From contig OZ243938.1 in assembly GCA_965214095.1 (NCBI GenBank), positions 1,760,001 through 1,824,000 on the forward strand: a stretch of DNA of 64,000 nt, read 5' to 3'. A program made the translations under genes and the position numbers. The notes below the pieces were generated by a model that was not told the origin of the DNA, did no database searches, and saw only the letters and a list, made by a program, of their open reading frames with translations. Shown here piece after piece: positions 1 to 64,000 of this stretch. The DNA comes from Candidatus Poribacteria bacterium. Lineage in GTDB: Bacteria; Poribacteria; WGA-4E; WGA-3G. How positions within the stretch are numbered: the stretch's first letter is position 1; every line of letters starts with the position of its first letter.

Positions 1-2251
1 TGCAGGAGCATCGTTTGAACGTTCCACTTTTGACATTAGAGATGGTGTATCTGTATCAGGCATAACAAGCGTGACAATCCCGTGGCACGACCCGGATAGA
101 GAAAGTGATATAGAAATCACGCTTGAACTTGAATTTGCTGGCACGGATTTTGATACCGATGCCACGCTTACCTTCACCGTGGAAGCAAGTGCTATCGCAG
201 GATACAATGGAAACGCGCTCACTGCAACACTACCTGTCACTGCCATTGAGGAATCCCTGACCGCATCAACAGAGGCACCCTTAACAGAGGCAAACTTGGA
301 CGGCAGCATCGTCACACTTACACTCAGCGGTGGCACGTACGAGCAGTGGATCAGCAGCTCTGCTGTGACATTCTCCGGCATTGAGGGTGTTACTTTTGAC
401 AGATGGGATGTTGAGCGTATCAGCGACACGGAGGTGACAATTGAACTTGAATTTGCTGGCACGGATTTTGATACCGATGCCACGCTTACCTTCACCGTGG
501 GAGCAAGTGCTATCGCAGGATACAATGGAAACGCGCTCACTGCAACACTACCTGTCACTGCCATTGAGGAATCCCTGACCGCATCAACAGAGGCACCCTT
601 AACAGAGGCAAACTTGGACGGCAGCATCGTCACACTTACACTCAGCGGTGGCACGTACGAGCAGTGGATCAGCAGCTCTGCTGTGACATTCTCCGGCATT
701 GAGGGTGTCACAGTTAGGCGTTTCTCCCGTCCTGATCGCGTCAGCGATACCGAAATGACAATTGAACTGAGATTCTCTGGCAACATAGATATAGATACAA
801 ATCTTGTCTTTACAGTAGGAGCAAAGGCAATAAAAGAATACAATGGAGATCCTCTCATTGCGACACTACCTGTCACTGCCATTGAGGAATCCCTGACCGC
901 ATCAACGGAGGCACCCTTGACAGAGGCAACGCTGGACGGCAGCATTGTCACACTTACACTCAGCGGGAGGCGGTTTGTTGATAGCGAATGGCAAATCGGA
1001 CACGCAATATCAGTCTCCGGTATAGACGGTGCCACTTTTGTACGGTGGTATGTGGACCGTATAAGCGACACAGAAGTGATAGTTCCGCTTAATTTTGATG
1101 GCACTGACTTTGATACCGATGCAACGCTGACCTTTACCGTCGGAGCAGACGCAATCACAGGTTACAATAAGGATATCACTGCCGAAGTCCCCATCACTGC
1201 GATTCAGCAATCGAACGCCAGTGTGAGTATTTCGCCCGCATCGATTATATCTCCTGATGTCGGAAAGCCTCTCACACTCAATCTCAACATTGCAGGCGGA
1301 GAAAATGTCGTAGGCTATCAGGCAACTATATCCTTTAGAGCTACCGCGATCAATTATATGAGAAGTACCAACGGCAACTATCTACCAGCAGACGCGTTCT
1401 TTATGCCCCCGGTTGTCAATATAGGACGTTGGGAAGGAAGTGTGACACTTGCCGCGAGCACATTCGCAGAGCCAAGTAATGGTGACGGCACACTTGCCAC
1501 TCTCACGTTTGTGGTTGAAGACTTTAAAGCCTCTACGTTGACGCTATCCGATGTCTACCTTGTAGATACAGAGGGGAAACGTTGGGAAGTTACAACAGAA
1601 AGTGCGGAAGTGACGATACCGCCAGAACCCGAAAATGCAATCTTGGGTGATATCAACCGTGATGGTGTGGTCAACATCCAAGATTTAGTTATTGTTAACG
1701 TCCGTTTCGGTCAGACAGGCATAAATAGTGCGGATATCAACGGTGATTATATCGTCAACATCATTGATCTCGTCTTGGTTGCTGGGGCATTCGGAAACGG
1801 GGTTGCTGCCCCCGCTCTGTCCCCGCAATCTTTAGAGATGCTTACCGCAGCAGACATCCAACGGTGGCTCTCCCAAGCACAGCAATTACAACTTACAGAC
1901 TCAATGTCGCTAAGAGGTATTCTCTTTTTACAACAACTCCTTGCAGCGTTGATTCCCGAAGAAAGTGCGCTTTTACCGAACTATCCGAATCCGTTCAATC
2001 CAGAGACGTGGATACCGTATCGGCTGTCCAAACCTGCGGATGTTACACTCACTATCTACGCAGTAGACGGGCAAATTGTCCGGCGATTGGCACTCGGACA
2101 TCAACCTGCGGGCATCTATCAAAGCCGTTCCCGGGCAGCGCATTGGGATGGTAAAAACGCATTCGGTGAATCTGTGGCGAGTGGAATCTATTTCTATACG
2201 CTTACTGCAGGTGATTTTTCTGCAACACGCAGAATGTTAATAATGAAGTAA
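1..2251 (+). CDS. 5'-partial secreted modular surface protein: >=4 'TEATL' ~105-aa repeats + cohesin-like + dockerin + FlgD-Ig/T9SS-A-like C-terminal domain
   Basis: Frame is open from nt 2 (AGASFERSTFDIRDG...), so the gene starts before the window. Repeats LTASTEAPLTEAxLDGSIVTLTLSG; cohesin-like segment ending GDGTLATLTF; paired EF-hand-like dockerin GDINRDGVVNIQDL/ADINGDYIVNIIDL; tail NYPNPFNPETWIPY...SGIYFY...RRMLIMK. Confidence 0.85.
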   Translation, partial: AGASFERSTFDIRDGVSVSGITSVTIPWHDPDRESDIEITLELEFAGTDFDTDATLTFTVEASAIAGYNGNALTATLPVTAIEESLTASTEAPLTEANLDGSIVTLTLSGGTYEQWISSSAVTFSGIEGVTFDRWDVERISDTEVTIELEFAGTDFDTDATLTFTVGASAIAGYNGNALTATLPVTAIEESLTASTEAPLTEANLDGSIVTLTLSGGTYEQWISSSAVTFSGIEGVTVRRFSRPDRVSDTEMTIELRFSGNIDIDTNLVFTVGAKAIKEYNGDPLIATLPVTAIEESLTASTEAPLTEATLDGSIVTLTLSGRRFVDSEWQIGHAISVSGIDGATFVRWYVDRISDTEVIVPLNFDGTDFDTDATLTFTVGADAITGYNKDITAEVPITAIQQSNASVSISPASIISPDVGKPLTLNLNIAGGENVVGYQATISFRATAINYMRSTNGNYLPADAFFMPPVVNIGRWEGSVTLAASTFAEPSNGDGTLATLTFVVEDFKASTLTLSDVYLVDTEGKRWEVTTESAEVTIPPEPENAILGDINRDGVVNIQDLVIVNVRFGQTGINSADINGDYIVNIIDLVLVAGAFGNGVAAPALSPQSLEMLTAADIQRWLSQAQQLQLTDSMSLRGILFLQQLLAALIPEESALLPNYPNPFNPETWIPYRLSKPADVTLTIYAVDGQIVRRLALGHQPAGIYQSRSRAAHWDGKNAFGESVASGIYFYTLTAGDFSATRRMLIMK

Positions 2252-2287
2252 TGTACTTGTAGTTGCGCAATTAATAAGGAGTATTTT

Positions 2288-5200
2288 ATGAACACACGGG
2301 GTTCTAAAGCAAAAGGTATTGTATTCATTCTGGTCACAATTTTGATGGTTACCTTTGGAACACAAAGCATCAGTTACGGACAGGAAGCAAACCCAACCAT
2401 CACAGTTTCTGTTGAAGCACCACTGACAGAAGCAACACTACATGAAAGCGTCATCACACTCACTCTCAGCGGCGGACGGTTTACCGATAGGGAATGGGAT
2501 ATTAGGGATGCATTGACGATATCTGGTATTGAAGGTATCACGATTGTCAGGTGGCCTTTTTTAAATCGCGTGAGTGCCACGGAGGTGACCGTTCCATTGA
2601 TATTTGATGGCAACATAGACACCGATGCCACCCTTACTGTCACCGTGGGGGCAGGCGCAATCGTAGATTACAATGGAAACGCGCTTACTGCAACACTACC
2701 TGTCACAGCCGTTGAGGAATCGCTGGAGGCATCAACGGAGGCACCCTTGACAGAGGCAACACTGCACGGAAGTACAATCACACTCACACTCACCGGGAGA
2801 CGGTTTGTTGATGAATGGTATATCGACGACGCTTTGTCACTCTCCGGTATTGAAGGAGTTACTGTTAGTAGTAGTTACCCCGGTGTGGAGCGTGTCAGCG
2901 ACACGGTGGCGACCGTTTATCTTGCATTCTCCGGCAACATAGACACCGATGCCACCCTCACCCTCACTGTCGGTCCGGATGCCATAGTAGGCGGATACGA
3001 TAAAGCCTTTACTTTTCAATTCCCTGTCACAGCAGTTGAGGAATCGCTGGAGGCATCAACGGAAGCACCTTTGACAGAGGCAATGCTGAATGGAGGCATC
3101 AACGTAGCCCTCTCTCTCACCGGACGGCGGTTTACCGATAGGGAATGGGGTATTGAACGCGCGTTGTCTGTCTCTGGCATTGAGGGTGTTACTGTTGGAC
3201 AGAGATTTAGGGATGTGGAGCGTGTGAGCGACACGGAAGTGAAGGTTAGGTTGACCTTCTCTGGTAACATTGACGAGGATGCCACCCTCACCCTCACCGT
3301 CGGTGCCGAGGCCATCGCAGGCTACGATAAAGCCTTTACTTTTCAATTCCCTGTCACAGCAGTTGAGGAATCGCTGGAGGCATCAACGGAGGCACCCTTG
3401 ACAGAGGCAATGCTGAACGGAGGCATCATCACACTCAAACTCACCGGGAGGCGGTTTGTTGATGAATATTATATCAGACGCGCGTTGTCACTCTCCGGCA
3501 TTGAAGGTGTTACTCTTGCTGAGTACGATGCTGTCCAACGTGTGAACGGCACGGTAGCAATTATTGAGCTTGAATTTGCCGGCAACATTGACGAGGATGC
3601 CACTCTCACCCTCACCGTGGATGCCGATGCCATAGGCTATGATAAAGATTTTACCTTTCAACTCCCAGTCACAGCCGTTGAGGAATCACTGGAGACATCA
3701 ACGGAGGCACCCTTGACAGAGGCAATGCTGAACGGGGGCATCATCACACTCAAACTCACCGGGAGGCGGTTTGTTGATGAATATTATATCAGACGCGCGT
3801 TGTCACTCTCCGGCATTGAAGGTGTTACTCTTGCTGAGTACGATGCTGTCCAACGCGTGAGCGACACGGTAGCAATTATTGAGCTTGAATTTGTCGGCAA
3901 CATTGACGAGGATGCCACCCTCACCCTCACCGTCGGTCTGGAGGCCATGGGATACAATAAAGCCTTTACCTTTCAACTCCCAGTCACAGCCGTTGAGGAA
4001 TCACTGACCGCATCAACGGAGTTTCCCTTGACAGAAGCGACGCTGGATGGCAGTACTATCACCTTCTCACTCAGCGGACGGCGGTTTGCTGATAGAGAGT
4101 ATGACCAAGAAGATGATTTGTCAGTCTCCGGCATTGACGGAGTTAGAGTAGTCTATAGTGAGCGCGTGAGCGATACAGAGATAGCAGTTTGGCTCAGATT
4201 TGATAGCACTGACTTTGATACCGATGCTACGCTTACCTTTACTGTCGGGGCAAGTGTGGCAAACTATAATAAGCCGTTCACTGCTCAAGTTCCCGTTACC
4301 GCGATACAGAATACAAACGCCACTGTGAGCATATCTCCTTCACAAGTCATTTCTCCGAATATCGGAGAACCGCTCACACTCAATCTCAATATCATTGGTG
4401 GAAAAAACATTGCCGGCTATCAGGCAACCGTGTTGTTTGATGATTCTACCCTTGAATATATAGAAAGTGCCAACGGCGACTACCTACCAGTGGACGCGTT
4501 CTTTTTAACAAACTACTATAGTTGGAACGATGATGAGGTGACGCTGACCGCGAGCACACTCACTGAGGCGGCGAATGGTGATGGGACACTTGCCACCCTC
4601 ACATTTGAGGTCGTCGACTTTAAGCCATCCACGGTGACCCTATCCGAAGTTTATCTTGTAGATGCAAATGGAAAACGTTGGGAAGTTACGACGGAAAATG
4701 GGGCAGTGACAATACCACCAGAACCCGAGAATGCAATCTTGGGGGATCTCAACCGAGATGGCGTGGTCAACATCCAAGATTTGGTTATTGTCAGCGTCCA
4801 TTTCGGACAGAGGGGGCAAAACAGCGCGGATGTCAACGGTGATCATCTGGTAGATATTGTTGACCTTGTCCTCGTGGCAAGTGCAGTTAACGCAGCAGCT
4901 GCACCACCGTTGAATCCACAGGCTTTGAAATCGCTCACCGCAGGTGATGTTCAAAGTTGGCTTTCCCAAGCACGACAATTAACATTTACTGATCTTGCAT
5001 ACCTACGCGGAATTACCGTGCTGGAACAACTCCTAAAAACGTTGACACCGAAAAAGACCATACTATTGCCTAATTATCCCAATCCATTCAATCCGGAAAC
5101 ATGGATACCGTATCATTTATCCAACGATGTAGACGTGCAGATATCCATTTACAATACCAAAGGTGTGTTAGTACGTCAATTGGATTTAGGGCATCGGATG

Positions 5201-5344
5201 GCTGGCTACTATATAGATCGGACAAAAGCAGCATATTGGGATGGTAAAAACGAGTTCGGTGAGCAGGTGGCAAGCGGCGTGTATTTCTACCACTTGTCCG
5301 CCGGAAAATATTCCGCTACGCGGAAAATGTTAATTCTGAAGTAA
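2288..5344 (+). CDS. secreted protein: signal peptide + 6 'TEATL' repeats + cohesin-like + dockerin + T9SS-A-like CTD
   Basis: RBS AAGGAG before ATG, hydrophobic N-terminus, six ~105-aa repeats, same C-terminal cassette as the previous gene. Confidence 0.88.
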   Translation: MNTRGSKAKGIVFILVTILMVTFGTQSISYGQEANPTITVSVEAPLTEATLHESVITLTLSGGRFTDREWDIRDALTISGIEGITIVRWPFLNRVSATEVTVPLIFDGNIDTDATLTVTVGAGAIVDYNGNALTATLPVTAVEESLEASTEAPLTEATLHGSTITLTLTGRRFVDEWYIDDALSLSGIEGVTVSSSYPGVERVSDTVATVYLAFSGNIDTDATLTLTVGPDAIVGGYDKAFTFQFPVTAVEESLEASTEAPLTEAMLNGGINVALSLTGRRFTDREWGIERALSVSGIEGVTVGQRFRDVERVSDTEVKVRLTFSGNIDEDATLTLTVGAEAIAGYDKAFTFQFPVTAVEESLEASTEAPLTEAMLNGGIITLKLTGRRFVDEYYIRRALSLSGIEGVTLAEYDAVQRVNGTVAIIELEFAGNIDEDATLTLTVDADAIGYDKDFTFQLPVTAVEESLETSTEAPLTEAMLNGGIITLKLTGRRFVDEYYIRRALSLSGIEGVTLAEYDAVQRVSDTVAIIELEFVGNIDEDATLTLTVGLEAMGYNKAFTFQLPVTAVEESLTASTEFPLTEATLDGSTITFSLSGRRFADREYDQEDDLSVSGIDGVRVVYSERVSDTEIAVWLRFDSTDFDTDATLTFTVGASVANYNKPFTAQVPVTAIQNTNATVSISPSQVISPNIGEPLTLNLNIIGGKNIAGYQATVLFDDSTLEYIESANGDYLPVDAFFLTNYYSWNDDEVTLTASTLTEAANGDGTLATLTFEVVDFKPSTVTLSEVYLVDANGKRWEVTTENGAVTIPPEPENAILGDLNRDGVVNIQDLVIVSVHFGQRGQNSADVNGDHLVDIVDLVLVASAVNAAAAPPLNPQALKSLTAGDVQSWLSQARQLTFTDLAYLRGITVLEQLLKTLTPKKTILLPNYPNPFNPETWIPYHLSNDVDVQISIYNTKGVLVRQLDLGHRMAGYYIDRTKAAYWDGKNEFGEQVASGVYFYHLSAGKYSATRKMLILK

Positions 5345-5364
5345 TTCAAAGGAGACTGAACCTT

Positions 5365-7785
5365 ATGAAAAGAAGAACCTTTTCCATTTTAATCACACTT
5401 ATTTTTTTAACCATCGGTTTACAAACCATTCCCGCGCAAGTCATCTTTGAACATGGTGATAGTGTTCTTTCAGTGGCGTTTTCGCCGGTGGACAATACAC
5501 TGCTTGCTTCAGGATCATCAGATGGCACGGTCAAACTATGGAATGTAGAGACCCAAACAGAAATCGCGACACTTGAGGGACATACCGCTTGGATAATGTC
5601 TATCGCTTTTTCACCCAACGGCATGTTGCTTGCTTCCGGGGCACCAGATGGGACGGTGAAACTATGGGATGTGAATACGCACACAAATATCACTACACTT
5701 GAATGGCATGCAAAGGCGGTTTCTTCAGTAGCGTTTTCACCAGATGGCACAACCCTCGCCGCCGGGGCATCAGATGGGACTATCAAGTTATGGGATGTAG
5801 AGACGCATCAAAATACCGCTACATTTGGCGGTTACGATGATGCTACCGTGGATGCTCTAGTTGCCATAGAGAATCAGAGAAATTGGTGGACACCTGTGTC
5901 GTTTTTGTCCAATACAACTCTCGCCGCTGGGTCAGGGGATAGGATCAAGTTGTGGGATATTACGACTGAAGAAAATATCAAGACCTTTGAGGTGCCTGGA
6001 GACCTTGTCATTTCTATGTCGTGTTCGCCGGATGGCACAACCCTCGCCGCCGGAACAATTAATAATCTCATCAGGTTATGGGATGTTGCGACCGGTACAA
6101 ATACTACCACCTTTCCATCAGTAGCAGCGCGTCGTGTATGGTTTCCACTTCCGCCTTTTACTATATCGTTTTCACCCGATGGAGCACAGCTTGCATTTAC
6201 GTCTAACGGTGTGAGACTGTGGAACATTGAAACTGGCACAGAGACGAATTTCCTGATAGGGCACAGGGATTTTATCCGATCTGTATCCTTTTCACCTGAT
6301 GGATCAATACTTGCATCCGGGGCACAGGATGGCACAGTGGGGTTATCGGACCCGTCGTCCGTTGAGACAGGACTTGTCGCATCAACAACGTCTCCATTGA
6401 CAGAAACAACCCTTTATCGAAACTTCGTTACACTCACACTCAACGGTCATCAGTTTGTTGAGAGTGAATCGGATATCGAAGACGCAATTTACGTAATTTG
6501 GGGCTTCGATTTTGACGGTGTTGCTTTTAGACCGAGGGTTGTGTATCGCATTAGTGACACGGAAGTGGCAATTCAACTTGCATTAGATGTCGCCGACTTT
6601 GACACCGATGCAAGGTTTACCATCATCGTGGACGGCGACGCAATAGTAAGTCCCGGTCCTGATTTCATTGTCCCTGGCTTCTCTGTACAAGTTCCTGTCC
6701 GTGCGACACCGGAATCGAACGCTACCGTGAGCATTACCCCGTCGACGGTTGTCCCCCCTGCTGTCGGAGAGGCGTTAACATTCAGTCTCAATATTGCAGG
6801 CGGAGAAAACGTCGTGGGCTATCAAGCAACCGTATTATTTGATCCAACCGCGCTCGACTATGTGAGAAGTGACAATAGCGACTACCTATTAGCGGACACG
6901 TTCATTGCGAATCCAGTTGTCGATTACTACTGGATAGAAGAAACGTACTTTGATGAAGGACGTCCGGAAGGCAGTGTGACACTTGCCGCAAACACACTCG
7001 CTGGTGCAGCAAACGGGGACGGTACACTTGCTACCCTCACATTCAAAGGTGTTGACTTTAAAGCATCCACGGTGACTTTAGGCCAATTCTATCTCGTAGA
7101 TACGGCAGGAAAACTTTGGGAAGCTACTATTGAAAATGCTGAGATAATTTTGCCACCAGAACCTGCAAAAAAAATCTTGGGGGATCTCAACCGCGATGGT
7201 GTCGTGAACATTCAAGATTTGGCAATCGTTGGTGCCCATCTCGGTCGGAGAGGACACAACAGTGCGGATATTAACGGTGATGGTCTCGTGGATATCGTTG
7301 ATCTTGTCCTCGTGGCAAACGAAATCGGTGCAAATGCAGCTGCACCATCGTTGAATCCACAGATATTGGAACAACTCACCGCCGCGGATGTCAAAAGGTG
7401 GTTAAATCAGGCACGGCAACTATCGCTTACGGATCCGGCATACCTACGCGGTATTACCGTGTTGGAACAACTCCTTATGGCACTAACTCCCAAAGAGACA
7501 GTGCTATTACCAAACTACCCGAATCCGTTCAACCCAGAGACGTGGATACCGTATCACTTGGCGAAGGATGCGGATGTCACACTGCATATCTATGCTGTGA
7601 ACGGCACATTGGTACGGACGTTGACGCTTGGACATCAACCTGCGGGGATGTATCAGAACCGCAGTCGTGCGGCGTATTGGGATGGCAGAAACGAAACGGG
7701 TGAATCTGTGGCAAGTGGTGTGTATTTCTATACATTCACCGCAGGCGATTTCATTGCTACGCGCAAGATGTTGATACGGAAATAA
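5365..7785 (+). CDS. secreted WD40 beta-propeller + one 'TEATL' repeat + cohesin-like + dockerin + T9SS-A-like CTD
   Basis: RBS AAGGAG; ~7 WD40 repeats (GH...SVAFSPDG..LASG..DGTVKLWD); shared C-terminal cassette. Confidence 0.9.
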   Translation: MKRRTFSILITLIFLTIGLQTIPAQVIFEHGDSVLSVAFSPVDNTLLASGSSDGTVKLWNVETQTEIATLEGHTAWIMSIAFSPNGMLLASGAPDGTVKLWDVNTHTNITTLEWHAKAVSSVAFSPDGTTLAAGASDGTIKLWDVETHQNTATFGGYDDATVDALVAIENQRNWWTPVSFLSNTTLAAGSGDRIKLWDITTEENIKTFEVPGDLVISMSCSPDGTTLAAGTINNLIRLWDVATGTNTTTFPSVAARRVWFPLPPFTISFSPDGAQLAFTSNGVRLWNIETGTETNFLIGHRDFIRSVSFSPDGSILASGAQDGTVGLSDPSSVETGLVASTTSPLTETTLYRNFVTLTLNGHQFVESESDIEDAIYVIWGFDFDGVAFRPRVVYRISDTEVAIQLALDVADFDTDARFTIIVDGDAIVSPGPDFIVPGFSVQVPVRATPESNATVSITPSTVVPPAVGEALTFSLNIAGGENVVGYQATVLFDPTALDYVRSDNSDYLLADTFIANPVVDYYWIEETYFDEGRPEGSVTLAANTLAGAANGDGTLATLTFKGVDFKASTVTLGQFYLVDTAGKLWEATIENAEIILPPEPAKKILGDLNRDGVVNIQDLAIVGAHLGRRGHNSADINGDGLVDIVDLVLVANEIGANAAAPSLNPQILEQLTAADVKRWLNQARQLSLTDPAYLRGITVLEQLLMALTPKETVLLPNYPNPFNPETWIPYHLAKDADVTLHIYAVNGTLVRTLTLGHQPAGMYQNRSRAAYWDGRNETGESVASGVYFYTFTAGDFIATRKMLIRK

Positions 7786-7803
7786 ACCTTATCAACTAAA
7801 CAC

Positions 7804-7829
7804 GGAAGGGTGGAAGATAACACCCTTCC
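7804..7829 (+). terminator. stem-loop downstream of CTD gene (near-identical copy at 15981-16008)
   Basis: GGAAGGGTG-gaagataa-CACCCTTCC 9-bp stem; no strong U-tract, so it may be an mRNA stabiliser instead. Confidence 0.5.
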
Positions 7830-7879
7830 CTTCAATAATCTGACTGCACATAGCGATAGAAATTAATCAAAAGGAGATT

Positions 7880-10800
7880 ATGATGAAAACGGTATTCGGA
7901 AAACAAAAAAATCTTATTTCTATTTTAGTGACCTGTTTGATAATGTTAATGCTGCACGTCACGAGTTTTGATGCGGCACCCGCTGCAGGTGGTATCTGTC
8001 AAGTTGGGGATACTATTGCCCCTGGTGAGAGTTGCACTTACCCCGACACCACTACGGAGTTTTCTGTCAACGCAAGCGGAACTGGACAATTCTTATTCTT
8101 GAGTGCTGCCAATAACCTCAACCTTGAAGACACAACAATTAATGGTGTGACCTATACGTTTGTTGCTAAGAAACTCGCCAGTGGCTCATGGAAAATAGAA
8201 CAGATCGGGACAGATCCTGGAACAACGAACACTGCGCCTGTATTTACTGATGGCACCAGCACGACGCGTTCTGTAGCAGAAAACACTGCAGCGAATACAA
8301 ATATCGGCACGGCTATCGCTGCCACAGATGCGGATAACGATACGCTCACCTATACCCTCGGTGGCACGGATGCGGCATCGTTTGGCATTGTCAGCACATC
8401 TGGACAACTGCAAACAAAAGCAGCCTTAGATTATGAAACCAAAACATCTTATTCCGTAACAATCACCGTTTCTGATGGGAATAGCGGCAGCGATAGTATT
8501 ACCGTCACCATCAACGTCACAGATGTGAATGAAACGATCATCATATCGAGTCGGTTTGTGCCAGTTGCTGATCGCACCCTGGAGGTGCGCGATGCTATCG
8601 TTGCAGCGGTACCCAACGTGACAGATGCTGCGAAAGTTACCAAAGCACAAGTTGCCGCTATCACAAGCCTCAATTTACGAAATGCGGGCATTATCGCACT
8701 AAAAGCAGGCGATTTCTCGGGTATGACCGCGCTCACCTCACTCAATCTATACAACAATCAACTGAGTAGCTTGCCGAATAGGATTTTTGAAGGGCTAACA
8801 TCGCTAACAACAGTGCGATTAGGCAGAAACGCTGTTGATCCGTTACCGTTTATCGTATCGTTGGAAAAAGTTGCTGATGGTGAGTTCAAAGCGGTAGCCC
8901 CTGCGGTTGCGCTGTTCAACATCGTCCTACCGATTACTGTAACAAATGGAAGTGTCACAGGTGGTGCGACCACGGTCACCATTCCGCGCGGTAGTATGGT
9001 GAGTGACACACTTGCGGTCACCCGTACCGCTGGCACAACAGCACATGTCACCGTGGATATTGAGGCATTCCCCAATCTGCCGCACAATCATTACGGGTAT
9101 ACACTTGCCAAATCTGGTAACCTACCACTGATTATCATCCGTGGCACCAATACGGCACCCGTGTTTACGAATGGCACCAGCACGACGCGTTCTGTAGCAG
9201 AAAATACCGCATCCAACACGAATATCGGTTCTCCTGTATCAGCAACAGATGCTGACCGCGATACCCTCACATATCGCCTCGGTGGCATAGATGCATCCAC
9301 GTTCAACATCGTCAGCACATCTGGGCAACTGCAAACAAAAGCAGCCTTAGACTATGAGACCAAGATATCCTATTCTGTTACCGTCTCTGTCTTTGATGGC
9401 AACGGTGGCAGTAATAGTATCGCTGTGAGGATCAATGTCACCGATGTCCGAGAGAACAGCGCGCCTGTGTTCACGGAAGGCAGCACTGCTACCCGTTCTG
9501 TAGCAGAGAATACCGCAGCGGGACAACACATCGGCACGGCGGTGGCTGCCACGGATGCAGATGGCAACACCTTAGCATATACACTCGGTGGCACAGATGC
9601 TGCCTCATTTGGTATTGACAGAACCACTGGACACCTCAAAACCAAAGCCTCGCTTGACTATGAAACCAAAACCACCTATACCGTGACTATCACCGTTTCC
9701 GATGGAACACTGACAGATACGATCACTGTTACCATTAACGTTACCGATATAACTGAGAACCGCGCGCCTGTGTTCACGGAAAGCAGCACTGCTACCCGTT
9801 CTGTAGCAGAGAATACCGCAGCGGGACAACACATCGGCACGGCGGTGGCTGCCACGGATGCAGATGGCAACACCTTAGCATATACACTCGGTGGCACAGA
9901 TGCTGCCTCATTTGGTATTGACAGAACCACTGGACACCTCAAAACCAAAGCCTCGCTTGACTATGAAACCAAAACCACCTATACCGTGACTATCACCGTT
10001 TCCGATGGAACACTGACAGATACGATCACTGTTACCATTAACGTTACCGATGTTGATGAATCGCTTGATACACCGAGTGAAAGCAGTTATGACCATATAG
10101 AAGGTCCTTGGCTCTGGATGATCGCCGCCGGTGGAAATATAAACACTGATAATCTCTCCGAAGCAAGCGATGGCGTGATTACGGAGGCGCAAATTGCACA
10201 AAACGGTGTTAATGAGGATGATCACTTTAACGAGCTGCAATGGACAAGTGGACGTTTACTTCCAACAACTGTTTGTGGGATTTTCTTATGTTCTTCAGAT
10301 AATGTCATCAACGTCGTCAGAAAGATCGGACTCACCAATAGTAATCAACTCAGTTATTACTCTGCTTATGCCTTTATTAACATTTACTCTCCACGCGATC
10401 AAAACAATGTTTTAATGGGTGTAGGGAGCGATGATTCTATCAAAGTGTGGCTGAATGGTTCAGTTGTTTACAAAAACGATATTTCAAGAAGGACAACAGG
10501 GATCCAAAACCGGTTCCGTGTAAATCTGAATGCCGGTAACAATCTACTGTTCGTTAAAGTTTGCAATCATGGTCTTCCGGGTTTCAATGATGATTGGGGC
10601 ATGTTTTTTAAGATCTACCTTGACACGCAGGATTACACCATATCTCTTCCAATGAAGGATATTGAAAATACTGCCCCGGTGTTTACCGAAGGGAGCAGCA
10701 CCGCCCGTTCTGTGGCAGAGAATACTGTCTCTGGGTTAGGCATCGGCACTGCAGTTTCCGCAACGGATGCTAACAATTACACACTCACCTATAGCCTCGG

Positions 10801-13528
10801 TGGGACAGATGCGGCAGCTTTCAGCATTGATAGAACAACCGGACAGTTAAAAACCAAAACGGCACTGGACTATGAAAGCAAACGTGTCTATCGGGTCACA
10901 ATCACTGTCTCTGATGGTAGTCTCACGGATACCATTACCGTCACTATCAACATCACGGATATAGATGAAACTGTTCCAAACCGCGCGCCTGTGTTCACGG
11001 AAGGCAGCACTGCGACCCGTTCTGTAGCAGAGAATACCGCAGCGGGACAACACATCGGCACGGCAGTGGCTGCCACGGATGCAGACGGCAACACCTTAGC
11101 TTATACTCTCGGTGGAACAGATGCTGTCTCATTTGGTATTGACAGAACCACTGGACACCTCAAAACCAAAGCAGCACTTGACTATGAAACCAAAACCACC
11201 TATACCGTGACTATCACCGTTTCCGATGGAACACTGACAGATACGATCACTGTTATCATCAACGTTACCGATGTTGATGATACACAACAACAACAACAAC
11301 AAATAGCTGCAGTGTGTCAAGTAGGAGATATCCTCGGTCCAGGTGAGAGTTGCACTTACCCCGACACAGATGCTGTTTTTTCTGTGCAAAACGATGGTGA
11401 ATCGAGATGGAATATCCCAAATTTACCACCGTTGCTCCAGTGGATAAACCAAGTCTCTATTGGCGGATCAATGCGTGTTTCCACTACTGTTAACGGTGTG
11501 GATTACCACATCGTTGCTGAACAGACAGGAAGTTCTTGGGAAATCAAAGAGATAGGCGATCAAGGCGTGCAAGAACCAGAAACACCACAATCTAACCCGC
11601 CTGGGACCACGCCTACGTTAACCGCATCCACTTCATCTACTCTGACAGAGGCGACGCTCCATGAAAACGTTGTCACCCTTACACTCAGTAATGGTTCCTA
11701 TGTGAGGTCAATCTTTGATATTCAAGATGCGGTGTCTGTCTCTGGGATAACCGGTGTCTCATACCCGTGGCACGACCCAGACAAAAAGAGCGACACTGAA
11801 CTCTCGCTTAAACTTGAGTTTGATGGAAACATGACCACAGATGGCACACTTACCTTCACCGTTGGGTCGGACGCTATACAAAACTACAGTGGTTCTGCAC
11901 TCACTGCAACAATATCTGTCTCCGCTACCACAGAGTCTATCACTGCTTCAACGTCGTCCGCGTTGACAGAAGCAACATTGGACGGGGCTAAAGTTACGCT
12001 GACACTTAGCGGTCGTAAGTTTGAACGTTCCATCTTTGATATTAGAGATGAAGTGTCTGTCTCTGGAATAACCGGTGTCACATTCCCGTGGCACGACCCA
12101 GACAGAAGCAGCGACACCGTTCTGACACTTAAACTTGAGTTTGATGGAGACATGACCACAAATGGCACCCTTACCTTTACTATCGGTGCGGATGCCATCG
12201 CGGGGTATAAAGGTTCTGATCTCACAGCACAAATCAATGTAACTGCGACTGGAGGCACATCAACACCTACACCCGCTAACAATGCCCCAGTATTCAGTGC
12301 TGGCACAACCGTCACTCGTTCTGTAGCAGAGAACACAGCATCTGGCACAAACATCGGCACGGCGGTATCAGCCACAGATTCAGATAACGATACGCTCACC
12401 TATACGCTCAGTGGTACAGATGCCTCCTCGTTTAGTATTGTTAGCACATCAGGGCAGCTCCAAACCAGCGCAGCGTTAGACTACGAAACGAAAAATACCT
12501 ACTCTGTTACCGTCTCAGTCTCCGATGGCAATGGCGGTAGTGATAGCATTACCGTCACTATCAATATCACAAACATAACTGAAACATCCACGGCAACGCT
12601 AAGCATAACCAGTTCAAGTTCTATCACAGAAGCAACGTTGCATGATGCTGTCATATCTCTGAATCTCAGTGGGTATACCTTTGAACGTGCATTCTGGGAT
12701 CTTGATGATGAGATATCTGTTTCTGGGATTACCGGTGTCAGTTACGACGATTTCTTTGATGTAGACCGCATAAGTAGTACTGAGGTACAGATTGAACTTT
12801 CGTTTGATGGCAATATGACAGAAGATGGAACGTTGACCTTTACTGTGAGTTCGGGTGCTATAGTTAATTATGATGGTTCTGCACTCACTGCAACACTATC
12901 TGTTTCTGCTGTCACAGAGTCCATCACTGCTTCAACGTCGTCCGCATTGACAGAAGCAACGTTGGACGGTACTGAGGTTACGCTGACACTTAGTGGTCGT
13001 AAGTTTGCACGTTCCATCTTTGATATTAGAGATGCGGTGTCTGTCTCTGGGATAACCGGTGTCACATTCCCGTGGCACGACCCAGACAAAAAGAGTGACA
13101 CTGAACTCTCGCTTAAACTCGAGTTTGATGGAGACATGACCACAAATGGCACCCTCACCTTTACTGTCGGTGCGGATGCAATAGCAGGATATAATGGACC
13201 TGATCTCACAGCGCAGGTAACAGTTACCGCAAGCGGCGGGAACGCGCTCGGGGCAAACTTCCCCAACCCGTTCAACCCAGAGACGTGGATACCGTATCAG
13301 TTGTCTAAATTTGCGGATGTCACATTGACGATCTATAATATGCGGGGTGTTGCTGTACGGAAGTTGATGTTGGGACATAAAGCTGCAGGGATATATCAGA
13401 ACCGTTCCCGTGCAGCGTATTGGGATGGTAAAAATGAGTTTGGCGAACCTGTAGCAAGTGGTGTGTATTTCTATATGCTCAAAGCAGGTGACTTCACCGC
13501 TACGCGCAAGATGTTAATACGGAAGTAA
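7880..13528 (+). CDS. giant secreted adhesin-like protein: 2 Cys-motif domains, 7 cadherin-like repeats, short LRR, jelly-roll-like domain, 4 'TEATL' repeats, T9SS-A-like CTD
   Basis: RBS AAGGAG; cadherin motifs NxAPVF..RSVAEN..ATDAD..LDYETK; LRR LTSLNLYNNQLSSLP; GSDDSIKVWLNG domain; tail NFPNPFNPETWIPY. No cohesin or dockerin. Confidence 0.88.
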   Translation: MMKTVFGKQKNLISILVTCLIMLMLHVTSFDAAPAAGGICQVGDTIAPGESCTYPDTTTEFSVNASGTGQFLFLSAANNLNLEDTTINGVTYTFVAKKLASGSWKIEQIGTDPGTTNTAPVFTDGTSTTRSVAENTAANTNIGTAIAATDADNDTLTYTLGGTDAASFGIVSTSGQLQTKAALDYETKTSYSVTITVSDGNSGSDSITVTINVTDVNETIIISSRFVPVADRTLEVRDAIVAAVPNVTDAAKVTKAQVAAITSLNLRNAGIIALKAGDFSGMTALTSLNLYNNQLSSLPNRIFEGLTSLTTVRLGRNAVDPLPFIVSLEKVADGEFKAVAPAVALFNIVLPITVTNGSVTGGATTVTIPRGSMVSDTLAVTRTAGTTAHVTVDIEAFPNLPHNHYGYTLAKSGNLPLIIIRGTNTAPVFTNGTSTTRSVAENTASNTNIGSPVSATDADRDTLTYRLGGIDASTFNIVSTSGQLQTKAALDYETKISYSVTVSVFDGNGGSNSIAVRINVTDVRENSAPVFTEGSTATRSVAENTAAGQHIGTAVAATDADGNTLAYTLGGTDAASFGIDRTTGHLKTKASLDYETKTTYTVTITVSDGTLTDTITVTINVTDITENRAPVFTESSTATRSVAENTAAGQHIGTAVAATDADGNTLAYTLGGTDAASFGIDRTTGHLKTKASLDYETKTTYTVTITVSDGTLTDTITVTINVTDVDESLDTPSESSYDHIEGPWLWMIAAGGNINTDNLSEASDGVITEAQIAQNGVNEDDHFNELQWTSGRLLPTTVCGIFLCSSDNVINVVRKIGLTNSNQLSYYSAYAFINIYSPRDQNNVLMGVGSDDSIKVWLNGSVVYKNDISRRTTGIQNRFRVNLNAGNNLLFVKVCNHGLPGFNDDWGMFFKIYLDTQDYTISLPMKDIENTAPVFTEGSSTARSVAENTVSGLGIGTAVSATDANNYTLTYSLGGTDAAAFSIDRTTGQLKTKTALDYESKRVYRVTITVSDGSLTDTITVTINITDIDETVPNRAPVFTEGSTATRSVAENTAAGQHIGTAVAATDADGNTLAYTLGGTDAVSFGIDRTTGHLKTKAALDYETKTTYTVTITVSDGTLTDTITVIINVTDVDDTQQQQQQIAAVCQVGDILGPGESCTYPDTDAVFSVQNDGESRWNIPNLPPLLQWINQVSIGGSMRVSTTVNGVDYHIVAEQTGSSWEIKEIGDQGVQEPETPQSNPPGTTPTLTASTSSTLTEATLHENVVTLTLSNGSYVRSIFDIQDAVSVSGITGVSYPWHDPDKKSDTELSLKLEFDGNMTTDGTLTFTVGSDAIQNYSGSALTATISVSATTESITASTSSALTEATLDGAKVTLTLSGRKFERSIFDIRDEVSVSGITGVTFPWHDPDRSSDTVLTLKLEFDGDMTTNGTLTFTIGADAIAGYKGSDLTAQINVTATGGTSTPTPANNAPVFSAGTTVTRSVAENTASGTNIGTAVSATDSDNDTLTYTLSGTDASSFSIVSTSGQLQTSAALDYETKNTYSVTVSVSDGNGGSDSITVTINITNITETSTATLSITSSSSITEATLHDAVISLNLSGYTFERAFWDLDDEISVSGITGVSYDDFFDVDRISSTEVQIELSFDGNMTEDGTLTFTVSSGAIVNYDGSALTATLSVSAVTESITASTSSALTEATLDGTEVTLTLSGRKFARSIFDIRDAVSVSGITGVTFPWHDPDKKSDTELSLKLEFDGDMTTNGTLTFTVGADAIAGYNGPDLTAQVTVTASGGNALGANFPNPFNPETWIPYQLSKFADVTLTIYNMRGVAVRKLMLGHKAAGIYQNRSRAAYWDGKNEFGEPVASGVYFYMLKAGDFTATRKMLIRK
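9461..10050 (+). repeat. near-identical 303-bp tandem cadherin-coding repeats (third copy ~10984-11272)
   Basis: GCGCCTGTGTTCACGGAA... begins at 9461 and 9764 (period 303 nt = 101 aa) and is almost identical at DNA level. Confidence 0.9.
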
Positions 13529-13607
13529 ATTTGTCCAAACTCAGGTGGTTTCTGTGTTATTCACACAATCACAGAGACCACCCTCTCACAATAAGGTCAA
13601 AGAACTC

Positions 13608-15884
13608 ATGAAAACAACACTATATCTTACACTCACACTAATCACTTTTGTAACACTTGCATTTGTACCGGGCAGTTTCGCACAAGACGACTCACCCGAA
13701 TATGTTGTGCGGACAATCTACTTTCTTCCAAACGACAGGGAACCTCAACCAGATATAGACACAAAATTGGATACACTAATGAAGGACGCACAGCAATTAT
13801 ATGCCGACGTGATGGAATCCCATGGATTCGACAGAAAAACTTTTCAGCTTGAAACGGATGAGAACAGTAAAGTTATAGTTCATCATGTCAATGGCGAGTC
13901 CAATGATACATATTATCATAATGGAACTTTCAGTAAGGTCATAGATGAACTCAGTCCAAAATTTGATACGTCAAATAACATCTATTTTGTAGCAATAGAT
14001 ATTAGTAGTGAAAAATTTGATGTTGACCGACCCAATAGTCATATATGTGGAATCTCTGGTGGAAAATGGGCAGCTACCCCCGCATCTGGGGTTTGCTTTA
14101 ACTATAGGGTTATTGCTCATGAACTTGGGCATAACTTTGGATTGTCTCATGACAAGATCAACTATTCTTATATTGAGGCAATGATTGATTCTTTATGTAG
14201 TGCTGAGTGGTTAGATGTCCAACCCTATTTCAACGAAGAAAGCCAAACTAATTTCATTGAACCTACAACGGTTAATATGCTGACTCCAAGTCGTGCACCA
14301 TCATCAAACGCCGTTCGATTTAGTTTTGAAGTGCGCGATCCTGATGGACTCCATCAGGCACAATTGTATATACCATTTCTTGATAGTGTAGTTGCTTGTA
14401 AACGATTAAACAGCCAGAGCACCATCGTCGAATTTGACACGACCTATGTGGCATCAGACCTTAACTCTGTGGGCCTTAAAGTTATAGATGTAGACGGAAA
14501 TCACACATATCATCATTTTCAGATTGATATTTCTGAATTCCTACTACCACCTAAAAAGGTAACAATACCGGATGCAACTTTAGCTGCAGCAATCCGAGCA
14601 TACACCCGCCTTCCACCAAATGCAGACATTACAACCGATACAATGGTGCGATTAACAAGATTGTTTAGAATATCAGATGATTTAATAACAGATATCACCG
14701 GTCTTGAACATGCAACCAATTTAATAAGTTTATCTTTATCTCATCCGAATTCTTTATCATCTCACCCGGATGAAATAACGGATTTCTCGGCTTTGAGTGG
14801 ATTAAGAGAACTGAGATCACTGGGGCTTGCTCGCCTTGGTATCTCTGATCTATCTGATTTATCCGTGCTATCAACGTCAACGAAACTGCAAACGCTATAC
14901 CTTCAGAATAATGCTATTAAGGACATATCCGTATTGGCAGGATTAACAAACTTAGAAATATTGGAACTGTGGAATAACAATATCAACAATATCACACCGA
15001 TAGCGGGATTGACCAATTTGACTTACTTAGACCTTAATGGTAATCAAATTAGTGATATCACACCACTCAGAGGATTGACCAATTTGACTTACTTAAGCCT
15101 TAGTAGTAATCGAATTAGTGATATCACACCGCTTACAGAATTAACGAATTTGACTTACTTAAGCCTTAGTAGTAATCGAATTAGTGATATCACACTACTC
15201 ACTAAATTAACGAAATTGCGAAAATTATTCCTTGTTGGAATTAGAATTAGTGACATCACACTAATTTCAGAATTAACGAATTTACGAGAATTAGCACTGG
15301 TGAGTGCTGAAATTAGTGACATCACACCACTTGCAAAGTTGCATAATTTAGAGAGGTTACAACTTCAGGATAATCGAATTAGTGACGTTAGCCCACTTAT
15401 TGAACTCGTAAACCTTAAAGAATTATATCTAATGGACAACCCAATTAAGAACCGAAAACCCCTTCTTGCACTCTTGCGAAAGAATCCAGATATCAAAATC
15501 TATCTCAAAAATAGTCGTGAACCGTTGCCTGTAACCTTATCCCATTTCCGAGCAGAACACACCGAAGCAGGCGTTCTCCTCAAATGGACAACCGAATCTG
15601 AGGTAGACAACGCAGGCTTCTACATCTACCGCAGCAAAACGAAGAATGGCGAGTTCAAGGTCGTCAATCCGACCCTGATACAAGGTGCTGGCACAACGGG
15701 TGAACGCAACGAGTATTCGTGGACAGATACTACTGCTAAACCGAACACTGTCTACTATTATCGGATAGAGGATGTCTCACATGCGGGTGTGCGGGAACAG
15801 TTAGCCACTGTTCGGTTGAGAGGGCTTATATCTGCAAAGGGTAAACTCACGACAAGATGGGCAGATTTGAAAGCAGAGAGATAA
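13608..15884 (+). CDS. secreted zinc metallopeptidase (metzincin motif) + internalin-like LRRs + C-terminal Ig/FN3-like domain ending in KLTTRWADLK
   Basis: Start placed at MKTTLY (signal peptide); HELGHNFGLSH = HExxHxxGxxH; ~11 22-aa LRRs; PLPVTLSHF domain; GKLTTRWADLK tail. Confidence 0.85.
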   Translation: MKTTLYLTLTLITFVTLAFVPGSFAQDDSPEYVVRTIYFLPNDREPQPDIDTKLDTLMKDAQQLYADVMESHGFDRKTFQLETDENSKVIVHHVNGESNDTYYHNGTFSKVIDELSPKFDTSNNIYFVAIDISSEKFDVDRPNSHICGISGGKWAATPASGVCFNYRVIAHELGHNFGLSHDKINYSYIEAMIDSLCSAEWLDVQPYFNEESQTNFIEPTTVNMLTPSRAPSSNAVRFSFEVRDPDGLHQAQLYIPFLDSVVACKRLNSQSTIVEFDTTYVASDLNSVGLKVIDVDGNHTYHHFQIDISEFLLPPKKVTIPDATLAAAIRAYTRLPPNADITTDTMVRLTRLFRISDDLITDITGLEHATNLISLSLSHPNSLSSHPDEITDFSALSGLRELRSLGLARLGISDLSDLSVLSTSTKLQTLYLQNNAIKDISVLAGLTNLEILELWNNNINNITPIAGLTNLTYLDLNGNQISDITPLRGLTNLTYLSLSSNRISDITPLTELTNLTYLSLSSNRISDITLLTKLTKLRKLFLVGIRISDITLISELTNLRELALVSAEISDITPLAKLHNLERLQLQDNRISDVSPLIELVNLKELYLMDNPIKNRKPLLALLRKNPDIKIYLKNSREPLPVTLSHFRAEHTEAGVLLKWTTESEVDNAGFYIYRSKTKNGEFKVVNPTLIQGAGTTGERNEYSWTDTTAKPNTVYYYRIEDVSHAGVREQLATVRLRGLISAKGKLTTRWADLKAER

Positions 15885-15886
15885 TT

Positions 15887-15966
15887 CCTGTGGCAAGTGG
15901 ACTCTATTCTACACACTCACCACAAGAGATTTTTCGGCTACGCGGAAGATGTTGATACGGAAGTAG
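15887..15966 (+). pseudogene. orphan 3' fragment of a T9SS-A-like CTD
   Basis: With one 1-nt frameshift it reads PVASGLY(F)YTLTTRDFSATRKMLIRK*, matching the ends of the four upstream genes; followed by the same hairpin as at 7804. Confidence 0.85.
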
Positions 15967-16080
15967 TATTTCACAAAACATGGAAGGGTGGAAAATAACA
16001 CCCTTCCATTCAACTAAAAGCTGGATGGCTGGCTGCCATCTCTGACATTCCTGAACATTTACGGCAAAGGAGTATAACTC

Positions 16081-17574
16081 ATGAAAGTCTTGAAATTTGC
16101 TTGGCTATCTGTTCTATTGTTGATGGTTTTATGTCTCAGTTGCAAACCAGTAGAAACTGGACAGGTGGAATTTGAAAAAATGTTAGAACATCCCGAAGAA
16201 CATTGGTATGACTTGAAAAGGATGGGAATGAAATATGGACACATACGCATATATCTCGAAAAAGTCCAGTATAAAGGAAAGGAAATGATTCGAAGTAGAA
16301 TGGACATAGTGATGCGAACTAATGATTTTGGAAAAGAAACAAAAATTGAGACGAAACGAATTCAGTACTTGGATTCCAATTTTGCGCTTCGCTATTTTGT
16401 ATTTACCTCTAATGCATCTGGAGCGATGCAAGTTGAAGGAACAATTAGAGATAGTGTCGCATACATCACGACAACACTAAATGGTGAAACAACCGAATCA
16501 GAAGTTGCTGTCCCTGATGATACGCTCTCCGATATCGTCGTAGTAAACTATTTGTTATCCAACGGCAAAATGAATATTGGTAAAAAACTCAAATATCACA
16601 AGTTCGATTTAGACCTTTTGCAACCCATTAAAACAGAACTCCTCGTTGTGGAGGAAGCAAGTCTAACGTATCAATCTGAAAAAAAACAGGTCTATATTTT
16701 GGAAGAAAAGATGGACATTCTAGGCGGTATTAACAGTCGCCTGTGGGTTGCCAGTAACGGAATAATGTATAAAGCTGAAACAGATATGTCGGGAGTATCT
16801 ATAGTGATAACGAAAACAGATAGGGAAACAGCACTTGGTGCTGTTGAACTAGTTAATATGTCCTTAGGTAATCGTATCATCCCCACTGGTAAAAAACCGA
16901 AACAGGGAGCATCCAGATTTGTGGCGAATTTACAACTTTCAAAAGGCAGCCTCAAAAATACTATCATGACAAACAGTCGCCAAAAACTTGAATTGAATTC
17001 TGAACGTTCCGGTACTCTTTCTATTGAGATTCCGAAAGTTATGGAAGAAGATTGTGTTAATTTACCGATTGAGAATCCGGAGTTTCAGACTTTTCTTTCG
17101 GCAACTGTATTTATCGAAGCAGCCCATCCGGATATACGTGCAAAAGCAGTTGAAATATTAGATGGGGAAGTAAATTCATGGCGGGCATCAAAAAAGTTAT
17201 GTAAATGGGTTTACAAATCTATTGATCGGAAAGTTGTGAATTCCGGTTGGAGTTCTGCACTAAAAACTCTTGAATCGCTTACCGGAGATAACATAGGAAA
17301 CACTGTCCTACTGATAGCGATGGCACGTTCAGTCGGAATTCCTGCACGCATCTGTTCGGGACTGATATTCTTGGATGGAATATTTTATTATCATATTTGG
17401 CCAGAGGTGTACGTCGGAACATGGATCCAAATGGACCCCGCAGTCGGGCAAATTATCGCTGACCCTCTTCATATACAACTTCATGGAAGCATTTTAGAAT
17501 CTGGCACCATGAATGAATTCACGGAAGGGTCTTTGCGCACTCTGAATCAACTTGAAATTGAAATTGTTGAATGA
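16081..17574 (+). CDS. lipoprotein with transglutaminase-like C-terminal domain lacking the catalytic Cys
   Basis: RBS AAGGAG; lipobox-like LCLSC; TGase-like core GDNIGNTVLLIAMARSVGIPAR...YHIWPEVY...MDP. Confidence 0.8.
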   Translation: MKVLKFAWLSVLLLMVLCLSCKPVETGQVEFEKMLEHPEEHWYDLKRMGMKYGHIRIYLEKVQYKGKEMIRSRMDIVMRTNDFGKETKIETKRIQYLDSNFALRYFVFTSNASGAMQVEGTIRDSVAYITTTLNGETTESEVAVPDDTLSDIVVVNYLLSNGKMNIGKKLKYHKFDLDLLQPIKTELLVVEEASLTYQSEKKQVYILEEKMDILGGINSRLWVASNGIMYKAETDMSGVSIVITKTDRETALGAVELVNMSLGNRIIPTGKKPKQGASRFVANLQLSKGSLKNTIMTNSRQKLELNSERSGTLSIEIPKVMEEDCVNLPIENPEFQTFLSATVFIEAAHPDIRAKAVEILDGEVNSWRASKKLCKWVYKSIDRKVVNSGWSSALKTLESLTGDNIGNTVLLIAMARSVGIPARICSGLIFLDGIFYYHIWPEVYVGTWIQMDPAVGQIIADPLHIQLHGSILESGTMNEFTEGSLRTLNQLEIEIVE

Positions 17575-17690
17575 GGATTGAAAGGTTTTAGATTAACATC
17601 GTGCCATCGAATTCTCTTTTTCGTTTAGAAGGATGTTATATCACAATCTTATCTTTGACAGTGGTCTGAATTTCCGATGGCAGTACAATC

Positions 17691-17768
17691 AGTTATATTA
17701 GCCTTTATATTAGTTGTAATAATAATTAAAAAAGATTAGTCTAAATATAACTTATATGTTATAATGTC
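17691..17768 (+). promoter_or_regulatory. 78-bp AT-rich promoter module, copy 1
   Basis: Ungapped match (5 mismatches, hand aligned) to the reverse complement of 22031-22108; ends in extended -10 TGTTATAAT upstream of a signal-peptide ORF. Confidence 0.7.
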
Positions 17769-17781
17769 TAAGGAAAACTTA

Positions 17782-18003
17782 ATGATGAAAACAACTTTGG
17801 TTTCTACATTTATATTATTCATATTTTCACTTTTCACTTTTCTGCCGCAGGCTGCTTTCAACGATATTTCTAAGAAAAATATCAAAAAAGTAGTGATTTC
17901 TAAGAAAAATAGAGAAGCAAAAGTGTTTACAAACCATAACTTTCACCTGTTTGGAAATCCTAACAGGATGAAACTGTCCAACTATAGTTATAGTGAATTC
18001 TAA
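17782..18003 (+). pseudogene. signal-peptide-only remnant of a secreted protein gene
   Basis: RBS AAGGA + MMKTTLVSTFILFIFSLF; the rest is low complexity and its stop lies inside the repeat element starting at 17989. Confidence 0.5.
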
Positions 18004-18090
18004 ATATAAGTTGACACGTTCGTCCTATGGTAGTCGAGGTTTCCTAACCTCACTGATATAGAGTGTTCAAGTTCTTTCAAATTCTATTTA
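17989..18090 (-). repeat. TATAGT-shell/REP core A element (degenerate copy)
   Basis: Reverse complement of the 103-bp element at 28621; shares a TA with the adjacent element at 18089. Confidence 0.8.
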
Positions 18091-18225
18091 TGGTAAAACT
18101 TACAATTAATGAGACATATTGTCCCAATTACTTATTTATATAATGTCCGAGGCGCAATGAATTGCGCGACTACAAACGCGTTTTTCTAAATGTAAAGTGT
18201 ATTGTTAATTTTAAATTTCACTATA
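18089..18225. repeat. TATRGT...ACTATA shell with REP core B
   Basis: Termini TATGGT/ACTATA; hairpin GCGCAATGAATTGCGC + GACTAC at 18152-18173, identical core at 24389-24410. Confidence 0.75.
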
Positions 18226-18257
18226 TAATATTACAATATTGTTCAAAGGAGTTACCA

Positions 18258-18833
18258 ATGAGAAAAAAGCAAGATTTTATCATTGTAAAAGCCATATTTC
18301 TACTATTGATTAGTATTTCTATCACATTAATGGGTTGTGAGAGAATGCAACAACAGACAGGAATTATTCCAACCCCACCTGAAAAACAAGCGAACGCAAC
18401 GATTGGCTCATCAAATGAAAGTGGAATAACCGGAGAAGCAGTTTTCACGCAAAACGGCGACCAAATCACGCTCATGATTGATATTCAAGGCGCATCCTCC
18501 GGTCTTCACGCCGTTCATATACACGAACACGGTGATTGCAGTGCACCCGATGGCACATCCGCTGGAGGTCATTGGAATCCCACAGGTGTTGCGCACGGCA
18601 AATGGGGAGAAGGTGAGTTTCATCTTGGGGACATCGGGAATATTAACGTCGGAGATGATGGAATGGATAGCATTTCATTAACCACTGATCTCTGGGAAAT
18701 CGGCACAGGTTCAGACATTGATGTTGTCGGGAAAAGCATTATTGTCCATGCTGGTGCTGACGACTTCACCTCACAACCTTCTGGTGCTGCGGGCATGCGT
18801 ATCGGTTGCGGTGTAATTGAATTATCAGAATAA
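18258..18833 (+). CDS. sodC: Cu/Zn superoxide dismutase, lipoprotein
   Basis: HAVHIHEHGDC, SAGGHWNP, HLGDIGNI, SIIVHAGADD, RIGCGVI; lipobox LMGC; RBS AAGGAG before ATG 18258. Confidence 0.93.
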   Translation: MRKKQDFIIVKAIFLLLISISITLMGCERMQQQTGIIPTPPEKQANATIGSSNESGITGEAVFTQNGDQITLMIDIQGASSGLHAVHIHEHGDCSAPDGTSAGGHWNPTGVAHGKWGEGEFHLGDIGNINVGDDGMDSISLTTDLWEIGTGSDIDVVGKSIIVHAGADDFTSQPSGAAGMRIGCGVIELSE

Positions 18834-18915
18834 CTGCAATAGTCCTTACTTTACTTTTCAAGGATGTCATGCTGGATTCGGGGGCTTGGACAGACAGCAG
18901 GACACCTTAAATTAC

Positions 18916-19018
18916 TATGGTGAAGTATAAAATTATATTTACACTTTCATCCGACGGTAGGCGAGGTTTCCTATCCTCGCCGGTGTAGAGTGTTCAAGTA
19001 ATTTCAAAATCTACTATA
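18916..19018 (-). repeat. 103-bp TATAGT-shell/REP core A element
   Basis: GGTAGGCGAGGTTTCCTATCCTCGCC core; reverse complement of the 28621/34355/50237 copies. Confidence 0.88.
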
Positions 19019-19034
19019 ATATAAGGAGTTAAAA

Positions 19035-19435
19035 ATGTTTAGATTTAGTTATGTATGCTGAATCTTAACGATTCTGATCTGTTGTTTGCCTTCATATCAT
19101 GTGATGAAGCGAAGCAAATGATGGATCCAGTCATGCCGGTTGATGACATGAAGGAAACACCTGAACCGACACCGGCGGTAGAAACGCCTGATCCTCCACC
19201 AGTGGTAGAAACACCTGTAACTGGATTGCAGGAATCAATAATCGCAACTACAACTAACCCGTTGACAGAGGTGACATTGCATGAAAGCGTTGTTACAATC
19301 ACACTCAACAATAGAAGATTTGCAAGTTCTATTTTTGACATTAGAGATGCCGTATCGGTGTCTGGCATTGATGGTGTCACTATACCTTGGCACGAACCTG
19401 AACGAGAAAGTGATACATATGCAATCGATATTTAA
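19035..19435 (+). pseudogene. degraded lipoprotein carrying a truncated 'TEATL' repeat
   Basis: RBS AAGGAG + ATG 19035, TGA at 19059, frameshift into LLFAFISC lipobox, Pro-rich linker, then PLTEVTLHESVVTITL..RRFASSIFDIRD..PWHEP, truncated. Confidence 0.75.
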
Positions 19436-19944
19436 ATCTGTTAGGCTTTGCCGGCAGGAGCAAGTAAAAAAGTCCTGCAACATTGTCCTGTGTGGAGACG
19501 AAAAACTCACACTTCTATGATTTCATCATAGATCCCCTAACATCCTGCGGGGAGATGTAAAACCCCCGCACTCACAACATCAAGAGATAAAACGGATCTG
19601 AAGATGACATTTTCAGAATACCTATTGAAGTTGGTTTGCCATGACGCTTAGAAAAATGATCCTCATTACAATGTATACGAACAACGCCTTTTTGTTTGGA
19701 CTGAGTTATGATTTATAGGTTTGCGGCTGTAACAAAAACTTGCATACCTCGCCGTGGCAGAGGCGTTTTAAAATATCTGCCACAAACGGACGACCACACA
19801 TATTTGCTTATCACGTCCTCTTCCCTAATGATAAACAAATTTGTGTCATTGTCTGTCGTCTTGCAGGGAGACGCTAAACCCCGTTCTTATTGGATATAGG
19901 TGTTCGTATTATGAGAAAATCTAGAAGTTATAGGCTCTTTATAG

Positions 19945-20139
19945 TTTGTATCAACACGAGTAGTTGTGAACTCTCCTACCGTGAAAGTATAGAAGTAGAC
20001 ACCACTTGCGACTTCACCGAGTGCGTTCTTTCCATCCCAAAACGCAGCAGGTTAATGGGATTTATAGGTACCCACTTCCTGATGCCTAAATCCAAGTTTC
20101 GCACGAGTCGTCCATCGACATTATAGATATACTGACATT
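19945..20139 (-). pseudogene. degraded T9SS-A-like CTD fragment
   Basis: Reverse strand reads, with frameshifts and a stop, IYNVDGRLVRNLDLG/HQEVGTYKSH*PAAFWDGKNALGEVASGVYFYTFTVGEFTTTR. Confidence 0.8.
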
Positions 20140-20217
20140 GTGTCGATCCCCTATCATATAAACTATATCCGCAAGTAAGAGTAGGAGGTCGCCAAGCCAG
20201 TTGATATGCACGTCTTA

Positions 20218-20515
20218 TTAATCCGAGAATGTAATGTGAGTATATATATCTTGCAGTGGTAATTCACATTCAATGGAATTGAACTTCAGGACATCTTCTG
20301 GTGCTTCAAATGTCTTTCCTACCCACTGCGTTTCAACCAGACGATGGTGTTCAACACGTACCCTGTCTTGGGATACAAGGATATACTCACGCAAGGACAT
20401 AAGTTCCTGATAATGTGCGAACTTTTCGCCTCGGTCAAACGCTTCGGTTGATGGCGATAACACCTCTACGATAAGGATGGGATTCAAGAGGGTGTCAAAA
20501 ACATTATTATATTTT
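20218..20515 (-). pseudogene. C-terminal half of a Uma2-family (PD-(D/E)xK) endonuclease
   Basis: NVFDTLLNPILIVEVLSPSTEAFDRGEKFAHYQ..LREYILVSQ; N-terminal half absent. Confidence 0.8.
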
Positions 20516-20947
20516 AAAGTGATCTTGGAATAACACTAATCGGCAAATAACCGAAATCCTATTATCCTTCTTTCTTTGAGAGTTTTAACCAAATAATGAT
20601 ATTTCCAAACAGTCAAAAAGTTAAACCCTTTAGTGGCAGTGTTCTCAAACATAAGAACTTCGCCATATCATTAGTTAGTTAAATCCCTCCTTTTTTAGTG
20701 CAAGGGTTTAATATCTCACCGCAAGCCGTTTAGAGTTTTCTATTTAAACCCAAGTTACCACTACAATATACCATCTACATAGAAATGTCAGAAAAGCGAT
20801 GTTCACAGTGCTTATATGTCGCTCCGATTGGATCGGAAAAAAGATAACATACCGCTCCGCCAATCAACGGGACCGATGTCTTAATGACATTCCCCGGAGC
20901 GAAGATTAAACACGCTAATTGGATAGATTTTTTTGGAATTTCAATCA

Positions 20948-20990
20948 AATCACCCGCAGAATACGCGTATGGTATTTTGCGGGTGATTTG
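20948..20990. repeat. palindrome with core CAGAATACGCGTRTGGTATTYTG (second copy ~52590-52613)
   Basis: AAATCACCCGCAGAATAC-gcgtatg-GTATTTTGCGGGTGATTT. Confidence 0.65.
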
Positions 20991-21198
20991 GGTTAACCTA
21001 ACTGAGGAGTGTGCATAAATAATCCCGATTTAAATACGTGATAAAAGGAAGCCTGGACACACAATATGCCGTCAGAAAGTTCAAAGACGCACAATGAATT
21101 ATGCTACTTCAAACGCCATTTCTATAAACCAAGCGGTCTCTGAAGTCTGTTGCTACCTGTGTAAATGAGTCAAATATTTATGCACATCCCTCATCTGG

Positions 21199-21975
21199 CT
21201 AACGTGTAAAGCCTGAACGTTTAATGTCTGCCCAAGTCATAGTAAGTTTACCAGAGGCGTGAACATCCGCTAGTTCAGATTCCATTACCAACTCCACATC
21301 ATTTTGACTCAGTTCACGATTATAGACGCGCACTTCGTCAATCTTGCCCTTAAACAGATATTCATGATTAGCACGTTCATTCGCACCTGCACCAACGAGA
21401 AACTCTTGTCTTGTATTGAGGCTAATCGGAGAATCCATTTCTCCAAAATGCTCCCCATTCACATAGAAGTTCATCTTCCCATTGGCAAACGTGCCAGCAA
21501 GATGGTCCCATTCACCTTCACTAACAACTGGTCCTCTGATCCACTTCCAACCTCCGCCACCTGTGATGAATATCCACGTATTACCTGGTGGCGGTTCTGC
21601 ATAAAAAATATACCCGCTGACAGGAGGTTCATCGCGAGATGATACTACAGCACGATGCCCACCACTGCCAGGTTCTACATTTGCCCATGCAGTCACTGAA
21701 AATGTTTCAAGATTCAGGTTCTCATTAAACGGAATGTTCACTTCGTCTTGCACCTGATCAAACTCCAGTGCTCCACCGAAATAACCGTCTTCCGTCCACT
21801 GCGGATCGCCCATCAATTGACCATCATGTCCGTTACCTGTTAAATCTTCCGCCGTTTCACCATTACCTTCATTGAATCCCCAATACGCTACAAGCCCTTC
21901 CTCTACAGATAAGACTGGCAATGCGATGAAGATTGATGAAAAAAGTAAAGTGATTATTAAAGTTATAGTTTTCAT
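21199..21975 (-). CDS. secreted LamG/concanavalin-A-like domain protein with KLTxTWxxIK tail
   Basis: GLVAYWGFNEG, WDHLAGTF, FKGKIDEVRVYNREL; ends GKLTMTWADIKRS; start MKTITL after RBS AAGGGA. Confidence 0.88.
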   Translation of the reverse strand: MKTITLIITLLFSSIFIALPVLSVEEGLVAYWGFNEGNGETAEDLTGNGHDGQLMGDPQWTEDGYFGGALEFDQVQDEVNIPFNENLNLETFSVTAWANVEPGSGGHRAVVSSRDEPPVSGYIFYAEPPPGNTWIFITGGGGWKWIRGPVVSEGEWDHLAGTFANGKMNFYVNGEHFGEMDSPISLNTRQEFLVGAGANERANHEYLFKGKIDEVRVYNRELSQNDVELVMESELADVHASGKLTMTWADIKRSGFTR

Positions 21976-22030
21976 TTGTATTCCCTTATTCATTTTAAAT
22001 TTTGACAGGGCATACTTGTATGTTACAACA

Positions 22031-22108
22031 GACATTATAACATACAAGTTATATTTAGACTAATATTTTTTAATTATTATTATAACTAATATAAAGACGA
22101 ATATAACT
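22031..22108 (-). promoter_or_regulatory. 78-bp AT-rich promoter module, copy 2
   Basis: Inverted near-identical copy of 17691-17768, upstream of the LamG gene. Confidence 0.7.
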
Positions 22109-22407
22109 TATATTTATCAAAAACTGTCATAAATCAATAGTTATCAAGGTTCTTTTGGGTTTAGTTCATGAAAATGCGTCATGATTTCAAGTGCCATGTC
22201 CTTGTTTTGAAACAAGCCAACAATATCGCCAATCTTGATCGTGATGCCTAATATGTTCTGACCCCAAGTGGTGTTATTATGTTTTTTTGACCACCAGTTT
22301 GAGCAGTCCGACATTGTTTTTCCATACCGATCTACATTATTGTCATCTACACTAAGAGTACTACGCCAACTTTCGCAAGTTGTATTCGCACTGCCGCCAT
22401 ATTGACA

Positions 22408-22469
22408 GTCGGGAATCGGAGTTCCTTCCTACAATTCACAAAGTCAAGTTACTTGTAAAATCCACTATA
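22408..22469. repeat. REP core C + right shell arm ending ACTATA
   Basis: GTCGGGAATCGGAGTTCCTTCCTACAATTCACA; direct copy at 23769-23817, inverted core at 40867. Confidence 0.75.
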
Positions 22470-22640
22470 GTTATGATAAGTCAAATTATAGTATATGTCA
22501 AACTAAAATTATATAAAGTCTATATGCAACTGTAAACAAAATATAAGAAACTATCGTTGCATACACCAATGAACGGTTGATAGGGTTTGAAACCTTGCCA
22601 ATATACACAAAAGTTAGTCTAATTCCTAAGGAGCACACTC

Positions 22641-23123
22641 ATGAAACACTATTTTGGAATCCTCATAGCAATCACTTTCGTATTGATAGCTGGTATTATC
22701 GGATGTTCAGATACCGAGAATCCAGTCGTTGCTGGAACAAGTGACGAAGAATCGACGGTCCAACTTGCTCTTACTGATACTTACGACAGCGTTCGAAACG
22801 GCGCACATCTGATTATGTCTTATGATGCAGCGACCAATTCTTTTAGAGGCACTGTTGAAAATACTACCGGTGCGATTTTATCCCAGGTTCGTGTTGAAAT
22901 ACACCTATCAAACGGGATTGAACTTGGTCCGACATCACCAGTTGACCTCGCGCCTGGTGCTCAAATACCGGTTGAACTTATGGCAGAAGGACCGTCCTTT
23001 GACAAATGGACAGCTCACCCCGAAGTCGGCGTTAGTAGTGCTGAAAGCGGCAGTGAAGGTAGTGGCGAAGCCGGTGGCGGTGAGAGCGGTGGCGAACACG
23101 GTCAAGGTAGCGGTCATAATTGA
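22641..23123 (+). CDS. lipoprotein, small Ig/FxLYD-like domain, Gly/Glu/His-rich tail (paralogue 1)
   Basis: RBS AAGGAG, lipobox IIGC, GTVENTTG..LSQVRVEIHL..LAPG. Confidence 0.8.
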   Translation: MKHYFGILIAITFVLIAGIIGCSDTENPVVAGTSDEESTVQLALTDTYDSVRNGAHLIMSYDAATNSFRGTVENTTGAILSQVRVEIHLSNGIELGPTSPVDLAPGAQIPVELMAEGPSFDKWTAHPEVGVSSAESGSEGSGEAGGGESGGEHGQGSGHN

Positions 23124-23254
23124 TAACAGTATAGTCGGAACACCTCTTTAAGCAGGTAATACCAATAGCTGCTTTTCTATAGAGGCAAACATTAACGAAT
23201 GTGCTTTATTTTACATTCACTTATACAATTCATTTTTTTAGAAGGAGTATTCTC

Positions 23255-23755
23255 ATGAAATTCAATTTTGGAACACCCATCCTATTAGTTGTTATGTTGA
23301 TGGTAGCGACTATAGGTTGTGATAGGGCGACGCAACGGACAATACCTACTATGCCAGCAGATGACGAAGAGTCAACAGTCCAACTTGCTCTTACCGATAC
23401 TTACGACAGCGTCCGAAACGGTGCACATCTGATTATGTCTTATGATACATCAACCAATTCCTTTAGAGGCACTGTTGAAAATACTACCGGTGCGATTTTA
23501 TCCCAGGTTCGTGTTGAAATACACCTATCAAACGGGATTGAACTTGGTCCGACACCGCCAGTTGACCTTTTACCCGGTGAAACACGCCCCATCGTGCTTC
23601 AAGCGATGGGACCACCTTTTGATATGTGGACAGCGCATCCTGAAGTCGGTCCAAGTACCGGGGGTGGCAGTGAAGACGATATGGAATCTGGTGGCGGAGA
23701 AGGTGGAAGTGAACACGGACAAGGCGGAGAAGGTGCTGAAGTCGGCGGTAATTAA
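23255..23755 (+). CDS. lipoprotein, paralogue 2
   Basis: RBS AAGGAG before ATG 23255, lipobox TIGC, core nearly identical to paralogue 1. Confidence 0.8.
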   Translation: MKFNFGTPILLVVMLMVATIGCDRATQRTIPTMPADDEESTVQLALTDTYDSVRNGAHLIMSYDTSTNSFRGTVENTTGAILSQVRVEIHLSNGIELGPTPPVDLLPGETRPIVLQAMGPPFDMWTAHPEVGPSTGGGSEDDMESGGGEGGSEHGQGGEGAEVGGN

Positions 23756-23768
23756 ACCGGGTACTTCA

Positions 23769-23817
23769 GTTCGTGAATCGGAGTTCCCTCCTACAATTCA
23801 CAATGTCAACGACTTGT
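23769..23817. repeat. REP core C copy
   Basis: GAATCGGAGTTCCCTCCTACAATTCACAATGTCAA, direct repeat of 22408. Confidence 0.75.
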
Positions 23818-24005
23818 GCCAGTTGCTTATTTTTATGTAATGTTCTATTTCACATATTTATGAATTTGTGCTTTTATCTTTACTTTAATCCATCCTTATG
23901 CTTTTCTTTATAGCATATTCTTTACATTAAAGGAAGCATAAGGATGGATTTACAGAATACATTAGAAAAGCATGGAATGCAACTAAAAAACAAACCTCGC
24001 ACTCT

Positions 24006-24281
24006 ATGAAACGTAGTCTTAGTCGTCCGAAATATCACCGCAACACTTTACAATACCTACTTCCCGGTAGTTGAGGAACTTTGTCCAGGACCAAAAAGTC
24101 GTTGTCCTGATAGCGATATTATTTGTATTTCCTGGTTATTGATTGTGCTGTCTCAGGACGTGTCCAATTCTTGGTATCAACTGACAATGATCTTATAGAT
24201 GATACTGCACTCAAAAAGGCTCTGTTTGAATTTGGAGTTGAGATTGTTGATCCACCAAATTTCCTAAACAAAATAGAATAG
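24006..24281 (+). pseudogene. PIN-domain toxin remnant
   Basis: Fragments SLSRPKY and VIDCAVSGRVQFLVSTDNDL...GVEIVDPPNFL* resemble the PIN_3-type A..G.ADYLVTGD.DL end; stops and frameshifts between them. Confidence 0.6.
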
Positions 24282-24316
24282 TGTAGTGTAATCTTTTCCT
24301 AATCTACCTCATAATG

Positions 24317-24459
24317 TTATACCATTTCTAGTAGAGAATATCTCATTATAAGAGTATGAATTCTAACTTAAAATAGAGAATATAAGAGGCGCAATGAATT
24401 GCGCGACTACGAACGGTTCCTTTCTTAATGAGAAGTTATTTTTCAGAAATGGTATTATA
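24317..24459. repeat. ATACCATTTCT...AGAAATGGTAT shell with REP core B
   Basis: Inverted arms ATACCATTTCT..TCTCATTA / TAATGAGA..AGAAATGGTAT around the core at 24389-24410. Confidence 0.75.
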
Positions 24460-24499
24460 CCACCAGTATTTCCTATTCAAAATGAAGAATATATTTCGT

Positions 24500-25345
24500 A
24501 TGAAACAGTATTTCCTTTTACTTCCAATCCTCGTTCTCTTCCTAAGTTGTTCACCACAACCGATAGAGATTCCTGATCCGAATTTAGCCGCAGCAATAAG
24601 AGATGCACTCGGTTTAGAACCAAGTGAACCGATCCTGCAAAAGGATCTGGATACGTTAACATCTCTGACAGCATCAGATGCTGGAATTACAGAATTAAAA
24701 GGTATTGAACAGGCAGGAAATTTAGTGAGTTTGCAATTGGACAGGAATCAGATTACAGACATCACCGCGCTAACAGAATTAGTCCAGCTCAAAGAACTCA
24801 ATCTCAGAATGAACCAAATCGCAGACGTGACACCGCTGCAAGGTTTAACACAACTGATAGAACTCTCAATATCAAATAGTCAAATAAGCGATATATCACC
24901 GCTAAAAAACCTGAAAAACCTGACGAAACTCTCAATATCAAATAGTCAAGTAAGCGATATATCACCACTCGCTGAATTAACACAACTCAAAGACCTATCA
25001 CTTTCATATAGTAGAATCAGCGATATTACTCCTCTTAAAAACTTAACGCAATTGAGGGTTTTACGGCTTGTTTCTAACCAAATTAGCGACATCACGCCAC
25101 TTGAAAATTTGACGTATCTCACCGATTTATGGCTTGTATCTAATCGGATTCGCGATATTTCACCTATCAGATTCATACCGCAACTTCGCAGTCTATTGGT
25201 TTCATTCAATCAAATCCAAGATATCAGCATAGTTGAGAAAATGACAAGTTTGAAGGATTTAGGGATTAAGGGTAATCCTATTCAAGACAAGACTCCAGTT
25301 TATCGGCTTCAAAAGAAAGTTCCAAATTTGAAGTTGAATATGTAA
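24500..25345 (+). CDS. internalin-like LRR lipoprotein
   Basis: MKQYFLLLPILVLFLSC lipobox, IPDPNLAAAIR cap, ~9 22-aa LRRs. Confidence 0.88.
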   Translation: MKQYFLLLPILVLFLSCSPQPIEIPDPNLAAAIRDALGLEPSEPILQKDLDTLTSLTASDAGITELKGIEQAGNLVSLQLDRNQITDITALTELVQLKELNLRMNQIADVTPLQGLTQLIELSISNSQISDISPLKNLKNLTKLSISNSQVSDISPLAELTQLKDLSLSYSRISDITPLKNLTQLRVLRLVSNQISDITPLENLTYLTDLWLVSNRIRDISPIRFIPQLRSLLVSFNQIQDISIVEKMTSLKDLGIKGNPIQDKTPVYRLQKKVPNLKLNM

Positions 25346-25358
25346 AAAGTTCTAATAC

Positions 25359-28019
25359 TCACATAGAAACTCCTAACAAACCGCGCGTCAACTGAAAATC
25401 TGTATTCCCTTTACCGTGTAACTTTGGGGTATAGTTCCGTGAAGCTACCTCAATAACCAACGATAATAATTCATCAACATCAACAGAAGTCAAATCCACA
25501 TCTTCTCCATACCGATTCTGTGTTGCCGAATCGGTCGTAACTTGAATTAGGGGGACCATCACATGTGATTGTAACGGAGCTCCAACGATATGTGCTAACG
25601 CAAGTTCAACACCCGTTGCTCCTAAACCTGTGAGAGTTTCCGTAGGTTGATCTGTGGGTGTCTCCATAATATGAAAACCTTTCTTTTCCACCTTCTGTCC
25701 ATAGGCTAACGATGGGGATGAAGACAAGGATTCTGTCAAGAATGTCGCGTTAGCAGGTACAACAACTGTTCCACCCGCATTGATGATTACTTCTGTCAGT
25801 TGCATCATTGATTGTGAAACAGATTTAGTCACCTCACCGACCGATGTTACTGTTACACAAAGGTGTTCTAATCCAGCATCAGCAATTGGTATAGAAGGTT
25901 TATCAGAAAGTTCATCTACGAACCAATTGTGCACCTTTTCAATTACTGCATCAATACCTCCGTCCATTTGCACACTTGCCCATCCATAACCTTCAGGCGA
26001 TATACCCAGTTTTTGAATTTCATGCCAAACGTGGTCGTTATGTGTCTTTTCACAGCCGTGCTCCAAAAGCAAACCGAGTGCAACCGTAGGATGCGTGAGA
26101 TGACCAATCATGGTGCGCGTGTGAATCTCCTCTGTGCGTCCACTTGAAACACCACATCCTTCTGTATGTGCAAGTGCTACAAATCGTGAGATACCTTGAT
26201 CACTTCCGATGCCTTGTTCATTGCATCTGTGTGCAATCATTTGCGCAATCTGACCTGAACAGAGGCTAGTCGGTAAGATGAGACCGAGTTGATCGCTGCG
26301 GTATCCATCTTGTGTTTGAAAAGCACGGAATGTGTAATCATCAGTAGATATATCAGTTGAGGAGATCGGTATTGGTTCACCTGATTTCATCTCGGATGCC
26401 TCAAGATAAGGTGTTAAATCCGTGGGGGCAGTCTGTTTCCAATCACGCCAGAGTGAAACTTGTGAATGTCCTGCTCTTTCTCCTACCGACAACTCACCCG
26501 ATGCAACACCGATAGTTTGATTAAGCATCTGTTCACCAAGTTGCTCCATCGGTGTGCCATCAAGATATGCTCCCGCGTTGACATCCATATCCTTCTCAAG
26601 CATCTCATACCGTGCAGTCGTCGTTACAATCTTTATTGTTGGGACAAAAGGGAAATTAGTAATGGAACCGTTGCCAGTAACAAAGAATATCATGTTGGAA
26701 CCGGATGCTACCTGTCCAGCAATGCTCTCCAAATCGTTGCCCGGACTGTCCATGAAGTAGTAACCTGATTTGTCCATCAATTCGCTGTAATCAATAATAT
26801 AATCAAGACAGACATCAGGATCTCGTTTCATCGCCGCACCGATTGATTTAATTGCAATGTTGTAAAGTCCTCTGAAATTGTTACCCCCGGATGGGTTCCC
26901 TTCTGCGGAATGTCCGTGCCATCCGACACGTTCCTTAAATCGTTCAACGGTATTGAGAAATTTGCGTGCTGTCGGCAGATCGCGTACGTTCTGAAGTAGA
27001 TATGCTTCTGCACCGATAAGTTCATCTGTTTCTGCAAGATTTGCGCATCCACCGTAACGGATTACCTCTTTCGCAACATAAGCAGCCAATGGGTTGCCGG
27101 ATACACCTGAAAATGCATCTGACCCTCCACACTGTAATGCTATTTTGAGGTTCTCCAAGGACTCTTCAGTCCGTGAGAATCGATTTACGGTATTTAACCA
27201 TCCGTTGATAATTTCAGATCCTTTTGCTATGTTCAAATCGAAACTACCTTGTAAGCGAAAGAAATTGTGAACGACATGGTCTAAATCGTACCCCTCGCGC
27301 ACCATATATTCTTTAAGCGTGTGGTTATTGACAACTTCAGTGCCGTAATCAATAAGCATGATTGCCCCAATATTTGGATGCACTGTGAAACCTGCCAATG
27401 TCCGAAGCAGCAAGTCAATGTTATTTGGTGTTTTTTCTTCTCCACCTTCAGTGTGTGTCACCGAAACAATACCATTTATGTTCGTATATTTATCTGCACT
27501 TGATGAACACTGGTCAGCGAGTTTCTTTGCAAAACCAGATGTGCGTGCTGTTGTCCCCATAACGACAATATAATTCCGTGTGCCAACACCACGACGAAAT
27601 GAACGTCTATAACCAAGAAATGAACGATCTTCTGAATGGTGTTCAACTTGTCTGCCCGGTCTCAATGCTTTTTCATCAAGGATAAAAGGTTTGATCGTGT
27701 CAATGAAGTTCGGAGTGTTCGGCAACTCAAAATCCAGATTCCTGATTGACAACGAATCTATCATCTTCTGATTGCATACATAATCGCCACGGGCAATTGA
27801 GCGGGAAGCGTATCCGAAAGGTAATCCCCAGGATAATAACGGCTCACCTTCTTCTATTGATTGGATGGCGAATCGGTGTCCTTCCAAGACGGCATGTGAT
27901 AATGAAAACTGCTCATCATCGTACTGAATCTGTGTTCCGACATCTAATTTCTGAGTAGCAATAGCAACGTTGTCATCTGGTGCAGGTAACCTCGCAACAC
28001 TTAGAAAATTATGTGTCAT
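25359..28019 (-). CDS. UxaA/GarD-family sugar-acid dehydratase with SAF domain and extra partial UxaA-like domain
   Basis: DNVAIA SAF start, GVGTRNYI, HTEGG, QCGGSDAFSG..NP, FMDSPGND, TGNG; second PTSLCS..HTEGCG..GCE module. Confidence 0.85.
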   Translation of the reverse strand: MTHNFLSVARLPAPDDNVAIATQKLDVGTQIQYDDEQFSLSHAVLEGHRFAIQSIEEGEPLLSWGLPFGYASRSIARGDYVCNQKMIDSLSIRNLDFELPNTPNFIDTIKPFILDEKALRPGRQVEHHSEDRSFLGYRRSFRRGVGTRNYIVVMGTTARTSGFAKKLADQCSSSADKYTNINGIVSVTHTEGGEEKTPNNIDLLLRTLAGFTVHPNIGAIMLIDYGTEVVNNHTLKEYMVREGYDLDHVVHNFFRLQGSFDLNIAKGSEIINGWLNTVNRFSRTEESLENLKIALQCGGSDAFSGVSGNPLAAYVAKEVIRYGGCANLAETDELIGAEAYLLQNVRDLPTARKFLNTVERFKERVGWHGHSAEGNPSGGNNFRGLYNIAIKSIGAAMKRDPDVCLDYIIDYSELMDKSGYYFMDSPGNDLESIAGQVASGSNMIFFVTGNGSITNFPFVPTIKIVTTTARYEMLEKDMDVNAGAYLDGTPMEQLGEQMLNQTIGVASGELSVGERAGHSQVSLWRDWKQTAPTDLTPYLEASEMKSGEPIPISSTDISTDDYTFRAFQTQDGYRSDQLGLILPTSLCSGQIAQMIAHRCNEQGIGSDQGISRFVALAHTEGCGVSSGRTEEIHTRTMIGHLTHPTVALGLLLEHGCEKTHNDHVWHEIQKLGISPEGYGWASVQMDGGIDAVIEKVHNWFVDELSDKPSIPIADAGLEHLCVTVTSVGEVTKSVSQSMMQLTEVIINAGGTVVVPANATFLTESLSSSPSLAYGQKVEKKGFHIMETPTDQPTETLTGLGATGVELALAHIVGAPLQSHVMVPLIQVTTDSATQNRYGEDVDLTSVDVDELLSLVIEVASRNYTPKLHGKGNTDFQLTRGLLGVSM

Positions 28020-28035
28020 AGTACCTCCTTGCCTG

Positions 28036-28605
28036 CTATTTACGATAGATACTTACCTCAATAGCATCTTTTTTAACCCACGGCAGATTGATGTCAAACC
28101 AATGTGTTTCAGATTCAAAGTTTGTGCGGACGTGTTCAAGATAATCTGCCATAGCATCTGCTCCGATACCAACGTTGTCAGCTAATACAGTTGCCGGGTT
28201 TGTCAATTGTGGTTCAATTGCTTTAAAACATGGATAGTAATTATCAAAGTTATTATCAAGAAGCAGAAAATCTACAGGTTCATTTATATTTTTCAGTGCC
28301 TCTTGTGCATCACCAATACGAGAATCAACGAGCTCAGAAACGCCAGCACTTTCAAAATTCGCTCGGGCTTGTTTTGCGCGGTTCGTATCTATTTCAAGTG
28401 TTATCAAACGTCCAGAACCTATTTCTTTCAAAACGCGTAACATCCAGAGACCAGAATATCCTATTGCAGTGCCACATTCAACGATGAGGGAAGGTTTTGC
28501 CTTCTCCACCCATCCAGCAATAAATTTTGCTTTTTCAGGACCCAACATCGGAATCCTTTCTTCTCTACACTGTTCTTCAACCTTTTGTAATACTTGTTCA
28601 AACAT
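28036..28605 (-). CDS. class I SAM-dependent O-methyltransferase
   Basis: IVECGTAIGYSGLWM, IGDA, LADNV; RBS AAGGAGG before ATG 28605 (the longer called ORF runs through a repeat element). Confidence 0.88.
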   Translation of the reverse strand: MFEQVLQKVEEQCREERIPMLGPEKAKFIAGWVEKAKPSLIVECGTAIGYSGLWMLRVLKEIGSGRLITLEIDTNRAKQARANFESAGVSELVDSRIGDAQEALKNINEPVDFLLLDNNFDNYYPCFKAIEPQLTNPATVLADNVGIGADAMADYLEHVRTNFESETHWFDINLPWVKKDAIEVSIYRK

Positions 28606-28620
28606 ATAGTCCTCCTTATA

Positions 28621-28723
28621 TATAGTAGATTTTGAAATTACTTGAACACTCTGCATCGGCGAGGTTAGGAAACCTCGCCTACCGTGGGGCGAAAGTGTCA
28701 ACTTATATTTATAATTCACTATA
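28621..28723 (+). repeat. 103-bp TATAGT-shell/REP core A element (reference copy)
   Basis: TATAGTAGATTTTGAAATTACTTGAACACT...GGCGAGGTTAGGAAACCTCGCC-TAC...AGTGTCAACTTATATTTATAATTCACTATA. Confidence 0.92.
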
Positions 28724-28984
28724 ACAGCATCACATCCATTTGGATTTGACACCAATAAAATCAGTATGGTAACATTTTTAAGATGCTTAGTGGTATTTGA
28801 TTGTGAAATCTCCTATCAACGATATATGATAGCGTACAATGATGAGACAATCTTACACGAATTTCATGTTAGGGTCAAGTAATCAAGTTTGAATCATATT
28901 ATGGCTTAAAATTTAAGAGAAAAAATTGAAACTGAATTCGCAATTCGGTGTATATTAGATTACAAGCATCTCCGGAGGTGCCGA

Positions 28985-29593
28985 ATGCCAGAATTAGACG
29001 ATGAATTAATGCAACGTTTCCAAAAAGGCGATGAGGATGCCTTTAATTTATTAGTGCGTCGGCATCAAAAACCTTTGATCAATTTCATTGCGAGGTTCAC
29101 CGGGGATAAAGATAATGCTGAAGACTTGGCACAGGAGACTTTCATCCGGATGTTTAAAGCTGCCAACCGATACAAACCTGGACGTGCTCAGTTTAAGACT
29201 TGGATGTATTTCATCGCAAAAAATCTTTGTAAGAATGAAATTAGAAACCGAGGACGTAGAAAACGGTATCAGGTTGATAACATTGTCTCCAACGACAATT
29301 CTATGGATGGAAACAACGAAGAAATTGATCTTATTGCAAGTGCCCCTGCTGACTCTGCCTTCCAACCAGAAGTCGCTTTGGAACGCAAAGAACTTCGTAA
29401 CACAATCCAAAAAGCGATCGCAGAATTGCCAGATCAGTATAGACTTCCCTTGGTTCTGCGGGACATACAAGGACTGAGCTACGATGAAATCGGCAATATA
29501 CTTGAACTACGCAGCGGAACTACCAAATCACGTATCAATAGAGCACGACTTATGTTAAAGGACAAACTTAAATCTTATATGGAGTTAATATGA
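28985..29593 (+). CDS. ECF sigma factor (RpoE-like)
   Basis: AEDLAQETF, FKTWMYFIAKN, GLSYDEI..GTTKSRINRAR. Confidence 0.93.
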   Translation: MPELDDELMQRFQKGDEDAFNLLVRRHQKPLINFIARFTGDKDNAEDLAQETFIRMFKAANRYKPGRAQFKTWMYFIAKNLCKNEIRNRGRRKRYQVDNIVSNDNSMDGNNEEIDLIASAPADSAFQPEVALERKELRNTIQKAIAELPDQYRLPLVLRDIQGLSYDEIGNILELRSGTTKSRINRARLMLKDKLKSYMELI

Positions 29594-30153
29594 ACTGCTT
29601 ACAAACTGAGGAACACTTTTCTGCCCATTATGAAGATTCGCTTGACTATCAAACGTTACAGCAGTTTGAATCACACATAGATGAATGTCAAGGATGTGAA
29701 CAAGAGTATACGTTATTCCGCGAATCTGTCCAAGCATCACAGCAATTACCGCAGATAGAACCTTCACCCTCATTTTCGTCAACATTACAACAACGTCTTT
29801 CTGAAGAAGAACGCGAGACGTTCTCCTTTTGGCAACGGTTGCGACATAATTTTATCATACCAAAGTGGGGTTACGGTTTCGCAGTTATTTTGATATTAGC
29901 ATCTTCCGTTTCATTCCTATACTACGATGATGTATTCAATGGGAGTCCCCAATCTGATGTAAATGGTGAATTCATTAGTGCACCAGGTTCTAATTCGCAA
30001 ACGCAATTTTCTTCCGAGATTGATGATCGCTTCCTGCCGCGTAGTTTCGGAGGAATTGATTCTGCATTTACCACATCATCACAACCGATGCAGCGGAACT
30101 ATGTTTTAAAGCGCGTGAGTTATACTACTACATCAACCGCTGGCGGGTTATAG
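29590..30153 (+). CDS. zinc-finger (zf-HC2) transmembrane anti-sigma factor
   Basis: HIDECQGC HxxxCxxC motif, one TM segment, overlaps the sigma gene stop. Confidence 0.88.
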   Translation: MNCLQTEEHFSAHYEDSLDYQTLQQFESHIDECQGCEQEYTLFRESVQASQQLPQIEPSPSFSSTLQQRLSEEERETFSFWQRLRHNFIIPKWGYGFAVILILASSVSFLYYDDVFNGSPQSDVNGEFISAPGSNSQTQFSSEIDDRFLPRSFGGIDSAFTTSSQPMQRNYVLKRVSYTTTSTAGGL

Positions 30154-30205
30154 TTCTCCTTATGGAGTCCGATAAAACAAAGTTATTCAGTAAGAGGATA
30201 AATAC

Positions 30206-31267
30206 ATGGTTATCAAGAAATCTCAACAAAATATAGACAAAATATATCTTTGCAAAGCGTTTGGAATAGTGTTCTTTCTATTTCACATCTTTGTATTGAC
30301 ACCGAGTTTTGCGAAAGAAAGTGTATTGCAGCAATTGGAAAAAGATTTTAAGAAAGTTGTAATCACCTCCCGTCCAGCAGTCGTCAAAGTAATAGCAACA
30401 CATCACACGACAGCACAATTCCCGAACAACATACACAAAATGAATGTGTCTCAGCAAAGCATCAGTTCTGGTATTATTCTTGATAAGAATGGACACATTG
30501 TAACAACAACTTTTGATTTCCTCCCCAACACAGTTGAGGTAGTCTTGAATAACAAAGAACGTGTCCCTGCTAAACTTATCGGGATGGACGACCTAACCGA
30601 TATTGTTGTGCTTAAGACAGAAAATAAAATGCCAGTTCAAGTAAAACAAGGGGATACAAAACAGATAGATACCGGTTCCTGGGTCCTCACCTTAGCAAAT
30701 TCTCGTGGCAGTCATCCTATCATCTCATTTGGCATCGTTAGCGGGATGGAAATATTACCAGATCGTCCCTGTGATGAGTTGATTAAAATCAATACACCTA
30801 TTTCTCCGGGGAATAGTGGAGGTGTCGTAGTAAATACTTCAGGGGAGATTGTCGGCATGCTTCTGGCTGTGCTTTCTGAACCTTATTTGCAAGATCCTTT
30901 TATGCCTCAATTTGCTTTTCCAGCATTCAATAGACCAGGAATTGCTTTTGCTGTCCCAATAGAAACAGTGAAATCTGTTGCAACAGAAATAATACAACAT
31001 GGTAAGGTACGTCGCGGTTGGCTTGGCGTTACAATTGAAACAAAGGATTTCGGTGTGTTTGTTACACGGGTGGATGAGAACAGTCCCGCGCATAAGAGTG
31101 GAATTTTACCGAGGGACGTTATACTTGAATTCGAGGATGAACCCGTAACAACCTATACCCAACTGTTAAGGTGCGTTGGTACCAAACGACCCAATACTGA
31201 AATCAAACTTAGAATCAATAGAAACGGGAACGAACAGAACTATACCATAAAACTTGGTGAACGGTAG
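30206..31267 (+). CDS. HtrA/DegP-like protein with PDZ domain; catalytic His not visible
   Basis: SSGIILD, TDIVVL, SPGNSGG, RGWLGV + PDZ. Confidence 0.85.
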   Translation: MVIKKSQQNIDKIYLCKAFGIVFFLFHIFVLTPSFAKESVLQQLEKDFKKVVITSRPAVVKVIATHHTTAQFPNNIHKMNVSQQSISSGIILDKNGHIVTTTFDFLPNTVEVVLNNKERVPAKLIGMDDLTDIVVLKTENKMPVQVKQGDTKQIDTGSWVLTLANSRGSHPIISFGIVSGMEILPDRPCDELIKINTPISPGNSGGVVVNTSGEIVGMLLAVLSEPYLQDPFMPQFAFPAFNRPGIAFAVPIETVKSVATEIIQHGKVRRGWLGVTIETKDFGVFVTRVDENSPAHKSGILPRDVILEFEDEPVTTYTQLLRCVGTKRPNTEIKLRINRNGNEQNYTIKLGER

Positions 31268-31279
31268 CATTAGTGTATC

Positions 31280-32365
31280 CTATTTTAACCTGTTATATTC
31301 ATCAATATACGCTTGAGCAATATCCTTATTATTCTTTATTATCAGCAAGTTTTCACTGTTCCGTATCTCAGCATTTCTTGAGAAATTATAGGAACCAGTG
31401 ATGACCGTCTCCTCATCAATAATTATCACCTTGTGATGCATCGTCCCCGATGTTTCATCTATTTTTACATCCATTTCTGACTCTTGCATGAGATGATATT
31501 CGGAATATCTTGAAATCTGATTCTCATCAAACACACCACCTACTTTAATGCCGTTCTCATGTTGATCACGCATCGCCATCCCGATTTTATCGTGTGTAAA
31601 TGAAAATACCATGAAATTGATGGATTTTTGAGCAGAATTTAATTCATGCAATAGAGGTGGGATTGTCTGAGATCCTGGAGAGAAATATGTAAATATCTGT
31701 GTGCCATCACTCAGAGTTACTTGTGGATTTGGAATCTGCTCTTGAGGGAGTCTCTCTTCACCGCGTGATGAATAGATTACCTGAAATTCCTTTGTGAAGT
31801 TTTCTGCAAGTGGCACAGAATCAATCCACACTACGTTATTATCGTTCTTAAACGCGCCGTTGTAAGTCGTATTATAAGAACCTGTCCAGACATATCTTTG
31901 GTCAATAACGATGAATTTGTGGTGCATATAACCATCATTATCACCATCATCATGAACTGGGATCCCTTCTCTAAGTAACCTTTGTATTTCTTCCTCTTCT
32001 GCATGACTATTTTCTGTGAATACTCTAACTTTCACTTCTCTGTTGTGCACATTGATTAATGCTGTTGCAATTGACTTAGAGTCTAAATCATAGAGTGCAG
32101 CATCCACAACCGAAGTTGCAGAAGCAAGTTTGTTGACAAGTCGCTTCTCTAAGTTAGGTCCACTGACAGCACCGTTGACTTCGCTGAAATATACTTCGAA
32201 CCCACTACTTGGTTCCGGAAGTATTTCTTTTGAACCTATGAAGTGCCTGATAGTAAAACCGATTGCAACTGCAATTACTATAATGAGAAAAAACGGCACG
32301 AAACGTGCGTTTCGACTTTTAGGTGCTGCTGGATTGTTTTCTATCGTGTCATTGTCCATTATCAT
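31280..32365 (-). CDS. phospholipase D/nuclease-like protein with two HKD motifs
   Basis: MHHKFIVID..TGSYN and MHHKVIIID..TGSYN; N-terminal TM. Confidence 0.9.
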   Translation of the reverse strand: MIMDNDTIENNPAAPKSRNARFVPFFLIIVIAVAIGFTIRHFIGSKEILPEPSSGFEVYFSEVNGAVSGPNLEKRLVNKLASATSVVDAALYDLDSKSIATALINVHNREVKVRVFTENSHAEEEEIQRLLREGIPVHDDGDNDGYMHHKFIVIDQRYVWTGSYNTTYNGAFKNDNNVVWIDSVPLAENFTKEFQVIYSSRGEERLPQEQIPNPQVTLSDGTQIFTYFSPGSQTIPPLLHELNSAQKSINFMVFSFTHDKIGMAMRDQHENGIKVGGVFDENQISRYSEYHLMQESEMDVKIDETSGTMHHKVIIIDEETVITGSYNFSRNAEIRNSENLLIIKNNKDIAQAYIDEYNRLK

Positions 32366-33256
32366 TTAGACTCCCCACCTCTGTCTTGACTCTTCCAACG
32401 ACTCAATTTCCGCATCCTTCTGCTTCCAAGCATAATGTCCTTTCGGTTTTTCGCCTATCCATCGCTCATCAATTGCTTCTGATGCGAGCTGATAACGTGT
32501 ATCTGCAGTGATACGAATTTTGTTAGAGGTGTTGACAAGGGAGGCATGCATCAGAAACATACTGAATATGATGACATCACCTGCAGAAAATGCAGTTGTA
32601 GCCCAATGCCCTCCGAACTTTTCAACTACCTCAATTGGTTTTTCACTAAAATGCCCTTGTATCAGATCACGATCCACATCCGACTGTCCATAAGTTTGTC
32701 GCACTTTATCAAATCTATTTGAACCGATACAGAAAACAATGGGACCCATATCCAGTGAGACATCTCCGAAAGGAGTCCAGCAGGAATATAGTTTTTGCGT
32801 GCCACGACCCATAAAGACAATATCATAATGAATTGGTGAACCGGAACCTGGACCCGCTGTGCGTAGCCATTTGAAATCATAAGTCCGCGCCTCACCACCG
32901 AGAAAATGCTTGAAAAAGTTCATTATAGGTTGACCTTCAACGACGGCTTTAAATTCGGGGAGTTGTGTCAACTCTATATTCCCCATTGAACCTGTGGACG
33001 TAGGTTCAGGATAATCTGGGTTGAAGATACCATCCATCAAAGGTGTATTGGGGGAGAGCATGTCTTTTTCTGTCAAATTTTCAAGAATCTGGCGGCGCGC
33101 AGCTAATACTGTTTCCTTATCATGTAACCCGCGAATCAACAAATATCCATCTTCTTCCATACGTTCTTGAAGCGCATCTGGATCGTCTAATATATCATTA
33201 CTCTCTCGTAGATCTGTGCTAACCTCAACTTCTTGGTGTAAAAAGGGAAGTATCAT
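32366..33256 (-). CDS. phytanoyl-CoA dioxygenase (PhyH) family Fe/2OG oxygenase
   Basis: EDGYLLIRG, HYD...H triad, AGDVIIF, R.TADTRY. Confidence 0.88.
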   Translation of the reverse strand: MILPFLHQEVEVSTDLRESNDILDDPDALQERMEEDGYLLIRGLHDKETVLAARRQILENLTEKDMLSPNTPLMDGIFNPDYPEPTSTGSMGNIELTQLPEFKAVVEGQPIMNFFKHFLGGEARTYDFKWLRTAGPGSGSPIHYDIVFMGRGTQKLYSCWTPFGDVSLDMGPIVFCIGSNRFDKVRQTYGQSDVDRDLIQGHFSEKPIEVVEKFGGHWATTAFSAGDVIIFSMFLMHASLVNTSNKIRITADTRYQLASEAIDERWIGEKPKGHYAWKQKDAEIESLEESRQRWGV

Positions 33257-33442
33257 CTATATTCCTCGATTTGATAGTGTCATGTTATTCATTCATATTC
33301 ATGATAGTACCATTTCTGAATGATTGCGTATCATTCTAATATATTTATCTGTAAAAATCAATGTTTAAAAATAAAATGCGGGTATATCAATACACCCGCA
33401 TTAGGTTAGTAAATTGCTGTTACTCAACCTTTGAATACTATG

Positions 33443-34204
33443 CTATGATCTTCTCTTTAACGATGCCCAACGTAACGTTAGAGATTTATATTGAGAAGAG
33501 ATATTTTGACTATTATGTTGATTTTCTGAAGGGTGCAGTACTTCATGTCCATTCAAAAACCTACCATAAGGATAATTGTCTTCCTCATCATTTTGATCAT
33601 TTGAAAACCATTCTGGATGTTGATTATCTATATAGACATGAGAATGTTGACCATTATGGGTGTGCCATCCAAAATCACCATGTTTGTGTTCCCATTCATG
33701 CGTATGACTGACAACACTGACACCGTCAATATATTGTCCGATGTATTGAAGCGTATAGACACCACTCTCAACAGAATGATCCATGGCTTGATCGTCTAAT
33801 CTTCCAAGAATCTCTGATGCTATCTGGGAATCAGAAATTCTGGCATAAAGAACAACGTGCTTATGGCTACTACCATCATGTGTATGAACTTCACCACTGA
33901 CAAAATGAAGGTTTAGCGGACACGTTACCCAATCTTTTTTGGCTTCATTATGTTCGTGATTGTTCCACAATTCTATCTCATTATGGACAACTTCATTTGG
34001 AAGTGAATTGTCAATTGCATGTCGATGCTGCTTACCATCTGATGTATGTTGATGGAAAGGTGTTAAGTACACCTCATTGTTGCCATCATAGGTCTGGTTG
34101 TGGTTATCATGAGCATTGGAATCGATTGATACTATACAGGTAACTGTTAACACCAAAATGCAGGCTGTGAGGTATTTCGCTTTGGCAAAAAGTATGTTTT
34201 TCAT
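33443..34204 (-). CDS. secreted His-rich protein with LTLRWASLK tail
   Basis: RBS GGAG, signal peptide, repeated HxH..G..HxH units. Confidence 0.75.
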   Translation of the reverse strand: MKNILFAKAKYLTACILVLTVTCIVSIDSNAHDNHNQTYDGNNEVYLTPFHQHTSDGKQHRHAIDNSLPNEVVHNEIELWNNHEHNEAKKDWVTCPLNLHFVSGEVHTHDGSSHKHVVLYARISDSQIASEILGRLDDQAMDHSVESGVYTLQYIGQYIDGVSVVSHTHEWEHKHGDFGWHTHNGQHSHVYIDNQHPEWFSNDQNDEEDNYPYGRFLNGHEVLHPSENQHNSQNISSQYKSLTLRWASLKRRS

Positions 34205-34354
34205 TTTAATTCTCCAAATTTCTTAGGCATTATATGTTAGAGAACAGTTAAACTATTTAAAATTCTATTCTCTAAAGACATATTTCATATTTGGTCGTAT
34301 TAAACATACTAATATACTATATAGTTTACATCCTAATATTAATTTATTGCAAAT

Positions 34355-34457
34355 TATAGTAGATTTTGAAATTACTTGAACACTCTGCATCGGCGAGGTT
34401 AGGAAACCTCGCCTACCGTGGGTCGAAAGTGTCAACTTATATTTATAATTCACTATA
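34355..34457 (+). repeat. 103-bp TATAGT-shell/REP core A element
   Basis: One visible mismatch to the 28621 copy. Confidence 0.92.
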
Positions 34458-34516
34458 AGAAAATAAAGTGACCTTTTTGTTCTATGAAATCAAAATCATA
34501 TCCTCATGTATGTCAG

Positions 34517-35887
34517 TTAGAAAAACGTTAAATAAGGTTTTTCCTCAATCTCTCGTAATAACAATAGTGCAAGTTCACGGGCATGATAATCACCCCACAT
34601 GGATGCTTCTCCACAGGGAATCTTCCTGCCTTCTGGAACGTAATCCCATCCATTCGGACGATGGTATACTGAGTGTAGCAGTAATCCTTGGTGCGTATCG
34701 GAAGTGGAGAGATACGGCTCAGCAAACAGTGTATTGACAACCGTCAATCCTGCTTGATAATATGTGTTACCTGCCTCTGTATTGCCATGCTTCTTATGAT
34801 AATTTCCAAGTCGGATAAGTCCTTGTGCTGCAATTGCAGCGGCAGAACTATCCACCGGTTCATAATCGTTATATGGATCAGCAGGGGCAGCCAGATAATC
34901 GCCAAGTTCTGCTAAACCGGGGGCACCTGTATCCCAATAAGGTATGCCATCTTCTGCCGTGTTTTCAATATAGAAATCAGCAGTTGCTTCTGCTGCTTTT
35001 CGCATGTGTGCTGTTGCTTCAGCATAACCACCATAAGGTTCAAGATCTGTTTCTGACAGTGTATCAAAAAACTCAAGTTGTTCTGCATAACCTGTGATAA
35101 TCCATGCCAACCCTCGCGTCCAAGTTGTAAAAGGTGAGTAGCCTTGTTGCGTACTTGGACAACGGAAGTTTCCATCATTCGTATTGAAGATTGACTCATG
35201 CACAACACGTCCCCGTATGTCATAGGCATCGCGACTTTCACCATAATAGACATTATACTTTGCTGTTGTCTGTGAATGCTGAACGAGCCTATCCAACAGA
35301 TTGAAAGCGACATCACCTTCACCCATTAGCACAGCACCGAGTGTGTGACCGACTGCTAAAACACGCAGTGAACGGATGGTATCAGAGAAAAGTGAATGTG
35401 GTCCATTGAAAGATGCAATATATCCTGTTCCATCTTTTATTTCTGTCCAACGACTGGCTTGCACGGCTGCGGATGCTTTCAATGCGATTTCATAGAAATG
35501 CATTTCATTGTCGTCCCACGGAATAACCTTTTCACGCATCAATCTGCGAAGGTTGCCGTAAGTGGAGACATTGTTAAACCCGTGGTCATGCACACCGATA
35601 TGCGTGACATGTGGTGCCATCTTCTCAATCGTGTTCTTTCTGCCGATGTCAAGGAATTGCTCATCACCGGTAGCATCAAATTGTAGAATAGCCGAACCGA
35701 ACTGGAAACCTTGTGTCCACTCAGTCCATCCCCGAGTGGTATATTGTCCAGCAACTGTAAAGACAGGTGTGCCATTTTCTGGTTGCCAAGTGTTTTCAAT
35801 AGCCAGTATTTTTTGACCTGAGAGTTCAAAAAGGCTTTCTATCTGTGGTTTTAAGTCCTGAATTTGTAATGAATGATTTATCTGCAT
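34517..35887 (-). CDS. glycoside hydrolase family 88-like (unsaturated glucuronyl hydrolase)
   Basis: WTQGF, HDHGF, QGY..TWTRGLAW, PYWD, DSSAAAIAA, WGDY. Confidence 0.85.
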   Translation of the reverse strand: MQINHSLQIQDLKPQIESLFELSGQKILAIENTWQPENGTPVFTVAGQYTTRGWTEWTQGFQFGSAILQFDATGDEQFLDIGRKNTIEKMAPHVTHIGVHDHGFNNVSTYGNLRRLMREKVIPWDDNEMHFYEIALKASAAVQASRWTEIKDGTGYIASFNGPHSLFSDTIRSLRVLAVGHTLGAVLMGEGDVAFNLLDRLVQHSQTTAKYNVYYGESRDAYDIRGRVVHESIFNTNDGNFRCPSTQQGYSPFTTWTRGLAWIITGYAEQLEFFDTLSETDLEPYGGYAEATAHMRKAAEATADFYIENTAEDGIPYWDTGAPGLAELGDYLAAPADPYNDYEPVDSSAAAIAAQGLIRLGNYHKKHGNTEAGNTYYQAGLTVVNTLFAEPYLSTSDTHQGLLLHSVYHRPNGWDYVPEGRKIPCGEASMWGDYHARELALLLLREIEEKPYLTFF

Positions 35888-35936
35888 GTGTCCTCGATTC
35901 TGTGTATAAAGAGTTTATTATCGTAATAATAGCGTG

Positions 35937-36425
35937 TCAAGAGCTCCCATAACGTTCACATATAACTTCAATGAGATTCGTTGTGGATTTGCCCGGTACG
36001 TTGAGTCCAACGACAACTTTGCCTCCATTTTTCTCAACGATATCTCTTTCAATGAGTTGTTCCAACTTATAGTCGCCACCTTTGACATGGATATTCGGTT
36101 TGAGTTCTGCAAGTAATTCAACCGGTGTTAATTCTGAGAAGATGACGACAAAATCAACGCATCCTAAGCCTGCAAGCATTTCTGCGCGTTCAACATCAGG
36201 AATTAGAGGACGGTTTTCACCTTTTAGTTCTCTGACAGAACTATCACTGTTGACTGCAACTACAAGCACGTCCCCTTGTTGACGTGCGGCTTGTAGATAG
36301 CGTAAATGTCCTAAATGCAGAACATCAAAGCAACCGTTCGTGGTGACGACAACTTTACCGTCTGCTCTGAGTTGTTGGAGTATTGCTGCAAGTTCGTTGC
36401 GTTGATATATCTTGTTTGGTGTCAT
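35937..36425 (-). CDS. rfaE2: D-glycero-beta-D-manno-heptose 1-phosphate adenylyltransferase
   Basis: TNGCFDVLHLGH, NSDSSVRELKG..RP, VKGGDY, STT. Confidence 0.92.
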   Translation of the reverse strand: MTPNKIYQRNELAAILQQLRADGKVVVTTNGCFDVLHLGHLRYLQAARQQGDVLVVAVNSDSSVRELKGENRPLIPDVERAEMLAGLGCVDFVVIFSELTPVELLAELKPNIHVKGGDYKLEQLIERDIVEKNGGKVVVGLNVPGKSTTNLIEVICERYGSS

Positions 36426-36552
36426 AATTTTAAAAGTTTATCACGCTTTGTATCGTTTGGCAACTTGGTTTTTGTTTATACATTATTGCACAATCTCACT
36501 GCATTTGCTATAATAATTGGTAATGCAAGAGACAATAATCACATTGAGAAAA

Positions 36553-36669
36553 TAATACCATTTCTATAAATGTTTATCCCATTAACATTTGTTAAGAATG
36601 TCTTGAAGGACTGCACAAACTGGCAGTTTATGCTACAAGAATGCGGCGTTTTCTATTAGAAATGGTATA
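36553..36669. repeat. ATACCATTTCT...AGAAATGGTAT shell with REP core G
   Basis: Inverted arms; hairpin GCACAAACTGGCAGTTTATGC + TAC at 36613-36636; abuts the RBS of the next gene. Confidence 0.75.
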
Positions 36670-36680
36670 AGGAGAAATAG

Positions 36681-37841
36681 ATGGATGACAAAAGAGGTAC
36701 AGCACATCCCTCCCTGTCCATAAGCACGTTGGGTGCGTCTGGACATGGTAAAACAACGTTGACAGCTGCTATTGCGAGAGTCGTTGCGAAAATCGGTTCT
36801 ATTCTTTCTAAAGTTGACACGCCATTTGATCAACTGATACCCAATCACCATCCTATACGAGAAGGGGTAAGCATTACCTATCGTTCAATAGATTACGAAA
36901 CCAGTGGAAAACACTATACACAGATTGACTGCGAAACACACTTGGATATTGTTAAGATGTTAGTCACTCGTTCATTTGCCGTTCAGGGGGCAATTTGGGT
37001 GGTTGATGCTGTTGATGGTGTTACAGAGGAATCCGCAGAACATATACACATTGCAAATAGATTAAATATACCTACGGTTGTCTCCTTTCTCAATACACGG
37101 AATTCTGCAATTGATGATGAACTTATAGATATTTGCAAACAAGAGATGCGCGAATTACTTACCGAAAATGGATGGGATGAAGTGAACAATCCTATCATCG
37201 TTGGTGATGCAAATAAGGCGTTAAAATACAAAGGTGATCGGATAGACTCTCAGCAATGGAAACCGATTGTTGATTTGATATTTGCCATGAATCGGTGTAT
37301 GCCAAAACCCATCAATATGGATAGCCTTCCCCCAATTATGCCGATCTATGAGATTGTTGAGGAGCAGAAAGAACGCGTAACTATAAAGGGTGAACTAGTT
37401 CAAGGACACCTTGCTGTCGGACATGCTGTAGATATTGTCGGTAAAGGTGATAGAATCAAGACAAAGTGTCTTAGCATAAGAGAGGATGAAGTTTGTGTTG
37501 AATCAGAACCTGATTGGTTGTCTGTTGGACAGGTGCTGTGTCATCCGAAAACAATAAAAGCACATTCTGATTTTACTGCCCTCGTGTATCTTCTGACACA
37601 AGAAGAAAGCGGTACGCATATCCCGCTGATTGAAAATGACAAACCTGAGATACGTCTATGGGGTGTTGATATATCAGCGCGCCTACATCTTCCTACAGAT
37701 ATATCAATCGTCTCTCCAGGTGAGAATGCTCATGTTTCGTTTACGCTTGAACTACCTCTTGCAATGGAGATAGGGACGACTTTTGAAATAAAGAAGATGG
37801 GATCGCGGATAGGACTCGGTGTTGTTACGTCGGTAGATTAG
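36681..37841 (+). CDS. highly divergent elongation factor Tu paralogue
   Basis: Colinear with all three EF-Tu domains (HGKTTLTAAI, YETSGKHYTQIDC, MRELL, GQVL, VYLLTQEESG, PGEN, PLAME) with degenerate G motifs; RBS AAGGAG. Confidence 0.85.
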   Translation: MDDKRGTAHPSLSISTLGASGHGKTTLTAAIARVVAKIGSILSKVDTPFDQLIPNHHPIREGVSITYRSIDYETSGKHYTQIDCETHLDIVKMLVTRSFAVQGAIWVVDAVDGVTEESAEHIHIANRLNIPTVVSFLNTRNSAIDDELIDICKQEMRELLTENGWDEVNNPIIVGDANKALKYKGDRIDSQQWKPIVDLIFAMNRCMPKPINMDSLPPIMPIYEIVEEQKERVTIKGELVQGHLAVGHAVDIVGKGDRIKTKCLSIREDEVCVESEPDWLSVGQVLCHPKTIKAHSDFTALVYLLTQEESGTHIPLIENDKPEIRLWGVDISARLHLPTDISIVSPGENAHVSFTLELPLAMEIGTTFEIKKMGSRIGLGVVTSVD

Positions 37842-37845
37842 ATTT

Positions 37846-38553
37846 CTACTGTGCAGCGGTGATGGTATCAGATAGAATTAGGTCGCCTGTGTACAGTGCG
37901 CGTCCAATAATCGCACCATAAGCATCAATGCTCTTTAGTGCTTCAATGTCTGATAGTGATGTAACACCACCCGATGCAATCACATCGGCAGAAACAGCGT
38001 TGATTATATCCGCAGTTGCGTTGACATTAGGTCCCTTGAGCATGCCATCGCTTTTGATGTCTGTATAAATGATAGTTTGTACTTCTGTCATCTCCATAGC
38101 AAATTCTACTGCAGATTTCTGAGAAACTTCTAACCATCCGTGCGTAGCGACCATACCGTCCTTTGCGTCAATGCCAACTGCAATTCGTTCACCATGCTTT
38201 TCACAAGCCTGTTTCACTAAATTCGGTTGTTTGAGTGCAGCAGTGCCTAATATTGCCCGATGCACACCTAATGCTAACACGGTATCTATATGTTCCATAC
38301 TACGGATGCCACCACCAAGTTGAGTTGGAATATCAAGGGTATCAACGATTTCACGGACAATATGAAGGTTTGCTGATTCGCCTTGAAATGCCCCATCTAA
38401 ATCAACAAGATGTAGGTATTCTGCCCCCTCTGCTTGCCACTGTTTTGCCATCTCAACTGGAGAATCAGAGAATACAGTTTCCTGTTCTGCTATCCCCTGG
38501 ATGAGATTTACACATTTTCCACCACGTAGATCTATAGCTGGTAATATCTGCAA
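37846..38553 (-). CDS. hisA: ProFAR isomerase
   Basis: PAIDLRGGKCV, LHLVDLDGA, LGGGIR, YTDIKSDGML.GPN, IASGGV. Confidence 0.95.
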   Translation of the reverse strand: MQILPAIDLRGGKCVNLIQGIAEQETVFSDSPVEMAKQWQAEGAEYLHLVDLDGAFQGESANLHIVREIVDTLDIPTQLGGGIRSMEHIDTVLALGVHRAILGTAALKQPNLVKQACEKHGERIAVGIDAKDGMVATHGWLEVSQKSAVEFAMEMTEVQTIIYTDIKSDGMLKGPNVNATADIINAVSADVIASGGVTSLSDIEALKSIDAYGAIIGRALYTGDLILSDTITAAQ

Positions 38554-38568
38554 TGTTCTTCCTTTCTG

Positions 38569-39468
38569 TTACTCTTCACGGAATATTCCGAGTAATTTCA
38601 ATTGTGCTATTGAGATAATAGCAATGATGATAAACAACACCCATCCGATTGTGGCAGCATATCCAAGACGCATAAATTGAAATCCGTTCTTATAGAGATA
38701 CATCACGATAGTTGTGCCGGCATCAGCAGGTTCACCGCCATTTGTCAATATGAATGGCAGATCAAAGAGCTGAAATGAACCGATCATTGATACGACGACA
38801 ACGAAAGCAATTACTGGTCGTAAAGAGGGTAGTGTGATATGTATAAAGGACTGCCACCAATTTGCGCCATCAACTGCTGCGGCTTCATACAATTCTTGTC
38901 GAATACCTTGTAGACCTGCCAAAAAGAAAATCATGTTAAAACCTGCCCACTGCCACACACCTGTTAGTATGACAGCAAGCATCACATATCTTGGGTTGCT
39001 AAGCCAACCGATTTCTTTGCCAAACAACAGGAATTCATTGTTAATCAATCCAGCGCGTTGATCGTATATTAGATTGAATATGATTGCGACAAAAACTCCT
39101 GCGACAAGTACGGGTGTAAAGAATGCAAGTCGTAAGAAGTTCTTTCCCTTCACGAACTTTGCATTGAGAAGTATTGCAAGGAACAGAGCAATTGGTAATT
39201 GTAATAGTAATGTTCCAAGTGCGAAATAGGTTGTATTCAGCAGGGATTTCCAGAAGATAGGATCTTGAAATAGATCTGTAAAGTTTTCAAACCCAACGAA
39301 TATTCTACTTTTGAATCCACGCATCTCATAGAATCCCATGACGAGAGATGAGACGAGCGGATACACCATAAAAATAGCAAATAAGAGAAAAAACGGTGCT
39401 ATAAATAGATACGGTGCGAATTTCTGTTGTTGATTCCAAAAGGTATATCTATCCCGTTTAGTTTTCAT
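38569..39468 (-). CDS. carbohydrate ABC transporter permease
   Basis: EAA motif ELYEAAAVDGA, multiple TMs. Confidence 0.92.
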   Translation of the reverse strand: MKTKRDRYTFWNQQQKFAPYLFIAPFFLLFAIFMVYPLVSSLVMGFYEMRGFKSRIFVGFENFTDLFQDPIFWKSLLNTTYFALGTLLLQLPIALFLAILLNAKFVKGKNFLRLAFFTPVLVAGVFVAIIFNLIYDQRAGLINNEFLLFGKEIGWLSNPRYVMLAVILTGVWQWAGFNMIFFLAGLQGIRQELYEAAAVDGANWWQSFIHITLPSLRPVIAFVVVVSMIGSFQLFDLPFILTNGGEPADAGTTIVMYLYKNGFQFMRLGYAATIGWVLFIIIAIISIAQLKLLGIFREE

Positions 39469-40828
39469 TTTTTGCTACTATCCTCCACCGTTCTTGATCT
39501 TTTGCTATAATTGATCGCACTTTTTCTGCAAGTTCTGTCAACGTCTGCCGTGGTGTCTGCTTTTGTGTGACAGCAGCAAAGATTGCATCGTTTAGTAAAT
39601 CTGCTGCTTCTGACCAATATGGATTTTGATAACGTGGTGGCAATTCAGGTGCGAGTTCTATGAATAACTCCCCAATCGGTTGTCCACCTAAATATTCAAG
39701 CGGTTGTTTTAAGGCTTCGGCATCCCATGCTGCTTTGAGTGGAGGAATAATCAAGGTCGTTTCATATCGGTTTATCAAACTTGATCTATCAAAGTAGGTG
39801 AATTTCAGTAGTTCCCATGCCAGATCGGGATTCTCACACTCTTTTGTAATGCCTATCATTGTGCCGCCGCGTGTCGTCGTGCGTCTGCCACCGATTTCCC
39901 AAGCAGGCATACTTATTGCTTTCCATTTGCCAGACATCTGCGGCACTTGACTTTGCAGAAGTCCTACATACCAATCTGGGGCAAGTATAGACAGGATTTT
40001 GCCGTCTTGCATTGCAGCATAGTTGCTGGGATCCCCGTGCCATGTGCCGTAGACGGGTGTTGCGATGTTATGTTCATTAAATAGGGATGTGAAGAATTCC
40101 AGTGTTTGAATTGCGATTTCACTGTCAATGATGACATCGCCTTTAGCATCAAAAAAGCCACCGCCTCTTTGTAGCAAAAGGTTCATATAGTCGCTTTCAG
40201 TTTTGTTGTCAAGGACGATGGCATATTGGTCAATTTCTCCATCTCCATCAAGATCGCGCGTTGCTTTTTTTGCCGCAATGATGAAGTCATCCCAAGTTTC
40301 AATTTCAGTCATCTCAACATCGGCAGCTTTAAACAGGTCATCTCTGTATAGGAGGACAACTGGATGCAAGTCGTGTGGGATTCCGAATATTTTATCTCCA
40401 TAAGACCAAGGCGTGAAGCGGCTGATGACTAACTGGTCTAACCATCCTTCGCCTTCTAAACGGGGACGTAAATCAACGAAACCGACTTCATCAATATCTC
40501 CCTTTAAGAAACGTCCGATTGAATTGATTTCGACTTCAACTATATCGGGTGCCCCGAAGTCTGAGAGTAATGCGGTTAGGAGTTTGTCGTGCATCGTTCC
40601 ACCGAAATTGATAAGTTGTACATTTACATCAGGATGTGAGGTATTATAGATTGGCAACCGTGCTTGATATTCTTCGTAATGTGTCGGCGCAAATACCCAA
40701 AATTCTAATTCTTTTTCCGTTTCATCTACTGGTGCGAATATGAAAAGGCATGAGATTAGGAAAAGAATTAACATGACCATCGGACCTTTGCCGAGTGGAA
40801 AATTTTCTGGATCATAAGGGAAACGCAT
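39458..40828 (-). CDS. carbohydrate ABC transporter substrate-binding protein
   Basis: APDIV, YGDKIFGIP, LLYRDDLF, TWDDF, GG.MIGI. Confidence 0.88.
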   Translation of the reverse strand: MRFPYDPENFPLGKGPMVMLILFLISCLFIFAPVDETEKELEFWVFAPTHYEEYQARLPIYNTSHPDVNVQLINFGGTMHDKLLTALLSDFGAPDIVEVEINSIGRFLKGDIDEVGFVDLRPRLEGEGWLDQLVISRFTPWSYGDKIFGIPHDLHPVVLLYRDDLFKAADVEMTEIETWDDFIIAAKKATRDLDGDGEIDQYAIVLDNKTESDYMNLLLQRGGGFFDAKGDVIIDSEIAIQTLEFFTSLFNEHNIATPVYGTWHGDPSNYAAMQDGKILSILAPDWYVGLLQSQVPQMSGKWKAISMPAWEIGGRRTTTRGGTMIGITKECENPDLAWELLKFTYFDRSSLINRYETTLIIPPLKAAWDAEALKQPLEYLGGQPIGELFIELAPELPPRYQNPYWSEAADLLNDAIFAAVTQKQTPRQTLTELAEKVRSIIAKDQERWRIVAKNEN

Positions 40829-40963
40829 AAAGTGCCTTTTTTGAAGTAATTACACATTTTGGATATGTAGGAGGGAACTCCGATTCCTGATCACTACTGA
40901 GTTAAATCGCGATTCGGGATCGCTCCTACAGTGACATGAATAATTGTTTTATACTTCACTATA
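40828..40963. repeat. shell element with two facing REP cores (C and D), REPIN-like
   Basis: GTAGGAGGGAACTCCGATTCC at 40867 and ATCGCGATTCGGGATCGCTCCTAC at 40906-40929; right end ACTATA; left end degenerate. Confidence 0.7.
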
Positions 40964-41055
40964 ATTGCGCTGTTAAATTCGTGCCATCTGCGATTCTGAT
41001 TATCGGATTTAGAAACCGCGCCAACAATCGCTACCTGCTTCTTATCATTTTTGAC

Positions 41056-41084
41056 TTGACAATTCGGTATATTACCATTAAAAT
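41056..41084 (+). promoter_or_regulatory. sigma70-type promoter
   Basis: TTGACA-17 bp-TAAAAT. Confidence 0.65.
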
Positions 41085-41134
41085 TTATCAAATCATAGTT
41101 ATTTTATCAACAAAGAAATGGAGGATGATGCTAT

Positions 41135-41452
41135 ATGCCCACGTATGATTATAAATGTCTTGAATGTGAAGACCAGTTTGAGAAGTTTCAAGGCATTACA
41201 GCACCGCCGCTTGAAGAATGTCCTAAGTGCAATGGTAAGGTAAAACGGCTTATCGGTGCAGGTGCAGGTCTGATATTCAAAGGTTCAGGGTTCTACATCA
41301 CAGATTATCGCAGTGAAGGATATAAAGAATCGGAAAAGAAAGATAAGAAAACAAAGTCAGAGAAAAGCGATAAATCAGAAAAGAAATCCGATACGAAAAG
41401 CGAATCAAAAAGTAAGTCAAGTGATTCTGGTAAGTCAGTAGAAAAAACTTAA
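41135..41452 (+). CDS. FmdB-family zinc-ribbon protein
   Basis: MPTYDYKC..C..CPKC..FKGSGFYITDY with Lys/Ser-rich tail. Confidence 0.9.
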   Translation: MPTYDYKCLECEDQFEKFQGITAPPLEECPKCNGKVKRLIGAGAGLIFKGSGFYITDYRSEGYKESEKKDKKTKSEKSDKSEKKSDTKSESKSKSSDSGKSVEKT

Positions 41453-41487
41453 AGTCAAACAAGCTGCAATCAACATAGGGAAACACA

Positions 41488-42429
41488 TTGCATAATCACC
41501 AACATCATCACAATCCAGACGAACCACATGTTCACCACCATCAACACACGCTTCAGAAGAAATTTAGACTTGCCCTGTTGGTCACCTTTTTTGTATTCGT
41601 TGTAGAGTTGATTGGTGGCATTTGGTCGGGGAGTCTTGCGTTGTTAAGTGATGCTGCACATGTGATGTCGGATGTGCTATCCCTTCTGATCAGCTGGTTT
41701 GCAATATATCTCTCAACGCGCCCTGCCACCTCATCTCGCACCTTCGGTTATCATCGTGCTGAAGTATTTGCTGCATTCATCAATGGTGTATCTTTAATTG
41801 GCATATCTGGTTGGATATTCTATGAAGCATACCGAAGATACATGTCTCCAGAGGAGATTCGAGTAACCGGCATGTTTGTTGTTGCAAGTTTTGGATTAGT
41901 AGCGAACCTGTTTATCTTGTGGAAACTGCATGGCCATAGCCATGGCAATCTAAATGTGCGAAGTGCAGTGCTTCATGTAGTCGGAGATACGCTTTCATCG
42001 GTGGCTGTTGTTATTGGTGGTCTGATTATATATTGGACAAAATGGTATCCTATTGATGCTATCCTCAGTTTCCTAATCGGCGGGATAATACTCTTCGGTG
42101 CATTTAATGTAACCAGAGAAGCAGTTCATATTCTGTTGGAGAACACTCCACGAAATACGGATGCACATACCGTAGCAAAACATATATGTGATTTAGCATC
42201 TGTGAAGGATGTTCATGATATGCATATTTGGTCTCTGTGTTCAAACTACAATGCATTGAGTGCTCATATAGTGCTTGATGAAAACACTACGCTTGCTCAG
42301 GACCAAATTCTTGAACAGATTAACACAGTATTACAAAATCAGTTTAATATCAACCACACAACGCTCCAACTTGAGCAGATTGCGTGTACACAGGCAGGTA
42401 ACTTACTGTGCAATGCACAACATTCGTAG
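41488..42429 (+). CDS. cation diffusion facilitator (CzcD/ZitB-like)
   Basis: SLALLSDAAH..D, TFGYHRAE, HGHSHG NLNVRSAVLHVVGD, VHDMHIW. Confidence 0.92.
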   Translation: MHNHQHHHNPDEPHVHHHQHTLQKKFRLALLVTFFVFVVELIGGIWSGSLALLSDAAHVMSDVLSLLISWFAIYLSTRPATSSRTFGYHRAEVFAAFINGVSLIGISGWIFYEAYRRYMSPEEIRVTGMFVVASFGLVANLFILWKLHGHSHGNLNVRSAVLHVVGDTLSSVAVVIGGLIIYWTKWYPIDAILSFLIGGIILFGAFNVTREAVHILLENTPRNTDAHTVAKHICDLASVKDVHDMHIWSLCSNYNALSAHIVLDENTTLAQDQILEQINTVLQNQFNINHTTLQLEQIACTQAGNLLCNAQHS

Positions 42430-42436
42430 CATCGCG

Positions 42437-43084
42437 CTAAATATGTTCTTCCTTTAGACGATGTGCTTTCCTATTTAGCGTAGGATCTTTAGAAAACTTT
42501 AATGTTGCTTGTACCAGTCCTTCTACATGCGATACCATATCTTTCTCTACTTGTACTATGCGACTCATAAGGTATGGTTGATCACTTGCCTGTATCGCCT
42601 GTCTCATGATTGAGAGTAGATATAGATAAATCGTGTCTGACTCACTTCCCTCAATTTCGATTGCTATTTCAAACGCTTCATCTAAAGATATTCTTCCACT
42701 TTCAACTTGAGATTCGTGTGCATCCAAGGCATCTGTGATATCTTGTATGGAAATAGGTGGAAATGGCACTATAGGTGATGTTGTTTCATCTGTATCTGCT
42801 TCTGAAATGGTTGTGTCTTTCCCAAAAGTTTCAATACAGATTGCGCGTCCAAAGTCTACAAGTATGTAGTGTTGCCATTCTTCGGTGCTCATCCTTTCCC
42901 AAAAGCGTGCGATACGTTCATCATAGTCACCCAAATGCAGCGCGAAGGAGGCGTATAGTTTTGCTTGTCGCAGTTCAAGGTCTTGGCAAATATCAAAAAG
43001 TTCTTCTAATGTCAATTTTTCTCCTTGTGTTCGTGTAATAAGGGAATCTGGTGTCTGTTCACTAATTCCACTCAATATCATCAA
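42437..43084 (-). CDS. hypothetical ferritin/rubrerythrin-like protein
   Basis: ELRQAKLY..FWERMSTEEWQH (ExxH), AIEIE; start uncertain. Confidence 0.55.
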   Translation of the reverse strand: MMILSGISEQTPDSLITRTQGEKLTLEELFDICQDLELRQAKLYASFALHLGDYDERIARFWERMSTEEWQHYILVDFGRAICIETFGKDTTISEADTDETTSPIVPFPPISIQDITDALDAHESQVESGRISLDEAFEIAIEIEGSESDTIYLYLLSIMRQAIQASDQPYLMSRIVQVEKDMVSHVEGLVQATLKFSKDPTLNRKAHRLKEEHI

Positions 43085-44150
43085 GAGTTGTCGCGGTTGC
43101 CACCTGTTCTAAAAGAGCATCAAGACGGGTGCGGCTTCGCATCCTTGAGATTTTATTGACAACCGTATCGGGAACTTCACCGATGCGTAGGTCAAGTAGT
43201 TTCAAGAGAAACTCCCGTTTGGCTTGTATCTTTCCACGTTCCTCACCGCGTTTCTCACCGCGTTTCTCACCGCGTTTCTCACTTCGTTGTATCAGAGCTT
43301 CTGCACCTGTCATAATGAAATTTTCTACCTCCTTATCATGAGTTTGAGATTGTATAAGTTGTCTCAATTGTGTTTGTTCTGCTTCGGGTCGTCTAAAAAA
43401 TACCAAAAAATATAGATAAAGTATCTCGTGGTTGTGTAGTTCAGGATGTTCAGCTGCTAAGGTCTCCAAATGTGTAAGTGCTGCTGACAATGCCTCTTGC
43501 ATTGATGTTTCATCTGCGGTTTCTTGTTGCAGCACTGTCATTAACCATCCGAAAGGATGATCAACATCAGTAAATTTCTCTATATCTTCATCCTTCACAC
43601 CAAGAAATAAAGTCTCAAAAGTTGGGACAAAGGGTGTCATCATCGATGGAATATCCATTGATGCGGAAAGAGATATCGGTATCTTCCATCGTTGTTGACC
43701 GGTATAAAAGACAATTGGGAGGATGGGACGTAAACGCCACGCTCTTCTTGGAACTTTAGAATTCTTTTGTTCCTCCAGCTGCCCGTGCCATATCTGGCAC
43801 ATATAAGACAACAACCGAAATCCCATCAGGTGGTCAACGGTTGATTGATGTTCTATCAAAATATAAATGGTTAGGTCGTCACATAAAGTTGTGTCTCGAA
43901 ATGGCACAGTAAACACCATATCAGACACCAAATCTCGCAACGTATTATCAACAATACTCCTGTTTTCTATTCTTGCTTGAGTGAAGTCCAGATGTTCGGC
44001 AAGTTCACTGGCAAGGATTAGGACTAACCCATGTAAATTTTCCGATTTTTTGAATAACCACCTTGCACTTTTGTCTGCGAAATGTCCAATTTTTGGATTA
44101 AATAAAGTGCGTATTTCTTCTAAATCTGCTATTTTGTTATCCGTTTGCAC
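43062..44150 (-). CDS. Rpn/YhgA-like PD-(D/E)xK nuclease (putative transposase family)
   Basis: SDMVF..YILIEHQS..MGFRLL.Y, PILPIVFYTG..W; GTG start after AGGAG; EKRG repeats near the C-terminus. Confidence 0.88.
   Translation of the reverse strand: MQTDNKIADLEEIRTLFNPKIGHFADKSARWLFKKSENLHGLVLILASELAEHLDFTQARIENRSIVDNTLRDLVSDMVFTVPFRDTTLCDDLTIYILIEHQSTVDHLMGFRLLSYMCQIWHGQLEEQKNSKVPRRAWRLRPILPIVFYTGQQRWKIPISLSASMDIPSMMTPFVPTFETLFLGVKDEDIEKFTDVDHPFGWLMTVLQQETADETSMQEALSAALTHLETLAAEHPELHNHEILYLYFLVFFRRPEAEQTQLRQLIQSQTHDKEVENFIMTGAEALIQRSEKRGEKRGEKRGEERGKIQAKREFLLKLLDLRIGEVPDTVVNKISRMRSRTRLDALLEQVATATTLDDIEWN
43242..43282. repeat. 12-bp tandem repeat (CTCACCGCGTTT)x3 encoding EKRG units
   Basis: Directly visible. 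Confidence 0.9.
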
Positions 44151-44230
44151 TATGTCTCCTGGACCATTACTATCATTAGTATAGACTAACATTAATCTGA
44201 CAAAATGTCAATAACGTAAGATTTTTAATC

Positions 44231-44349
44231 TATAGTGGAATTTACAATTAATAGGACACGCCTCAGAGGGCGAGGAAACCTCGCCCCTACGGGACTTGTG
44301 GTGCTTGCAAGTGCATTGAAATGGCTTCTTAATTCTAAACTTTACTATA
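44231..44349 (+). repeat. TATAGT...ACTATA shell with REP core E
   Basis: 119 bp; core GGGCGAGGAAACCTCGCCCCTAC; left arm resembles that of 18089. Confidence 0.8.
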
Positions 44350-44418
44350 AATGAATTTGATTGCAATTTTGTGTGACTGTCAGTGCGATTCAAGAAGCAT
44401 GACATTCTATCAGTCATA

Positions 44419-45456
44419 TTACATTTGTAGTGGTAATGAAATGGCATTGCCAGATGACATACTCCGCGTGACCGCTTCTGTGAACTCCATATACTTAACG
44501 CCAGTGTCAAAGTCGGTGTGAGTGATGGTTTCTTTGCCTCTGATTGCGTTTACAAATTCTTCTTCCACACGCCAGCCACCCTCTTCCCCTGAGGGTATAT
44601 CTATCTCATTTAACGCTTCATCACCTTTTTGTCCACCATAGAGTTTGTTTGCAGAAAATCGTAGCGTTCCAAGACTTCCGAAGATAAACACCTCTGGCAC
44701 TCCAGCTAACCCCGTTACAGCAGAGATTTGCATGTGGAGTTGCGCACCACAGGTGAGCTCACCGATAACATCAATATGTTCTGGTATTCGGACTGAACGT
44801 TTTATGCCATCATCATCTGGACGCATTTTGACGAAGGTATTACCCATTGCAGAAATACGTGTTGCTTCACCGACCCAACGCATTATCGCTTCATACCAAA
44901 TACCCATGCTCATGATGTTCAACCCACTAAAATCAAAATCCTGTCTCCATTGGAGCGGAGTCTCAGTATCCAGAAACGTGCCTCCTGCACGCACTTCAAT
45001 TGCGAGTACATCTCCGATATATCCCTCTGCGATCAATCGTTTTATGGTATTGTCCACTCGAAGTGTCATTGGAGAAGGGACGATTTGTGCAGTTAACTTC
45101 GATTTCCGACGTGCCATGAGACGCATTGCATGTGCCTCACGAGCATTCATTGCCATACGTGCTTCACACATCACATGTTTATTTACCATCAGCGCGGATA
45201 CAGTTGCTCGGCAGTGCATGTAGGGCCAAGTTCCTATGACGATGGCGTTTGTCTCATTATCGTCAATTGCATCTTGCCAATGGTCGTAGATTTTTGGGAT
45301 ACCAAACTCGTCTGCTACACGTTGTGATGATTCTCGACTGCGATTGCATACCCCGATTATCTCAACACCTTCTATTGCTTGTAGTCCGGGAATATGTCGT
45401 GATTTTGTGTTTCTTCCTGCTCCGATGATACCGACTCTGACTTTTTCTGATGCCAC
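44419..45456 (-). CDS. Gfo/Idh/MocA oxidoreductase
   Basis: VGIIGAG, KHVMCEARMA; GTG start after AAGGAG. Confidence 0.88.
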   Translation of the reverse strand: MASEKVRVGIIGAGRNTKSRHIPGLQAIEGVEIIGVCNRSRESSQRVADEFGIPKIYDHWQDAIDDNETNAIVIGTWPYMHCRATVSALMVNKHVMCEARMAMNAREAHAMRLMARRKSKLTAQIVPSPMTLRVDNTIKRLIAEGYIGDVLAIEVRAGGTFLDTETPLQWRQDFDFSGLNIMSMGIWYEAIMRWVGEATRISAMGNTFVKMRPDDDGIKRSVRIPEHIDVIGELTCGAQLHMQISAVTGLAGVPEVFIFGSLGTLRFSANKLYGGQKGDEALNEIDIPSGEEGGWRVEEEFVNAIRGKETITHTDFDTGVKYMEFTEAVTRSMSSGNAISLPLQM

Positions 45457-45618
45457 TCCGATGCTCCTTTGCATATCAAAATGTAATATGATGTTAGCAG
45501 ATAATTGGAGTGATGTCAAGTAGAAATCCGGTAGTATTAGATTGGCAAGATTCTGTATTTTCTGATTCTCGGATTTGGCGAATTCCGTTAAATCAGCGGT
45601 ATGAATGCATTCTGATAT

Positions 45619-48372
45619 TCACTGGATTTCACGGATTTTATGAAGGATTTGTCGGGCATGTAGACGGGTAGCACTATCATTTGCATGCAGATCATTCTCA
45701 ATCAGGTGAACGCCAGATTTGTCCCCAAGAGATGCAAGATCGTAGGCAGCAGCACGTTGGATGTTAGGATTGTTATGTGCTAACAGTGCTTCCAAACCAT
45801 CAACCGTTTCAGCTTTCTTCTGGATTTCCGTGATGTTGATATTGGTGTCATAGTATTCGGCATAAAACCATGGATTTCTTAAACTTACATGTTCAATATC
45901 ACTTGAGTACCAAATTGGTTTGCTAACATTATATTTCATGTGGATTTCTCCAAATGATAATTCATCCCTTAAACTCATTGGGAGTCTAATCTCTTTCGCG
46001 TTCGGTTGGCTTAGTTGAGAGAGTAAAATGGCCGCGGACCTACGTGTTTCTTTATCAAAACTATGTAATTTTCGGTTAGTAAGAGATTTAATCCATTGCA
46101 GACACGAGTCATCACCAAGTTGACTAAGAATATAGGCGATTTCCGCAGAAACACTCATATTTCTTGAGTGTAAAAAGATTTCTATTAGCGGCTTAATGTC
46201 CTTATCATCACCTGTTGTGCGTATTTTATATATTACATCTGAAATGATTTCGTTGTATCTATTTTGTCTGCCTAATATTTGAATCCAAAGTTGAGTCATA
46301 TCGGTGTCTGCATAATTCAATAAGGCTTTATGGACAGAAACCTTTAAACTACTACGAGATGAAGAACTGACATTTACGAGTGAGGAACTCAGCAGTTTCA
46401 GTGGTTCAATTGCTTCAGGTTTGCGTAACTCACCGAGCTGAAAGCATACATGTTCTAACTGTTTTATGTCGTAATTGTTGATATGATTTGGATCTAACAT
46501 TTTGAGCATAGAATTAAATTGCAGTGGCGTAGGTTCTTTTATTTCAAAAGAGGCTTTAGGAGAAATAAGAGGTTTTTCCCATGCCATTAAGTTAGATTTC
46601 ATCTGACTGCTGAGTGGCGGATTTTTCTCTTTATTTGTCCTTTTAGGTGCTGGATTGGGTTTCCAAGGAGAGAAGAACATTTTCAACTGGACATTATACT
46701 GACCTGATTGGAAGAGGCGGTAATTTTTGGACACAGGAATGATGTTTGTTATTACCGCATTAGGTTGTATTATATCGAAATGTTTGGGGTTTACTGGTAA
46801 CAGAATGACTTCATCGTCTCCATCCTTGACTACTGTAAGATTATATTCATTTGTATCTATAGAACGATACCTACTTCTTTGACCGTAGACTTCTGCCATA
46901 GTTCCATCGGGTTGTTGAATCTCTAACTTCACATAACCTGATGAAACATCTCTCTTGAAACCGATTTTAATTGGATAATCACTTGTGTTCCTGATAGTAT
47001 ATTTCAGAGCAATAGGATGTCTATAATTATACTTCGTTGAAACCATCTCTATTTTCAATTCTAAGGGTTTATTCCCAGATAATTCGTCAATTGTCAATAA
47101 TGCTGCATTGCGTGTATTCCCTCTACTATCGTTGGCAAGTTGTTTTAACTTAGGAATCATCTCTGTAAGTTTCATCTTTCGGATAATGTTGATTGCACTG
47201 ATTCGCACGTCAGGGTTATTATCTTCAAGTAATTGCGGGATATATTTGTGTATTTCAGCATTCCAAAAGGTGCCAAACTTTGTGAGTGTTTCGACTGCCT
47301 GCAACCGCAGTTGAGAGGAGGGGTTCAGTGCAATTGTTCCCACTGCATCAATTGCCTCTGGTCTGTTAAAAGTTGTCAATGCTGTTAATACTGATTTTGA
47401 TGGGTTTTGTTCTGCAACTTTCACTAATGCAACAAAACCTTCTTGTCCCATATTTTTTAGAGCATATATCATTGCAGATTTTAGTGCTTCATTTTCAGTT
47501 TCAATACATTCCTTTTCAAAAGTTGGGATAATTTCTTTGTCTTCAACTCTACGTAATACCCTATAGATTTTTTGTTTTACCTCACTGACTTCAGTTGCTT
47601 TTGCTGTCTCCAACATCTTTTGCACACTTGACTGACCAAATTGAGCCATGCGGTTTAGTACAGACGGGGGAATGCTGCTTGCAACACGTCTGCCAAGGTC
47701 TGACTCGGAATCCATTGCTTCCAATAGAATTGAAACGGTTCTTGGATCATCAATTTGTGCTGTTTTTTGTAGCGTTTCTTTTAATATGTCGATTTCATTG
47801 ATGTTTGGATATTTAAGTATTTTAAGGAGTTCTGGTATTGCTCGTTTGTCTTGAAAATCAGCTAAAACGAATACCGCTTCTCTTCGTTTTTCTGGTGTTG
47901 TTCTGGGATTATTTATTTGCTTAACAAGATATGGAATACCCCGTTCATCTTTCAATTTCAATAGGGCATCAACTGCAATTCTTTGGGTTGCTGGCTCAGC
48001 ATCAAGGTGTTTAGCCATAAATTTCTTTGTAAATTCGGCATCTATGCCAGCCATAATATGTGCAGACTTACCTCGCATCCAATCGATTTCATGATGTATG
48101 AAGAGAACGGTAAGTGCAGACATTACACCAGGTTCTGGATAATAATGTTGAATAGAACGAATAGCATTTCCTCGGGTTCGCTGATCATCATTTGTCAAGT
48201 TTTTAATCAGAAAGGGAATTGCCTCATCACCCATAAGGAAAAGTTCATATCCCAATCGGTTTGTGTCATCCCATCTGGTTTCCAGCATGTTTAGTATTCT
48301 GTTTTCATCAGCATGTGTTGCGGGACACAATATTACCAATAACAGAAAGATTATGCACATTAAGTATTTCAT
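45619..48372 (-). CDS. large secreted HEAT/PBS-lyase repeat protein
   Basis: Signal peptide; repeats such as REAVFVLADFQDKRAIPELL, PDVRISAI, RAAAYDLASLGD; central beta domain. Confidence 0.8.
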   Translation of the reverse strand: MKYLMCIIFLLLVILCPATHADENRILNMLETRWDDTNRLGYELFLMGDEAIPFLIKNLTNDDQRTRGNAIRSIQHYYPEPGVMSALTVLFIHHEIDWMRGKSAHIMAGIDAEFTKKFMAKHLDAEPATQRIAVDALLKLKDERGIPYLVKQINNPRTTPEKRREAVFVLADFQDKRAIPELLKILKYPNINEIDILKETLQKTAQIDDPRTVSILLEAMDSESDLGRRVASSIPPSVLNRMAQFGQSSVQKMLETAKATEVSEVKQKIYRVLRRVEDKEIIPTFEKECIETENEALKSAMIYALKNMGQEGFVALVKVAEQNPSKSVLTALTTFNRPEAIDAVGTIALNPSSQLRLQAVETLTKFGTFWNAEIHKYIPQLLEDNNPDVRISAINIIRKMKLTEMIPKLKQLANDSRGNTRNAALLTIDELSGNKPLELKIEMVSTKYNYRHPIALKYTIRNTSDYPIKIGFKRDVSSGYVKLEIQQPDGTMAEVYGQRSRYRSIDTNEYNLTVVKDGDDEVILLPVNPKHFDIIQPNAVITNIIPVSKNYRLFQSGQYNVQLKMFFSPWKPNPAPKRTNKEKNPPLSSQMKSNLMAWEKPLISPKASFEIKEPTPLQFNSMLKMLDPNHINNYDIKQLEHVCFQLGELRKPEAIEPLKLLSSSLVNVSSSSRSSLKVSVHKALLNYADTDMTQLWIQILGRQNRYNEIISDVIYKIRTTGDDKDIKPLIEIFLHSRNMSVSAEIAYILSQLGDDSCLQWIKSLTNRKLHSFDKETRRSAAILLSQLSQPNAKEIRLPMSLRDELSFGEIHMKYNVSKPIWYSSDIEHVSLRNPWFYAEYYDTNINITEIQKKAETVDGLEALLAHNNPNIQRAAAYDLASLGDKSGVHLIENDLHANDSATRLHARQILHKIREIQ

Positions 48373-48498
48373 AGTTAACTCCAGAAGTGGTTATATTCTC
48401 AATTGTATCAGAAATAGACTGCGTGTATCAATAGGTTTTTGAATTCAAAGTGTGTAAATTATTGTGTTTTTTTATTCCATGCATTATACTGTGTTATT

Positions 48499-49143
48499 AT
48501 GAAATCAGAAACAAAAAGGGATCGTGGTATTATCGTCGGCATAACCGGTGGTATTGCGTGCGGCAAAACAACGGTATCAGAATTGCTTGCTGGCAAAGGG
48601 GCAATACCGATTAACGCTGACGAGATTGGTCATCAACTCCTCAAATCTGACAGTCCGGTTATTGATGAACTGGTTGACACATTTGGCACTGAGATACTGG
48701 ATCAATCAGGAGATGTGAGTAGAAAGAAATTGGGAGAAATCGTTTTTAACGATAAGTCCGCGCGTGAACGACTCAACGTCCTGCTACATCCACTGATAAT
48801 TCAACGTTCCCGATCCCGTGCTCAGCAGCTTGTGAATGAGGATCCATCCTGTGTAGTGTTACTTGATGCCCCACTGCTCATAGAGGCAGGTGCTTATGAT
48901 TCTGTTGATCTGATTGTCGTTGTAACCGCTTCTAACGAAACACAATTGCAACGGATATTAGAACGTAGTCAACAACAGAACCGTCCACTTACTAAAGCCG
49001 ATGCTCAAGCCCGTATTGACTCACAAATGCCTTTATCTGAAAAGGTGAAGTATGCTGATGTCGTCATTGAAAATGAAGGATCTATTGAAGGACTACAGAA
49101 GCAGGTAGAGTCATTATGGGATAAACTTCATAAAGACTTATGA
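48499..49143 (+). CDS. coaE: dephospho-CoA kinase
   Basis: GITGGIACGKTTV, LHPLI, DAPLLIE, RIDSQMP..ADVVIEN. Confidence 0.95.
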   Translation: MKSETKRDRGIIVGITGGIACGKTTVSELLAGKGAIPINADEIGHQLLKSDSPVIDELVDTFGTEILDQSGDVSRKKLGEIVFNDKSARERLNVLLHPLIIQRSRSRAQQLVNEDPSCVVLLDAPLLIEAGAYDSVDLIVVVTASNETQLQRILERSQQQNRPLTKADAQARIDSQMPLSEKVKYADVVIENEGSIEGLQKQVESLWDKLHKDL

Positions 49144-50223
49144 GGCGTTCCAAAGCACATTTATGGCATTTGCCTTGATAACACAGTAGACTTCCTTACC
49201 ATTACTCAGTTGGAGTTGGTCCCTTGCTTCATACGTAATTTTAACGGAGAGTCTATACCCCTCAACAAGAATCGTTACAATTATTTGGTCATCAACGCGA
49301 TCAATTGTCCCCCGTAGAATGTTTCTCGCACTAATTGGTAAATTGGGTTCAAGAGAAATGATAATGTCCTCTGCGCGGATTGCTATAGGCACAGGATTTC
49401 CTATCTCTGTATCTATGTAAGGAATTACGAGCATTTGATTCCCAATTTCTAATTCCGTTACGCCTCGCTGTTTATCTGAGTTTGCTACTGGGAGTGAGAA
49501 TATATTTTCCACACCTGTCATATTTGCTATAGGTAACGCTGATGGTGCTGTTAGTAACTGATGCGGTTCTCCATTAGCGATGATCTTTCCATCTGACAGG
49601 AGAAATGCCTCGTCAGCAAGTGCCATTGCTTCAGATATGGCATGCGTGACATAGATGATTGGAATTTCATACTCGTTTTTGATGTGATGTAGATATGGAA
49701 TAATCCTGTTTTTCAGTCCACCATCCAAGGATGCAAGCGGTTCATCCATCAGAAGGAGGTGCGGTTCCATTGCCAGTGCACGTGCAATCGCAATTCGTTG
49801 ACGTTGTCCACCCGACAGTTGCTTCGGATATCGTTGAAGTAAATCGGCAATTTCAAGTGTATTAAGAATTTGAGAAAGACTATCTGGTTTTTTACGCTTC
49901 GTCTTAGATTGACCATAACGGATATTCTTTTCAACTGTAAGATGGGGAAATAGGTGTCCTTCTTGAAATATATATCCAATTCGGCGTTTATCGGGTGGCA
50001 CACTGATTTTCAAATCGGTGTCATATAGTTTATTGTTACCAAAAACAATCTGCCCTTTATCAGGTGAGAGTGTTCCACTGATACAGCTGAGCAGTGTTGT
50101 TTTTCCACTGCCAGATGCCCCTAAAAAGGCAGTTACCTTTTGATGCAGTTCACAATCAACATCTAATGTGAATTCTCCGAGACTTTTCTTTATGTTGAGT
50201 AGAAAATTATACTTTCCAGACAT
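49138..50223 (-). CDS. modC: molybdate ABC transporter ATPase with TOBE domain
   Basis: GASGSGKTT, LSGGQRQR, LMDEP, ISARNIL. Confidence 0.92.
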   Translation of the reverse strand: MSGKYNFLLNIKKSLGEFTLDVDCELHQKVTAFLGASGSGKTTLLSCISGTLSPDKGQIVFGNNKLYDTDLKISVPPDKRRIGYIFQEGHLFPHLTVEKNIRYGQSKTKRKKPDSLSQILNTLEIADLLQRYPKQLSGGQRQRIAIARALAMEPHLLLMDEPLASLDGGLKNRIIPYLHHIKNEYEIPIIYVTHAISEAMALADEAFLLSDGKIIANGEPHQLLTAPSALPIANMTGVENIFSLPVANSDKQRGVTELEIGNQMLVIPYIDTEIGNPVPIAIRAEDIIISLEPNLPISARNILRGTIDRVDDQIIVTILVEGYRLSVKITYEARDQLQLSNGKEVYCVIKANAINVLWNAS

Positions 50224-50236
50224 ATTCGCCAAACAT

Positions 50237-50339
50237 TATAGTTGATTTTGAAATTACTTGAACACTCTGCATCGGCGAGGTTAGGAAACCTCGCCTACCA
50301 TGGGAAGAAAGTGTCAACTTATATTTATAATTCACTATA
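50237..50339 (+). repeat. 103-bp TATAGT-shell/REP core A element
   Basis: Near-identical to the 28621 copy. Confidence 0.92.
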
Positions 50340-50367
50340 TAGTTGAAAAAGGTAGGTTTCCAACAAT

Positions 50368-50670
50368 CTATTCAAAGCCGCCGCCATCGAATCCTCCACC
50401 ACCGTCAAAACCACCAGCATCACCGCCGCCATCAAATCCTCCATCACTACCACCAGAATCTGCATCCCCAGAAGTATCATTATCTAACATACTGCCAAGA
50501 ATTAGACCTGTGAAAAGGGCATCTTCCGTATCACTATTGGGGTCAACGGTATCAGCACCATCATTTTGCCTTCTCTTTCTATTCTGAGAGCCTTTATTTA
50601 TTGATTTAACTATAGCAACTAAAATCACGATAAATGCTATTGAGACTAAGAAAAACACAAGAGTTCCCAT
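50368..50670 (-). CDS. small single-TM protein with GGFDGGG-repeat tail
   Basis: RBS AAGGAG, N-terminal TM, basic patch, Gly/Asp/Phe tail. Confidence 0.78.
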   Translation of the reverse strand: MGTLVFFLVSIAFIVILVAIVKSINKGSQNRKRRQNDGADTVDPNSDTEDALFTGLILGSMLDNDTSGDADSGGSDGGFDGGGDAGGFDGGGGFDGGGFE

Positions 50671-50719
50671 TTTTTTCTCCTTTTAAATCTGTTGTTATCA
50701 TTAAGGACAGTAAAGTTTT

Positions 50720-50815
50720 TATAGTAAATTATTGAATTAATTCTACACATTGATCAGGCGAGGTTAGGAAACCTCGCCTACCGTTGATAGAAAGTGTAGA
50801 TATAATTTCACCATA
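50720..50815 (+). repeat. 96-bp diverged TATAGT-shell/REP core A element
   Basis: TATAGT...GGCGAGGTTAGGAAACCTCGCCTACCGT...AAAGTGT...CACCATA. Confidence 0.85.
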
Positions 50816-50912
50816 ATCGTCGAAACCTACCCTACAATGTGTGAAAGGTTTCCGATATTGAGAATTACCAAAAAATAAATTAATTTTCATCAAAGTACAC
50901 CGAACTGTTGTT

Positions 50913-51578
50913 CTACCGCGGGTTAATTCGTTCTGTCATCCATATAGCAACGAACGCCAGTATTGTTGAAATCAGTACTAATCGGTAAGCAGTGATATCA
51001 TCACCCAGCTGCACCGATTGAAAAATTGCCAGTGCAATGGTCTGCGTTTTCCCGGGGATATTCCCGACTACCATCATTGTTGCACCGAACTCCCCAAGAC
51101 TCTTCGAGAATCCAAGAATACCTCCACTTATAATTCCACGATACGCCATCGGTACAGTTATCGTCCAAAAGACTTTGATAGGTGAAGCACCGAGTGTTCG
51201 CGCAGCATCTTCAAGTTCAGATGGCACAGATGCAATTCCTGTCATTATACCTTGAACTAACAACGGGAATGATATTACTGACACAGCAATTACAACAGCG
51301 AATTGTGTAAAAACAATCTCTATATTGAAAAAGTTAGATAATATACTGCCAACAGGTCCATTTTTACCCAATAATATTAGGAGTAGATACCCACTGACTA
51401 CAGGTGGCAGAACCAGTGGTAACATCACTAATGTATTGAGAAATATCTTCCCTGGAAATTCTCGTTTTGCGAGCAGCCATCCTACGAACAGTCCCGGTGG
51501 AAACATTACAACGAGGCTAAGTAAGGCAACTTTTATAGATAGGACAAGAGCAGAAACTTCAGTCGGTGTAATCCTCAT
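50913..51578 (-). CDS. modB: molybdate ABC transporter permease
   Basis: LPLVLPPVVSGY, EDAARTLGAS, SLGEFGAT..GNIPGKTQT. Confidence 0.95.
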   Translation of the reverse strand: MRITPTEVSALVLSIKVALLSLVVMFPPGLFVGWLLAKREFPGKIFLNTLVMLPLVLPPVVSGYLLLILLGKNGPVGSILSNFFNIEIVFTQFAVVIAVSVISFPLLVQGIMTGIASVPSELEDAARTLGASPIKVFWTITVPMAYRGIISGGILGFSKSLGEFGATMMVVGNIPGKTQTIALAIFQSVQLGDDITAYRLVLISTILAFVAIWMTERINPR

Positions 51579-51598
51579 TGTGGTGAATCAGTTCTACG

Positions 51599-52402
51599 TT
51601 ATTTTGCGGATGTAGGAGATAAACATGTAAATCCGTGTTTTTCAAATATCTCTGTAGCAATGGGTTCTTTTAAGAATGTGAGAAATGTTTCTGCCCAATT
51701 TTTATTGTTGCTGTTCTTTAGAATAACTGCGGGATAGACTATTCTTGAATGCGTTTCGTCGGGAAATTTGTATAGAACTCTGACCTTGTTTGTAACTTTT
51801 GTATCGGTTTCATATACAATTGCAATGTCTACATTTCCTGATGTCAGATATGCAAGTGTTGCACGCACATTTGTGCCAAAGATTAGTTTCTGTTTTACCT
51901 TCTCCCACAATCCAAAGTGTTCTAATGCCTCTTTTGCGTAGCTACCAGCAGGAACTATTTCAGGATGTCCCATCGCAATTCGCTTGATAGGTGTATCCTG
52001 TATATTTTTTAGATTCTCCACAGTAATCTCAGTGTCCTTTTGAGATACAGCGACTAAACGGTTTGTCAACACATCCGTTCTGCTGCCATCTTCAAGTAGA
52101 CCGAGTGAATTTAAGGAATCAACCTGAATGGGACTTGCTGAGATGAATACATCTGCTGATGCCCCTTTTTCTATTTGACGTTGAAGCGTTGTAGATGCAG
52201 CCAAGTTATAATGCACACGAATGTCTTGGTGTTCGGTAAATTGTGCTCCAATTTCAGTGAGCGCATCGGATAGACTTATAGCAGCAAAGACATATAACTC
52301 ACGTTGTTTCTGTTTGTCTGATTGGCATCCCGATATACAGCAGAAGATGAGAAGAATTATCAATAGAGAACACGGAAGAGCGTTACGTTGCACTATCTTC
52401 AT
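51599..52402 (-). CDS. modA: molybdate ABC transporter substrate-binding lipoprotein
   Basis: FAAISL, QIEKGA.ADVFISA, VPAG.YA, IVYETD. Confidence 0.93.
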   Translation of the reverse strand: MKIVQRNALPCSLLIILLIFCCISGCQSDKQKQRELYVFAAISLSDALTEIGAQFTEHQDIRVHYNLAASTTLQRQIEKGASADVFISASPIQVDSLNSLGLLEDGSRTDVLTNRLVAVSQKDTEITVENLKNIQDTPIKRIAMGHPEIVPAGSYAKEALEHFGLWEKVKQKLIFGTNVRATLAYLTSGNVDIAIVYETDTKVTNKVRVLYKFPDETHSRIVYPAVILKNSNNKNWAETFLTFLKEPIATEIFEKHGFTCLSPTSAK

Positions 52403-52456
52403 CTCTGAGACCTCATTTCATATAGTCTACCAGAAAATATAACACCTGTCAAGCCT

Positions 52457-52699
52457 AAGGTTATTTAGTTTTGAGTATTTCCAAAATAGAAATTTACTGA
52501 AAGTTAATCCTCAAGACGGTAAGTGCGGTTTCCTAACCGCACTGGAACCCACAAGAATACTGACTATAAAAGGTTTTAGCACAAATTCGCCAGAATACGC
52601 GTGTGGTATTCTGCATTGGTTAGGAAACCGCACCTACCGTCTTGAAACATTTAGCATTTGTGAAAAAAACACAAGATAAACCTAAAACTAAATATCCCT
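52457..52699. repeat. REPIN-like composite: TATTTAGTTTT shell, two inverted REP core F copies and a nested CAGAATAC palindrome
   Basis: TCAAGACGGTAAGTGCGGTTTCCTAACC ... GGTTAGGAAACCGCACCTACCGTCTTGA; outer arms TATTTAGTTTT / AAAACTAAATA. Confidence 0.78.
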
Positions 52700-52718
52700 G
52701 TCAAAACACTCTGCTTTC

Positions 52719-52747
52719 TTGACTACTTATATTCGATGTGGTATAAT
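52719..52747 (+). promoter_or_regulatory. sigma70-type promoter
   Basis: TTGACT-17 bp-TATAAT with extended TG. Confidence 0.75.
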
Positions 52748-52818
52748 AACAACAATATCTATATAGGACAAACCGATAGTGGATTAAAACTTATTATCAG
52801 TAAAGAATAGGAGCAATT

Positions 52819-53190
52819 ATGGCATTTACATTTCATCATATACATCTCAGATGTGAAGACTTGGATGGCGCAATAGAATATTACGAAAAAATGTTTGATG
52901 GAGAAGTCACAGATACCGTTGAGGTCCGCGGATTAACAATCGTGCGGATGGAAGTCGGTGGGGAACGAATATTCCTTTCACCCAAATTTGGTGATATGGA
53001 TGTTGAACCTACAAGTGGCAATCCCCGTTGGGGTGTCTATCAACTCGCTTTTACTGTGGAAGACCTTGACGCTGCAGTCGCTGAACTACAGGAAAAAGGG
53101 GCAGAACTTGAAGATCTAAAACCGGCAGGACTTATGATGGCGTTCTTCAAAGGTCCAGATAACGTCCAGATAGAACTCATTGAAGCATAA
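52819..53190 (+). CDS. VOC/glyoxalase family protein
   Basis: FHHIHLRC, LAFTVEDL, FFKGPDNVQIELIE. Confidence 0.9.
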   Translation: MAFTFHHIHLRCEDLDGAIEYYEKMFDGEVTDTVEVRGLTIVRMEVGGERIFLSPKFGDMDVEPTSGNPRWGVYQLAFTVEDLDAAVAELQEKGAELEDLKPAGLMMAFFKGPDNVQIELIEA

Positions 53191-53243
53191 CGGTTTTCAG
53201 ATATGTGAATCCTTCGCACAGACATAGATTAGGAGACACCTCT

Positions 53244-53924
53244 ATGAAATACAGCGAACTTTTCCATACAATTCAAGGGGAAGGACAACTCATAGGGGTG
53301 CCATCTGTTTTTTTCCGAACAAGTTATTGCAATCTAAGATGTGTTTGGTGCGATACCCCTTATACATCTTGGACTCCTGAGAACAAGGATATTTCTGTTT
53401 CTGATAGCGTTGCAGCTATTTCAAAGTTTGATTGCAGACATGTTGTTATAACAGGAGGAGAACCTTTCATACAAACGAAGGAATTGATTTCACTCTGTAA
53501 AGAATTAGACAAACAAGGACATCATATTACAATAGAAACAAATGCAACGCTTTTCGCTGATGTTGCAGCACATCTCATATCAATGAGTCCTAAGTTACGA
53601 AATTCCAATCCACCAGAAGATAACCGTTTTTTCACACGACATGAACGGGAACGTATCCAACCCGAGGTCATACGCAAGTTTTTAGATGTCTATCCATGCC
53701 AAGTGAAGTTTGTTGTAGATACACCGGAAGATTTAACTGAAATCCAATCTTTGCAGACAGAAATCGGTATTCCATCTGAAACCATTATGTTAATGCCACA
53801 GGGAAAGACTTCAGACATGTTAAATCAGAAGCAGGAATGGTTAGTTGAACTCTGCAAAGAATATGGGTATCGCTATTCACCGCGAGTGCATGTTGATATC
53901 TGGGGTGAAAAACGTGGTGTGTAA
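53244..53924 (+). CDS. queE: 7-carboxy-7-deazaguanine synthase (radical SAM)
   Basis: TIQGEG, CNLRCVWCDT, TGGEP, IETN, SPK, RVH. Confidence 0.9.
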   Translation: MKYSELFHTIQGEGQLIGVPSVFFRTSYCNLRCVWCDTPYTSWTPENKDISVSDSVAAISKFDCRHVVITGGEPFIQTKELISLCKELDKQGHHITIETNATLFADVAAHLISMSPKLRNSNPPEDNRFFTRHERERIQPEVIRKFLDVYPCQVKFVVDTPEDLTEIQSLQTEIGIPSETIMLMPQGKTSDMLNQKQEWLVELCKEYGYRYSPRVHVDIWGEKRGV

Positions 53925-53927
53925 CGC

Positions 53928-55046
53928 ATGAAATATGATATTCTACTTAAAGGTGGGACTGTTATTGATCCCGCACAAGATTTGAATGCTGTTCGTGATA
54001 TAGCAATTGCAGACAGTGTCGTTGTCGCAATTGACAACGATATTCCAAAATCTGAGGCGAAACAGACTATCTCTGCCAAAAATCAATACGTCACACCCGG
54101 TTTGATTGACATCCATACGCATGTCTACTACGGAGTGACCACCTGGGGTATCAAAGCCGATAACGTCTGCCCTATTTCCGGAACAACGACGTTTGTTGAT
54201 GCAGGCAGTGCAAGTTGGGCAACTTTTCCCGGCTTCCGTGAATTCATTGTTGAGCCTGCACTAACGCACATCTTAAACTATATACACATCTCTGGTATTG
54301 GACTTGTCTATGGTCCTGTCGGAGAGATGTTTGATCTTGCTTACGCCGATCCTGACCGTGTCGCTGACACGTTAAAATCTAACCGTGATATTACCGTCGG
54401 TGTAAAAGTGCGACAAGGTAAGGGCCAGGTCGGTGATAACGGTGTAGAACCGTTGAAACTTGCTATCAAAGCAGCCGAACAAGCCGATACACCTGTGATG
54501 TGTCACATTGGACAAGGTGTCCCACTTCCAGATGTGTTGGATTTGATGAGACCCGGTGATGTGATTACACACTGCTTCCAAGGAAATGGAGACAACATCA
54601 TTGACGACAAAGGCAGAATTATCCCTGAAGCTTGGAAAGCACAACAGAACGGCGTCATCTTTGATGTTGGACACGGGGCAGGCAGTTTCAAATATGATGT
54701 TGCACAACGCGCTATGGAGCAAGGATTTATCTCTGATGTTATCAGCACGGACCTACATACTGGCAATATCAACGGACCCGTTTATGACCTACCGACAACG
54801 TTATCAAAATTGATGCATCTGGGATTAACTCTGGAAGAGGTCATAGAAAAAGCCACTTACAATGCCGCTAAAACCATAAAACGCGAAAATCAACTTGGAA
54901 ATCTTAAAATCGGAACGACTGCAGATGTCGCAGTTTTGGAACTGCTTGAAGGGGAATTTGAATTCTACGATGCACACGATACAAAGTTTGTTGGCACTCA
55001 AAAAATAAATCCTGTTTTGACAATCCGTGAGGGGAAAATACTTTAG
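53928..55046 (+). CDS. amidohydrolase/deacetylase-family metallohydrolase (dihydroorotase-like)
   Basis: PGLIDIHTH, DAGS, GVKVR, GDVITH, DVGHG.GSF, ISTDLH. Confidence 0.88.
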   Translation: MKYDILLKGGTVIDPAQDLNAVRDIAIADSVVVAIDNDIPKSEAKQTISAKNQYVTPGLIDIHTHVYYGVTTWGIKADNVCPISGTTTFVDAGSASWATFPGFREFIVEPALTHILNYIHISGIGLVYGPVGEMFDLAYADPDRVADTLKSNRDITVGVKVRQGKGQVGDNGVEPLKLAIKAAEQADTPVMCHIGQGVPLPDVLDLMRPGDVITHCFQGNGDNIIDDKGRIIPEAWKAQQNGVIFDVGHGAGSFKYDVAQRAMEQGFISDVISTDLHTGNINGPVYDLPTTLSKLMHLGLTLEEVIEKATYNAAKTIKRENQLGNLKIGTTADVAVLELLEGEFEFYDAHDTKFVGTQKINPVLTIREGKIL

Positions 55047-55454
55047 ATGTCACTCATAGCACAAAAGATCAGCGGCTGTTACCGACGTGTTCTAATCTTT
55101 TTATTTATATCTATCATTGTATGTGCTGGACTTGGTGTATTAGCTTATAACCTTCTTGGTGGTGCAGAAGGTCTACGCTACTGGACAGCAACCCGAGCAT
55201 TAAATGGTACGGAAAAACACCTGTTAACACACCGTCCAGATGGTATTCCGCAAGAAAGTGTTATAGAGCAATTTGAAACTGTGCGACAGGCAATTCGCAT
55301 TCGAGAGATCGACTTGGACTCCTTATATCAGTTGATCAAGTCATATCAAGACAAATTCTATATACCGGGATTGTCAGTAAAAATAAAACCATCAACACCA
55401 GAGATTGAAGAATTTCTATTGCAACTAAATCAAACGATTATATCTGAAGAATAG
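55047..55454 (+). CDS. hypothetical single-TM protein
   Basis: Abuts the previous stop; N-terminal hydrophobic helix. Confidence 0.65.
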   Translation: MSLIAQKISGCYRRVLIFLFISIIVCAGLGVLAYNLLGGAEGLRYWTATRALNGTEKHLLTHRPDGIPQESVIEQFETVRQAIRIREIDLDSLYQLIKSYQDKFYIPGLSVKIKPSTPEIEEFLLQLNQTIISEE

Positions 55455-55477
55455 GTGTCGTGCGGACTTTGCTGACA

Positions 55478-56548
55478 TTAAATGTCGTCGTGAAAATCCC
55501 GGATCATTTTACGGATATGGTTCGTCACCTCATCATCGCTTAGTTCCATATTAATAATTAGCGAAATTGCGTGTTGATATCTGGAATGAAGGTCACCCCA
55601 TGCTTCTGCCAAAATCTGATTTTCTTGAACTTCAGGTCTCGCAGTTGCTTCTAATATCCTATGCACAACAGACAAATAAAAAAGCAGATGATGTCCATCA
55701 ACCCGTGCAGCAACATCTGACACTGAACATTTTTCCCGATGCTGAACTACCCATTCGGCATACGTTTCAACTAATTCGCGATTCAATAGAGATACAAAAT
55801 TTGCTCCATACTGATGTGCACCAAGGCTGTTAAAATACTGAACTAACCGTCGTTCCTGCCAATCCCAACCGATACTTGCAAAATCAATGAAGTATGGAAG
55901 TCCAGCGTCAATAACGATATTGCGTGCTTGGCAGTCAAGACTGTCTAATGTAAGAGGTGCTTCAAGTAGCCGATTAGTAAGGGATGTCCAAAGTGTATCA
56001 AAACTCTCTAATTGTGATGAAGTGAGTGGAGTTTTACACAGTTGTTGCAGATAGCCGACTGTTTTTCTTCCCCGATCAAGTAAACCTTGCAAAGTTTCCT
56101 TGACGTTAAAGTGGAACACGTAAGGTATGAAAAGGTCACAATTTTCAGAAAACACAGTTTCAATTCTGCAAAGAACATTTAAGATAGTGTTTAGCTCAGG
56201 TTGCATACTTGATGCAAGGCTGCGCTGGGCAAAAGAATCGAGTGTATGTTCACCGCGCCATTCCAATAATAATGCATGGTTCTTTTCAGAATGCCAAATA
56301 ACATTCGGGACAAGACATCCAGTTTTGTATAGGGTTGATAATGTGAACTTCTCAATCTGAAAAGGAGTGAAACCGGATTCGGTTACTGGTACTGTAATCT
56401 CGTATTGTTTTAACAAATAACGTTTTACTCGGATATTCAGACGGTGGACATTTTGCTTTACTATATTTCCGTGCCGAATCTTATCCACCACAATTTCATT
56501 TGGATGAATTTGAAAATGTGATGCTATCATATTCAAAAGTTTTGGCAT
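55478..56548 (-). CDS. APH/choline-kinase-like phosphotransferase family protein
   Basis: LLKQY, VPNVI..LLLE, DCQARNI, FIDF; RBS AAGGAG. Confidence 0.65.
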   Translation of the reverse strand: MPKLLNMIASHFQIHPNEIVVDKIRHGNIVKQNVHRLNIRVKRYLLKQYEITVPVTESGFTPFQIEKFTLSTLYKTGCLVPNVIWHSEKNHALLLEWRGEHTLDSFAQRSLASSMQPELNTILNVLCRIETVFSENCDLFIPYVFHFNVKETLQGLLDRGRKTVGYLQQLCKTPLTSSQLESFDTLWTSLTNRLLEAPLTLDSLDCQARNIVIDAGLPYFIDFASIGWDWQERRLVQYFNSLGAHQYGANFVSLLNRELVETYAEWVVQHREKCSVSDVAARVDGHHLLFYLSVVHRILEATARPEVQENQILAEAWGDLHSRYQHAISLIINMELSDDEVTNHIRKMIRDFHDDI

Positions 56549-57651
56549 TTTCTTCTCCTTATCTTCTGCAATAGACGTTCATACAGATATTGTGTTGATT
56601 CATTTTTCTGAATTGAAATTTTTTTTCTAATTTTGCACCCTTTTCACCTCAAAATTGTGTCATGTATAATCGTAAACCAGATTAAGGCAGAGGTTAATGA
56701 TGGAAAAAGACGATGTCCAACTTATAAATAAAATATTATCTGGCGATCACACAGCGTTTAATACTTTATTCCAAAAATACCAAAAGAGTATTCACGCTAT
56801 TGCATGGCAAAAAATCGGGGATTATCACATTGCGGAAGAAATCACACAAGATGTTTTCCTACAGGCTTATGAGAAACTGTCCACACTAAAAGACCCGAAC
56901 AAGTTTTCTAGATGGATTTACATTATCGCAAAGCGACAATGTGCAAACTGGCACCAAAGAGAGAAAAACACCATGGAATCCTTGGAAGCCACCGATGAAG
57001 CAATCTTAGAGAAATCAGCTTATGTAAACTATGTCGCAGAGCAGCGAGAAAAGGCAGCAACAGAGCACCGACGAGAAGTTGTTGATATGCTTCTGGAAAA
57101 ATTACCAGAGCGCGAACGTAAAGTGATAACACTTTATTACCTTGGTGAAATGACATCCGAAGCGATAAGCAAATTTCTTGGTGTGTCAGTCAACACAATA
57201 AAAAGCCGACTTAGAAGGGCACGACAACGTTTACAGGAGCAAGAACTTATACAAGAAACTCCTGGGAACATCCAACCATCTGCTAACTTATCCAATTATA
57301 GAGCCAATATGAGTATGTCTTCTCAAAACGTCAATAATAATCAAAATAGAAGGAGTAAATCAGTGAGTGAAAGAAAAGAAATCACCACCTATCCATTCAT
57401 AGTTGAATGCTTTGAACGAACCAAATTTAGAGGGAAAAAAGTAACTATACTTCATACGGTTGAGAACCTACAAATTTTTCTGGATCGTGCTGGGTTTGAA
57501 GACAGTATCGCATCAGTGCGGATAATTAGAGGTCCAGGTTGTCCGCGAGAAGGCGGGGAAGTTACGTTTTTTGGAAACCCTAAATTTACAGGTGTCACTT
57601 TACCATGTGACATTGGACCGGATATAATTGTGTCAGAGATACCTGATTATA

Positions 57652-58616
57652 AGGGAACTCATAGCGAGTAACATCTAAGCATCGTTGAAAGTTGCTCGAA
57701 AATTTATCATTGAATATGCTAAATTACGAAAACCTAAACGTGTTTCTTTGAGTTTATCATAACTTAGAACGAGTCTTCGGTAAGTATCTTGCCACCCGAA
57801 AGTTCGCTCTACTTTATACCGGTCTTTGTATATATCTTTTCTAAACCACCGGAACTTGCGAGCGATAGCGATAGGTTCTTTAGTGTTTCGTTTGTTAGGG
57901 TAGATCACTGGGATCAGTCCTTGTTCTTTAATAATCTTATGATTCACCTTGGAATCAAAACCAGAATCCAGCGTTAGCGCGGAACCATCAAGTGCCATGC
58001 CAATCCGATTGCTGAAGGAGATGAGTTCGGTCAATGCCTCGGGCAAAATCGTTGTATCATGTTGGTTCACTGGTTTGAGGGTTATTGGACCAATGATAAA
58101 ACCTTTATTGTCGGTGATAGCCACCTCTTTTTCACCTTTTTGATGTTTATGACCTGAATACCCTATGGTGTCACCCCTTTTTTTACAACAGTGTTTGAAC
58201 CATCACCATGTAAACAAGAGGTGTCAAGTTGATCACTATCATGAAGATGTATGACAGATGCTTCAAAAAGTTTCTCATAAGAACCATCTTTTGACCAACG
58301 ATTATGCCATTTATAGACGTTAGACCAATGGAGTTCATTACGCCGTGTGCGGAGTTGATCCCATTGAATACCGGTATGTAAAACATAGAGGATATAGTTG
58401 AATATCTTATAGAAAGACAGTTTCGGTTTGGGACCTTTTATGCGTTTCTTTAGATGAGGTTTGATATAACGATTAAAATCCTTACGTGAAACCTGCTTCG
58501 GAATACCATTGTATCTGAGGGGCTCTTGAACCTTGTCTGCCATAACAACACCTTTCAATAAGTTATAGATATATGAAGTGAAAGAATAGGACATAAATAA
58601 ACTCTTGTGTTTCCCT
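57652..58616 (-). mobile_element. IS5-family insertion sequence (two-ORF frameshift type), 965 bp
   Basis: Ends AGGGAACTCATAGCGAGT / ACTCTTGTGTTTCCCT (imperfect IR); ATTATA direct repeat at 57646-57651 and 58617-58622. Confidence 0.88.
57675..58543 (-). CDS. IS5-family DDE transposase via -1 frameshift
   Basis: OrfA ILYVLHTGIQW..W..DG; slippery A7GGGG at 58174-58184; OrfB LDSGFD, RYKVERTFGW...RRL. Confidence 0.85.
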
Positions 58617-59097
58617 ATTATATAGCATTATTATGTTTTACTCAATATGAGTTCAGGCTCAAATTTTATCAATCCAGATAAATGTAAATCCACCTATACA
58701 GAACAGTGATGAATTACAACATAGTAAACAGGAAAGTCAAAAAATCGACATCTATCCATTCATTGTTGAATGTTTTGAACAAACCAAATTTAGAGGCAAA
58801 AAAGCATGCTTCGTTCAAACGACAGAGAACCTTCACGAAAGTCTGGAACGTTCTGGGTTTGAAGACCGTATATCGTCTATGCGGATATACAAAGGCACTG
58901 ATTGTCCTCCTGATGGCGGAGAAGTTTTGTTTTATGAAAAACCCAATTTTACAGGGCATTTCTTACCTATCCACCTGGAACCGAAATCATTAATGAAAGA
59001 GATACCCGACTTTAATAAGGCAATTCTCTCAATTAAGATGGTATGTTAGTATTCTTTAGGACAATTAATCAAGACAAAATATAATAGATCACTCACA

Positions 59098-59430
59098 GTG
59101 ATTACGCAACGAACAAAGGATAATAGGGTGAACATAGTGAAAAAAGATGTTTCAATAGAAAACTGGTTGGTCAGAGGAACAGTTTTCATCCTGATCTTCA
59201 CAATTGGATGTTTTGTATGGTTCCAATACCAGATGTCTACGGTTGAACGATATGATAGCACTTACAAAGTAGAAACACATCACATTGATGAATCATCACA
59301 AACTGGACAGAATGAAATAATACATATAGAAATTGATGATGGTGTGGAACAGGATACAACTCGGAACAATAGTTCTGATACTGAAGAAATTGACGATATA
59401 GACTCGGAACAAAACCTTGATAAATCATAG
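59098..59430 (+). CDS. hypothetical single-TM protein with acidic tail, possibly truncated
   Basis: One TM then Asp/Glu-rich low complexity; start uncertain. Confidence 0.4.
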   Translation: MITQRTKDNRVNIVKKDVSIENWLVRGTVFILIFTIGCFVWFQYQMSTVERYDSTYKVETHHIDESSQTGQNEIIHIEIDDGVEQDTTRNNSSDTEEIDDIDSEQNLDKS

Positions 59431-59524
59431 AGTAGAAAAACTAAAGTAAGGAAACCGTACCAGAAATGCCCTTTTAGCGAATAAACCATGCACACATTGT
59501 ATTGCGGGTCTTTGTGCCCCGTCT

Positions 59525-59705
59525 TTGTCTGAACCAGGATTTTCAGGATTGGTAGATTTCCAGGATTAGAGTCTGAGCAAACAAAGTGCCGTTGTCATAA
59601 TAAGTTTTTCTGTTGCTATCAGACTTATTTTTTATAGCGAGAATGCCACATAGATGAGGCGTAATCGTGTGAATCCTATGCTCCTGTAAATCCTAGTTGA
59701 GACAA
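59525..59705. repeat. MITE-like element with TTGTCT termini and internal AGGATT iterations
   Basis: TTGTCTGAACCAGGATTTTCAGGA ... TCCTGTAAATCCTAGTTGAGACAA. Confidence 0.7.
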
Positions 59706-59736
59706 GTGACAAAAACTTTACACCACCCATTTAATT

Positions 59737-59765
59737 TTGACAAGCACCGCTTTTTATAGTATAAT
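59737..59765 (+). promoter_or_regulatory. consensus sigma70 promoter of rplM-rpsI
   Basis: TTGACA-17 bp-TATAAT. Confidence 0.85.
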
Positions 59766-59827
59766 ACAATAGGTATGTGAATTTACGTTAATGAAATATA
59801 AAGATTTTACCGAAAAGGTCAAGTATC

Positions 59828-60265
59828 ATGGTATTGAAAACGAAAACATTTTTTCCTAAATCCGACAAAGATATAAAGTGGTATGTCGTGGATGCAGAAG
59901 GACAGGTGCTTGGACGATTAGCGTCACGCATTGCCCAAGTGCTGCGCGGGAAACATGATCCCAGTTTTACACCACATGCAGATTTAGGTTATCGTGTTGC
60001 AGTGATAAACGCTGAAAAGGTCGTTGTCACTGGCGACAAAGCAGAACAAAAAACTTACTTCCGATACAGCGGTTATCCTGGTGGCGATAGATATAGAACT
60101 TTTAAGGAACAGATGGAACGCAACCCGGAGTTTATCATTACATCCGCTGTCAAAGGGATGGTCCCGAAAAATAAACTCGGTGCAAAACTGATGACGGGAT
60201 TAAAGGTCTACAAAGGATCTAATCATCCGCACCAAGCACAAGAACCGGAAGTCCTAACATTTTAA
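59828..60265 (+). CDS. rplM: 50S ribosomal protein L13
   Basis: WYVVDA..LGRLAS, RGKH.P.FTPH.D, SGYPGG, HPHQAQ. Confidence 0.97.
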   Translation: MVLKTKTFFPKSDKDIKWYVVDAEGQVLGRLASRIAQVLRGKHDPSFTPHADLGYRVAVINAEKVVVTGDKAEQKTYFRYSGYPGGDRYRTFKEQMERNPEFIITSAVKGMVPKNKLGAKLMTGLKVYKGSNHPHQAQEPEVLTF

Positions 60266-60280
60266 CAGTTGAGGAATTAT

Positions 60281-60676
60281 ATGGCAATTGAACAATTTTG
60301 GGGAACAGGAAGACGTAAGACCTCTGTTGCACGTGTCAGAATCATTCCAGGTGGTGAAGGTGGTATTGTCGTCAATAAAAAACCTATTGAGGACTATTTT
60401 GACCGCTCCGACCACATACAGGTAGCACGTAGACCCATTGAGCACGTTGAAAAAGCAGGAGAGTTCGCAGTACATGTCAATGTCCGTGGAGGCGGGAATA
60501 CTGGACAAGCAGGTGCTATTTCTCACGGTTTGGCTCGCGCACTCGTTAAAGCAGACGAATCATTGAAACCTTCTTTGAAAAAAGGTGGATTCCTAACACG
60601 TGACCCACGAATGGTGGAACGTAAGAAGTATGGACAGAAGGGTGCACGGGCACGTTTCCAATTCTCAAAACGTTAA
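60281..60676 (+). CDS. rpsI: 30S ribosomal protein S9
   Basis: [39 protein letters not shown]. Confidence 0.97.
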
Positions 60677-60702
60677 TCGTGGGATATGTCCAGTGGAATT
60701 GA

Positions 60703-62016
<1,314 letters not shown>

Positions 62017-62065
62017 TTCCCATACCATTTTCTCCCTTCAAGTTCCGCAGTTTTTGCACTTTAAC

Positions 62066-62094
62066 TTGACATTTACAGAAAATGGTTGTATCAT
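62066..62094 (+). promoter_or_regulatory. sigma70 promoter of the tRNA pair
   Basis: TTGACA-17 bp-TATCAT. Confidence 0.75.
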
Positions 62095-62110
62095 TTAATA
62101 TTGTGATTTT

Positions 62111-62183
62111 GAGCCGTTAGCTCAGCAGGTAGAGCATCTGACTTTTAATCAGGTGGTCACAGGTTCGATTCCTGTACGGCTCA
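62111..62183 (+). tRNA. tRNA-Lys(TTT)
   Basis: Acceptor GAGCCGT/ACGGCTC, anticodon loop CTTTTAA, T-arm GTTCGATT; CCA not encoded. Confidence 0.95.
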
Positions 62184-62195
62184 CTTTAATATTGC

Positions 62196-62270
62196 GCCCC
62201 CGTCGTCTAGCCTGGCCAAGGACACCGCCCTTTCACGGCGGCGACACGAGTTCAAATCTCGTCGGGGGTA
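62196..62270 (+). tRNA. tRNA-Glu(TTC)
   Basis: Acceptor GCCCCCG/CGGGGGT, anticodon loop CTTTCAC, T-arm GTTCAAAT; CCA not encoded. Confidence 0.95.
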
Positions 62271-62280
62271 TTTTAAATTA

Positions 62281-62320
62281 AGAAACCCAACCTATGGATA
62301 ATAGGTTGGGTTTCTATTTT
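62281..62320. terminator. intrinsic terminator between convergent units
   Basis: AGAAACCCAACCTAT-ggata-ATAGGTTGGGTTTCT followed by a T-rich run. Confidence 0.8.
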
Positions 62321-62356
62321 ATGACTATTTCTATCTTTTGTAGGTCTAGATAAATA

Positions 62357-62815
62357 TCAGTCTGCAGCTTCAGCGAGTTCCAACAATATAGGCGATTCAA
62401 CTCGTATAGCATCTTTGATACAAACTTCTTCACATAGCAAACATCCAACACAATCCCTCGGTTTCACAAGTTCACAGATACCAAAGAAACTATCAGCATG
62501 TTCATTTGACACAGGGTCAATGATTTCAAGGCATTCCCATGGACAGATTTGTACACAGAAATCACAACCAGAGCAGAGCTCTTCATAGATTACTGCAATG
62601 GGACGATGCGTGCGAACAGGAATAAACTTGCACACCTTGCCAAACTGGTCCCGTATTGCTTCCACAGGACACACCATGCCACATGCACTGCAATCAATGC
62701 ACACATCTGGGTCAATGATGTGTAATTTATTTCGATCACCAGTAATCGCATTAACCGGACATTTGTCTAAACACTGCACACACCCAATGCATTCGTCAGT
62801 GATGTAATATGACAT
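62357..62815 (-). CDS. 4Fe-4S polyferredoxin (four CxxCxxCxxxC motifs)
   Basis: CIGCVQC..CP, CIDCSAC..CP, CSGCDFC..CP, CVGCLLC...C; RBS GGAGG. Confidence 0.92.
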   Translation of the reverse strand: MSYYITDECIGCVQCLDKCPVNAITGDRNKLHIIDPDVCIDCSACGMVCPVEAIRDQFGKVCKFIPVRTHRPIAVIYEELCSGCDFCVQICPWECLEIIDPVSNEHADSFFGICELVKPRDCVGCLLCEEVCIKDAIRVESPILLELAEAAD

Positions 62816-62839
62816 AATAGTTACCTCCACTTGGTTTAT

Positions 62840-64000
62840 TTAGGATAGTCCAAGATGTGTTGCGACATATTCGTCCAGCTTCGCAACCCATTCTTCAGGT
62901 GAACACACTTCTCTATTACGTACCATAATAACCTTTCCTTCTTTATCAATCAACACAATTGCTGGATATGTTCGTCCTGCACCAACACCAAATTGCTTTG
63001 CTAACGGACCATTCCAGTGACCACCATCATAAATGTGTCGTCCAATGACTTTATCCTCACGGACATAGTCCCGCAATTGATCTTCGTCTCGATACCCCAT
63101 AACACTGACACCAATTACTTCAAAACCCTTTTGATGATATTTTCGGTATATTACTTCCAGATCCTTCAGCATTTGATTCGGAAATCCCAAATAGAGCAAG
63201 GTAACTTTTCCTTGGAATGTTTCAGAGGATACAGGATTCCCATCTATATCGATTGCAGAGAAGCCTGTTACTATATCACCAATTCGCGTTGCTTCTGTCC
63301 TATTCACGTTTTGTCCAAGTAGAAACTGCCTATTCATAACAGAAATAATTGTACCATCTCGATCAATGAGCCACTGAGATGGAATCCTTTTGATACCGAA
63401 AAACCGCGCAATTTCACTATGCCACCCCTTACTATCAAAGATCTGTACCCACGGAATTTCATGTTCCTCAATATATTTCCGTAATTCGTCTTCACTGTCA
63501 TCTAAACTTATACCTATGACTTCAAATCCGTTCTTGTGATGTTCTTCATAAACTTCTTTAATATAAGGTATTTCAGGTTTACAAGGACCACACCACCATG
63601 CACAAAAATTGAGCAGGACTAAATTGCCACGGTAATCAGAGAATGAAATGGGTGTTCCATCAAGAGTAGTTGCAGAGAAATCGGGAAGTTGCAATCCTTC
63701 CCAAGCGGATTGTTCCCATCGGTATTCTGAATGTGGTTCCCACGGATATTTACTTGCCAATTCAATTTCACCTAATGTTTGGTAAATATCACCAAGTCCG
63801 CGCAAAGAATACCAGTCGTCAGGTTCTTCCTCAAGCTGTTGCTGAAAGGTGTTTTCTGCTTGATCAATTAGGGATCTGCTTCTTGCAATTAGTTCAGTGT
63901 TTCCTTCGGGATTTCTCCTCAGTTTGCGATAGATATGGCAAGCCGTCTTACCGCTCTTGTTGTAAAGTTCTGTAAGCCAATAATATAATCCGTTTCCATC
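62840..64000 (-). CDS. 5'-partial protein: helical/TPR-like region + two TlpA/redoxin domains
   Basis: Frame stays open to the window end; first domain WCGPC, second lacks CxxC. Confidence 0.82.
   Translation of the reverse strand, partial: DGNGLYYWLTELYNKSGKTACHIYRKLRRNPEGNTELIARSRSLIDQAENTFQQQLEEEPDDWYSLRGLGDIYQTLGEIELASKYPWEPHSEYRWEQSAWEGLQLPDFSATTLDGTPISFSDYRGNLVLLNFCAWWCGPCKPEIPYIKEVYEEHHKNGFEVIGISLDDSEDELRKYIEEHEIPWVQIFDSKGWHSEIARFFGIKRIPSQWLIDRDGTIISVMNRQFLLGQNVNRTEATRIGDIVTGFSAIDIDGNPVSSETFQGKVTLLYLGFPNQMLKDLEVIYRKYHQKGFEVIGVSVMGYRDEDQLRDYVREDKVIGRHIYDGGHWNGPLAKQFGVGAGRTYPAIVLIDKEGKVIMVRNREVCSPEEWVAKLDEYVATHLGLS

Follow-up and report, generated by a model that had tools for sequence, protein, structure and literature searches.

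Four genes on the forward strand at the start of the window (the whole stretch of Candidatus Poribacteria DNA that was analysed, 64 kb in length) share one tandemly repeated domain. A phmmer search of the six-frame ORFs of the window returned 16 matches to one repeat, 106–117 aa long, with E-values (7e-68 to 6e-13) that place them far beyond chance. Fifteen copies lie in the four genes, one of them cut by the window start, and a truncated copy occurs in a gene remnant, such that the 16 copies in five genes counted in the earlier note agree with the search if the remnant is taken as the fifth gene; the end coordinate given there, 13240, is the end of the last copy in gene 4. Gene 5 (13545..15884) had no repeat copy in the same search, and the whole genome holds 25 copies. 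The framework motifs and all of the loop strings quoted in the earlier note were found in the alignment of the window copies, and the FDIRD/PWHDP pair recurs as described, in gene 1 (g1r1), three times in gene 4 (g4r1, as FDIQD, g4r2 and g4r4) and in the remnant. The features are as follows:

1..2251, + strand: gene 1, true start 178 nt upstream of the window; putative signal peptide, 4 repeats, cohesin, dockerin, T9SS type A sorting domain
(upstream)..253, 248-571, 566-889, 884-1210, + strand: gene 1 repeats, 3 full and 1 cut by the window start
1214-1816, + strand: gene 1 cohesin-dockerin unit
~1982-2242, + strand: gene 1 sorting domain (residues 661-747)
2288..5344, + strand: gene 2; putative signal peptide, 6 tandem repeats, cohesin, dockerin, T9SS type A sorting domain
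2390-2719, 2714-3043, 3038-3370, 3365-3685, 3680-4000, 3995-4312, + strand: gene 2 repeats
4316-4909, + strand: gene 2 cohesin-dockerin unit
~5075-5335, + strand: gene 2 sorting domain
5365..7785, + strand: gene 3; putative signal peptide, WD40 propeller, 1 repeat, cohesin, dockerin, sorting domain
6364-6714, + strand: gene 3 repeat
6718-7350, + strand: gene 3 cohesin-dockerin unit
7880..13528, + strand: gene 4, 1882 aa; cadherin domains (7 stretches), LRR, 4 repeats, then sorting domain
11609-11935, 11930-12256, 12590-12919, 12914-13240, + strand: gene 4 repeats, two pairs with a cadherin domain between
19055..19435, + strand: gene remnant (matched in the short frame 19049..19432); ~60 residues, then the N-terminal 66 residues of a PWH-type repeat, then a stop

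All four proteins match the T9SS type A sorting domain model TIGR04183 at the C-terminus (34.5, 34.0, 28.9, and 25.1 bits for genes 1 to 4), above the curated cut-off of 23, while the signal-peptide-like N-termini were judged by eye from the translations. The genome also has PorU-, SprA-, and PorV-like ORFs, each scoring under its curated cut-off. In gene 2, the cohesin (PF00963, 31.4 bits) and the type I dockerin (PF00404, 27.1 bits) exceed the Pfam gathering cut-offs of 24.1 and 22.9 bits, respectively; in gene 1 the dockerin does so (25.6 bits) and the cohesin falls under (17.0 bits). The gene 3 unit aligns to the units of genes 1 and 2 with 63–66% identity, and many more cohesin-dockerin and dockerin-only units are present elsewhere in the genome. 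Gene 4 possesses neither cohesin nor dockerin. Besides cohesin and dockerin, the repeats are the sole module of genes 1 and 2, which have no recognised binding head. A three-frame read of 18991-19800 gave no continuation of the gene remnant in other frames and no signal peptide.

Fold and relatives of the repeat

Among sequence families, none accounts for the repeat, which the earlier note likewise could not assign to a named family: no Pfam family exceeded its cut-off on 14 single repeats and a PDB sequence search with the repeat profile gave no match at E up to 10. Weak signals recurred for one Pfam family only, PF08522 (BT_3987-like_N, formerly DUF1735), with 33.6 bits as a sum over gene 1, a listing for two of the 14 repeats taken singly (best E 0.074, limit 10), and precomputed matches on many family proteins. 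Membership in PF08522 was rejected, as no single repeat and no stretch of gene 1 reaches the cut-off of 25.9 bits alone, and a search of the genome gave no match at E 0.01 with a positive Bacteroides control. In a scan of seven out of at least 150 distant giant relatives, Pfam families matched three proteins at E up to 0.001, none of them explaining the repeat, and the remaining four had no such match. No description of the repeat was found in the parts of the literature available on Poribacteria with type IX secretion, cadherins, adhesins, or cohesin and dockerin.

The repeat is, on the evidence of its predicted structure, an undescribed Ig-like (E-set type) beta-sandwich domain of ~108 residues. 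The AF2 model of a single repeat (pLDDT 92.3, pTM 0.84) has eight strands, and 438 PDB chains match it at Z ≥ 5, the top ones all Ig-like domains, with SbsC in the lead at Z 8.4, ChiW next at Z 8.2 (E 3e-4 in Foldseek), and invasin, FdeC, and filamin rods after them. Model confidence and fold matches thus agree with the Ig-like beta-sandwich proposed at first reading. Direct couplings pair strands A-B, B-E, D-E, C/C’-F, and F-G. In the model of two repeats (pLDDT 94.0, pTM 0.72), four residues separate the G strand from the A strand of the next copy. The two variable loops discussed below correspond, in the second repeat of gene 2 (g2r2), to:

2798..2833, + strand: loop 1, model residues 29-40, the B-to-C connection with a short helix (34-39), from AF2 secondary structure, entropy peak, and composition
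2867..2884, + strand: loop 2, model residues 52-57, the C’-to-D connection, from the AF2 model and alignment gaps

Tandem bacterial Ig-like ‘stalk’ domains (the Big domains of invasin/intimin, FdeC, and the S-layer protein SbsC) resemble the repeat in being beta-sandwiches of ~100 residues arranged head to tail with short linkers (Z 7–8.4), and proteins with such stalks, like the repeat proteins, are exported, hold the array between N-terminal heads (recognised here in genes 3 and 4) and a C-terminal anchor, and differ in copy number among orthologues. In contrast to these domains, the repeat has no sequence match to Big or other Pfam families, its B-C connection (with the short helix) and C’-D loop are rich in aromatics and arginine, and the anchor of its proteins is a T9SS type A sorting domain. 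A fold search with the two-repeat model returned generic tandem Ig rods, those of these proteins included, that superpose at 7–12 Å rmsd only, or matches to one domain only.

The best Foldseek match is Ig-like domain 2 of ChiW (PDB 5gzt/5gzu/5gzv; PF18683), with TM 0.61 and 18% identity, the Z-score extending over 102 residues. In the ESM Atlas, the neighbour cluster of the repeat (score 0.86) carries PF18683 on 18% of its members. No match to PF18683 (ChiW_Ig_like) was listed for the 14 repeats even with an E-value limit of 10, and a search of the genome gave none, though the control genomes gave none either; the likeness is at the level of the fold only. The published account of ChiW (PMC5132251) gives a sialidase linker domain as the closest likeness of its Ig-like domain 2 and states that this domain may stabilise a neighbouring one. 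ChiW has PF18683 singly, beside GH18, in a Gram-positive SLH-anchored enzyme, whereas the repeat occurs in tandem arrays.

With respect to antibody V domains and FN3 monobody-type loops, the likeness is one of position. CDR1, CDR2, and the BC, DE, and FG loops of FN3 are situated at the N-terminal pole, and the strand order places the variable B-C and C’-D connections of the repeat at this pole as well. Unlike those systems, the repeat has a conserved F-G loop, a dN/dS below 1, and no diversification machinery that was found, and its copies are chained with the pole of the variable loops facing the preceding repeat.

Variation and evolution of the two loops

Across 1479 unique family copies, the columns of highest entropy are profile positions 30, 32-37, and 39-40 (2.6–3.5 bits) and positions 53-57 (2.6–3.3 bits, 5–48% gaps), while most framework columns lie below 2.3 bits. 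Conserved acidic residues occur at positions E14, D/N75, D77, and D79, where a Ca2+ site may be formed. The two loops have nearly all of the indels, and loop 2 varies in length more than any other part of the domain. Two segments variable in sequence and length had been claimed from the window alone, and entropy and indels peak in exactly those stretches. The term ‘hypervariable’ stands for the loops in that their entropy is the highest of the domain, but overstates loop 1, for which there is a clear family-wide majority consensus (R.Y.RS.FDIRDA, with [YF]31 and [IVL]38 near-fixed), such that it is less hypervariable than genes 1 and 2 imply. The richness in W, Y, F, and R reported at first reading is confirmed for aromatics, which make up 16% of loop 1 and 14.7% of loop 2 versus 3.7% of other loops and 5.2% of strands, and for arginine, which reaches 16% in loop 1 and is under 1% elsewhere, the two loops holding nearly all of it. 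Tryptophan is present only in the two variable loops. As a side observation, this gathering of Trp, Tyr, Phe, and Arg in the loops of an otherwise acidic domain is a composition typical of binding sites, and runs against a stalk role.

Pairs between loop 1 and loop 2 are the commonest inter-segment class in the top 110 direct couplings, with four in the top 50 compared to 0.9 expected, and from this covariation and the strand order the loops probably adjoin each other at the N-terminal pole. A direct coupling analysis of 1182 adjacent repeat pairs was dominated by couplings of the same position in neighbouring copies (concerted evolution) and is thus uninformative on the inter-repeat interface. 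Loop identity tracks framework identity, at 91% where the framework is 90–100% identical and 37% where it is 70–80% identical; within one loop 2 type, loop 1 identity is 0.50 versus 0.26 expected from framework identity. Loop types such as FDIRD/PWHDP are common to different bacterial families; the PWH type, with 40 of 268 repeats, is retained in both f1 and f3 and is paired throughout with one loop 1 pattern.

Selection on the loops is ordinary constraint, unlike that on the loops of antibodies. Based on NG86 estimates for pooled independent pairs, loop dN/dS is 0.10 (CI 0.06–0.17) in the 20 closest pairs versus 0.22 for the framework, and 0.25 (54 pairs) and 0.34 (40 pairs) in two more distant bins. 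The per-site check suggested in the earlier note was run across repeats, by parsimony counting rather than a likelihood site model, and among 84 and 279 repeats no site in the loops or elsewhere has a significant nonsynonymous excess, the highest values being 1.22 (p 0.51) and 0.74, respectively, while framework surface sites reach 0.9. The repeats comprise classes that differ in this respect. In the majority class, loop dN/dS ranges from 0.09 to 0.26 (0.09 versus 0.22 for the framework between close relatives; 17 pairs), whereas in the g2-like class the variable columns have values of 0.84 and 0.62, the former for the 13 most variable columns in 7 pairs. It may be observed separately that, among close relatives, constraint on the majority-class loops equals or exceeds that on the framework, which does not favour a stalk function.

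New loop pairings arise through out-of-register recombination between repeats. The copies g1r1 and g1r2 are 29–60% identical in codons 1-70 and 97–100% identical in codons 71-110, while g1r2 and g1r3 are 97–100% identical in codons 1-50, 41–80% in codons 51-100, and 97% in codons 101-110; with the break after codon 50, the latter two have loop 1 in common and not loop 2. Between g1r1 and g4r4, the loop blocks retain 87% and 85% nucleotide identity versus 37–73% elsewhere, a conservation that would be unneeded in a pure spacer and suggests a specific role for the loops. Diversity-generating retroelements (DGRs) introduce substitutions without a change of length. The possibility that the loops are a DGR target was rejected, as the loops differ by indels and no RVT_1 reverse transcriptase was found in the 94.5%-complete genome, with positive controls in three genomes. 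Contigs from three runs of one study have no differences from the window over 901-2006, 3977-7554, and 12142-13059, which is weak evidence on population variation as these runs may be the source samples. Short-read contigs (four runs) break at the repeats, and the differing letters near contig ends look like misplaced paralogues.

Distribution and possible roles of the arrays

As far as sampled, nearly the whole family falls within a single order of Candidatus Poribacteria. It comprises 779 protein clusters of the 1.84 billion searched and is present in 71 of 121 Poribacteria genomes with 1–32 matches per genome, though its presence within the genus is patchy (18 of 31 genomes). The 265 family proteins have from 1 to 16 copies, and in 149 of them the last repeat ends ≤110 residues from the C-terminus, which places the array directly before the sorting domain. 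The best-scoring loci in other genomes were considered as orthologues and found not to be orthologous to the window genes; a syntenic locus is present instead in genome G122, with 78% nucleotide identity to the window. Its array sizes are 2, 5, and 1 copies, compared to 4, 6, and 1 in the window, and the orthologues at the two syntenic loci, of the source genome and of G122, have strongly different loops.

In fibrillar adhesin-like proteins, which are exported, a stalk of tandem Ig-like domains connects the binding head to the cell anchor. It is somewhat more probable than the reverse that the repeat is a tandem stalk or spacer of this kind in surface proteins sorted by a T9SS-type route, and that its loop diversity came about without diversifying selection or a targeted mutator. 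The arrays, of 1–16 copies, would form an extended stalk or spacer of exported proteins that end in the T9SS type A sorting domain and carry a cohesin-dockerin unit, binding heads (WD40, cadherin, LRR), or both. The two variable connections, B-C with the short helix and C’-D, would pack together at the N-terminal pole near the four-residue linker from the preceding repeat. Loop diversity may then derive from looser constraint than in the framework, from indels, and from out-of-register duplication and gene conversion between neighbours, which would reassort loop 1 and loop 2; neither a targeted mutator nor diversifying selection would contribute. The layout of head, array, and anchor is seen in genes 3 (WD40) and 4 (cadherin and LRR). 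Genes 1 and 2, whose only modules besides the repeats are cohesin and dockerin, do not fit this layout, and the repeats there support no recognised head.

That absence of another candidate binding module in genes 1 and 2 would be expected if the repeats were themselves lectin-like or ligand-binding modules, with each conserved loop-pair type (PWH, HWF, xTFG, DDFF, and the Trp-rich g2-like ones) specific for its own glycan or protein of the sponge matrix and the arrays providing multivalent, combinatorial binding. This is a possible but doubtful reading. The aromatics and arginine gathered in two adjacent loops, the purifying selection on the majority-class loops within a type, the PWH type kept in two families with a constant loop 1 pattern, and a loop 1 identity within loop 2 types about twice the framework expectation are all in its favour; however, the nearest solved folds are linker or S-layer Ig-like domains and not CBMs, the loops are at the pole facing the preceding repeat across a four-residue linker, where access may be limited, and the nearly neutral variable columns of the g2-like class are unfit for maintained specificities. 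It is more doubtful still, and on the whole unlikely, that the loop-pair types are discrete binding sites of a combinatorial multivalent code for sponge-matrix glycans or host proteins, extended with new pairings by out-of-register recombination. If so, the arrays would be an adhesin repertoire driven by recombination and not by mutation. In sponges, Poribacteria are dominant symbionts that have not been cultured, and contact with the host is presumed to run through their exported ‘eukaryote-like’ proteins.

The structural match to SbsC, the highest obtained, could also point to an S-layer-like coat, in which the repeats are lattice-forming Ig-like domains with the loops as lattice contacts, cross-linked through the cohesin and dockerin that genes 1 to 3 each combine in one chain and for which the genome has many further units. 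Such a coat is improbable, given that a Z of ~8 is generic for Ig-like domains, that gene 4 has repeats without cohesin or dockerin, and that patchy presence within the genus would be odd for an essential coat. Least probable is an antibody-like repertoire, with loops actively diversified by selection or a mutator against changing targets. The earlier note had proposed a CDR-like, diversified ligand-binding repertoire, for which the entropy and indels of the two loops, the near-neutral g2-like columns, and the strong loop differences between the syntenic orthologues might speak, but this does not hold up against pooled loop dN/dS of 0.10–0.34 with no pooled or per-site value significantly above 1, loop types that persist across families, a genome without a detected reverse transcriptase, and loop length changes unlike those of DGRs; the contigs without differences argue weakly in the same direction. 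The ‘hypervariable loops’ pattern can instead be accounted for by ordinary loop evolution and repeat recombination.

Whichever role applies, the repeat is a major unnamed building block of the exported proteins of Poribacteria. A name for the domain would improve the annotation of hundreds of large surface proteins and help to define constructs for work on structure and binding. At present the domain goes unmarked in annotation, with the family proteins entered as ‘T9SS type A sorting domain-containing protein’ or ‘hypothetical protein’.

Repeat-bearing genes and their products

Four same-strand genes take up the window's first 13.5 kb, and a phmmer search of all six-frame ORFs with one ~108-residue repeat as query returned 16 matches in the window (E 7e-68 to 6e-13), none of them in gene 5 (13545-15884). 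Alignment of the repeats bore out the earlier note on copy number and coordinates, and on the framework motifs and the loop strings.

Repeat copies in the window (phmmer)
1-2251: gene 1, three full copies and one cut by the window start
2288-5344: gene 2, six copies
5365-7785: gene 3, one copy
7880-13528: gene 4, four copies
19049-19432: short frame, one truncated copy

Gene 1 begins outside the window, 178 nt upstream, and has a signal peptide closely resembling that of gene 2, while 19055-19435 is a gene remnant with a stop after 66 residues of repeat and no continuation in other frames. Across the source genome, 25 copies occur, spread over four loci.

Each of the four gene products carries a T9SS type A sorting domain at its C-terminus (TIGR04183, 25.1-34.5 bits; cut-off 23), preceded immediately in genes 1-3 by a cohesin-dockerin unit. 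Gene 3 has a WD40 propeller at its N-terminus and gene 4 carries seven cadherin stretches and LRRs. Where relatives have public names, these are 'T9SS type A sorting domain-containing protein [Candidatus Poribacteria bacterium]' or 'hypothetical protein'. The repeat array lies directly before the C-terminal tail in 149 of 265 family proteins.

Fold and distribution of the repeat

The earlier note could not assign the repeat to a named family, and this stands: no Pfam family matched single repeats over its cut-off and no PDB sequence matched a 14-repeat profile at E ≤10. The sole recurring weak Pfam signal was PF08522 (33.6 bits as a sum over gene 1; listed for 2 of 14 single repeats, best E 0.074), which had no genome-level match in the source genome, though a control genome gave one. 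AlphaFold2 on the 14-repeat alignment (pLDDT 92.3, pTM 0.84) predicted strands at positions 3-8, 21-27, 41-44, 49-51, 58-60, 65-72, 80-86 and 99-106 and short helices at 14-17 and 34-39, a model that, with its structural matches, supports the proposed Ig-like beta-sandwich. Foldseek ranked Ig-like domain 2 of the chitinase ChiW first (E 3e-4, TM 0.61), and a Foldseek-independent structure search returned SbsC (Z 8.4) and ChiW (Z 8.2), followed by numerous Ig-like domains (Z ~7-8), a generic level of likeness. The ChiW Ig-2 domain is described as closest to a sialidase linker domain and was suggested to stabilise the adjoining catalytic domain (PMC5132251). A two-repeat model (126 tandem pairs; pLDDT 94.0, pTM 0.72) has the final strand of one repeat separated from the first of the following one by just four residues, and superposes on tandem Ig rods only at 7-12 Å rmsd.

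The profile matched 779 of 1.84 billion cluster representatives at E ≤1e-3 (280 at 1e-30). The repeat was present in 71 of 121 sampled genomes of the Poribacteria phylum, with positive genomes within three families of one order (48/81, 8/9 and 14/19) and none among 11 genomes of five other families. Its occurrence is patchy within the genus (18 of 31 genomes), there are 1 to 32 matches per genome, and one relative carries the source label Gemmatimonadota. Five giant proteins (P0084, P0091, P0142, P0148 and P0154; 3200-6300 aa) have 12-26 weak copies each, and the four of these that were scanned had no Pfam domain covering the copies; they may be more distant kin, and the superfamily may extend beyond the Poribacteria order.

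Variation, selection and recombination in the loops

Loop variability was assessed from 1479 unique near-full-length copies in 265 of 266 proteins, a biased sample of the best-scoring family proteins and five window proteins. Entropy maxima fell at positions 30, 32-37 and 39-40 in loop 1 (B-C connection) and 53-57 in loop 2 (C'-D connection), with gaps clustered in the same stretches (17% at position 34, 5-48% at 53-57). All Trp of the domain falls in the two loops, their aromatic share is four times that of other loops, and Arg makes up 16% of loop 1 and <1% elsewhere. The earlier observation of two variable stretches thus holds family-wide. Even so, loop 1 keeps fixed anchors at [YF]31 (98%) and [IVL]38 (89%) and has R.Y.RS.FDIRDA as its majority consensus; the RRFVD-EW variants, rich in Trp and found in genes 1 and 2, form a minority class.

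Whether the loops are adjacent was addressed by mean-field direct-coupling analysis (effective number of sequences 569) in place of model coordinates. Pairs between the loops (39-52, 36-54, 35-54, 36-55 and 37-53) were the most frequent class between segments among the 110 strongest couplings, with four in the top 50 (0.9 expected, p 0.013), a modest signal that subfamily structure can inflate. Loop 1 also coupled to the N-terminus and the F-G loop, and loop 2 to the D-E turn. Together with the strand pairings A-B, B-E, D-E, C-F and F-G in the same list, the loop pairs indicate that both loops probably sit at the N-terminal pole of the domain. Independently of the couplings, loop 1 identity among repeats of one loop 2 type was about twice the framework-based expectation (0.50 vs 0.26).

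Loop 2 occurs in recurrent types (PWH[DEQ]P, HWFDL, xTFG, DDFF and short forms). The PWH type, found 40 times among the 268 repeats and coming from 12 genomes in families f1 and f3, is always paired with an x[YF]xxS[IST]FDI-type loop 1. At the nucleotide level the repeats are mosaics (g1r1 denotes the first repeat of gene 1, and so on).

Identity blocks between repeats
g1r1 and g1r2: 29-60% in codons 1-70, 97-100% in codons 71-110
g1r2 and g1r3: 97-100% in codons 1-50, 41-80% in codons 51-100, so that loop 1 is common and loop 2 different
g4r1 and g4r4: 93-100% only in codons 41-80
g1r1 and g4r4: 87% and 85% over the blocks holding the two loops, the highest values; 37-73% elsewhere

These blocks show that the loops are reassorted by out-of-register duplication and conversion between repeats, and that at least one loop type is retained while its framework drifts. 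Strong couplings between the same positions of neighbouring repeats point to concerted evolution of adjacent copies. The syntenic locus in the closest sampled species (G122; 78% nucleotide identity) has 2, 5 and 1 repeats against 4, 6 and 1 in the source genome, and many loops differ between the two.

Selection was measured at the DNA level on 268 repeats (the whole source genome and 20 loci of 17 relatives), from which 120 disjoint nearest-neighbour pairs were chosen by framework distance only and Nei-Gojobori counts pooled; six pairs under 0.03 framework distance were left out as having too few changes.

Pooled dN/dS by framework nucleotide distance
0.03-0.10: 20 pairs; loops 0.10 (95% CI 0.06-0.17); framework 0.22 (0.17-0.26)
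0.10-0.20: 54 pairs; loops 0.25; framework 0.17
0.20-0.30: 40 pairs; loops 0.34; framework 0.19

In the 13 most variable columns, dN/dS was near neutral in the Trp-rich (g2-like) class (0.84 in 7 pairs, 0.62 in 6 pairs) and 0.13-0.35 in the majority class. Thirteen further loci brought the set to 365 repeats, for which changes were counted by parsimony along FastTree trees.

Parsimony counts by class
g2-like: 84 unique sequences; loop 1 0.50; loop 2 0.69; framework 0.32; top site 1.22 (position 54, p 0.51)
other: 279 unique sequences; loop 1 0.43; loop 2 0.44; framework 0.28; top site 0.74

Framework surface sites 10, 69, 71, 92 and 97 reach 0.87-0.96 in the g2-like class. No site in either class had a significant nonsynonymous excess, although both approaches count changes in sequences that recombine rather than fit likelihood site models, and weak or episodic positive selection could escape them.

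The antibody-like diversification proposed in the earlier note accordingly finds no sign in the pooled loop dN/dS (0.10-0.34) or at single sites. A diversity-generating retroelement was ruled out by the lack of any RVT_1 match in the source genome and by the varying length of the loops. That the loops serve a lectin-like role is a rather unlikely alternative, albeit one to which the persistence of loop types in the majority class and a loop composition resembling that of binding sites lend some weight. The best-supported reading is of an unnamed, lineage-restricted Ig-like unit from which the extended region of sorted surface proteins is built, with loop variation coming from looser constraint, indels and repeat recombination.

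Secretion, companion modules and neighbouring genes

TIGR04183 tails have been described on poribacterial eukaryote-like proteins by Kamke et al. (2014, PMC3909097), who at the time found no Por structural genes in single-cell genomes. In the source genome, three large ORFs (2153, 2161 and 1752 aa) matched the model of the T9SS sortase PorU as colinear segments (up to 284 bits), and there were SprA- and PorV-like matches, all under curated cut-offs.

Matches to T9SS component models (source genome, C1)
2636952-2642495, 2779835-2784961, 3093005-3097372: PorU-like ORFs
2570263-2574252: SprA-like ORF, 2196 aa, matched in five pieces
1405584-1406567: PorV-like match; several ORFs match PorV (best 97.5 bits)

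Set against the earlier absence, these matches suggest that Poribacteria may have a divergent T9SS. The cohesin-dockerin profile of genes 1-3 found ~20 further cohesin-containing and >20 dockerin-only matches in the source genome, numbers that indicate a large non-cellulosomal cohesin-dockerin system.

Cohesin-dockerin units and example matches
window 1214-1816, 4316-4909, 6718-7350: units of genes 1-3
source genome C1:979927-987072, 4312079-4322311, 4825273-4836608: further matches

In gene 4, a ~75-residue module with no Pfam match (start C-Q-V-G-D...P-G-E-S-C-T-Y-P-D-T) occurs twice (residues ~40-110 and ~1180-1260), each copy preceding a block of other domains and the second directly following a six-Gln run. 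The ~190 residues between its cadherin blocks (residues ~735-930, window ~10080-10670) matched no Pfam family at E ≤0.01 and may be the binding head of the protein.

Gene 5 encodes a secreted metallopeptidase of M12-like type (HExxHxxGxxH motif), joined to internalin-like LRRs; the protein has no T9SS tail and terminates in ...KLTTRWADLKAER. Three further neighbours encode probably exported products, so the region looks like a cell-envelope or surface gene cluster.

Neighbouring genes in the window
16081-17574: transglutaminase-like protein
18162-18833: Cu/Zn superoxide dismutase
21199-22047, reverse strand: Laminin_G_3 protein

Follow-up and report, generated by a model that had tools for sequence, protein, structure and literature searches.

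RUP of Streptococcus pneumoniae, like other IS630-derived MITEs, is a non-coding element of about 100 bp with IS630 terminal inverted repeats (TIRs), insertion at TA, about 100 copies and presumed mobilisation in trans, and the review's account of it reports no internal DNA motif (PMC2229807). The elements described here share this design. They differ from RUP in that nearly every family, across six TIR classes, has a central REP or REPIN, and in that an intact transposase is missing from the genome. The termini of the Correia/NEMIS elements of Neisseria may also resemble those of the elements here. By its description in the same review, Correia/NEMIS has a terminal TA, a target duplication and size classes of 107 and 155 bp that differ by an internal IHF-binding module, comparable to the central REP, and a proposal is cited there that the DNA-bending IHF aids Correia transposition (PMC2229807). 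In the present elements, however, the module is a GTAG REP hairpin and not an IHF site, and parent insertion sequences (ISs) can be identified.

The hairpins themselves are like those of the REP/REPIN-RAYT systems ('REPtrons'; PMC3116915 and PMC2817692, the latter also mentioning the BIMEs of Escherichia coli). They are GC-rich, carry GTAG, occur as singlets and inverted doublets with compensatory stem variants, and hairpins of the same kind flank RAYT genes of related genomes. Unlike in REPtrons, most REP loci here are beside or inside IS630-type TIRs, the inserting unit duplicates TA, and no RAYT gene passes the family cut-off in this genome. BIMEs are mosaic, combinatorial arrays of REP types and other short motifs, with REPs in alternating orientation connected by fixed linkers; they are not known to have IS-matching TIRs or a TA duplication, whereas the elements here have both and are not BIMEs. 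Elhai et al. (Genome Research, 2008) reportedly described tiny repeats that lie within larger ones in cyanobacteria. The same two-layer design as here is seen in a 2013 paper, where GTAG-15 REP dimers lie in long palindromes of Anabaena variabilis, Thermomicrobium roseum and Halothiobacillus neapolitanus (PMC3733652, section 7). The printed palindrome consensus starts with TATAGGA and ends with TCCTATA, empty target palindromes were not found, and in that section the association is left unexplained and no transposase is named (PMC3733652). The present analysis goes beyond that account in tying the shells to IS630 ends, in the TA duplication and in the many shell-by-core combinations of one genome. 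A literature search for MITEs or REPs in Poribacteria returned nothing relevant.

The window analysed here is a stretch of 64,000 nucleotides from the genome of a Candidatus Poribacteria sponge symbiont (5.2 Mb, 94.5% complete). Two known kinds of mobile DNA, the IS630-type MITE and the REP, are combined here in one moving unit. The elements are small (47-264 bp), non-coding, multi-copy (up to about 104 copies per family) and all intergenic. A preliminary description had listed 12 of them, each a GC-rich GTAG hairpin (core) within AT-rich inverted arms (shell). All 12 were located, with coordinates exact or a few bases off, and most belong to multi-copy families; an element of another shell class, at 21003-21193, had been missed. 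The copy numbers given below are genome-wide counts at coverage of at least 85% and identity of at least 80%, the element itself included. With Rfam at the gathering threshold, the window yielded two tRNAs and nothing else.

Most elements of the window have S1 shells, with TATAGT-type TIRs. The element at 17989-18091 (plus strand; 92 copies) contains one type I REP (GGTAGTCGAGGTTTCCTAACCTCAC) and is a diverged member of the 103-bp family F1. It shares a TA junction at 18089-18090, correctly noted before, with a 137-bp S1 element at 18089-18225 (minus strand; 25 copies), which carries core B (GTAGTCGCGCAATTCATTGCGCC, minus strand) and is supported by its copies and by TIR alignment. Another F1-type MITE, with S1 TIRs and the type I REP GGTAGGCGAGGTTTCCTATCCTCGCC, is at 18916-19018 (plus strand; 98 copies). 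Three further F1 MITEs are on the minus strand: 28621-28723 (103 bp counting both TAs; 103 copies), 34355-34457 (99% identical to the former; 104 copies) and 50237-50339 (103 copies). Genome-wide, four copies of the 28621 element are identical over 103-104 bp. The 97-bp S1 element at 50720-50816 (minus strand; 27 copies) represents a family that is sister to F1 and shares its type I core, and a 119-bp S1 element at 44231-44349 (minus strand; 13 copies) carries core V (GTAGGGGCGAGGTTTCCTCGCCC, minus strand). The low-copy element at 40828-40995 (unstranded; 2 full copies and 39 partial matches) contains a type VI REPIN (GTAGGAGGGAACTCCGATTCC ... GGGATCGCTCCTAC). Its assignment to the TATAGT shells is good for the right end, while the left end is a degenerate TATAGT end.

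The other elements belong to three further shell classes. Two minus-strand MITEs have S2 shells (TACCATTTCT...AGAAATGGTA): 24317-24457, with core B and TTA on each flank (4 copies), and 36553-36670, with core III (GTAGCATAAACTGCCAGTTTGTGC, minus strand) and TAA flanks (46 copies). The 191-bp element at 21003-21193 (unstranded) has an S5 shell (TGAGGAGTGTGCAT...ATGCACATCCCTCA) with a degenerate core, and was assigned from family F8 and the S5 census. The S3 element listed at 52457 (AGGTTATTTAGTTTT...AAAACTAAATATCCCT; unstranded; families F11 and F28) is present, but its extent is corrected to 52457-52700, approximately, and it contains two inverted, partly degenerate type I REPs separated by a long spacer (7 copies, counted for 52436-52699).

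The part common to the shells is about 28-38 nt of TIR and not the whole arms, as had been supposed. Judged by sequence, the shells are the terminal inverted repeats of IS630-family ISs, in agreement with the preliminary description. Six MITE arms and ten IS ends give an ungapped-looking alignment with nine invariant columns, and the first 21 nt are the same in the right TIR of the 44231 element and in the left TIR of an IS630 copy in a related genome (G013). Three IS630 copies (L028, L020 and L022) have ends that align with the S2 arms, and the left and the right S6 arm each match their own end of the ISs of L023 and L024. The S4 TIR has a short match only, to L025, and no parent ISs were found for S3 and S5. 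A profile of the S1 TIR finds IS ends weakly (E 0.0018 to 0.96; the matches listed are L054, L056, L053 and L023).

The sole IS630-like gene of the genome scores 81.8 bits (cut-off 100), has two stops and is bounded by TATAGT-type TIRs. This copy is frameshifted, with pieces of 88 and 133 aa compared to a 203-aa ORF in G013. Its relatives in G013, G001 (40 matches), G007 and G002 are ISs of 904-912 bp with TIRs as in the genome copy. Despite the four F1 copies of 100% identity, the search of this genome (94.5% complete) gave no intact IS630 transposase; the cognate enzyme is missing from the window, as noted earlier, and no intact one was found genome-wide. None of 11 full-length IS630 copies contains a core motif, and the cores are therefore not IS interior. 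Several other candidates for an enzyme were rejected. An IS in the window at about 57654-58654, IS5-like judging by its ORF and ends, has unrelated ends (GAACTCATA...). The Transposase_31 (Rpn-like) gene adjoining the 44231 element has three genome copies and no link was found, and the small contigs C3 and C4 carry no transposase.

The cores are REP or REPIN hairpins carrying GTAG. They fit the definition of a REP as a GC-rich hairpin of 20-40 nt that bears GTAG and has a high copy number. A GC-rich perfect hairpin follows GTAG at 1190 of 30,289 sites in the genome, compared to 191 to 511 of 33,621 to 63,664 sites for four tetranucleotides of matching composition used as controls, and this association is not due to chance. 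The typed core hairpins number 999, in 585 loci, with inverted doublets (REPINs) for types I, II, IV and VI; the unit seen inserting is the TIR-bounded composite. A shell motif lies within 110 bp of 498 of the 585 loci, compared to 74 of 800 random positions. RAYT scores exceed the cut-off in 18 of 31 genomes, and in relatives naked (shell-less) cousins of cores I, II and VI flank RAYT genes, with type VI REPs on either side of a RAYT gene of L043. The earlier identification of the cores as REPs, and of the two layers as products of two different transposition systems, is borne out by these observations. In the genome studied here, there is no RAYT gene at an E value of 1e-8 or better, none past the family cut-off and none flanked by its own REP. 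The best RAYT-like score, 28.8 bits (cut-off 80), is from an N-terminally truncated ORF of 108 aa, which is followed by an S4 shell holding a type II REPIN. IS605 was rejected as the core enzyme: the end hairpins of its four TnpA+TnpB copies are unlike the cores. An IS4-derived MITE is seen both with and without a 26-bp type I REP in its interior.

Across species, the REP core (GTAG, stem and loop) is the best-conserved part of the main family, above the TIRs, which counts against the core being a mere passenger. Only six diverged F1 representatives were left after de-replication, too few for a profile. Whole elements fold into long imperfect hairpins that have the REP at their tip, with z scores of -3.8, -4.2 and -6.3 for three of five folded (-6.3 being that of the 50720 element); in some families the arms pair poorly (z -0.3 for the 18089 element). 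In a de novo search for inverted repeats around the cores, no more than 133 of 786 loci exceeded the 99th percentile of the scores of random controls. This low yield is due to the arms being poor mutual complements, and motif- and profile-based censuses were used instead. Single-linkage clustering fused 491 arms in one cluster, and was of little use for subfamilies.

The mobile unit is the whole of shell and core, with TA duplicated. When the flanks of 327 elements were joined with one TA, an exact gapless paralogue was found for 12 (S1 and S4), while the alternative joins gave 0 (nothing), 2 (T), 0 (TAT) and 0 (TATA). A contig from a run of another study (X2) joins 28618 to 28720, so that 101 bp are absent and the F1 element is missing. 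Contigs from X5 and X6 break at repeats, with repeat-to-repeat joints only, and those from X1 stop there; they were uninformative. The element at 36553-36670 is absent from the orthologous site of a related MAG (L098). For the site beside hisF only this MAG was used; L097, L099, L100 and L104 are not syntenic, and L101 and L102 align partly. L098 also has a naked REP doublet that the window lacks. The near-identical copies, from which recent spread had been proposed, together with the empty sites show recent movement.

IS630 elements typically duplicate TA, and a 3-bp duplication would be unusual. In 80 of 103 elements of class S2, the same three bases border the TIRs at either end (TTA 44, TAA 31, TGA 3, TCA 1), and the duplication is either TA or a 3-bp TNA. 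A seeming 4-bp duplication (NTAN) is seen for 12 of 19 S5 elements, and S3 shows no direct repeat at the registers tested. There is no replichore strand bias (79 versus 67 for type I in shells, 31 versus 30 for core B).

A genome-wide shell-by-core census, with six shell classes and about seven core classes, shows that the pairing of the two layers is not fixed. The same core class can be found in two to four shell classes. Core B, reported in the window in both a TATAGT-type shell (18089) and a ATACCATTTCT-type shell (24317), has 112 hairpins in the genome, 53 of them in S2, 24 in S1 and 21 naked. The preliminary description had taken such combinations to mean exchangeable cores and shells. 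In that form, this part is not supported. Every combination forms its own discrete family, which keeps a single core orientation and was amplified whole with TA duplication, and the cores are therefore not freely exchangeable. For a given TIR class the size classes and the core contents are fixed, and stem variants are partitioned by shell. As the shells of different families share the TIR only, 'same shell, other core' is mostly a different family.

A true hybrid system, in which RAYT inserts and removes independently mobile REP or REPIN cores at the centres of MITE shells (for example where the tip of the MITE hairpin is single-stranded) with continual recombination of shells and cores, is unlikely. 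It draws on the occurrence of one core class across several shell classes and on the S4 shells, which are seen empty (47 bp, about 10 copies) or filled with a REPIN (17), a single REP (8), core V (4) or core VI (1-2), with filled/empty junctions exactly at GTAG/CTAC. The 26-bp REP of the IS4-derived MITE, the naked doublet of L098 and the REPIN-filled S4 shell next to the truncated RAYT-like gene would also fit. However, core-less paralogues exist for only 12 of the 585 typed loci, and 10 of these are one relationship, between the empty S4 shell and its REPIN-filled form. In all filled S4/type II copies the core points the same way with respect to the two arms, which differ from each other, so that one capture event suffices. 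Moreover, S1, S2, S3, S5 and S6 were never seen empty in this genome, different families have only the TIR in common, and no RAYT gene is found at the threshold given above.

Movement of whole elements by an HUH tyrosine transposase, either RAYT or a TIR-associated 'TIRYT' for which the shells would be long TIRs, has a precedent in tyrosine-transposase genes flanked by long TIRs that form repeat families (PMC3733652), and the strong conservation of GTAG and loop within the MITE would suit it. It is disfavoured and very improbable, as insertion duplicates TA, the TIRs match IS630 ends, the REPs that flank RAYT genes in relatives are naked, with no shells, and replichore strand bias is absent. 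The folding of whole elements into long hairpins and their intergenic positions could also suggest that the shells are fold-back or template-switch inverted duplications around REPs, or immobile host regulatory palindromes. The empty sites with TA duplication already disfavour this; in addition, the S6 and S1 arms correspond to distinct left and right IS ends, and the arms of some families, such as that of the 18089 element, pair poorly. We consider it extremely improbable.

The elements are probably IS630-derived MITEs with a REP core, which move as whole units and duplicate TA. Each unit would consist of two transposase-binding TIRs of about 30 nt around one REP hairpin or REPIN doublet, and an IS630-type DDE transposase acting in trans would cut and paste it into a TA with duplication of the TA (for S2, of TA or a 3-bp TNA). 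The cores would originate in the REP/RAYT systems of the clade. Their fixed orientation suggests a single core capture at the birth of each MITE family followed by joint amplification, as a result of which most REP loci of the genome are now beside or inside MITE ends. As both enzyme types are defunct (a frameshifted IS630 and a truncated RAYT-like gene), the population has recently expanded and is now probably stranded. Against this account speak the lack of an intact transposase next to identical F1 copies, the missing parent ISs and differing target repeats of S3 and S5, the possible 3-bp duplication of S2, the weak S1 profile scores, the short S4 match and a core better conserved than the TIRs. 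The core might help the MITE by bending or forming a cruciform between ends that are too close, or by providing a REP-binding protein with its target.

About 400 elements and about 1000 hairpins can now be labelled in the annotation of Poribacteria genomes. The results offer an identity for the TATAG-ended palindromes with REP dimers of 2013: their arms would be IS630 ends, as they are here. That most REP loci in one clade are beside or inside MITE ends is consistent with REPs multiplying via DDE-mobilised MITEs and not by their own tyrosine transposase, and the REP population structure of such genomes would have to be read differently. The conserved GTAG, stem and loop raise the question of whether a central REP promotes the transposition of very short Tc1/IS630-type elements. 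Tentatively, REP hairpins may be more than passive cargo, serving as a functional module on which IS630-type MITEs depend and which they have acquired again and again. Such a module could be a site recognised by a protein, since GTAG and the loop are conserved besides the stem, or a cruciform hinge that allows synapsis of TIRs about 30-70 bp apart. If so, there would be functional cross-talk between the HUH (RAYT/REP) and DDE (IS630) systems, and this would account for the cyanobacterial 'REPs inside palindromes'.

All 12 two-layer elements named in the preliminary description were found in the window, each of them between genes, and its observation of a GTAG hairpin core within a shell of terminal inverted repeats (TIRs) is confirmed and can be extended genome-wide. 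The assembly of this Candidatus Poribacteria genome (G000) is 5.25 Mb in four contigs and 94.5% complete, with a 5.2-Mb main contig (C1) of 41% G+C, on which the window occupies positions 1760001–1824000. The 14-mers that occur at least 8 times cover 3.3% of C1, with 990 intervals of at least 40 bp. The 960 intervals of up to 400 bp fall into 232 clusters, the largest of which have 183, 118, 78, 48, 45 and 33 members. The elements are more than local to the window. The 103-bp family (F1), with TIRs of the TATAGT type (shell class S1) and one type I core, gives 173 BLAST hits, of which 107 are full-length, and four of its copies are 100% identical over 103–104 bp. Its copies in the window are at 28621, 34355 and 50237, with diverged copies at 17989 and 18916.

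Judged from the alignments, the shells are the ends of IS630 elements. The S1 arms, of ~33–38 nt, directly abut the core. The sole IS630-like gene of G000 (81.8 bits against a cut-off of 100, with two stops) is flanked by TATAGTAAACTTTAGATTTTATGATACA and TATAGTGACATTTAGAATTATTGATACA. Its catalytic open reading frame (ORF) is broken into segments of 88 and 133 amino acids, which form one 203-residue ORF in its relative in genome G013. Relatives of this copy, 904–912 bp in length and with a like TIR, are present in the related genomes G013, G001 (40 matches), G007 and G002. Six arms of the miniature TIR-bounded elements (MITEs) and ten IS ends can be aligned with one gap overall and nine invariant columns, and the right arm of the element at 44231 is identical to the G013 IS end across the first 21 nt. 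The S2 shell (ATACCATTTCT) can be aligned to the ends of three IS630 copies (L028, L020 and L022). The S6 shell (ATGAAGATTAATTTATTAA) matches two others (L023 and L024), with the left and right MITE arms tracking the unlike left and right IS ends. A short match to copy L025 was observed for S4 (CTAGTG...), and no parent IS was found for S3 (GGGTTATTTAGTTTT) or S5 (TGAGGGGTGTGCATAAA). The core motif is found in none of 11 full-length IS630 copies, indicating that the cores are not remnants of the IS interior.

It is the entire element that moves, in the manner of IS630. IS630-derived MITEs that insert at TA, such as RUP, are textbook cases. The 35-nt flanks of 327 TA-bounded elements were joined and searched for exact, gapless paralogous matches. 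When joined by a single TA, they identify an empty site for 12 elements (9 of S1 and 3 of S4), while joining by nothing, T, TAT or TATA gives 0, 2, 0 and 0 matches, respectively. In one example, F1 is inserted at the TA of CCCAT-TA-ACATTT within an S2 element. Further support comes from two more empty sites. A contig with ~6% divergence, from a sequencing run of a different study (X2), spans positions 24830–28618 of the window and then resumes directly at 28720, so that exactly 101 bp are absent, the 103-bp element minus one TA. The relative L098 has CTCCTTATTTTCTC at the site of the 36553 element, with the element absent. In 80 of 103 S2 elements, the same three bases adjoin the TIR externally at either end (TTA in 44, TAA in 31, TGA in 3 and TCA in 1; seen at 24317–24457, 36553–36670 and genome-wide), and the full IS copies L020, L022 and L028 have TTA on their flanks. 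This points to a duplication of TNA or one of TA next to an asymmetric terminal base, and the target duplication of S2 may be a 3-bp TNA in place of TA. The orientation of the cores has no bias relative to the replichore (79 versus 67 for type I in shells, 31 versus 30 for core B), a result more in keeping with double-strand cut and paste than with transposition of single strands by an HUH enzyme.

The cores are REPs, hairpins that occur as singlets or as inverted doublets (REPINs). GC-rich perfect hairpins follow 1190 of the 30,289 GTAG sites, compared to 191–511 of 33,621–63,664 sites for four control tetranucleotides of equal composition. Type I consists of GGTAG, a stem, TTTCCTAA and the complementary stem, with the stem variants GTTCG (251), GCGAG (118), GTGCG (78) and ATGCG (71). 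The other dominant types are core B (112), type IV (110), type II (88), type III (between 46 and 77, according to method), type V (23) and type VI. No REP-associated tyrosine transposase (RAYT) was found in G000 with the profile model. The best match (28.8 bits against a cut-off of 80) is a 108-residue ORF whose first residues are those of the HUH motif, and a type II REPIN lies after it. The other four Y1 matches are IS605 copies (TnpA and TnpB), with end hairpins unlike the cores. Among 31 genomes of the same order, including G000, 18 have a RAYT above the cut-off. The RAYT genes of relatives carry naked GTAG hairpins on their flanks, in the classical arrangement, and these are cousins of core I (L044 and L045), core II (L036 and L037) and core VI (L043). 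Opposite positions ~36400–36440 of the window, L098 has ~130 bp containing two GTAGGTCGGGGTCTCTGTGCCCCGAC hairpins in direct orientation, which are missing from the window, so that close relatives differ in the presence of naked REPs.

The main contents of the shells were determined for TIR pairs detected from the end motifs alone. The 189 S1 pairs mainly enclose one type I core (79), two type I cores (52), core B (19), other GTAG-containing sequences (22) or nothing (6). The 103 S2 pairs mainly enclose type III (31), B (26), V (5), I (5), other GTAG-containing sequences (25) or nothing (5). Two type I cores (12), two type II (8), one type I (5) and type IV (5) are found in the 38 S3 pairs, and the 43 S4 pairs hold a type II REPIN (17), a single type II (8), type V (4) or type VI (1–2), with about 10 being empty (41–51 bp). 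The 19 S5 pairs contain type IV (12), II (3) or B (1), and 15 of the 18 S6 pairs contain type I. At the 585 typed core loci, a shell motif is located within 110 bp on both sides in 317, on one side in 181 and on neither side in 87, compared to 726 of 800 random positions without any shell motif. The pairing is thus not fixed, and most REP loci lie beside or inside shells.

The preliminary description took these combinations as a hybrid system with exchangeable cores and shells. The combinations are, however, discrete families. Arms from different families have the TIR alone in common, element sizes peak sharply (at 103, 138, 112, 132, 192 and 115 bp), and the stem variants are split according to shell. 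In the filled S4 copies examined, the orientation of the REPIN is constant relative to the two unlike arms. A core-less paralogue exists for 12 of the 585 core loci, ten of which represent the S4/type II relationship; in one case, a 26-bp type I REP is located in an IS4-derived MITE, with CCGG on both sides. Rather than ongoing exchange, each combination is read as having been founded once, with the composite amplified afterwards. Two systems are united in one element, as proposed, but the parts are not freely exchangeable and the element moves whole.

Several other features were observed. An IS of 1.5–1.7 kb, with 13 copies among the long repeats, lies inside type I REP hairpins outside the window (for example, C1 2355691–2357364, 944409–945938 and 2496070–2497599), having a complete hairpin copy on each side and the IS end CATAGGCGTCAATTTA adjoining; short derivatives sharing its ends are part of the largest repeat cluster. 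A 1000-bp IS at 57654–58654 of the window (9 genome copies, ends GAACTCATAGCGAGTAA and GAACTCATATTGAGTAA) has a longest open frame that spans only part of the element; it is putatively IS5-like from its ORF and ends, and is unrelated to the shells. The gene at 43062–44192 (minus strand), one of three in the genome with a Transposase_31 (YhgA/Rpn-like) domain, adjoins the MITE at 44231, and no tie was found between these genes and the repeats. A separate repeat family (59524–59567 and 78 intervals genome-wide) has CAGGATTTTCAGGATT-like units followed by GGTTCAGACAA, in some cases attached to ends of the S3 class (clusters 2, 24 and 27). Clusters 26 and 31, outside the window, have five and four copies of a ~60-nt motif, GGAGCGGGCATT.CTCCC ... 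GGGTCTCCTGCCCGA.GATTAGATGA, which resembles a small RNA or a structured leader. Very long genes of ~300–320-bp repeats (families D1–D20) at 1–15884 and 19055–19435 of the window presumably encode repeat-domain surface proteins, and two tRNA genes side by side (62111–62270) are the sole Rfam matches within the window. The 32-kb contig C2 has 64% G+C, compared to 41% in the chromosome, and may be foreign. The 5.5-kb contig C3 has its first ~1.4 kb repeated at its end, as would be seen if a small circular replicon had been read beyond its starting point.

In 2008, Elhai et al. reportedly described cyanobacterial repeats within which very small repeats are nested. REPs and REPINs with RAYTs are well documented (PMC3116915), and the 155-bp form of Correia elements has an extra internal IHF-binding module, proposed as a transposition aid (PMC2229807). 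The two-layer design is the subject of one paragraph in section 7 of PMC3733652. There, GTAG-15 dimers of Anabaena variabilis are located inside long palindromes, with a consensus start of TATAGGA. According to that section, two more species have similar cases, empty palindromes were not found, and the association is left unexplained. Our literature search found no paper describing REPs inside IS630 MITEs, and nothing relevant on MITEs or REPs of Poribacteria. New here are the sequence-based assignment of the shells to IS630 ends, the scale, with about seven REP classes across six TIR classes, and the location of the majority of one genome's REP loci within or next to the ends of DDE-type MITEs.

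The conservation of the REP within the MITE is also new. Of 18 other genomes in the genus, 16 carry F1, as do 5 of 12 from three other families of the order, with the same core. Relative to the G000 copy, 45 F1 copies from 11 relatives' genomes (G002, G005–G008, G011, G012, G014, G017 and G026), found by whole-element BLAST and hence biased toward a conserved GC-rich seed, have a mean identity of 0.96 in the 26-nt core (at least 0.9 each for GGTAG, stem and loop), 0.86–0.91 in the outer 12 nt of the TIRs, 0.72–0.77 in the remaining TIR and 0.66–0.73 in the linkers. Among 103 G000 copies picked solely by a TIR profile, conservation is again highest in the core (0.986 versus 0.935–0.96). Of five elements folded as single strands, three form a long imperfect hairpin with the REP at its tip (z scores of −3.8, −4.2 and −6.3), the other two having z scores of −2.4 and −0.3. 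A core that outlasts the transposase-binding ends is unexpected for a pure passenger, and a purely structural hairpin would not need the conserved GTAG and loop. In a bolder reading based on these two points, the REP would benefit the MITE, serving either as a site for a protein or as a hinge that links very close ends.

Follow-up and report, generated by a model that had tools for sequence, protein, structure and literature searches.

Genomic context of the paralogue

Few proteins are as conserved or as well studied as EF-Tu, and a gene derived from it lies in the 64,000-nucleotide stretch of Candidatus Poribacteria DNA analysed here (contig OZ243938.1, positions 1,760,001 to 1,824,000 of the forward strand; hereafter, the window). 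Its frame, 36681..37841 on the + strand, is free of interruptions, shows homology to EF-Tu and evolves at a dN/dS of about 0.10. The features of the gene and its leader are as follows.

36487..36514, + strand: promoter-like site TGCACA-16-TATAAT with TG ahead of the -10, a consensus match only
36555..36668, no strand assigned: MITE-like repeat with 12-nt perfect terminal inverted repeats (arms 36555-36566 and 36657-36668)
36669..36674, + strand: Shine-Dalgarno-like AAGGAG, read from the sequence, with the ATG 6 bases downstream
36681..37841, + strand: CDS of the EF-Tu-derived paralogue, 386 aa plus stop, ATG start
36681..37295, + strand: G-like domain, residues 1-205; Pfam GTP_EFTU at residues 12-195; domain dN/dS 0.134
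36732..36755, + strand: G1 / P-loop GASGHGKT, residues 18-25, with the consensus GxxxxGK[ST] kept
36927..36941, + strand: G3 / switch II DCETH, residues 83-87; Asp kept, DxxG Gly replaced by Thr, His at the catalytic-His position
37092..37103, + strand: G4 NTRN in place of NKxD, residues 138-141, read in translation
37296..37550, + strand: remodelled domain II, residues 206-290, with the family motifs VDIVGKGDRIKT.C and EPDW
37476..37508, + strand: short linker SIREDEVCVES, which replaces the canonical EF-Tu hairpin EMF...GRAGDNIG...LLRG in alignments
37551..37838, + strand: domain III, residues 291-386; Pfam GTP_EFTU_D3 at residues 291-385; dN/dS 0.096

A preliminary description of this DNA had claimed an uninterrupted 386-aa frame, a ribosome-binding site (the AAGGAG at 36669-36674) and a placement outside any ribosomal operon, all of which are borne out. 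The neighbours are a divergent cytidylyltransferase-like gene, a convergent hisA with the two stop codons 4 bases apart, and then ABC-transporter genes, with no ribosomal gene among them. The canonical tuf for which the same description had proposed a search is found elsewhere in the genome, scoring 715 bits against TIGR00485 and adjoining fusA and rpsL/rpsG in the str operon, and a SelB-like ORF of 652 aa is encoded separately. The hisA and cytidylyltransferase neighbours are kept only within f1, the taxonomic family of the window's genome; in families f2, f3 and f4, none of the genes flanking the paralogue recurs beside it in the window or in another family.

Conservation across the order

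Of 159 genomes from one poribacterial order, 153 carry a single, intact paralogue, in every case together with a canonical tuf (111/112 in f1, the window's genome included, 11/11 in f2, 28/29 in f3 and 3/7 in f4), and the protein family is confined to Poribacteria. Six genomes carry the canonical gene alone: four belong to f4 (completeness 85-91%), one to f1 (completeness 86%) and one to f3, so some lineages can do without the paralogue. Each of the 40 loci inspected has an open frame. Pairwise comparison of 23 genomes from a single genus, with finite values for 242 of 253 pairs, gives a dN/dS of about 0.10 for the paralogue versus 0.02-0.03 for tuf from the same genomes, and the median dN over the same genome pairs is 0.13 versus 0.026, a roughly fivefold higher rate for the paralogue. 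Within the protein, constraint is strongest in domain II (dN/dS 0.061), whose motifs VDIVGKGDRIKT.C and EPDW are nearly invariant across the family. Selection and orthologue distribution had been named beforehand as the check that could overturn the claim of a repurposed, non-decaying pseudo-GTPase-like paralogue; with dN/dS about 0.10 and orthologues in 153/159 genomes, decay is not seen and the claim is supported.

Loss of switch and tRNA-contact residues

The G motifs were followed across 172 distinct aligned family members. In G1, the window's paralogue has altered the EF-Tu-specific His, Val and Asp and nothing else; the P-loop consensus GxxxxGK[ST] is present in 172/172 members, with its Lys/Thr invariant in all of them. 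The Thr of G2 (RGITI in EF-Tu) occurs in 0/172, its position being taken by Gly in 115, Ser in 38 and Tyr in 16; the window's paralogue, whose switch I string REGVSI spans residues 60-65, has Ser. In G3, the Asp is kept in 172/172, the DxxG Gly in 1/172, and a His stands at the catalytic position in 147/172. The G4 motif NKxD, which confers guanine specificity, survives in 2/172; its Asn is present in 172/172 and the remaining positions vary freely, giving NTGG in 45 members, NTRN in 34, NKAE in 15, NTDG in 11, NTHN in 10 and others that include NQTE. The motif strings GASGHGKT, REGVSI, DCETH and NTRN are thus all present exactly as first quoted, and the claimed loss of G2, G3 and G4 holds family-wide; the claim that G1 is degenerate does not, as GASGHGKT fits the Walker A consensus. 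With the P-loop Lys/Thr and the G3 Asp universal in this set and the catalytic-position His common, nucleotide-dependent activity of some kind may conceivably persist in most members.

In domain II, the stretch MFNKFLDEGRAGDNIGALLRGV of the genome's own EF-Tu corresponds to the REDEVCVES linker, across a gap of 14 or 19 columns depending on the alignment, so that the near-deletion reported earlier for this pocket stretch is confirmed. Other branches of the family carry variable acidic inserts at the place of the hairpin. Domain III has its own family motifs, EESGTHIPLIENDKPE..LW and FE.KKM, and the invariant residues H313, P315, D320, W327 and K372. In the alignment, EF-Tu HVEY, IEDIF and GRGTV become AIDY, IYEIV and KERVT in the family, the FYFR Arg becomes W, and GGRxxPF and REGG become SGTHIPL and KKMG. 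These EF-Tu residues are ones that we take to form the aminoacyl pocket or to contact the tRNA backbone, and their replacement supports the earlier suggestion that aminoacyl-tRNA binding has probably been lost. The protein ends in domain III at residue 386, and a SelB-type C-terminal extension is absent, again as described.

Predicted conformation

The paralogue is 32% identical to the genome's own canonical EF-Tu in alignment. Pfam recognizes GTP_EFTU (73.4 bits) and GTP_EFTU_D3 (49.2 bits) and returns no match to GTP_EFTU_D2 in the paralogue; the EF-Tu equivalog TIGR00485 scores 228.9 bits, under its cut-off of 522.4, and SelB TIGR00475 scores 41.7 bits, under its cut-off of 242.25, with no C-terminal winged-helix domains. 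PDB sequence matches to EF-Tu reach E-values of about 1e-63.

An AF2 model of the paralogue (pLDDT 92.4, pTM 0.89) keeps the three-domain EF-Tu architecture, and its best PDB matches over the three domains are the EF-Tu-GDP forms 1EFC, 1TUI, 1D8T and 6MIJ (TM 0.85-0.89), with no GTP-form entry among the top structural matches listed. Switch I is modelled as a confident beta-hairpin (strands 55-60 and 63-74, pLDDT above 90). The genome's own EF-Tu, modelled by the same method, is closed, with TM 0.91-0.92 to the GTP forms 1EXM/1EFT/1TTT and 0.52-0.54 to GDP forms. The paralogue is thus predicted to be open and GDP-like and the genome's EF-Tu closed and GTP-like, a comparison that pairs alignments of unequal depth (72 versus 33 rows). 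PseudoGTPases are proteins with a GTPase fold whose catalytic or nucleotide-binding motifs have been lost, a case of the broader pseudoenzyme concept, and the paralogue would belong among them by its fold, its incompatible G motif and the selection acting on it.

Origin and proposed stepwise degeneration

Phylogenetic analysis, another check proposed at the outset, places the family in a clade separate from canonical EF-Tu. All 13 order-level paralogues group together (100/100), and a branch with the same support divides paralogues and intermediates from all canonical EF-Tus. In the free tree the paralogue family falls outside all canonical EF-Tus; a grouping of the paralogues with poribacterial tuf survives the AU test (p = 0.091), and duplication within the phylum and an older or foreign origin are therefore both compatible with the data.

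Members at different stages of motif loss survive. In intermediate forms from the sister families f6 and f7, the DxxG Gly is the only GTPase motif element lost, and in 14 intermediate metagenome clusters the P-loop is intact, NKxD is kept in 13/14 and the G3 Gly in 0/14. At the other end, the P-loop is deleted in a subclade comprising L082, P0306 (57 member sequences), P0307 and P0308 (141 member sequences), whose full-length proteins share 48-91% identity. The helix D residues D145, E147, L148 and E155 match EF-Tu in the most degenerate members too.

This graded series of degeneration is new, and the literature searched, mostly titles and abstracts, contained no report of a poribacterial or other bacterial EF-Tu-derived pseudo-GTPase. 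A search of the ESM Atlas returned ordinary EF-Tu clusters only. The series runs from proteins that are switch-dead yet guanine-binding, through base-blind ones, to those without a P-loop, and it opens questions of which EF-Tu surfaces work without a GTPase cycle, of how pseudoenzymes evolve from essential enzymes, and of what EF-Tu-GDP does in the cell besides awaiting EF-Ts.

Proposed function and alternatives

We consider it fairly probable that the paralogue is a permanently open, EF-Tu-derived pseudo-GTPase that does not carry aminoacyl-tRNA and is now a binding module whose target most likely belongs to the translation apparatus. The three-domain EF-Tu body would be kept and locked in the open, GDP-like shape, and GTP sensing, GTP hydrolysis and aminoacyl-tRNA binding would have been lost. 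Most members probably keep a nucleotide or phosphate bound at the P-loop as a structural cofactor. The nucleotide itself would not be the signal, because the base-recognition residues drift and one subclade keeps the protein without a P-loop, and this would place the selected function in the protein surfaces, above all in the remodelled domains II and III. The family may have arisen once, in an ancestor within Poribacteria, and then degenerated in steps: the DxxG Gly and the tRNA-contacting residues of domain III would have gone first, then G5, G2 and the domain II hairpin, then NKxD and finally, in one branch, the P-loop.

Such a constitutive module would most likely bind a partner that is also met by EF-Tu-GDP, candidates being the ribosomal stalk/factor site or EF-Ts; a modulator of EF-Ts or the ribosome was among the roles suggested in the preliminary description. 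Complex prediction of the paralogue with the genome's 197-aa EF-Ts gave 0.26 and 0.28 against a mark of 0.32, uncontrolled values from alignments of 72 and 24 rows that count neither for nor against EF-Ts as the partner. EF-Tu-GDP is present on Balon-bound ribosomes, according to an excerpt of PMC10901736. A search for a Balon-type partner with the Pfam models Host_attach (PF10116) and eRF1_3 (PF03465), both of which matched in control genomes, found neither in the window's genome (94.5% complete); the search covered these two models among the aeRF1-like families. It is a rather unlikely elaboration that a constitutive EF-Tu-GDP mimic docks on the ribosomal stalk/factor site or EF-Ts and slows translation or puts it on hold in slow-growing sponge symbionts. 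If true, this would make the family a protein-only analogue of hibernation factors that acts without Balon and without a GTP/GDP signal.

That the paralogue is a working nucleotide switch of changed specificity (for ATP, XTP, ppGpp or any NTP), as the preliminary description had also suggested, strikes us as improbable. Such a switch might carry one special tRNA or RNA to a non-canonical end, in the way that SelB and the Methanosarcina SelB/EF-Tu/aIF2-gamma-like protein have special tRNAs as their cargo. In its favour, all 172 members keep the P-loop GxxxxGKT and the G3 Asp, and 147 of them the catalytic-position His, and the window's NTRN has an Asn at the position of EF-Tu D138N, presumably the substitution that switches specificity to XTP. 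Specialised EF-Tu-like carriers are also known, to go by part of PMC4329189. However, G4 is unconserved among close relatives (NTGG 45, NTRN 34 and NKAE 15 of 172), and therefore no base-recognising residue is under selection; moreover, the DxxG Gly is missing in 171/172 and the G2 Thr in 172/172, a subclade lacks the P-loop, other residues occupy the tRNA-contact positions, domain II is without its pocket hairpin and the model of the paralogue is predicted open.

A function evidently independent of the GTPase cycle would also suit a protein that had taken over one of the moonlighting roles of EF-Tu outside translation, be it chaperone-like, cytoskeleton/MreB-associated or in host adhesion at the cell surface; moonlighting by EF-Tu is documented in the review PMC6822514. 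We hold this to be just as improbable as a switch of changed specificity, since the sequence holds no hint of export, with no signal peptide visible at the N-terminus, and the neighbouring genes give no hint either.

Lower still in probability is the role of a decoy or sponge, the former also raised in the preliminary description, in which the protein would pose as EF-Tu-GDP and absorb EF-Tu-targeting toxins, antibiotics or phage factors in the dense sponge microbiome, shielding the real EF-Tu. The modelled protein retains the overall EF-Tu-GDP shape, and toxin-EF-Tu complexes in the best-matching form, 4ZV4 (Tse6) and 7VMC (CdiA/CdiI), are among the matches listed; against this, it is encoded by a single-copy, vertically inherited core gene without defence-island context or conserved neighbour, and the PADLOC-DB defence models matched it with 0 families at E <= 0.01. 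Its surfaces are strongly remodelled, and 32% identity to the host EF-Tu fits poorly with mimicry. Nor does codon usage give a sign of very high expression, although this measure is nearly uninformative in the window's genome, where CAI spans merely 0.66-0.73 over 1632 long ORFs (the paralogue lies at the 15th percentile, tuf at the 77th).

The reading of a decaying duplicate, a functionless pseudogene in the making, might draw on the lost GTPase motifs and on the roughly fivefold faster evolution relative to tuf, but it is refuted by the open frames (40/40 loci), the dN/dS of about 0.10 and the presence in 153/159 genomes; the invariant family-specific motifs also speak against it.

If the paralogue is indeed a core-gene, EF-Tu-derived pseudo-GTPase across the order, it would represent a new class of translation-related or EF-Tu-mimicking proteins, and the family would be a natural stepwise record of the passage from an essential translational GTPase to a nucleotide-free pseudoenzyme. 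The family proteins are small and soluble-looking, so their binding and structure could be studied without cultivating Poribacteria.

Relation to other EF-Tu-like proteins

With canonical EF-Tu (TIGR00485; GDP forms 1EFC, 1TUI, 1D8T, 6MIJ) the paralogue has in common the fold, the size, the P-loop, the G3 Asp and the G4 Asn. It differs in being without the G2 Thr, the G3 Gly, NKxD and SAL, in its replaced domain II hairpin, in lying outside the str operon and below the TIGR00485 cut-off, and in being predicted open.

Ski7 is a GTP-binding, non-hydrolysing pseudo-GTPase, and resembles the paralogue as a lineage-specific duplicate in the EF1 family that has abandoned the GTPase cycle for an adaptor role. 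It is, however, eukaryotic, acts via an N-terminal extension that the paralogue lacks, and is not orthologous to it. Excerpts of a 2015 survey of translational GTPases (PMC4342817) describe Ski7, of the yeast eEF1A/Hbs1 family, as a recent paralogue of Hbs1, and term actEF-Tu / Streptomyces EF-Tu3 the only 'clearly distinct' bacterial EF-Tu-like subfamily, with the Streptomyces EF-Tu duplicates as condition-specific translation factors. The likeness to our family lies in a divergent extra EF-Tu copy retained in one bacterial lineage; in that account, though, the Streptomyces proteins are working EF-Tus, whereas the poribacterial family is without switch and tRNA-binding residues.

SelB and MM1309 are likewise paralogues in the EF-Tu family with specialised tasks other than bulk decoding. 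The GTPase motifs of SelB are intact, and it carries mRNA-binding domains at its C-terminus; the paralogue, at 41.7 bits against the SelB cut-off of 242.25, has no such C-terminal domains. MM1309, a SelB/EF-Tu/aIF2-gamma-like protein of Methanosarcina, binds GTP and Cys-tRNA, according to part of PMC4329189.

A Myxococcus 'GTP-binding protein' (WP_267698135.1), EF-Tu-like and about 396 aa long, has also lost the G3 Gly and damaged G4 (DPPSH, NKWR). Proteins of this type nevertheless fall outside the poribacterial clade, and in the tree they group with canonical EF-Tus; their clusters are small, and they lack the YETSGK, GKGDRIKT and domain III Trp of the poribacterial family.

Leader sequence and expression

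The promoter-like site at 36487..36514 fits the consensus at 10 of 12 positions, and the region holds 11 such sites versus 4.4 expected. A search for an RNA leader with the Rfam models gave no match at E <= 0.1 across 36300-38000. Contigs from RNA libraries (four runs of one study) cover the paralogue of a 93-95% related strain, and one of them also spans the convergent hisA; as the contigs do not give the strand and DNA carry-over is possible, they hint faintly at transcription of the paralogue. The MITE-like repeat sits in the leader, between the promoter-like site and the ribosome-binding site and outside the gene itself, and is missing at this place in a strain 93-95% related; genome-wide, 40 scored copies of it, drawn from 142 candidates, are 92-100% identical.

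An EF-Tu derivative alongside canonical tuf

The protein under study, a paralogue of EF-Tu, is a selected derivative of this elongation factor with a single origin, encoded in the window at:

36681-37841 (+), 386-aa EF-Tu paralogue

Translation of the window bore out the uninterrupted frame reported in the preliminary description and returned exactly the strings quoted there (GASGHGKT, REGVSI, DCETH and NTRN), with AAGGAG lying six bases 5' of the ATG. G1 had been listed among the degenerate motifs, but GxxxxGK[ST] is intact in GASGHGKT. Pfam assigns 73.4 bits to the G domain of EF-Tu and 49.2 bits to domain III, with no Pfam match in domain II, and the best PDB sequence matches are all EF-Tu, at about 1e-63. 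The NCBIfam EF-Tu equivalog scored 228.9 bits versus a cut-off of 522.4, and membership in the EF-Tu equivalog or in SelB was rejected by family profile scores. Identity to the canonical EF-Tu of the same genome is 32%, and in this alignment a short linker takes the place of the domain II hairpin of EF-Tu (MFNKFLDEGRAGDNIGALLRGV).

The genome (5.25 Mb, 94.5% complete) does carry one canonical tuf gene elsewhere (715 bits), directly 3' of rpsL, rpsG and fusA and 5' of the S10 operon, as well as a separate 652-aa SelB-like ORF. The paralogue is flanked by a cytidylyltransferase-like gene, hisA and sugar-ABC-transporter genes.

Distribution and selection

A six-frame search over 176 genomes of the phylum, with follow-ups, clearly separated the paralogue from the canonical gene and placed it in 153 of the 159 genomes of one order, comprising families f1 to f4.

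Genomes carrying the paralogue, by family of the order
f1: 111 of 112, including the genome of the window
f2: 11 of 11
f3: 28 of 29, one of these as fragments on small contigs only
f4: 3 of 7

In families f8 to f11, the same search found only tuf and SelB. In three genomes of family f5 (G004, G005 and G006, 76-95% complete), searches with the paralogue and with tuf alike found nothing EF-Tu-like at E <= 1e-20; this gap covers canonical tuf too, and the tuf region may be unassembled in these genomes. More than 120 clusters in a large protein database, 383-401 aa in length, match the protein at 66-94% identity, and the few that are named are all "Candidatus Poribacteria".

The possibility of a decaying copy, raised in the preliminary description, can be set aside on its own terms of orthologues and dN/dS. 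In addition to the wide distribution, the frame is open, at 386-407 aa, at all 40 loci where the gene was extracted, and pairwise Nei-Gojobori estimates across 23 genomes of the genus (253 pairs, 242 finite) gave dN/dS medians of 0.08-0.11 (paralogue) and 0.02-0.03 (tuf of the same genomes), with dN in the paralogue at about fivefold the tuf value. By domain (30 genes), dN/dS was 0.134 in the G domain, 0.061 in domain II and 0.096 in domain III, making domains II and III the most constrained parts.

Motifs kept and lost

In an alignment of 172 distinct family members, the P-loop consensus, the G3 aspartate and the G4 asparagine are each present in all 172, while the DxxG glycine of G3 is found in one and a full NKxD at G4 in two. 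The G2 column never holds threonine (Gly in 115, Ser in 38, Tyr in 16), SAL has become GDA in 150, and the catalytic-His position keeps His in 147, the rest having Asn, Tyr, Asp, Gln or Pro. The structural literature describes EF-Tu residues that form the aminoacyl pocket and bind the tRNA backbone; at these positions, the paralogues carry other residues, family-specific and well conserved, such that the Arg of FYFRTTD is Trp in 172/172, GGRxxPF reads SGTHIPL, and REGG reads KKMG. Judged from these motifs, the paralogue would have neither coupling of the gamma-phosphate to switch II nor guanine recognition, and is devoid of the tRNA-binding residues.

Positions 2-4 of G4 drift even inside one genus (NTGG in 45 members, NTRN in 34, NKAE in 15, NTDG in 11, NTHN in 10, and others) and therefore include no base-recognizing residue under selection. 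This free variation argues against a plain shift in nucleotide specificity, one of the options in the preliminary description, whose broader proposal of a repurposed pseudo-GTPase agrees with a selected gene that has lost these motifs family-wide.

A graded series of degeneration

Less degenerate relatives, or intermediates, occur outside the order and beside canonical tuf, in one f6 genome and one f7 genome. Their subfamily is small, at 14 database clusters (three named, all Poribacteria), with 40-43% identity to tuf and 34-35% to the window's protein. The P-loop is kept in every cluster in which it is readable (11 of 14), NKxD in 13 of 14, and GSA in all three members aligned; the DxxG glycine is gone in 14 of 14 (DCVNH, DCVDH), and YETSGK and the domain III Trp are already in place. 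Within the order, G4 reads NKAD in one f4 member (L043), NKxE in f3, NQxE in f2 and NTxx in f1.

One branch of the family has no P-loop at all. In the f4 genome G058 (L082:1489-2646, 386 aa), a three-residue deletion removes it (VVG-EKSNDL), and the same deletion is present in three database relatives:

P0306: 91% identical to L082, 57 member sequences
P0307: 49% identical to L082
P0308: 48% identical to L082, 141 member sequences

These proteins have IDQP at G4, are full length and retain the family motifs of domains II and III, which implies that the role of this subclade needs no nucleotide binding. Along the series, switch coupling and the contacts to tRNA were lost first, base recognition second and phosphate binding last.

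Phylogeny

In a 37-row tree (LG+C20), the 13 order-level paralogues are monophyletic (100/100), and a 100/100 branch of length 0.91 splits paralogues and intermediates from all canonical EF-Tus included (10 poribacterial, seven from elsewhere) and from four further degenerate EF-Tu-like proteins. A single origin of the family follows. Its placement outside every canonical EF-Tu could come from a long-branch effect, and a tree joining it with poribacterial tuf was not rejected (AU p = 0.091).

Predicted structure and proposed working

An AlphaFold2 model of the paralogue from the family alignment reached pLDDT 92.4 and pTM 0.89 and showed switch I as a beta-hairpin of high confidence. Foldseek ranked open EF-Tu-GDP at the top (TM 0.85-0.89 to 1EFC, 1TUI, 1D8T and 6MIJ), and also matched EF-Tu-GDP on ribosomes bound by the hibernation factor Balon (8RDW and 8V9L). 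In contrast, the genome's own EF-Tu, folded the same way as a control (pLDDT 83.7, pTM 0.70; switch I helical and of low confidence), matched closed GTP forms at TM 0.91-0.92 (1EXM, 1EFT and 1TTT) and GDP forms at only 0.52-0.54. The contrast between these models, built on alignments of unequal depth (72 versus 33 rows), supports a paralogue fixed in the open shape.

We infer that the paralogue would work as a constitutive binding module and that, in most members, a nucleotide or phosphate at the P-loop would be a purely structural cofactor; the partner of the paralogue, more speculatively, might be something that EF-Tu-GDP also meets. Helix D is the docking site of bL12 and EF-Ts, and its residues D145, E147, L148 and E155 are identical from canonical EF-Tu to the P-loop-less members; the helix as a whole (dN/dS 0.16) is not especially constrained. 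Complex prediction with EF-Ts and a family search for a Balon-type factor gave no result. The EF-Ts of this genome is a short 197-aa form (L094:1501-2091; G000:C1:2266564-2267154), for which a mechanical ORF call adds 56 codons upstream of the conserved start, and EF-Ts is single copy in 61/61 genomes searched within the order.

Comparison with known systems

The paralogue behaves like an EF1-family translational-GTPase paralogue turned pseudo-GTPase. Its closest analogy is yeast Ski7. In the 2015 translational-GTPase survey, which also gives the origin of Ski7, actEF-Tu is the only clearly distinct bacterial EF-Tu-like subfamily named (PMC4342817). Our literature search found no description of such an EF-Tu-derived family.

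Poribacteria are not alone in having degenerate EF-Tu-like proteins: of 149 aligned representatives (150 listed), 88 have at least one motif missing or unaligned, some because of truncation. Independent cases of about 394-397 aa, with the DxxG glycine lost and, in some, NKxD damaged, include P0164 and P0297-P0303 (Myxococcus), P0168 (a Deltaproteobacteria MAG), P0130 and P0148; Myxococcus WP_267698135.1, from a small cluster, reads DPPSH/NKWR. None of P0164, P0130, P0148 and P0168 groups with the poribacterial family in the tree, and no other comparably large, graded, core-gene family was seen among the proteins examined here. Degenerate EF-Tu paralogues may be a wider, unstudied phenomenon.

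Gene neighborhood, leader and transcripts

Gene order around the paralogue is conserved within f1 only, the f2, f3 and f4 loci sharing no neighbor with the window or across families. PADLOC gave no match for the paralogue that would point to defense, and no Rfam element was found at the locus. In one study, four metatranscriptome runs yielded contigs that span the full gene of a 93-95% related strain, with the 9-nt insertion known from 389-aa variants; one contig extends across the convergent hisA, and the contigs show no strand and may stem from DNA.

Other features of the region are:

33443-34204 (-), 253-aa ORF whose N-terminus resembles a signal peptide and which has many His-rich motifs (HDNHNQ, HxHxxxH); no Pfam match
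34517-35887 (-), 456-aa ORF
36472/36473, site of 131 additional letters in the related strain of the RNA-library contigs
36555-36668, 114-nt MITE-like element
41488-42429, cation-efflux (CDF) gene with a His-rich N-terminus

The MITE-like element lies in the paralogue leader, between a promoter-like site and the RBS, and has 12-nt perfect terminal inverted repeats (ATACCATTTCTA). At least 40 copies, out of 142 candidates, occur in the genome at 92-100% identity; the element is absent at the same place in the 93-95% related strain, and in the RNA-library contigs its depth is about tenfold that of the flanking sequence. The 131 letters could represent a second small mobile repeat of this intergenic region. 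The His-rich ORF and the CDF gene may relate to metal handling. The 456-aa ORF, with no Pfam match at E <= 0.001, is 87.5% identical in another genus of f1, and is a strongly conserved protein with no family assignment.
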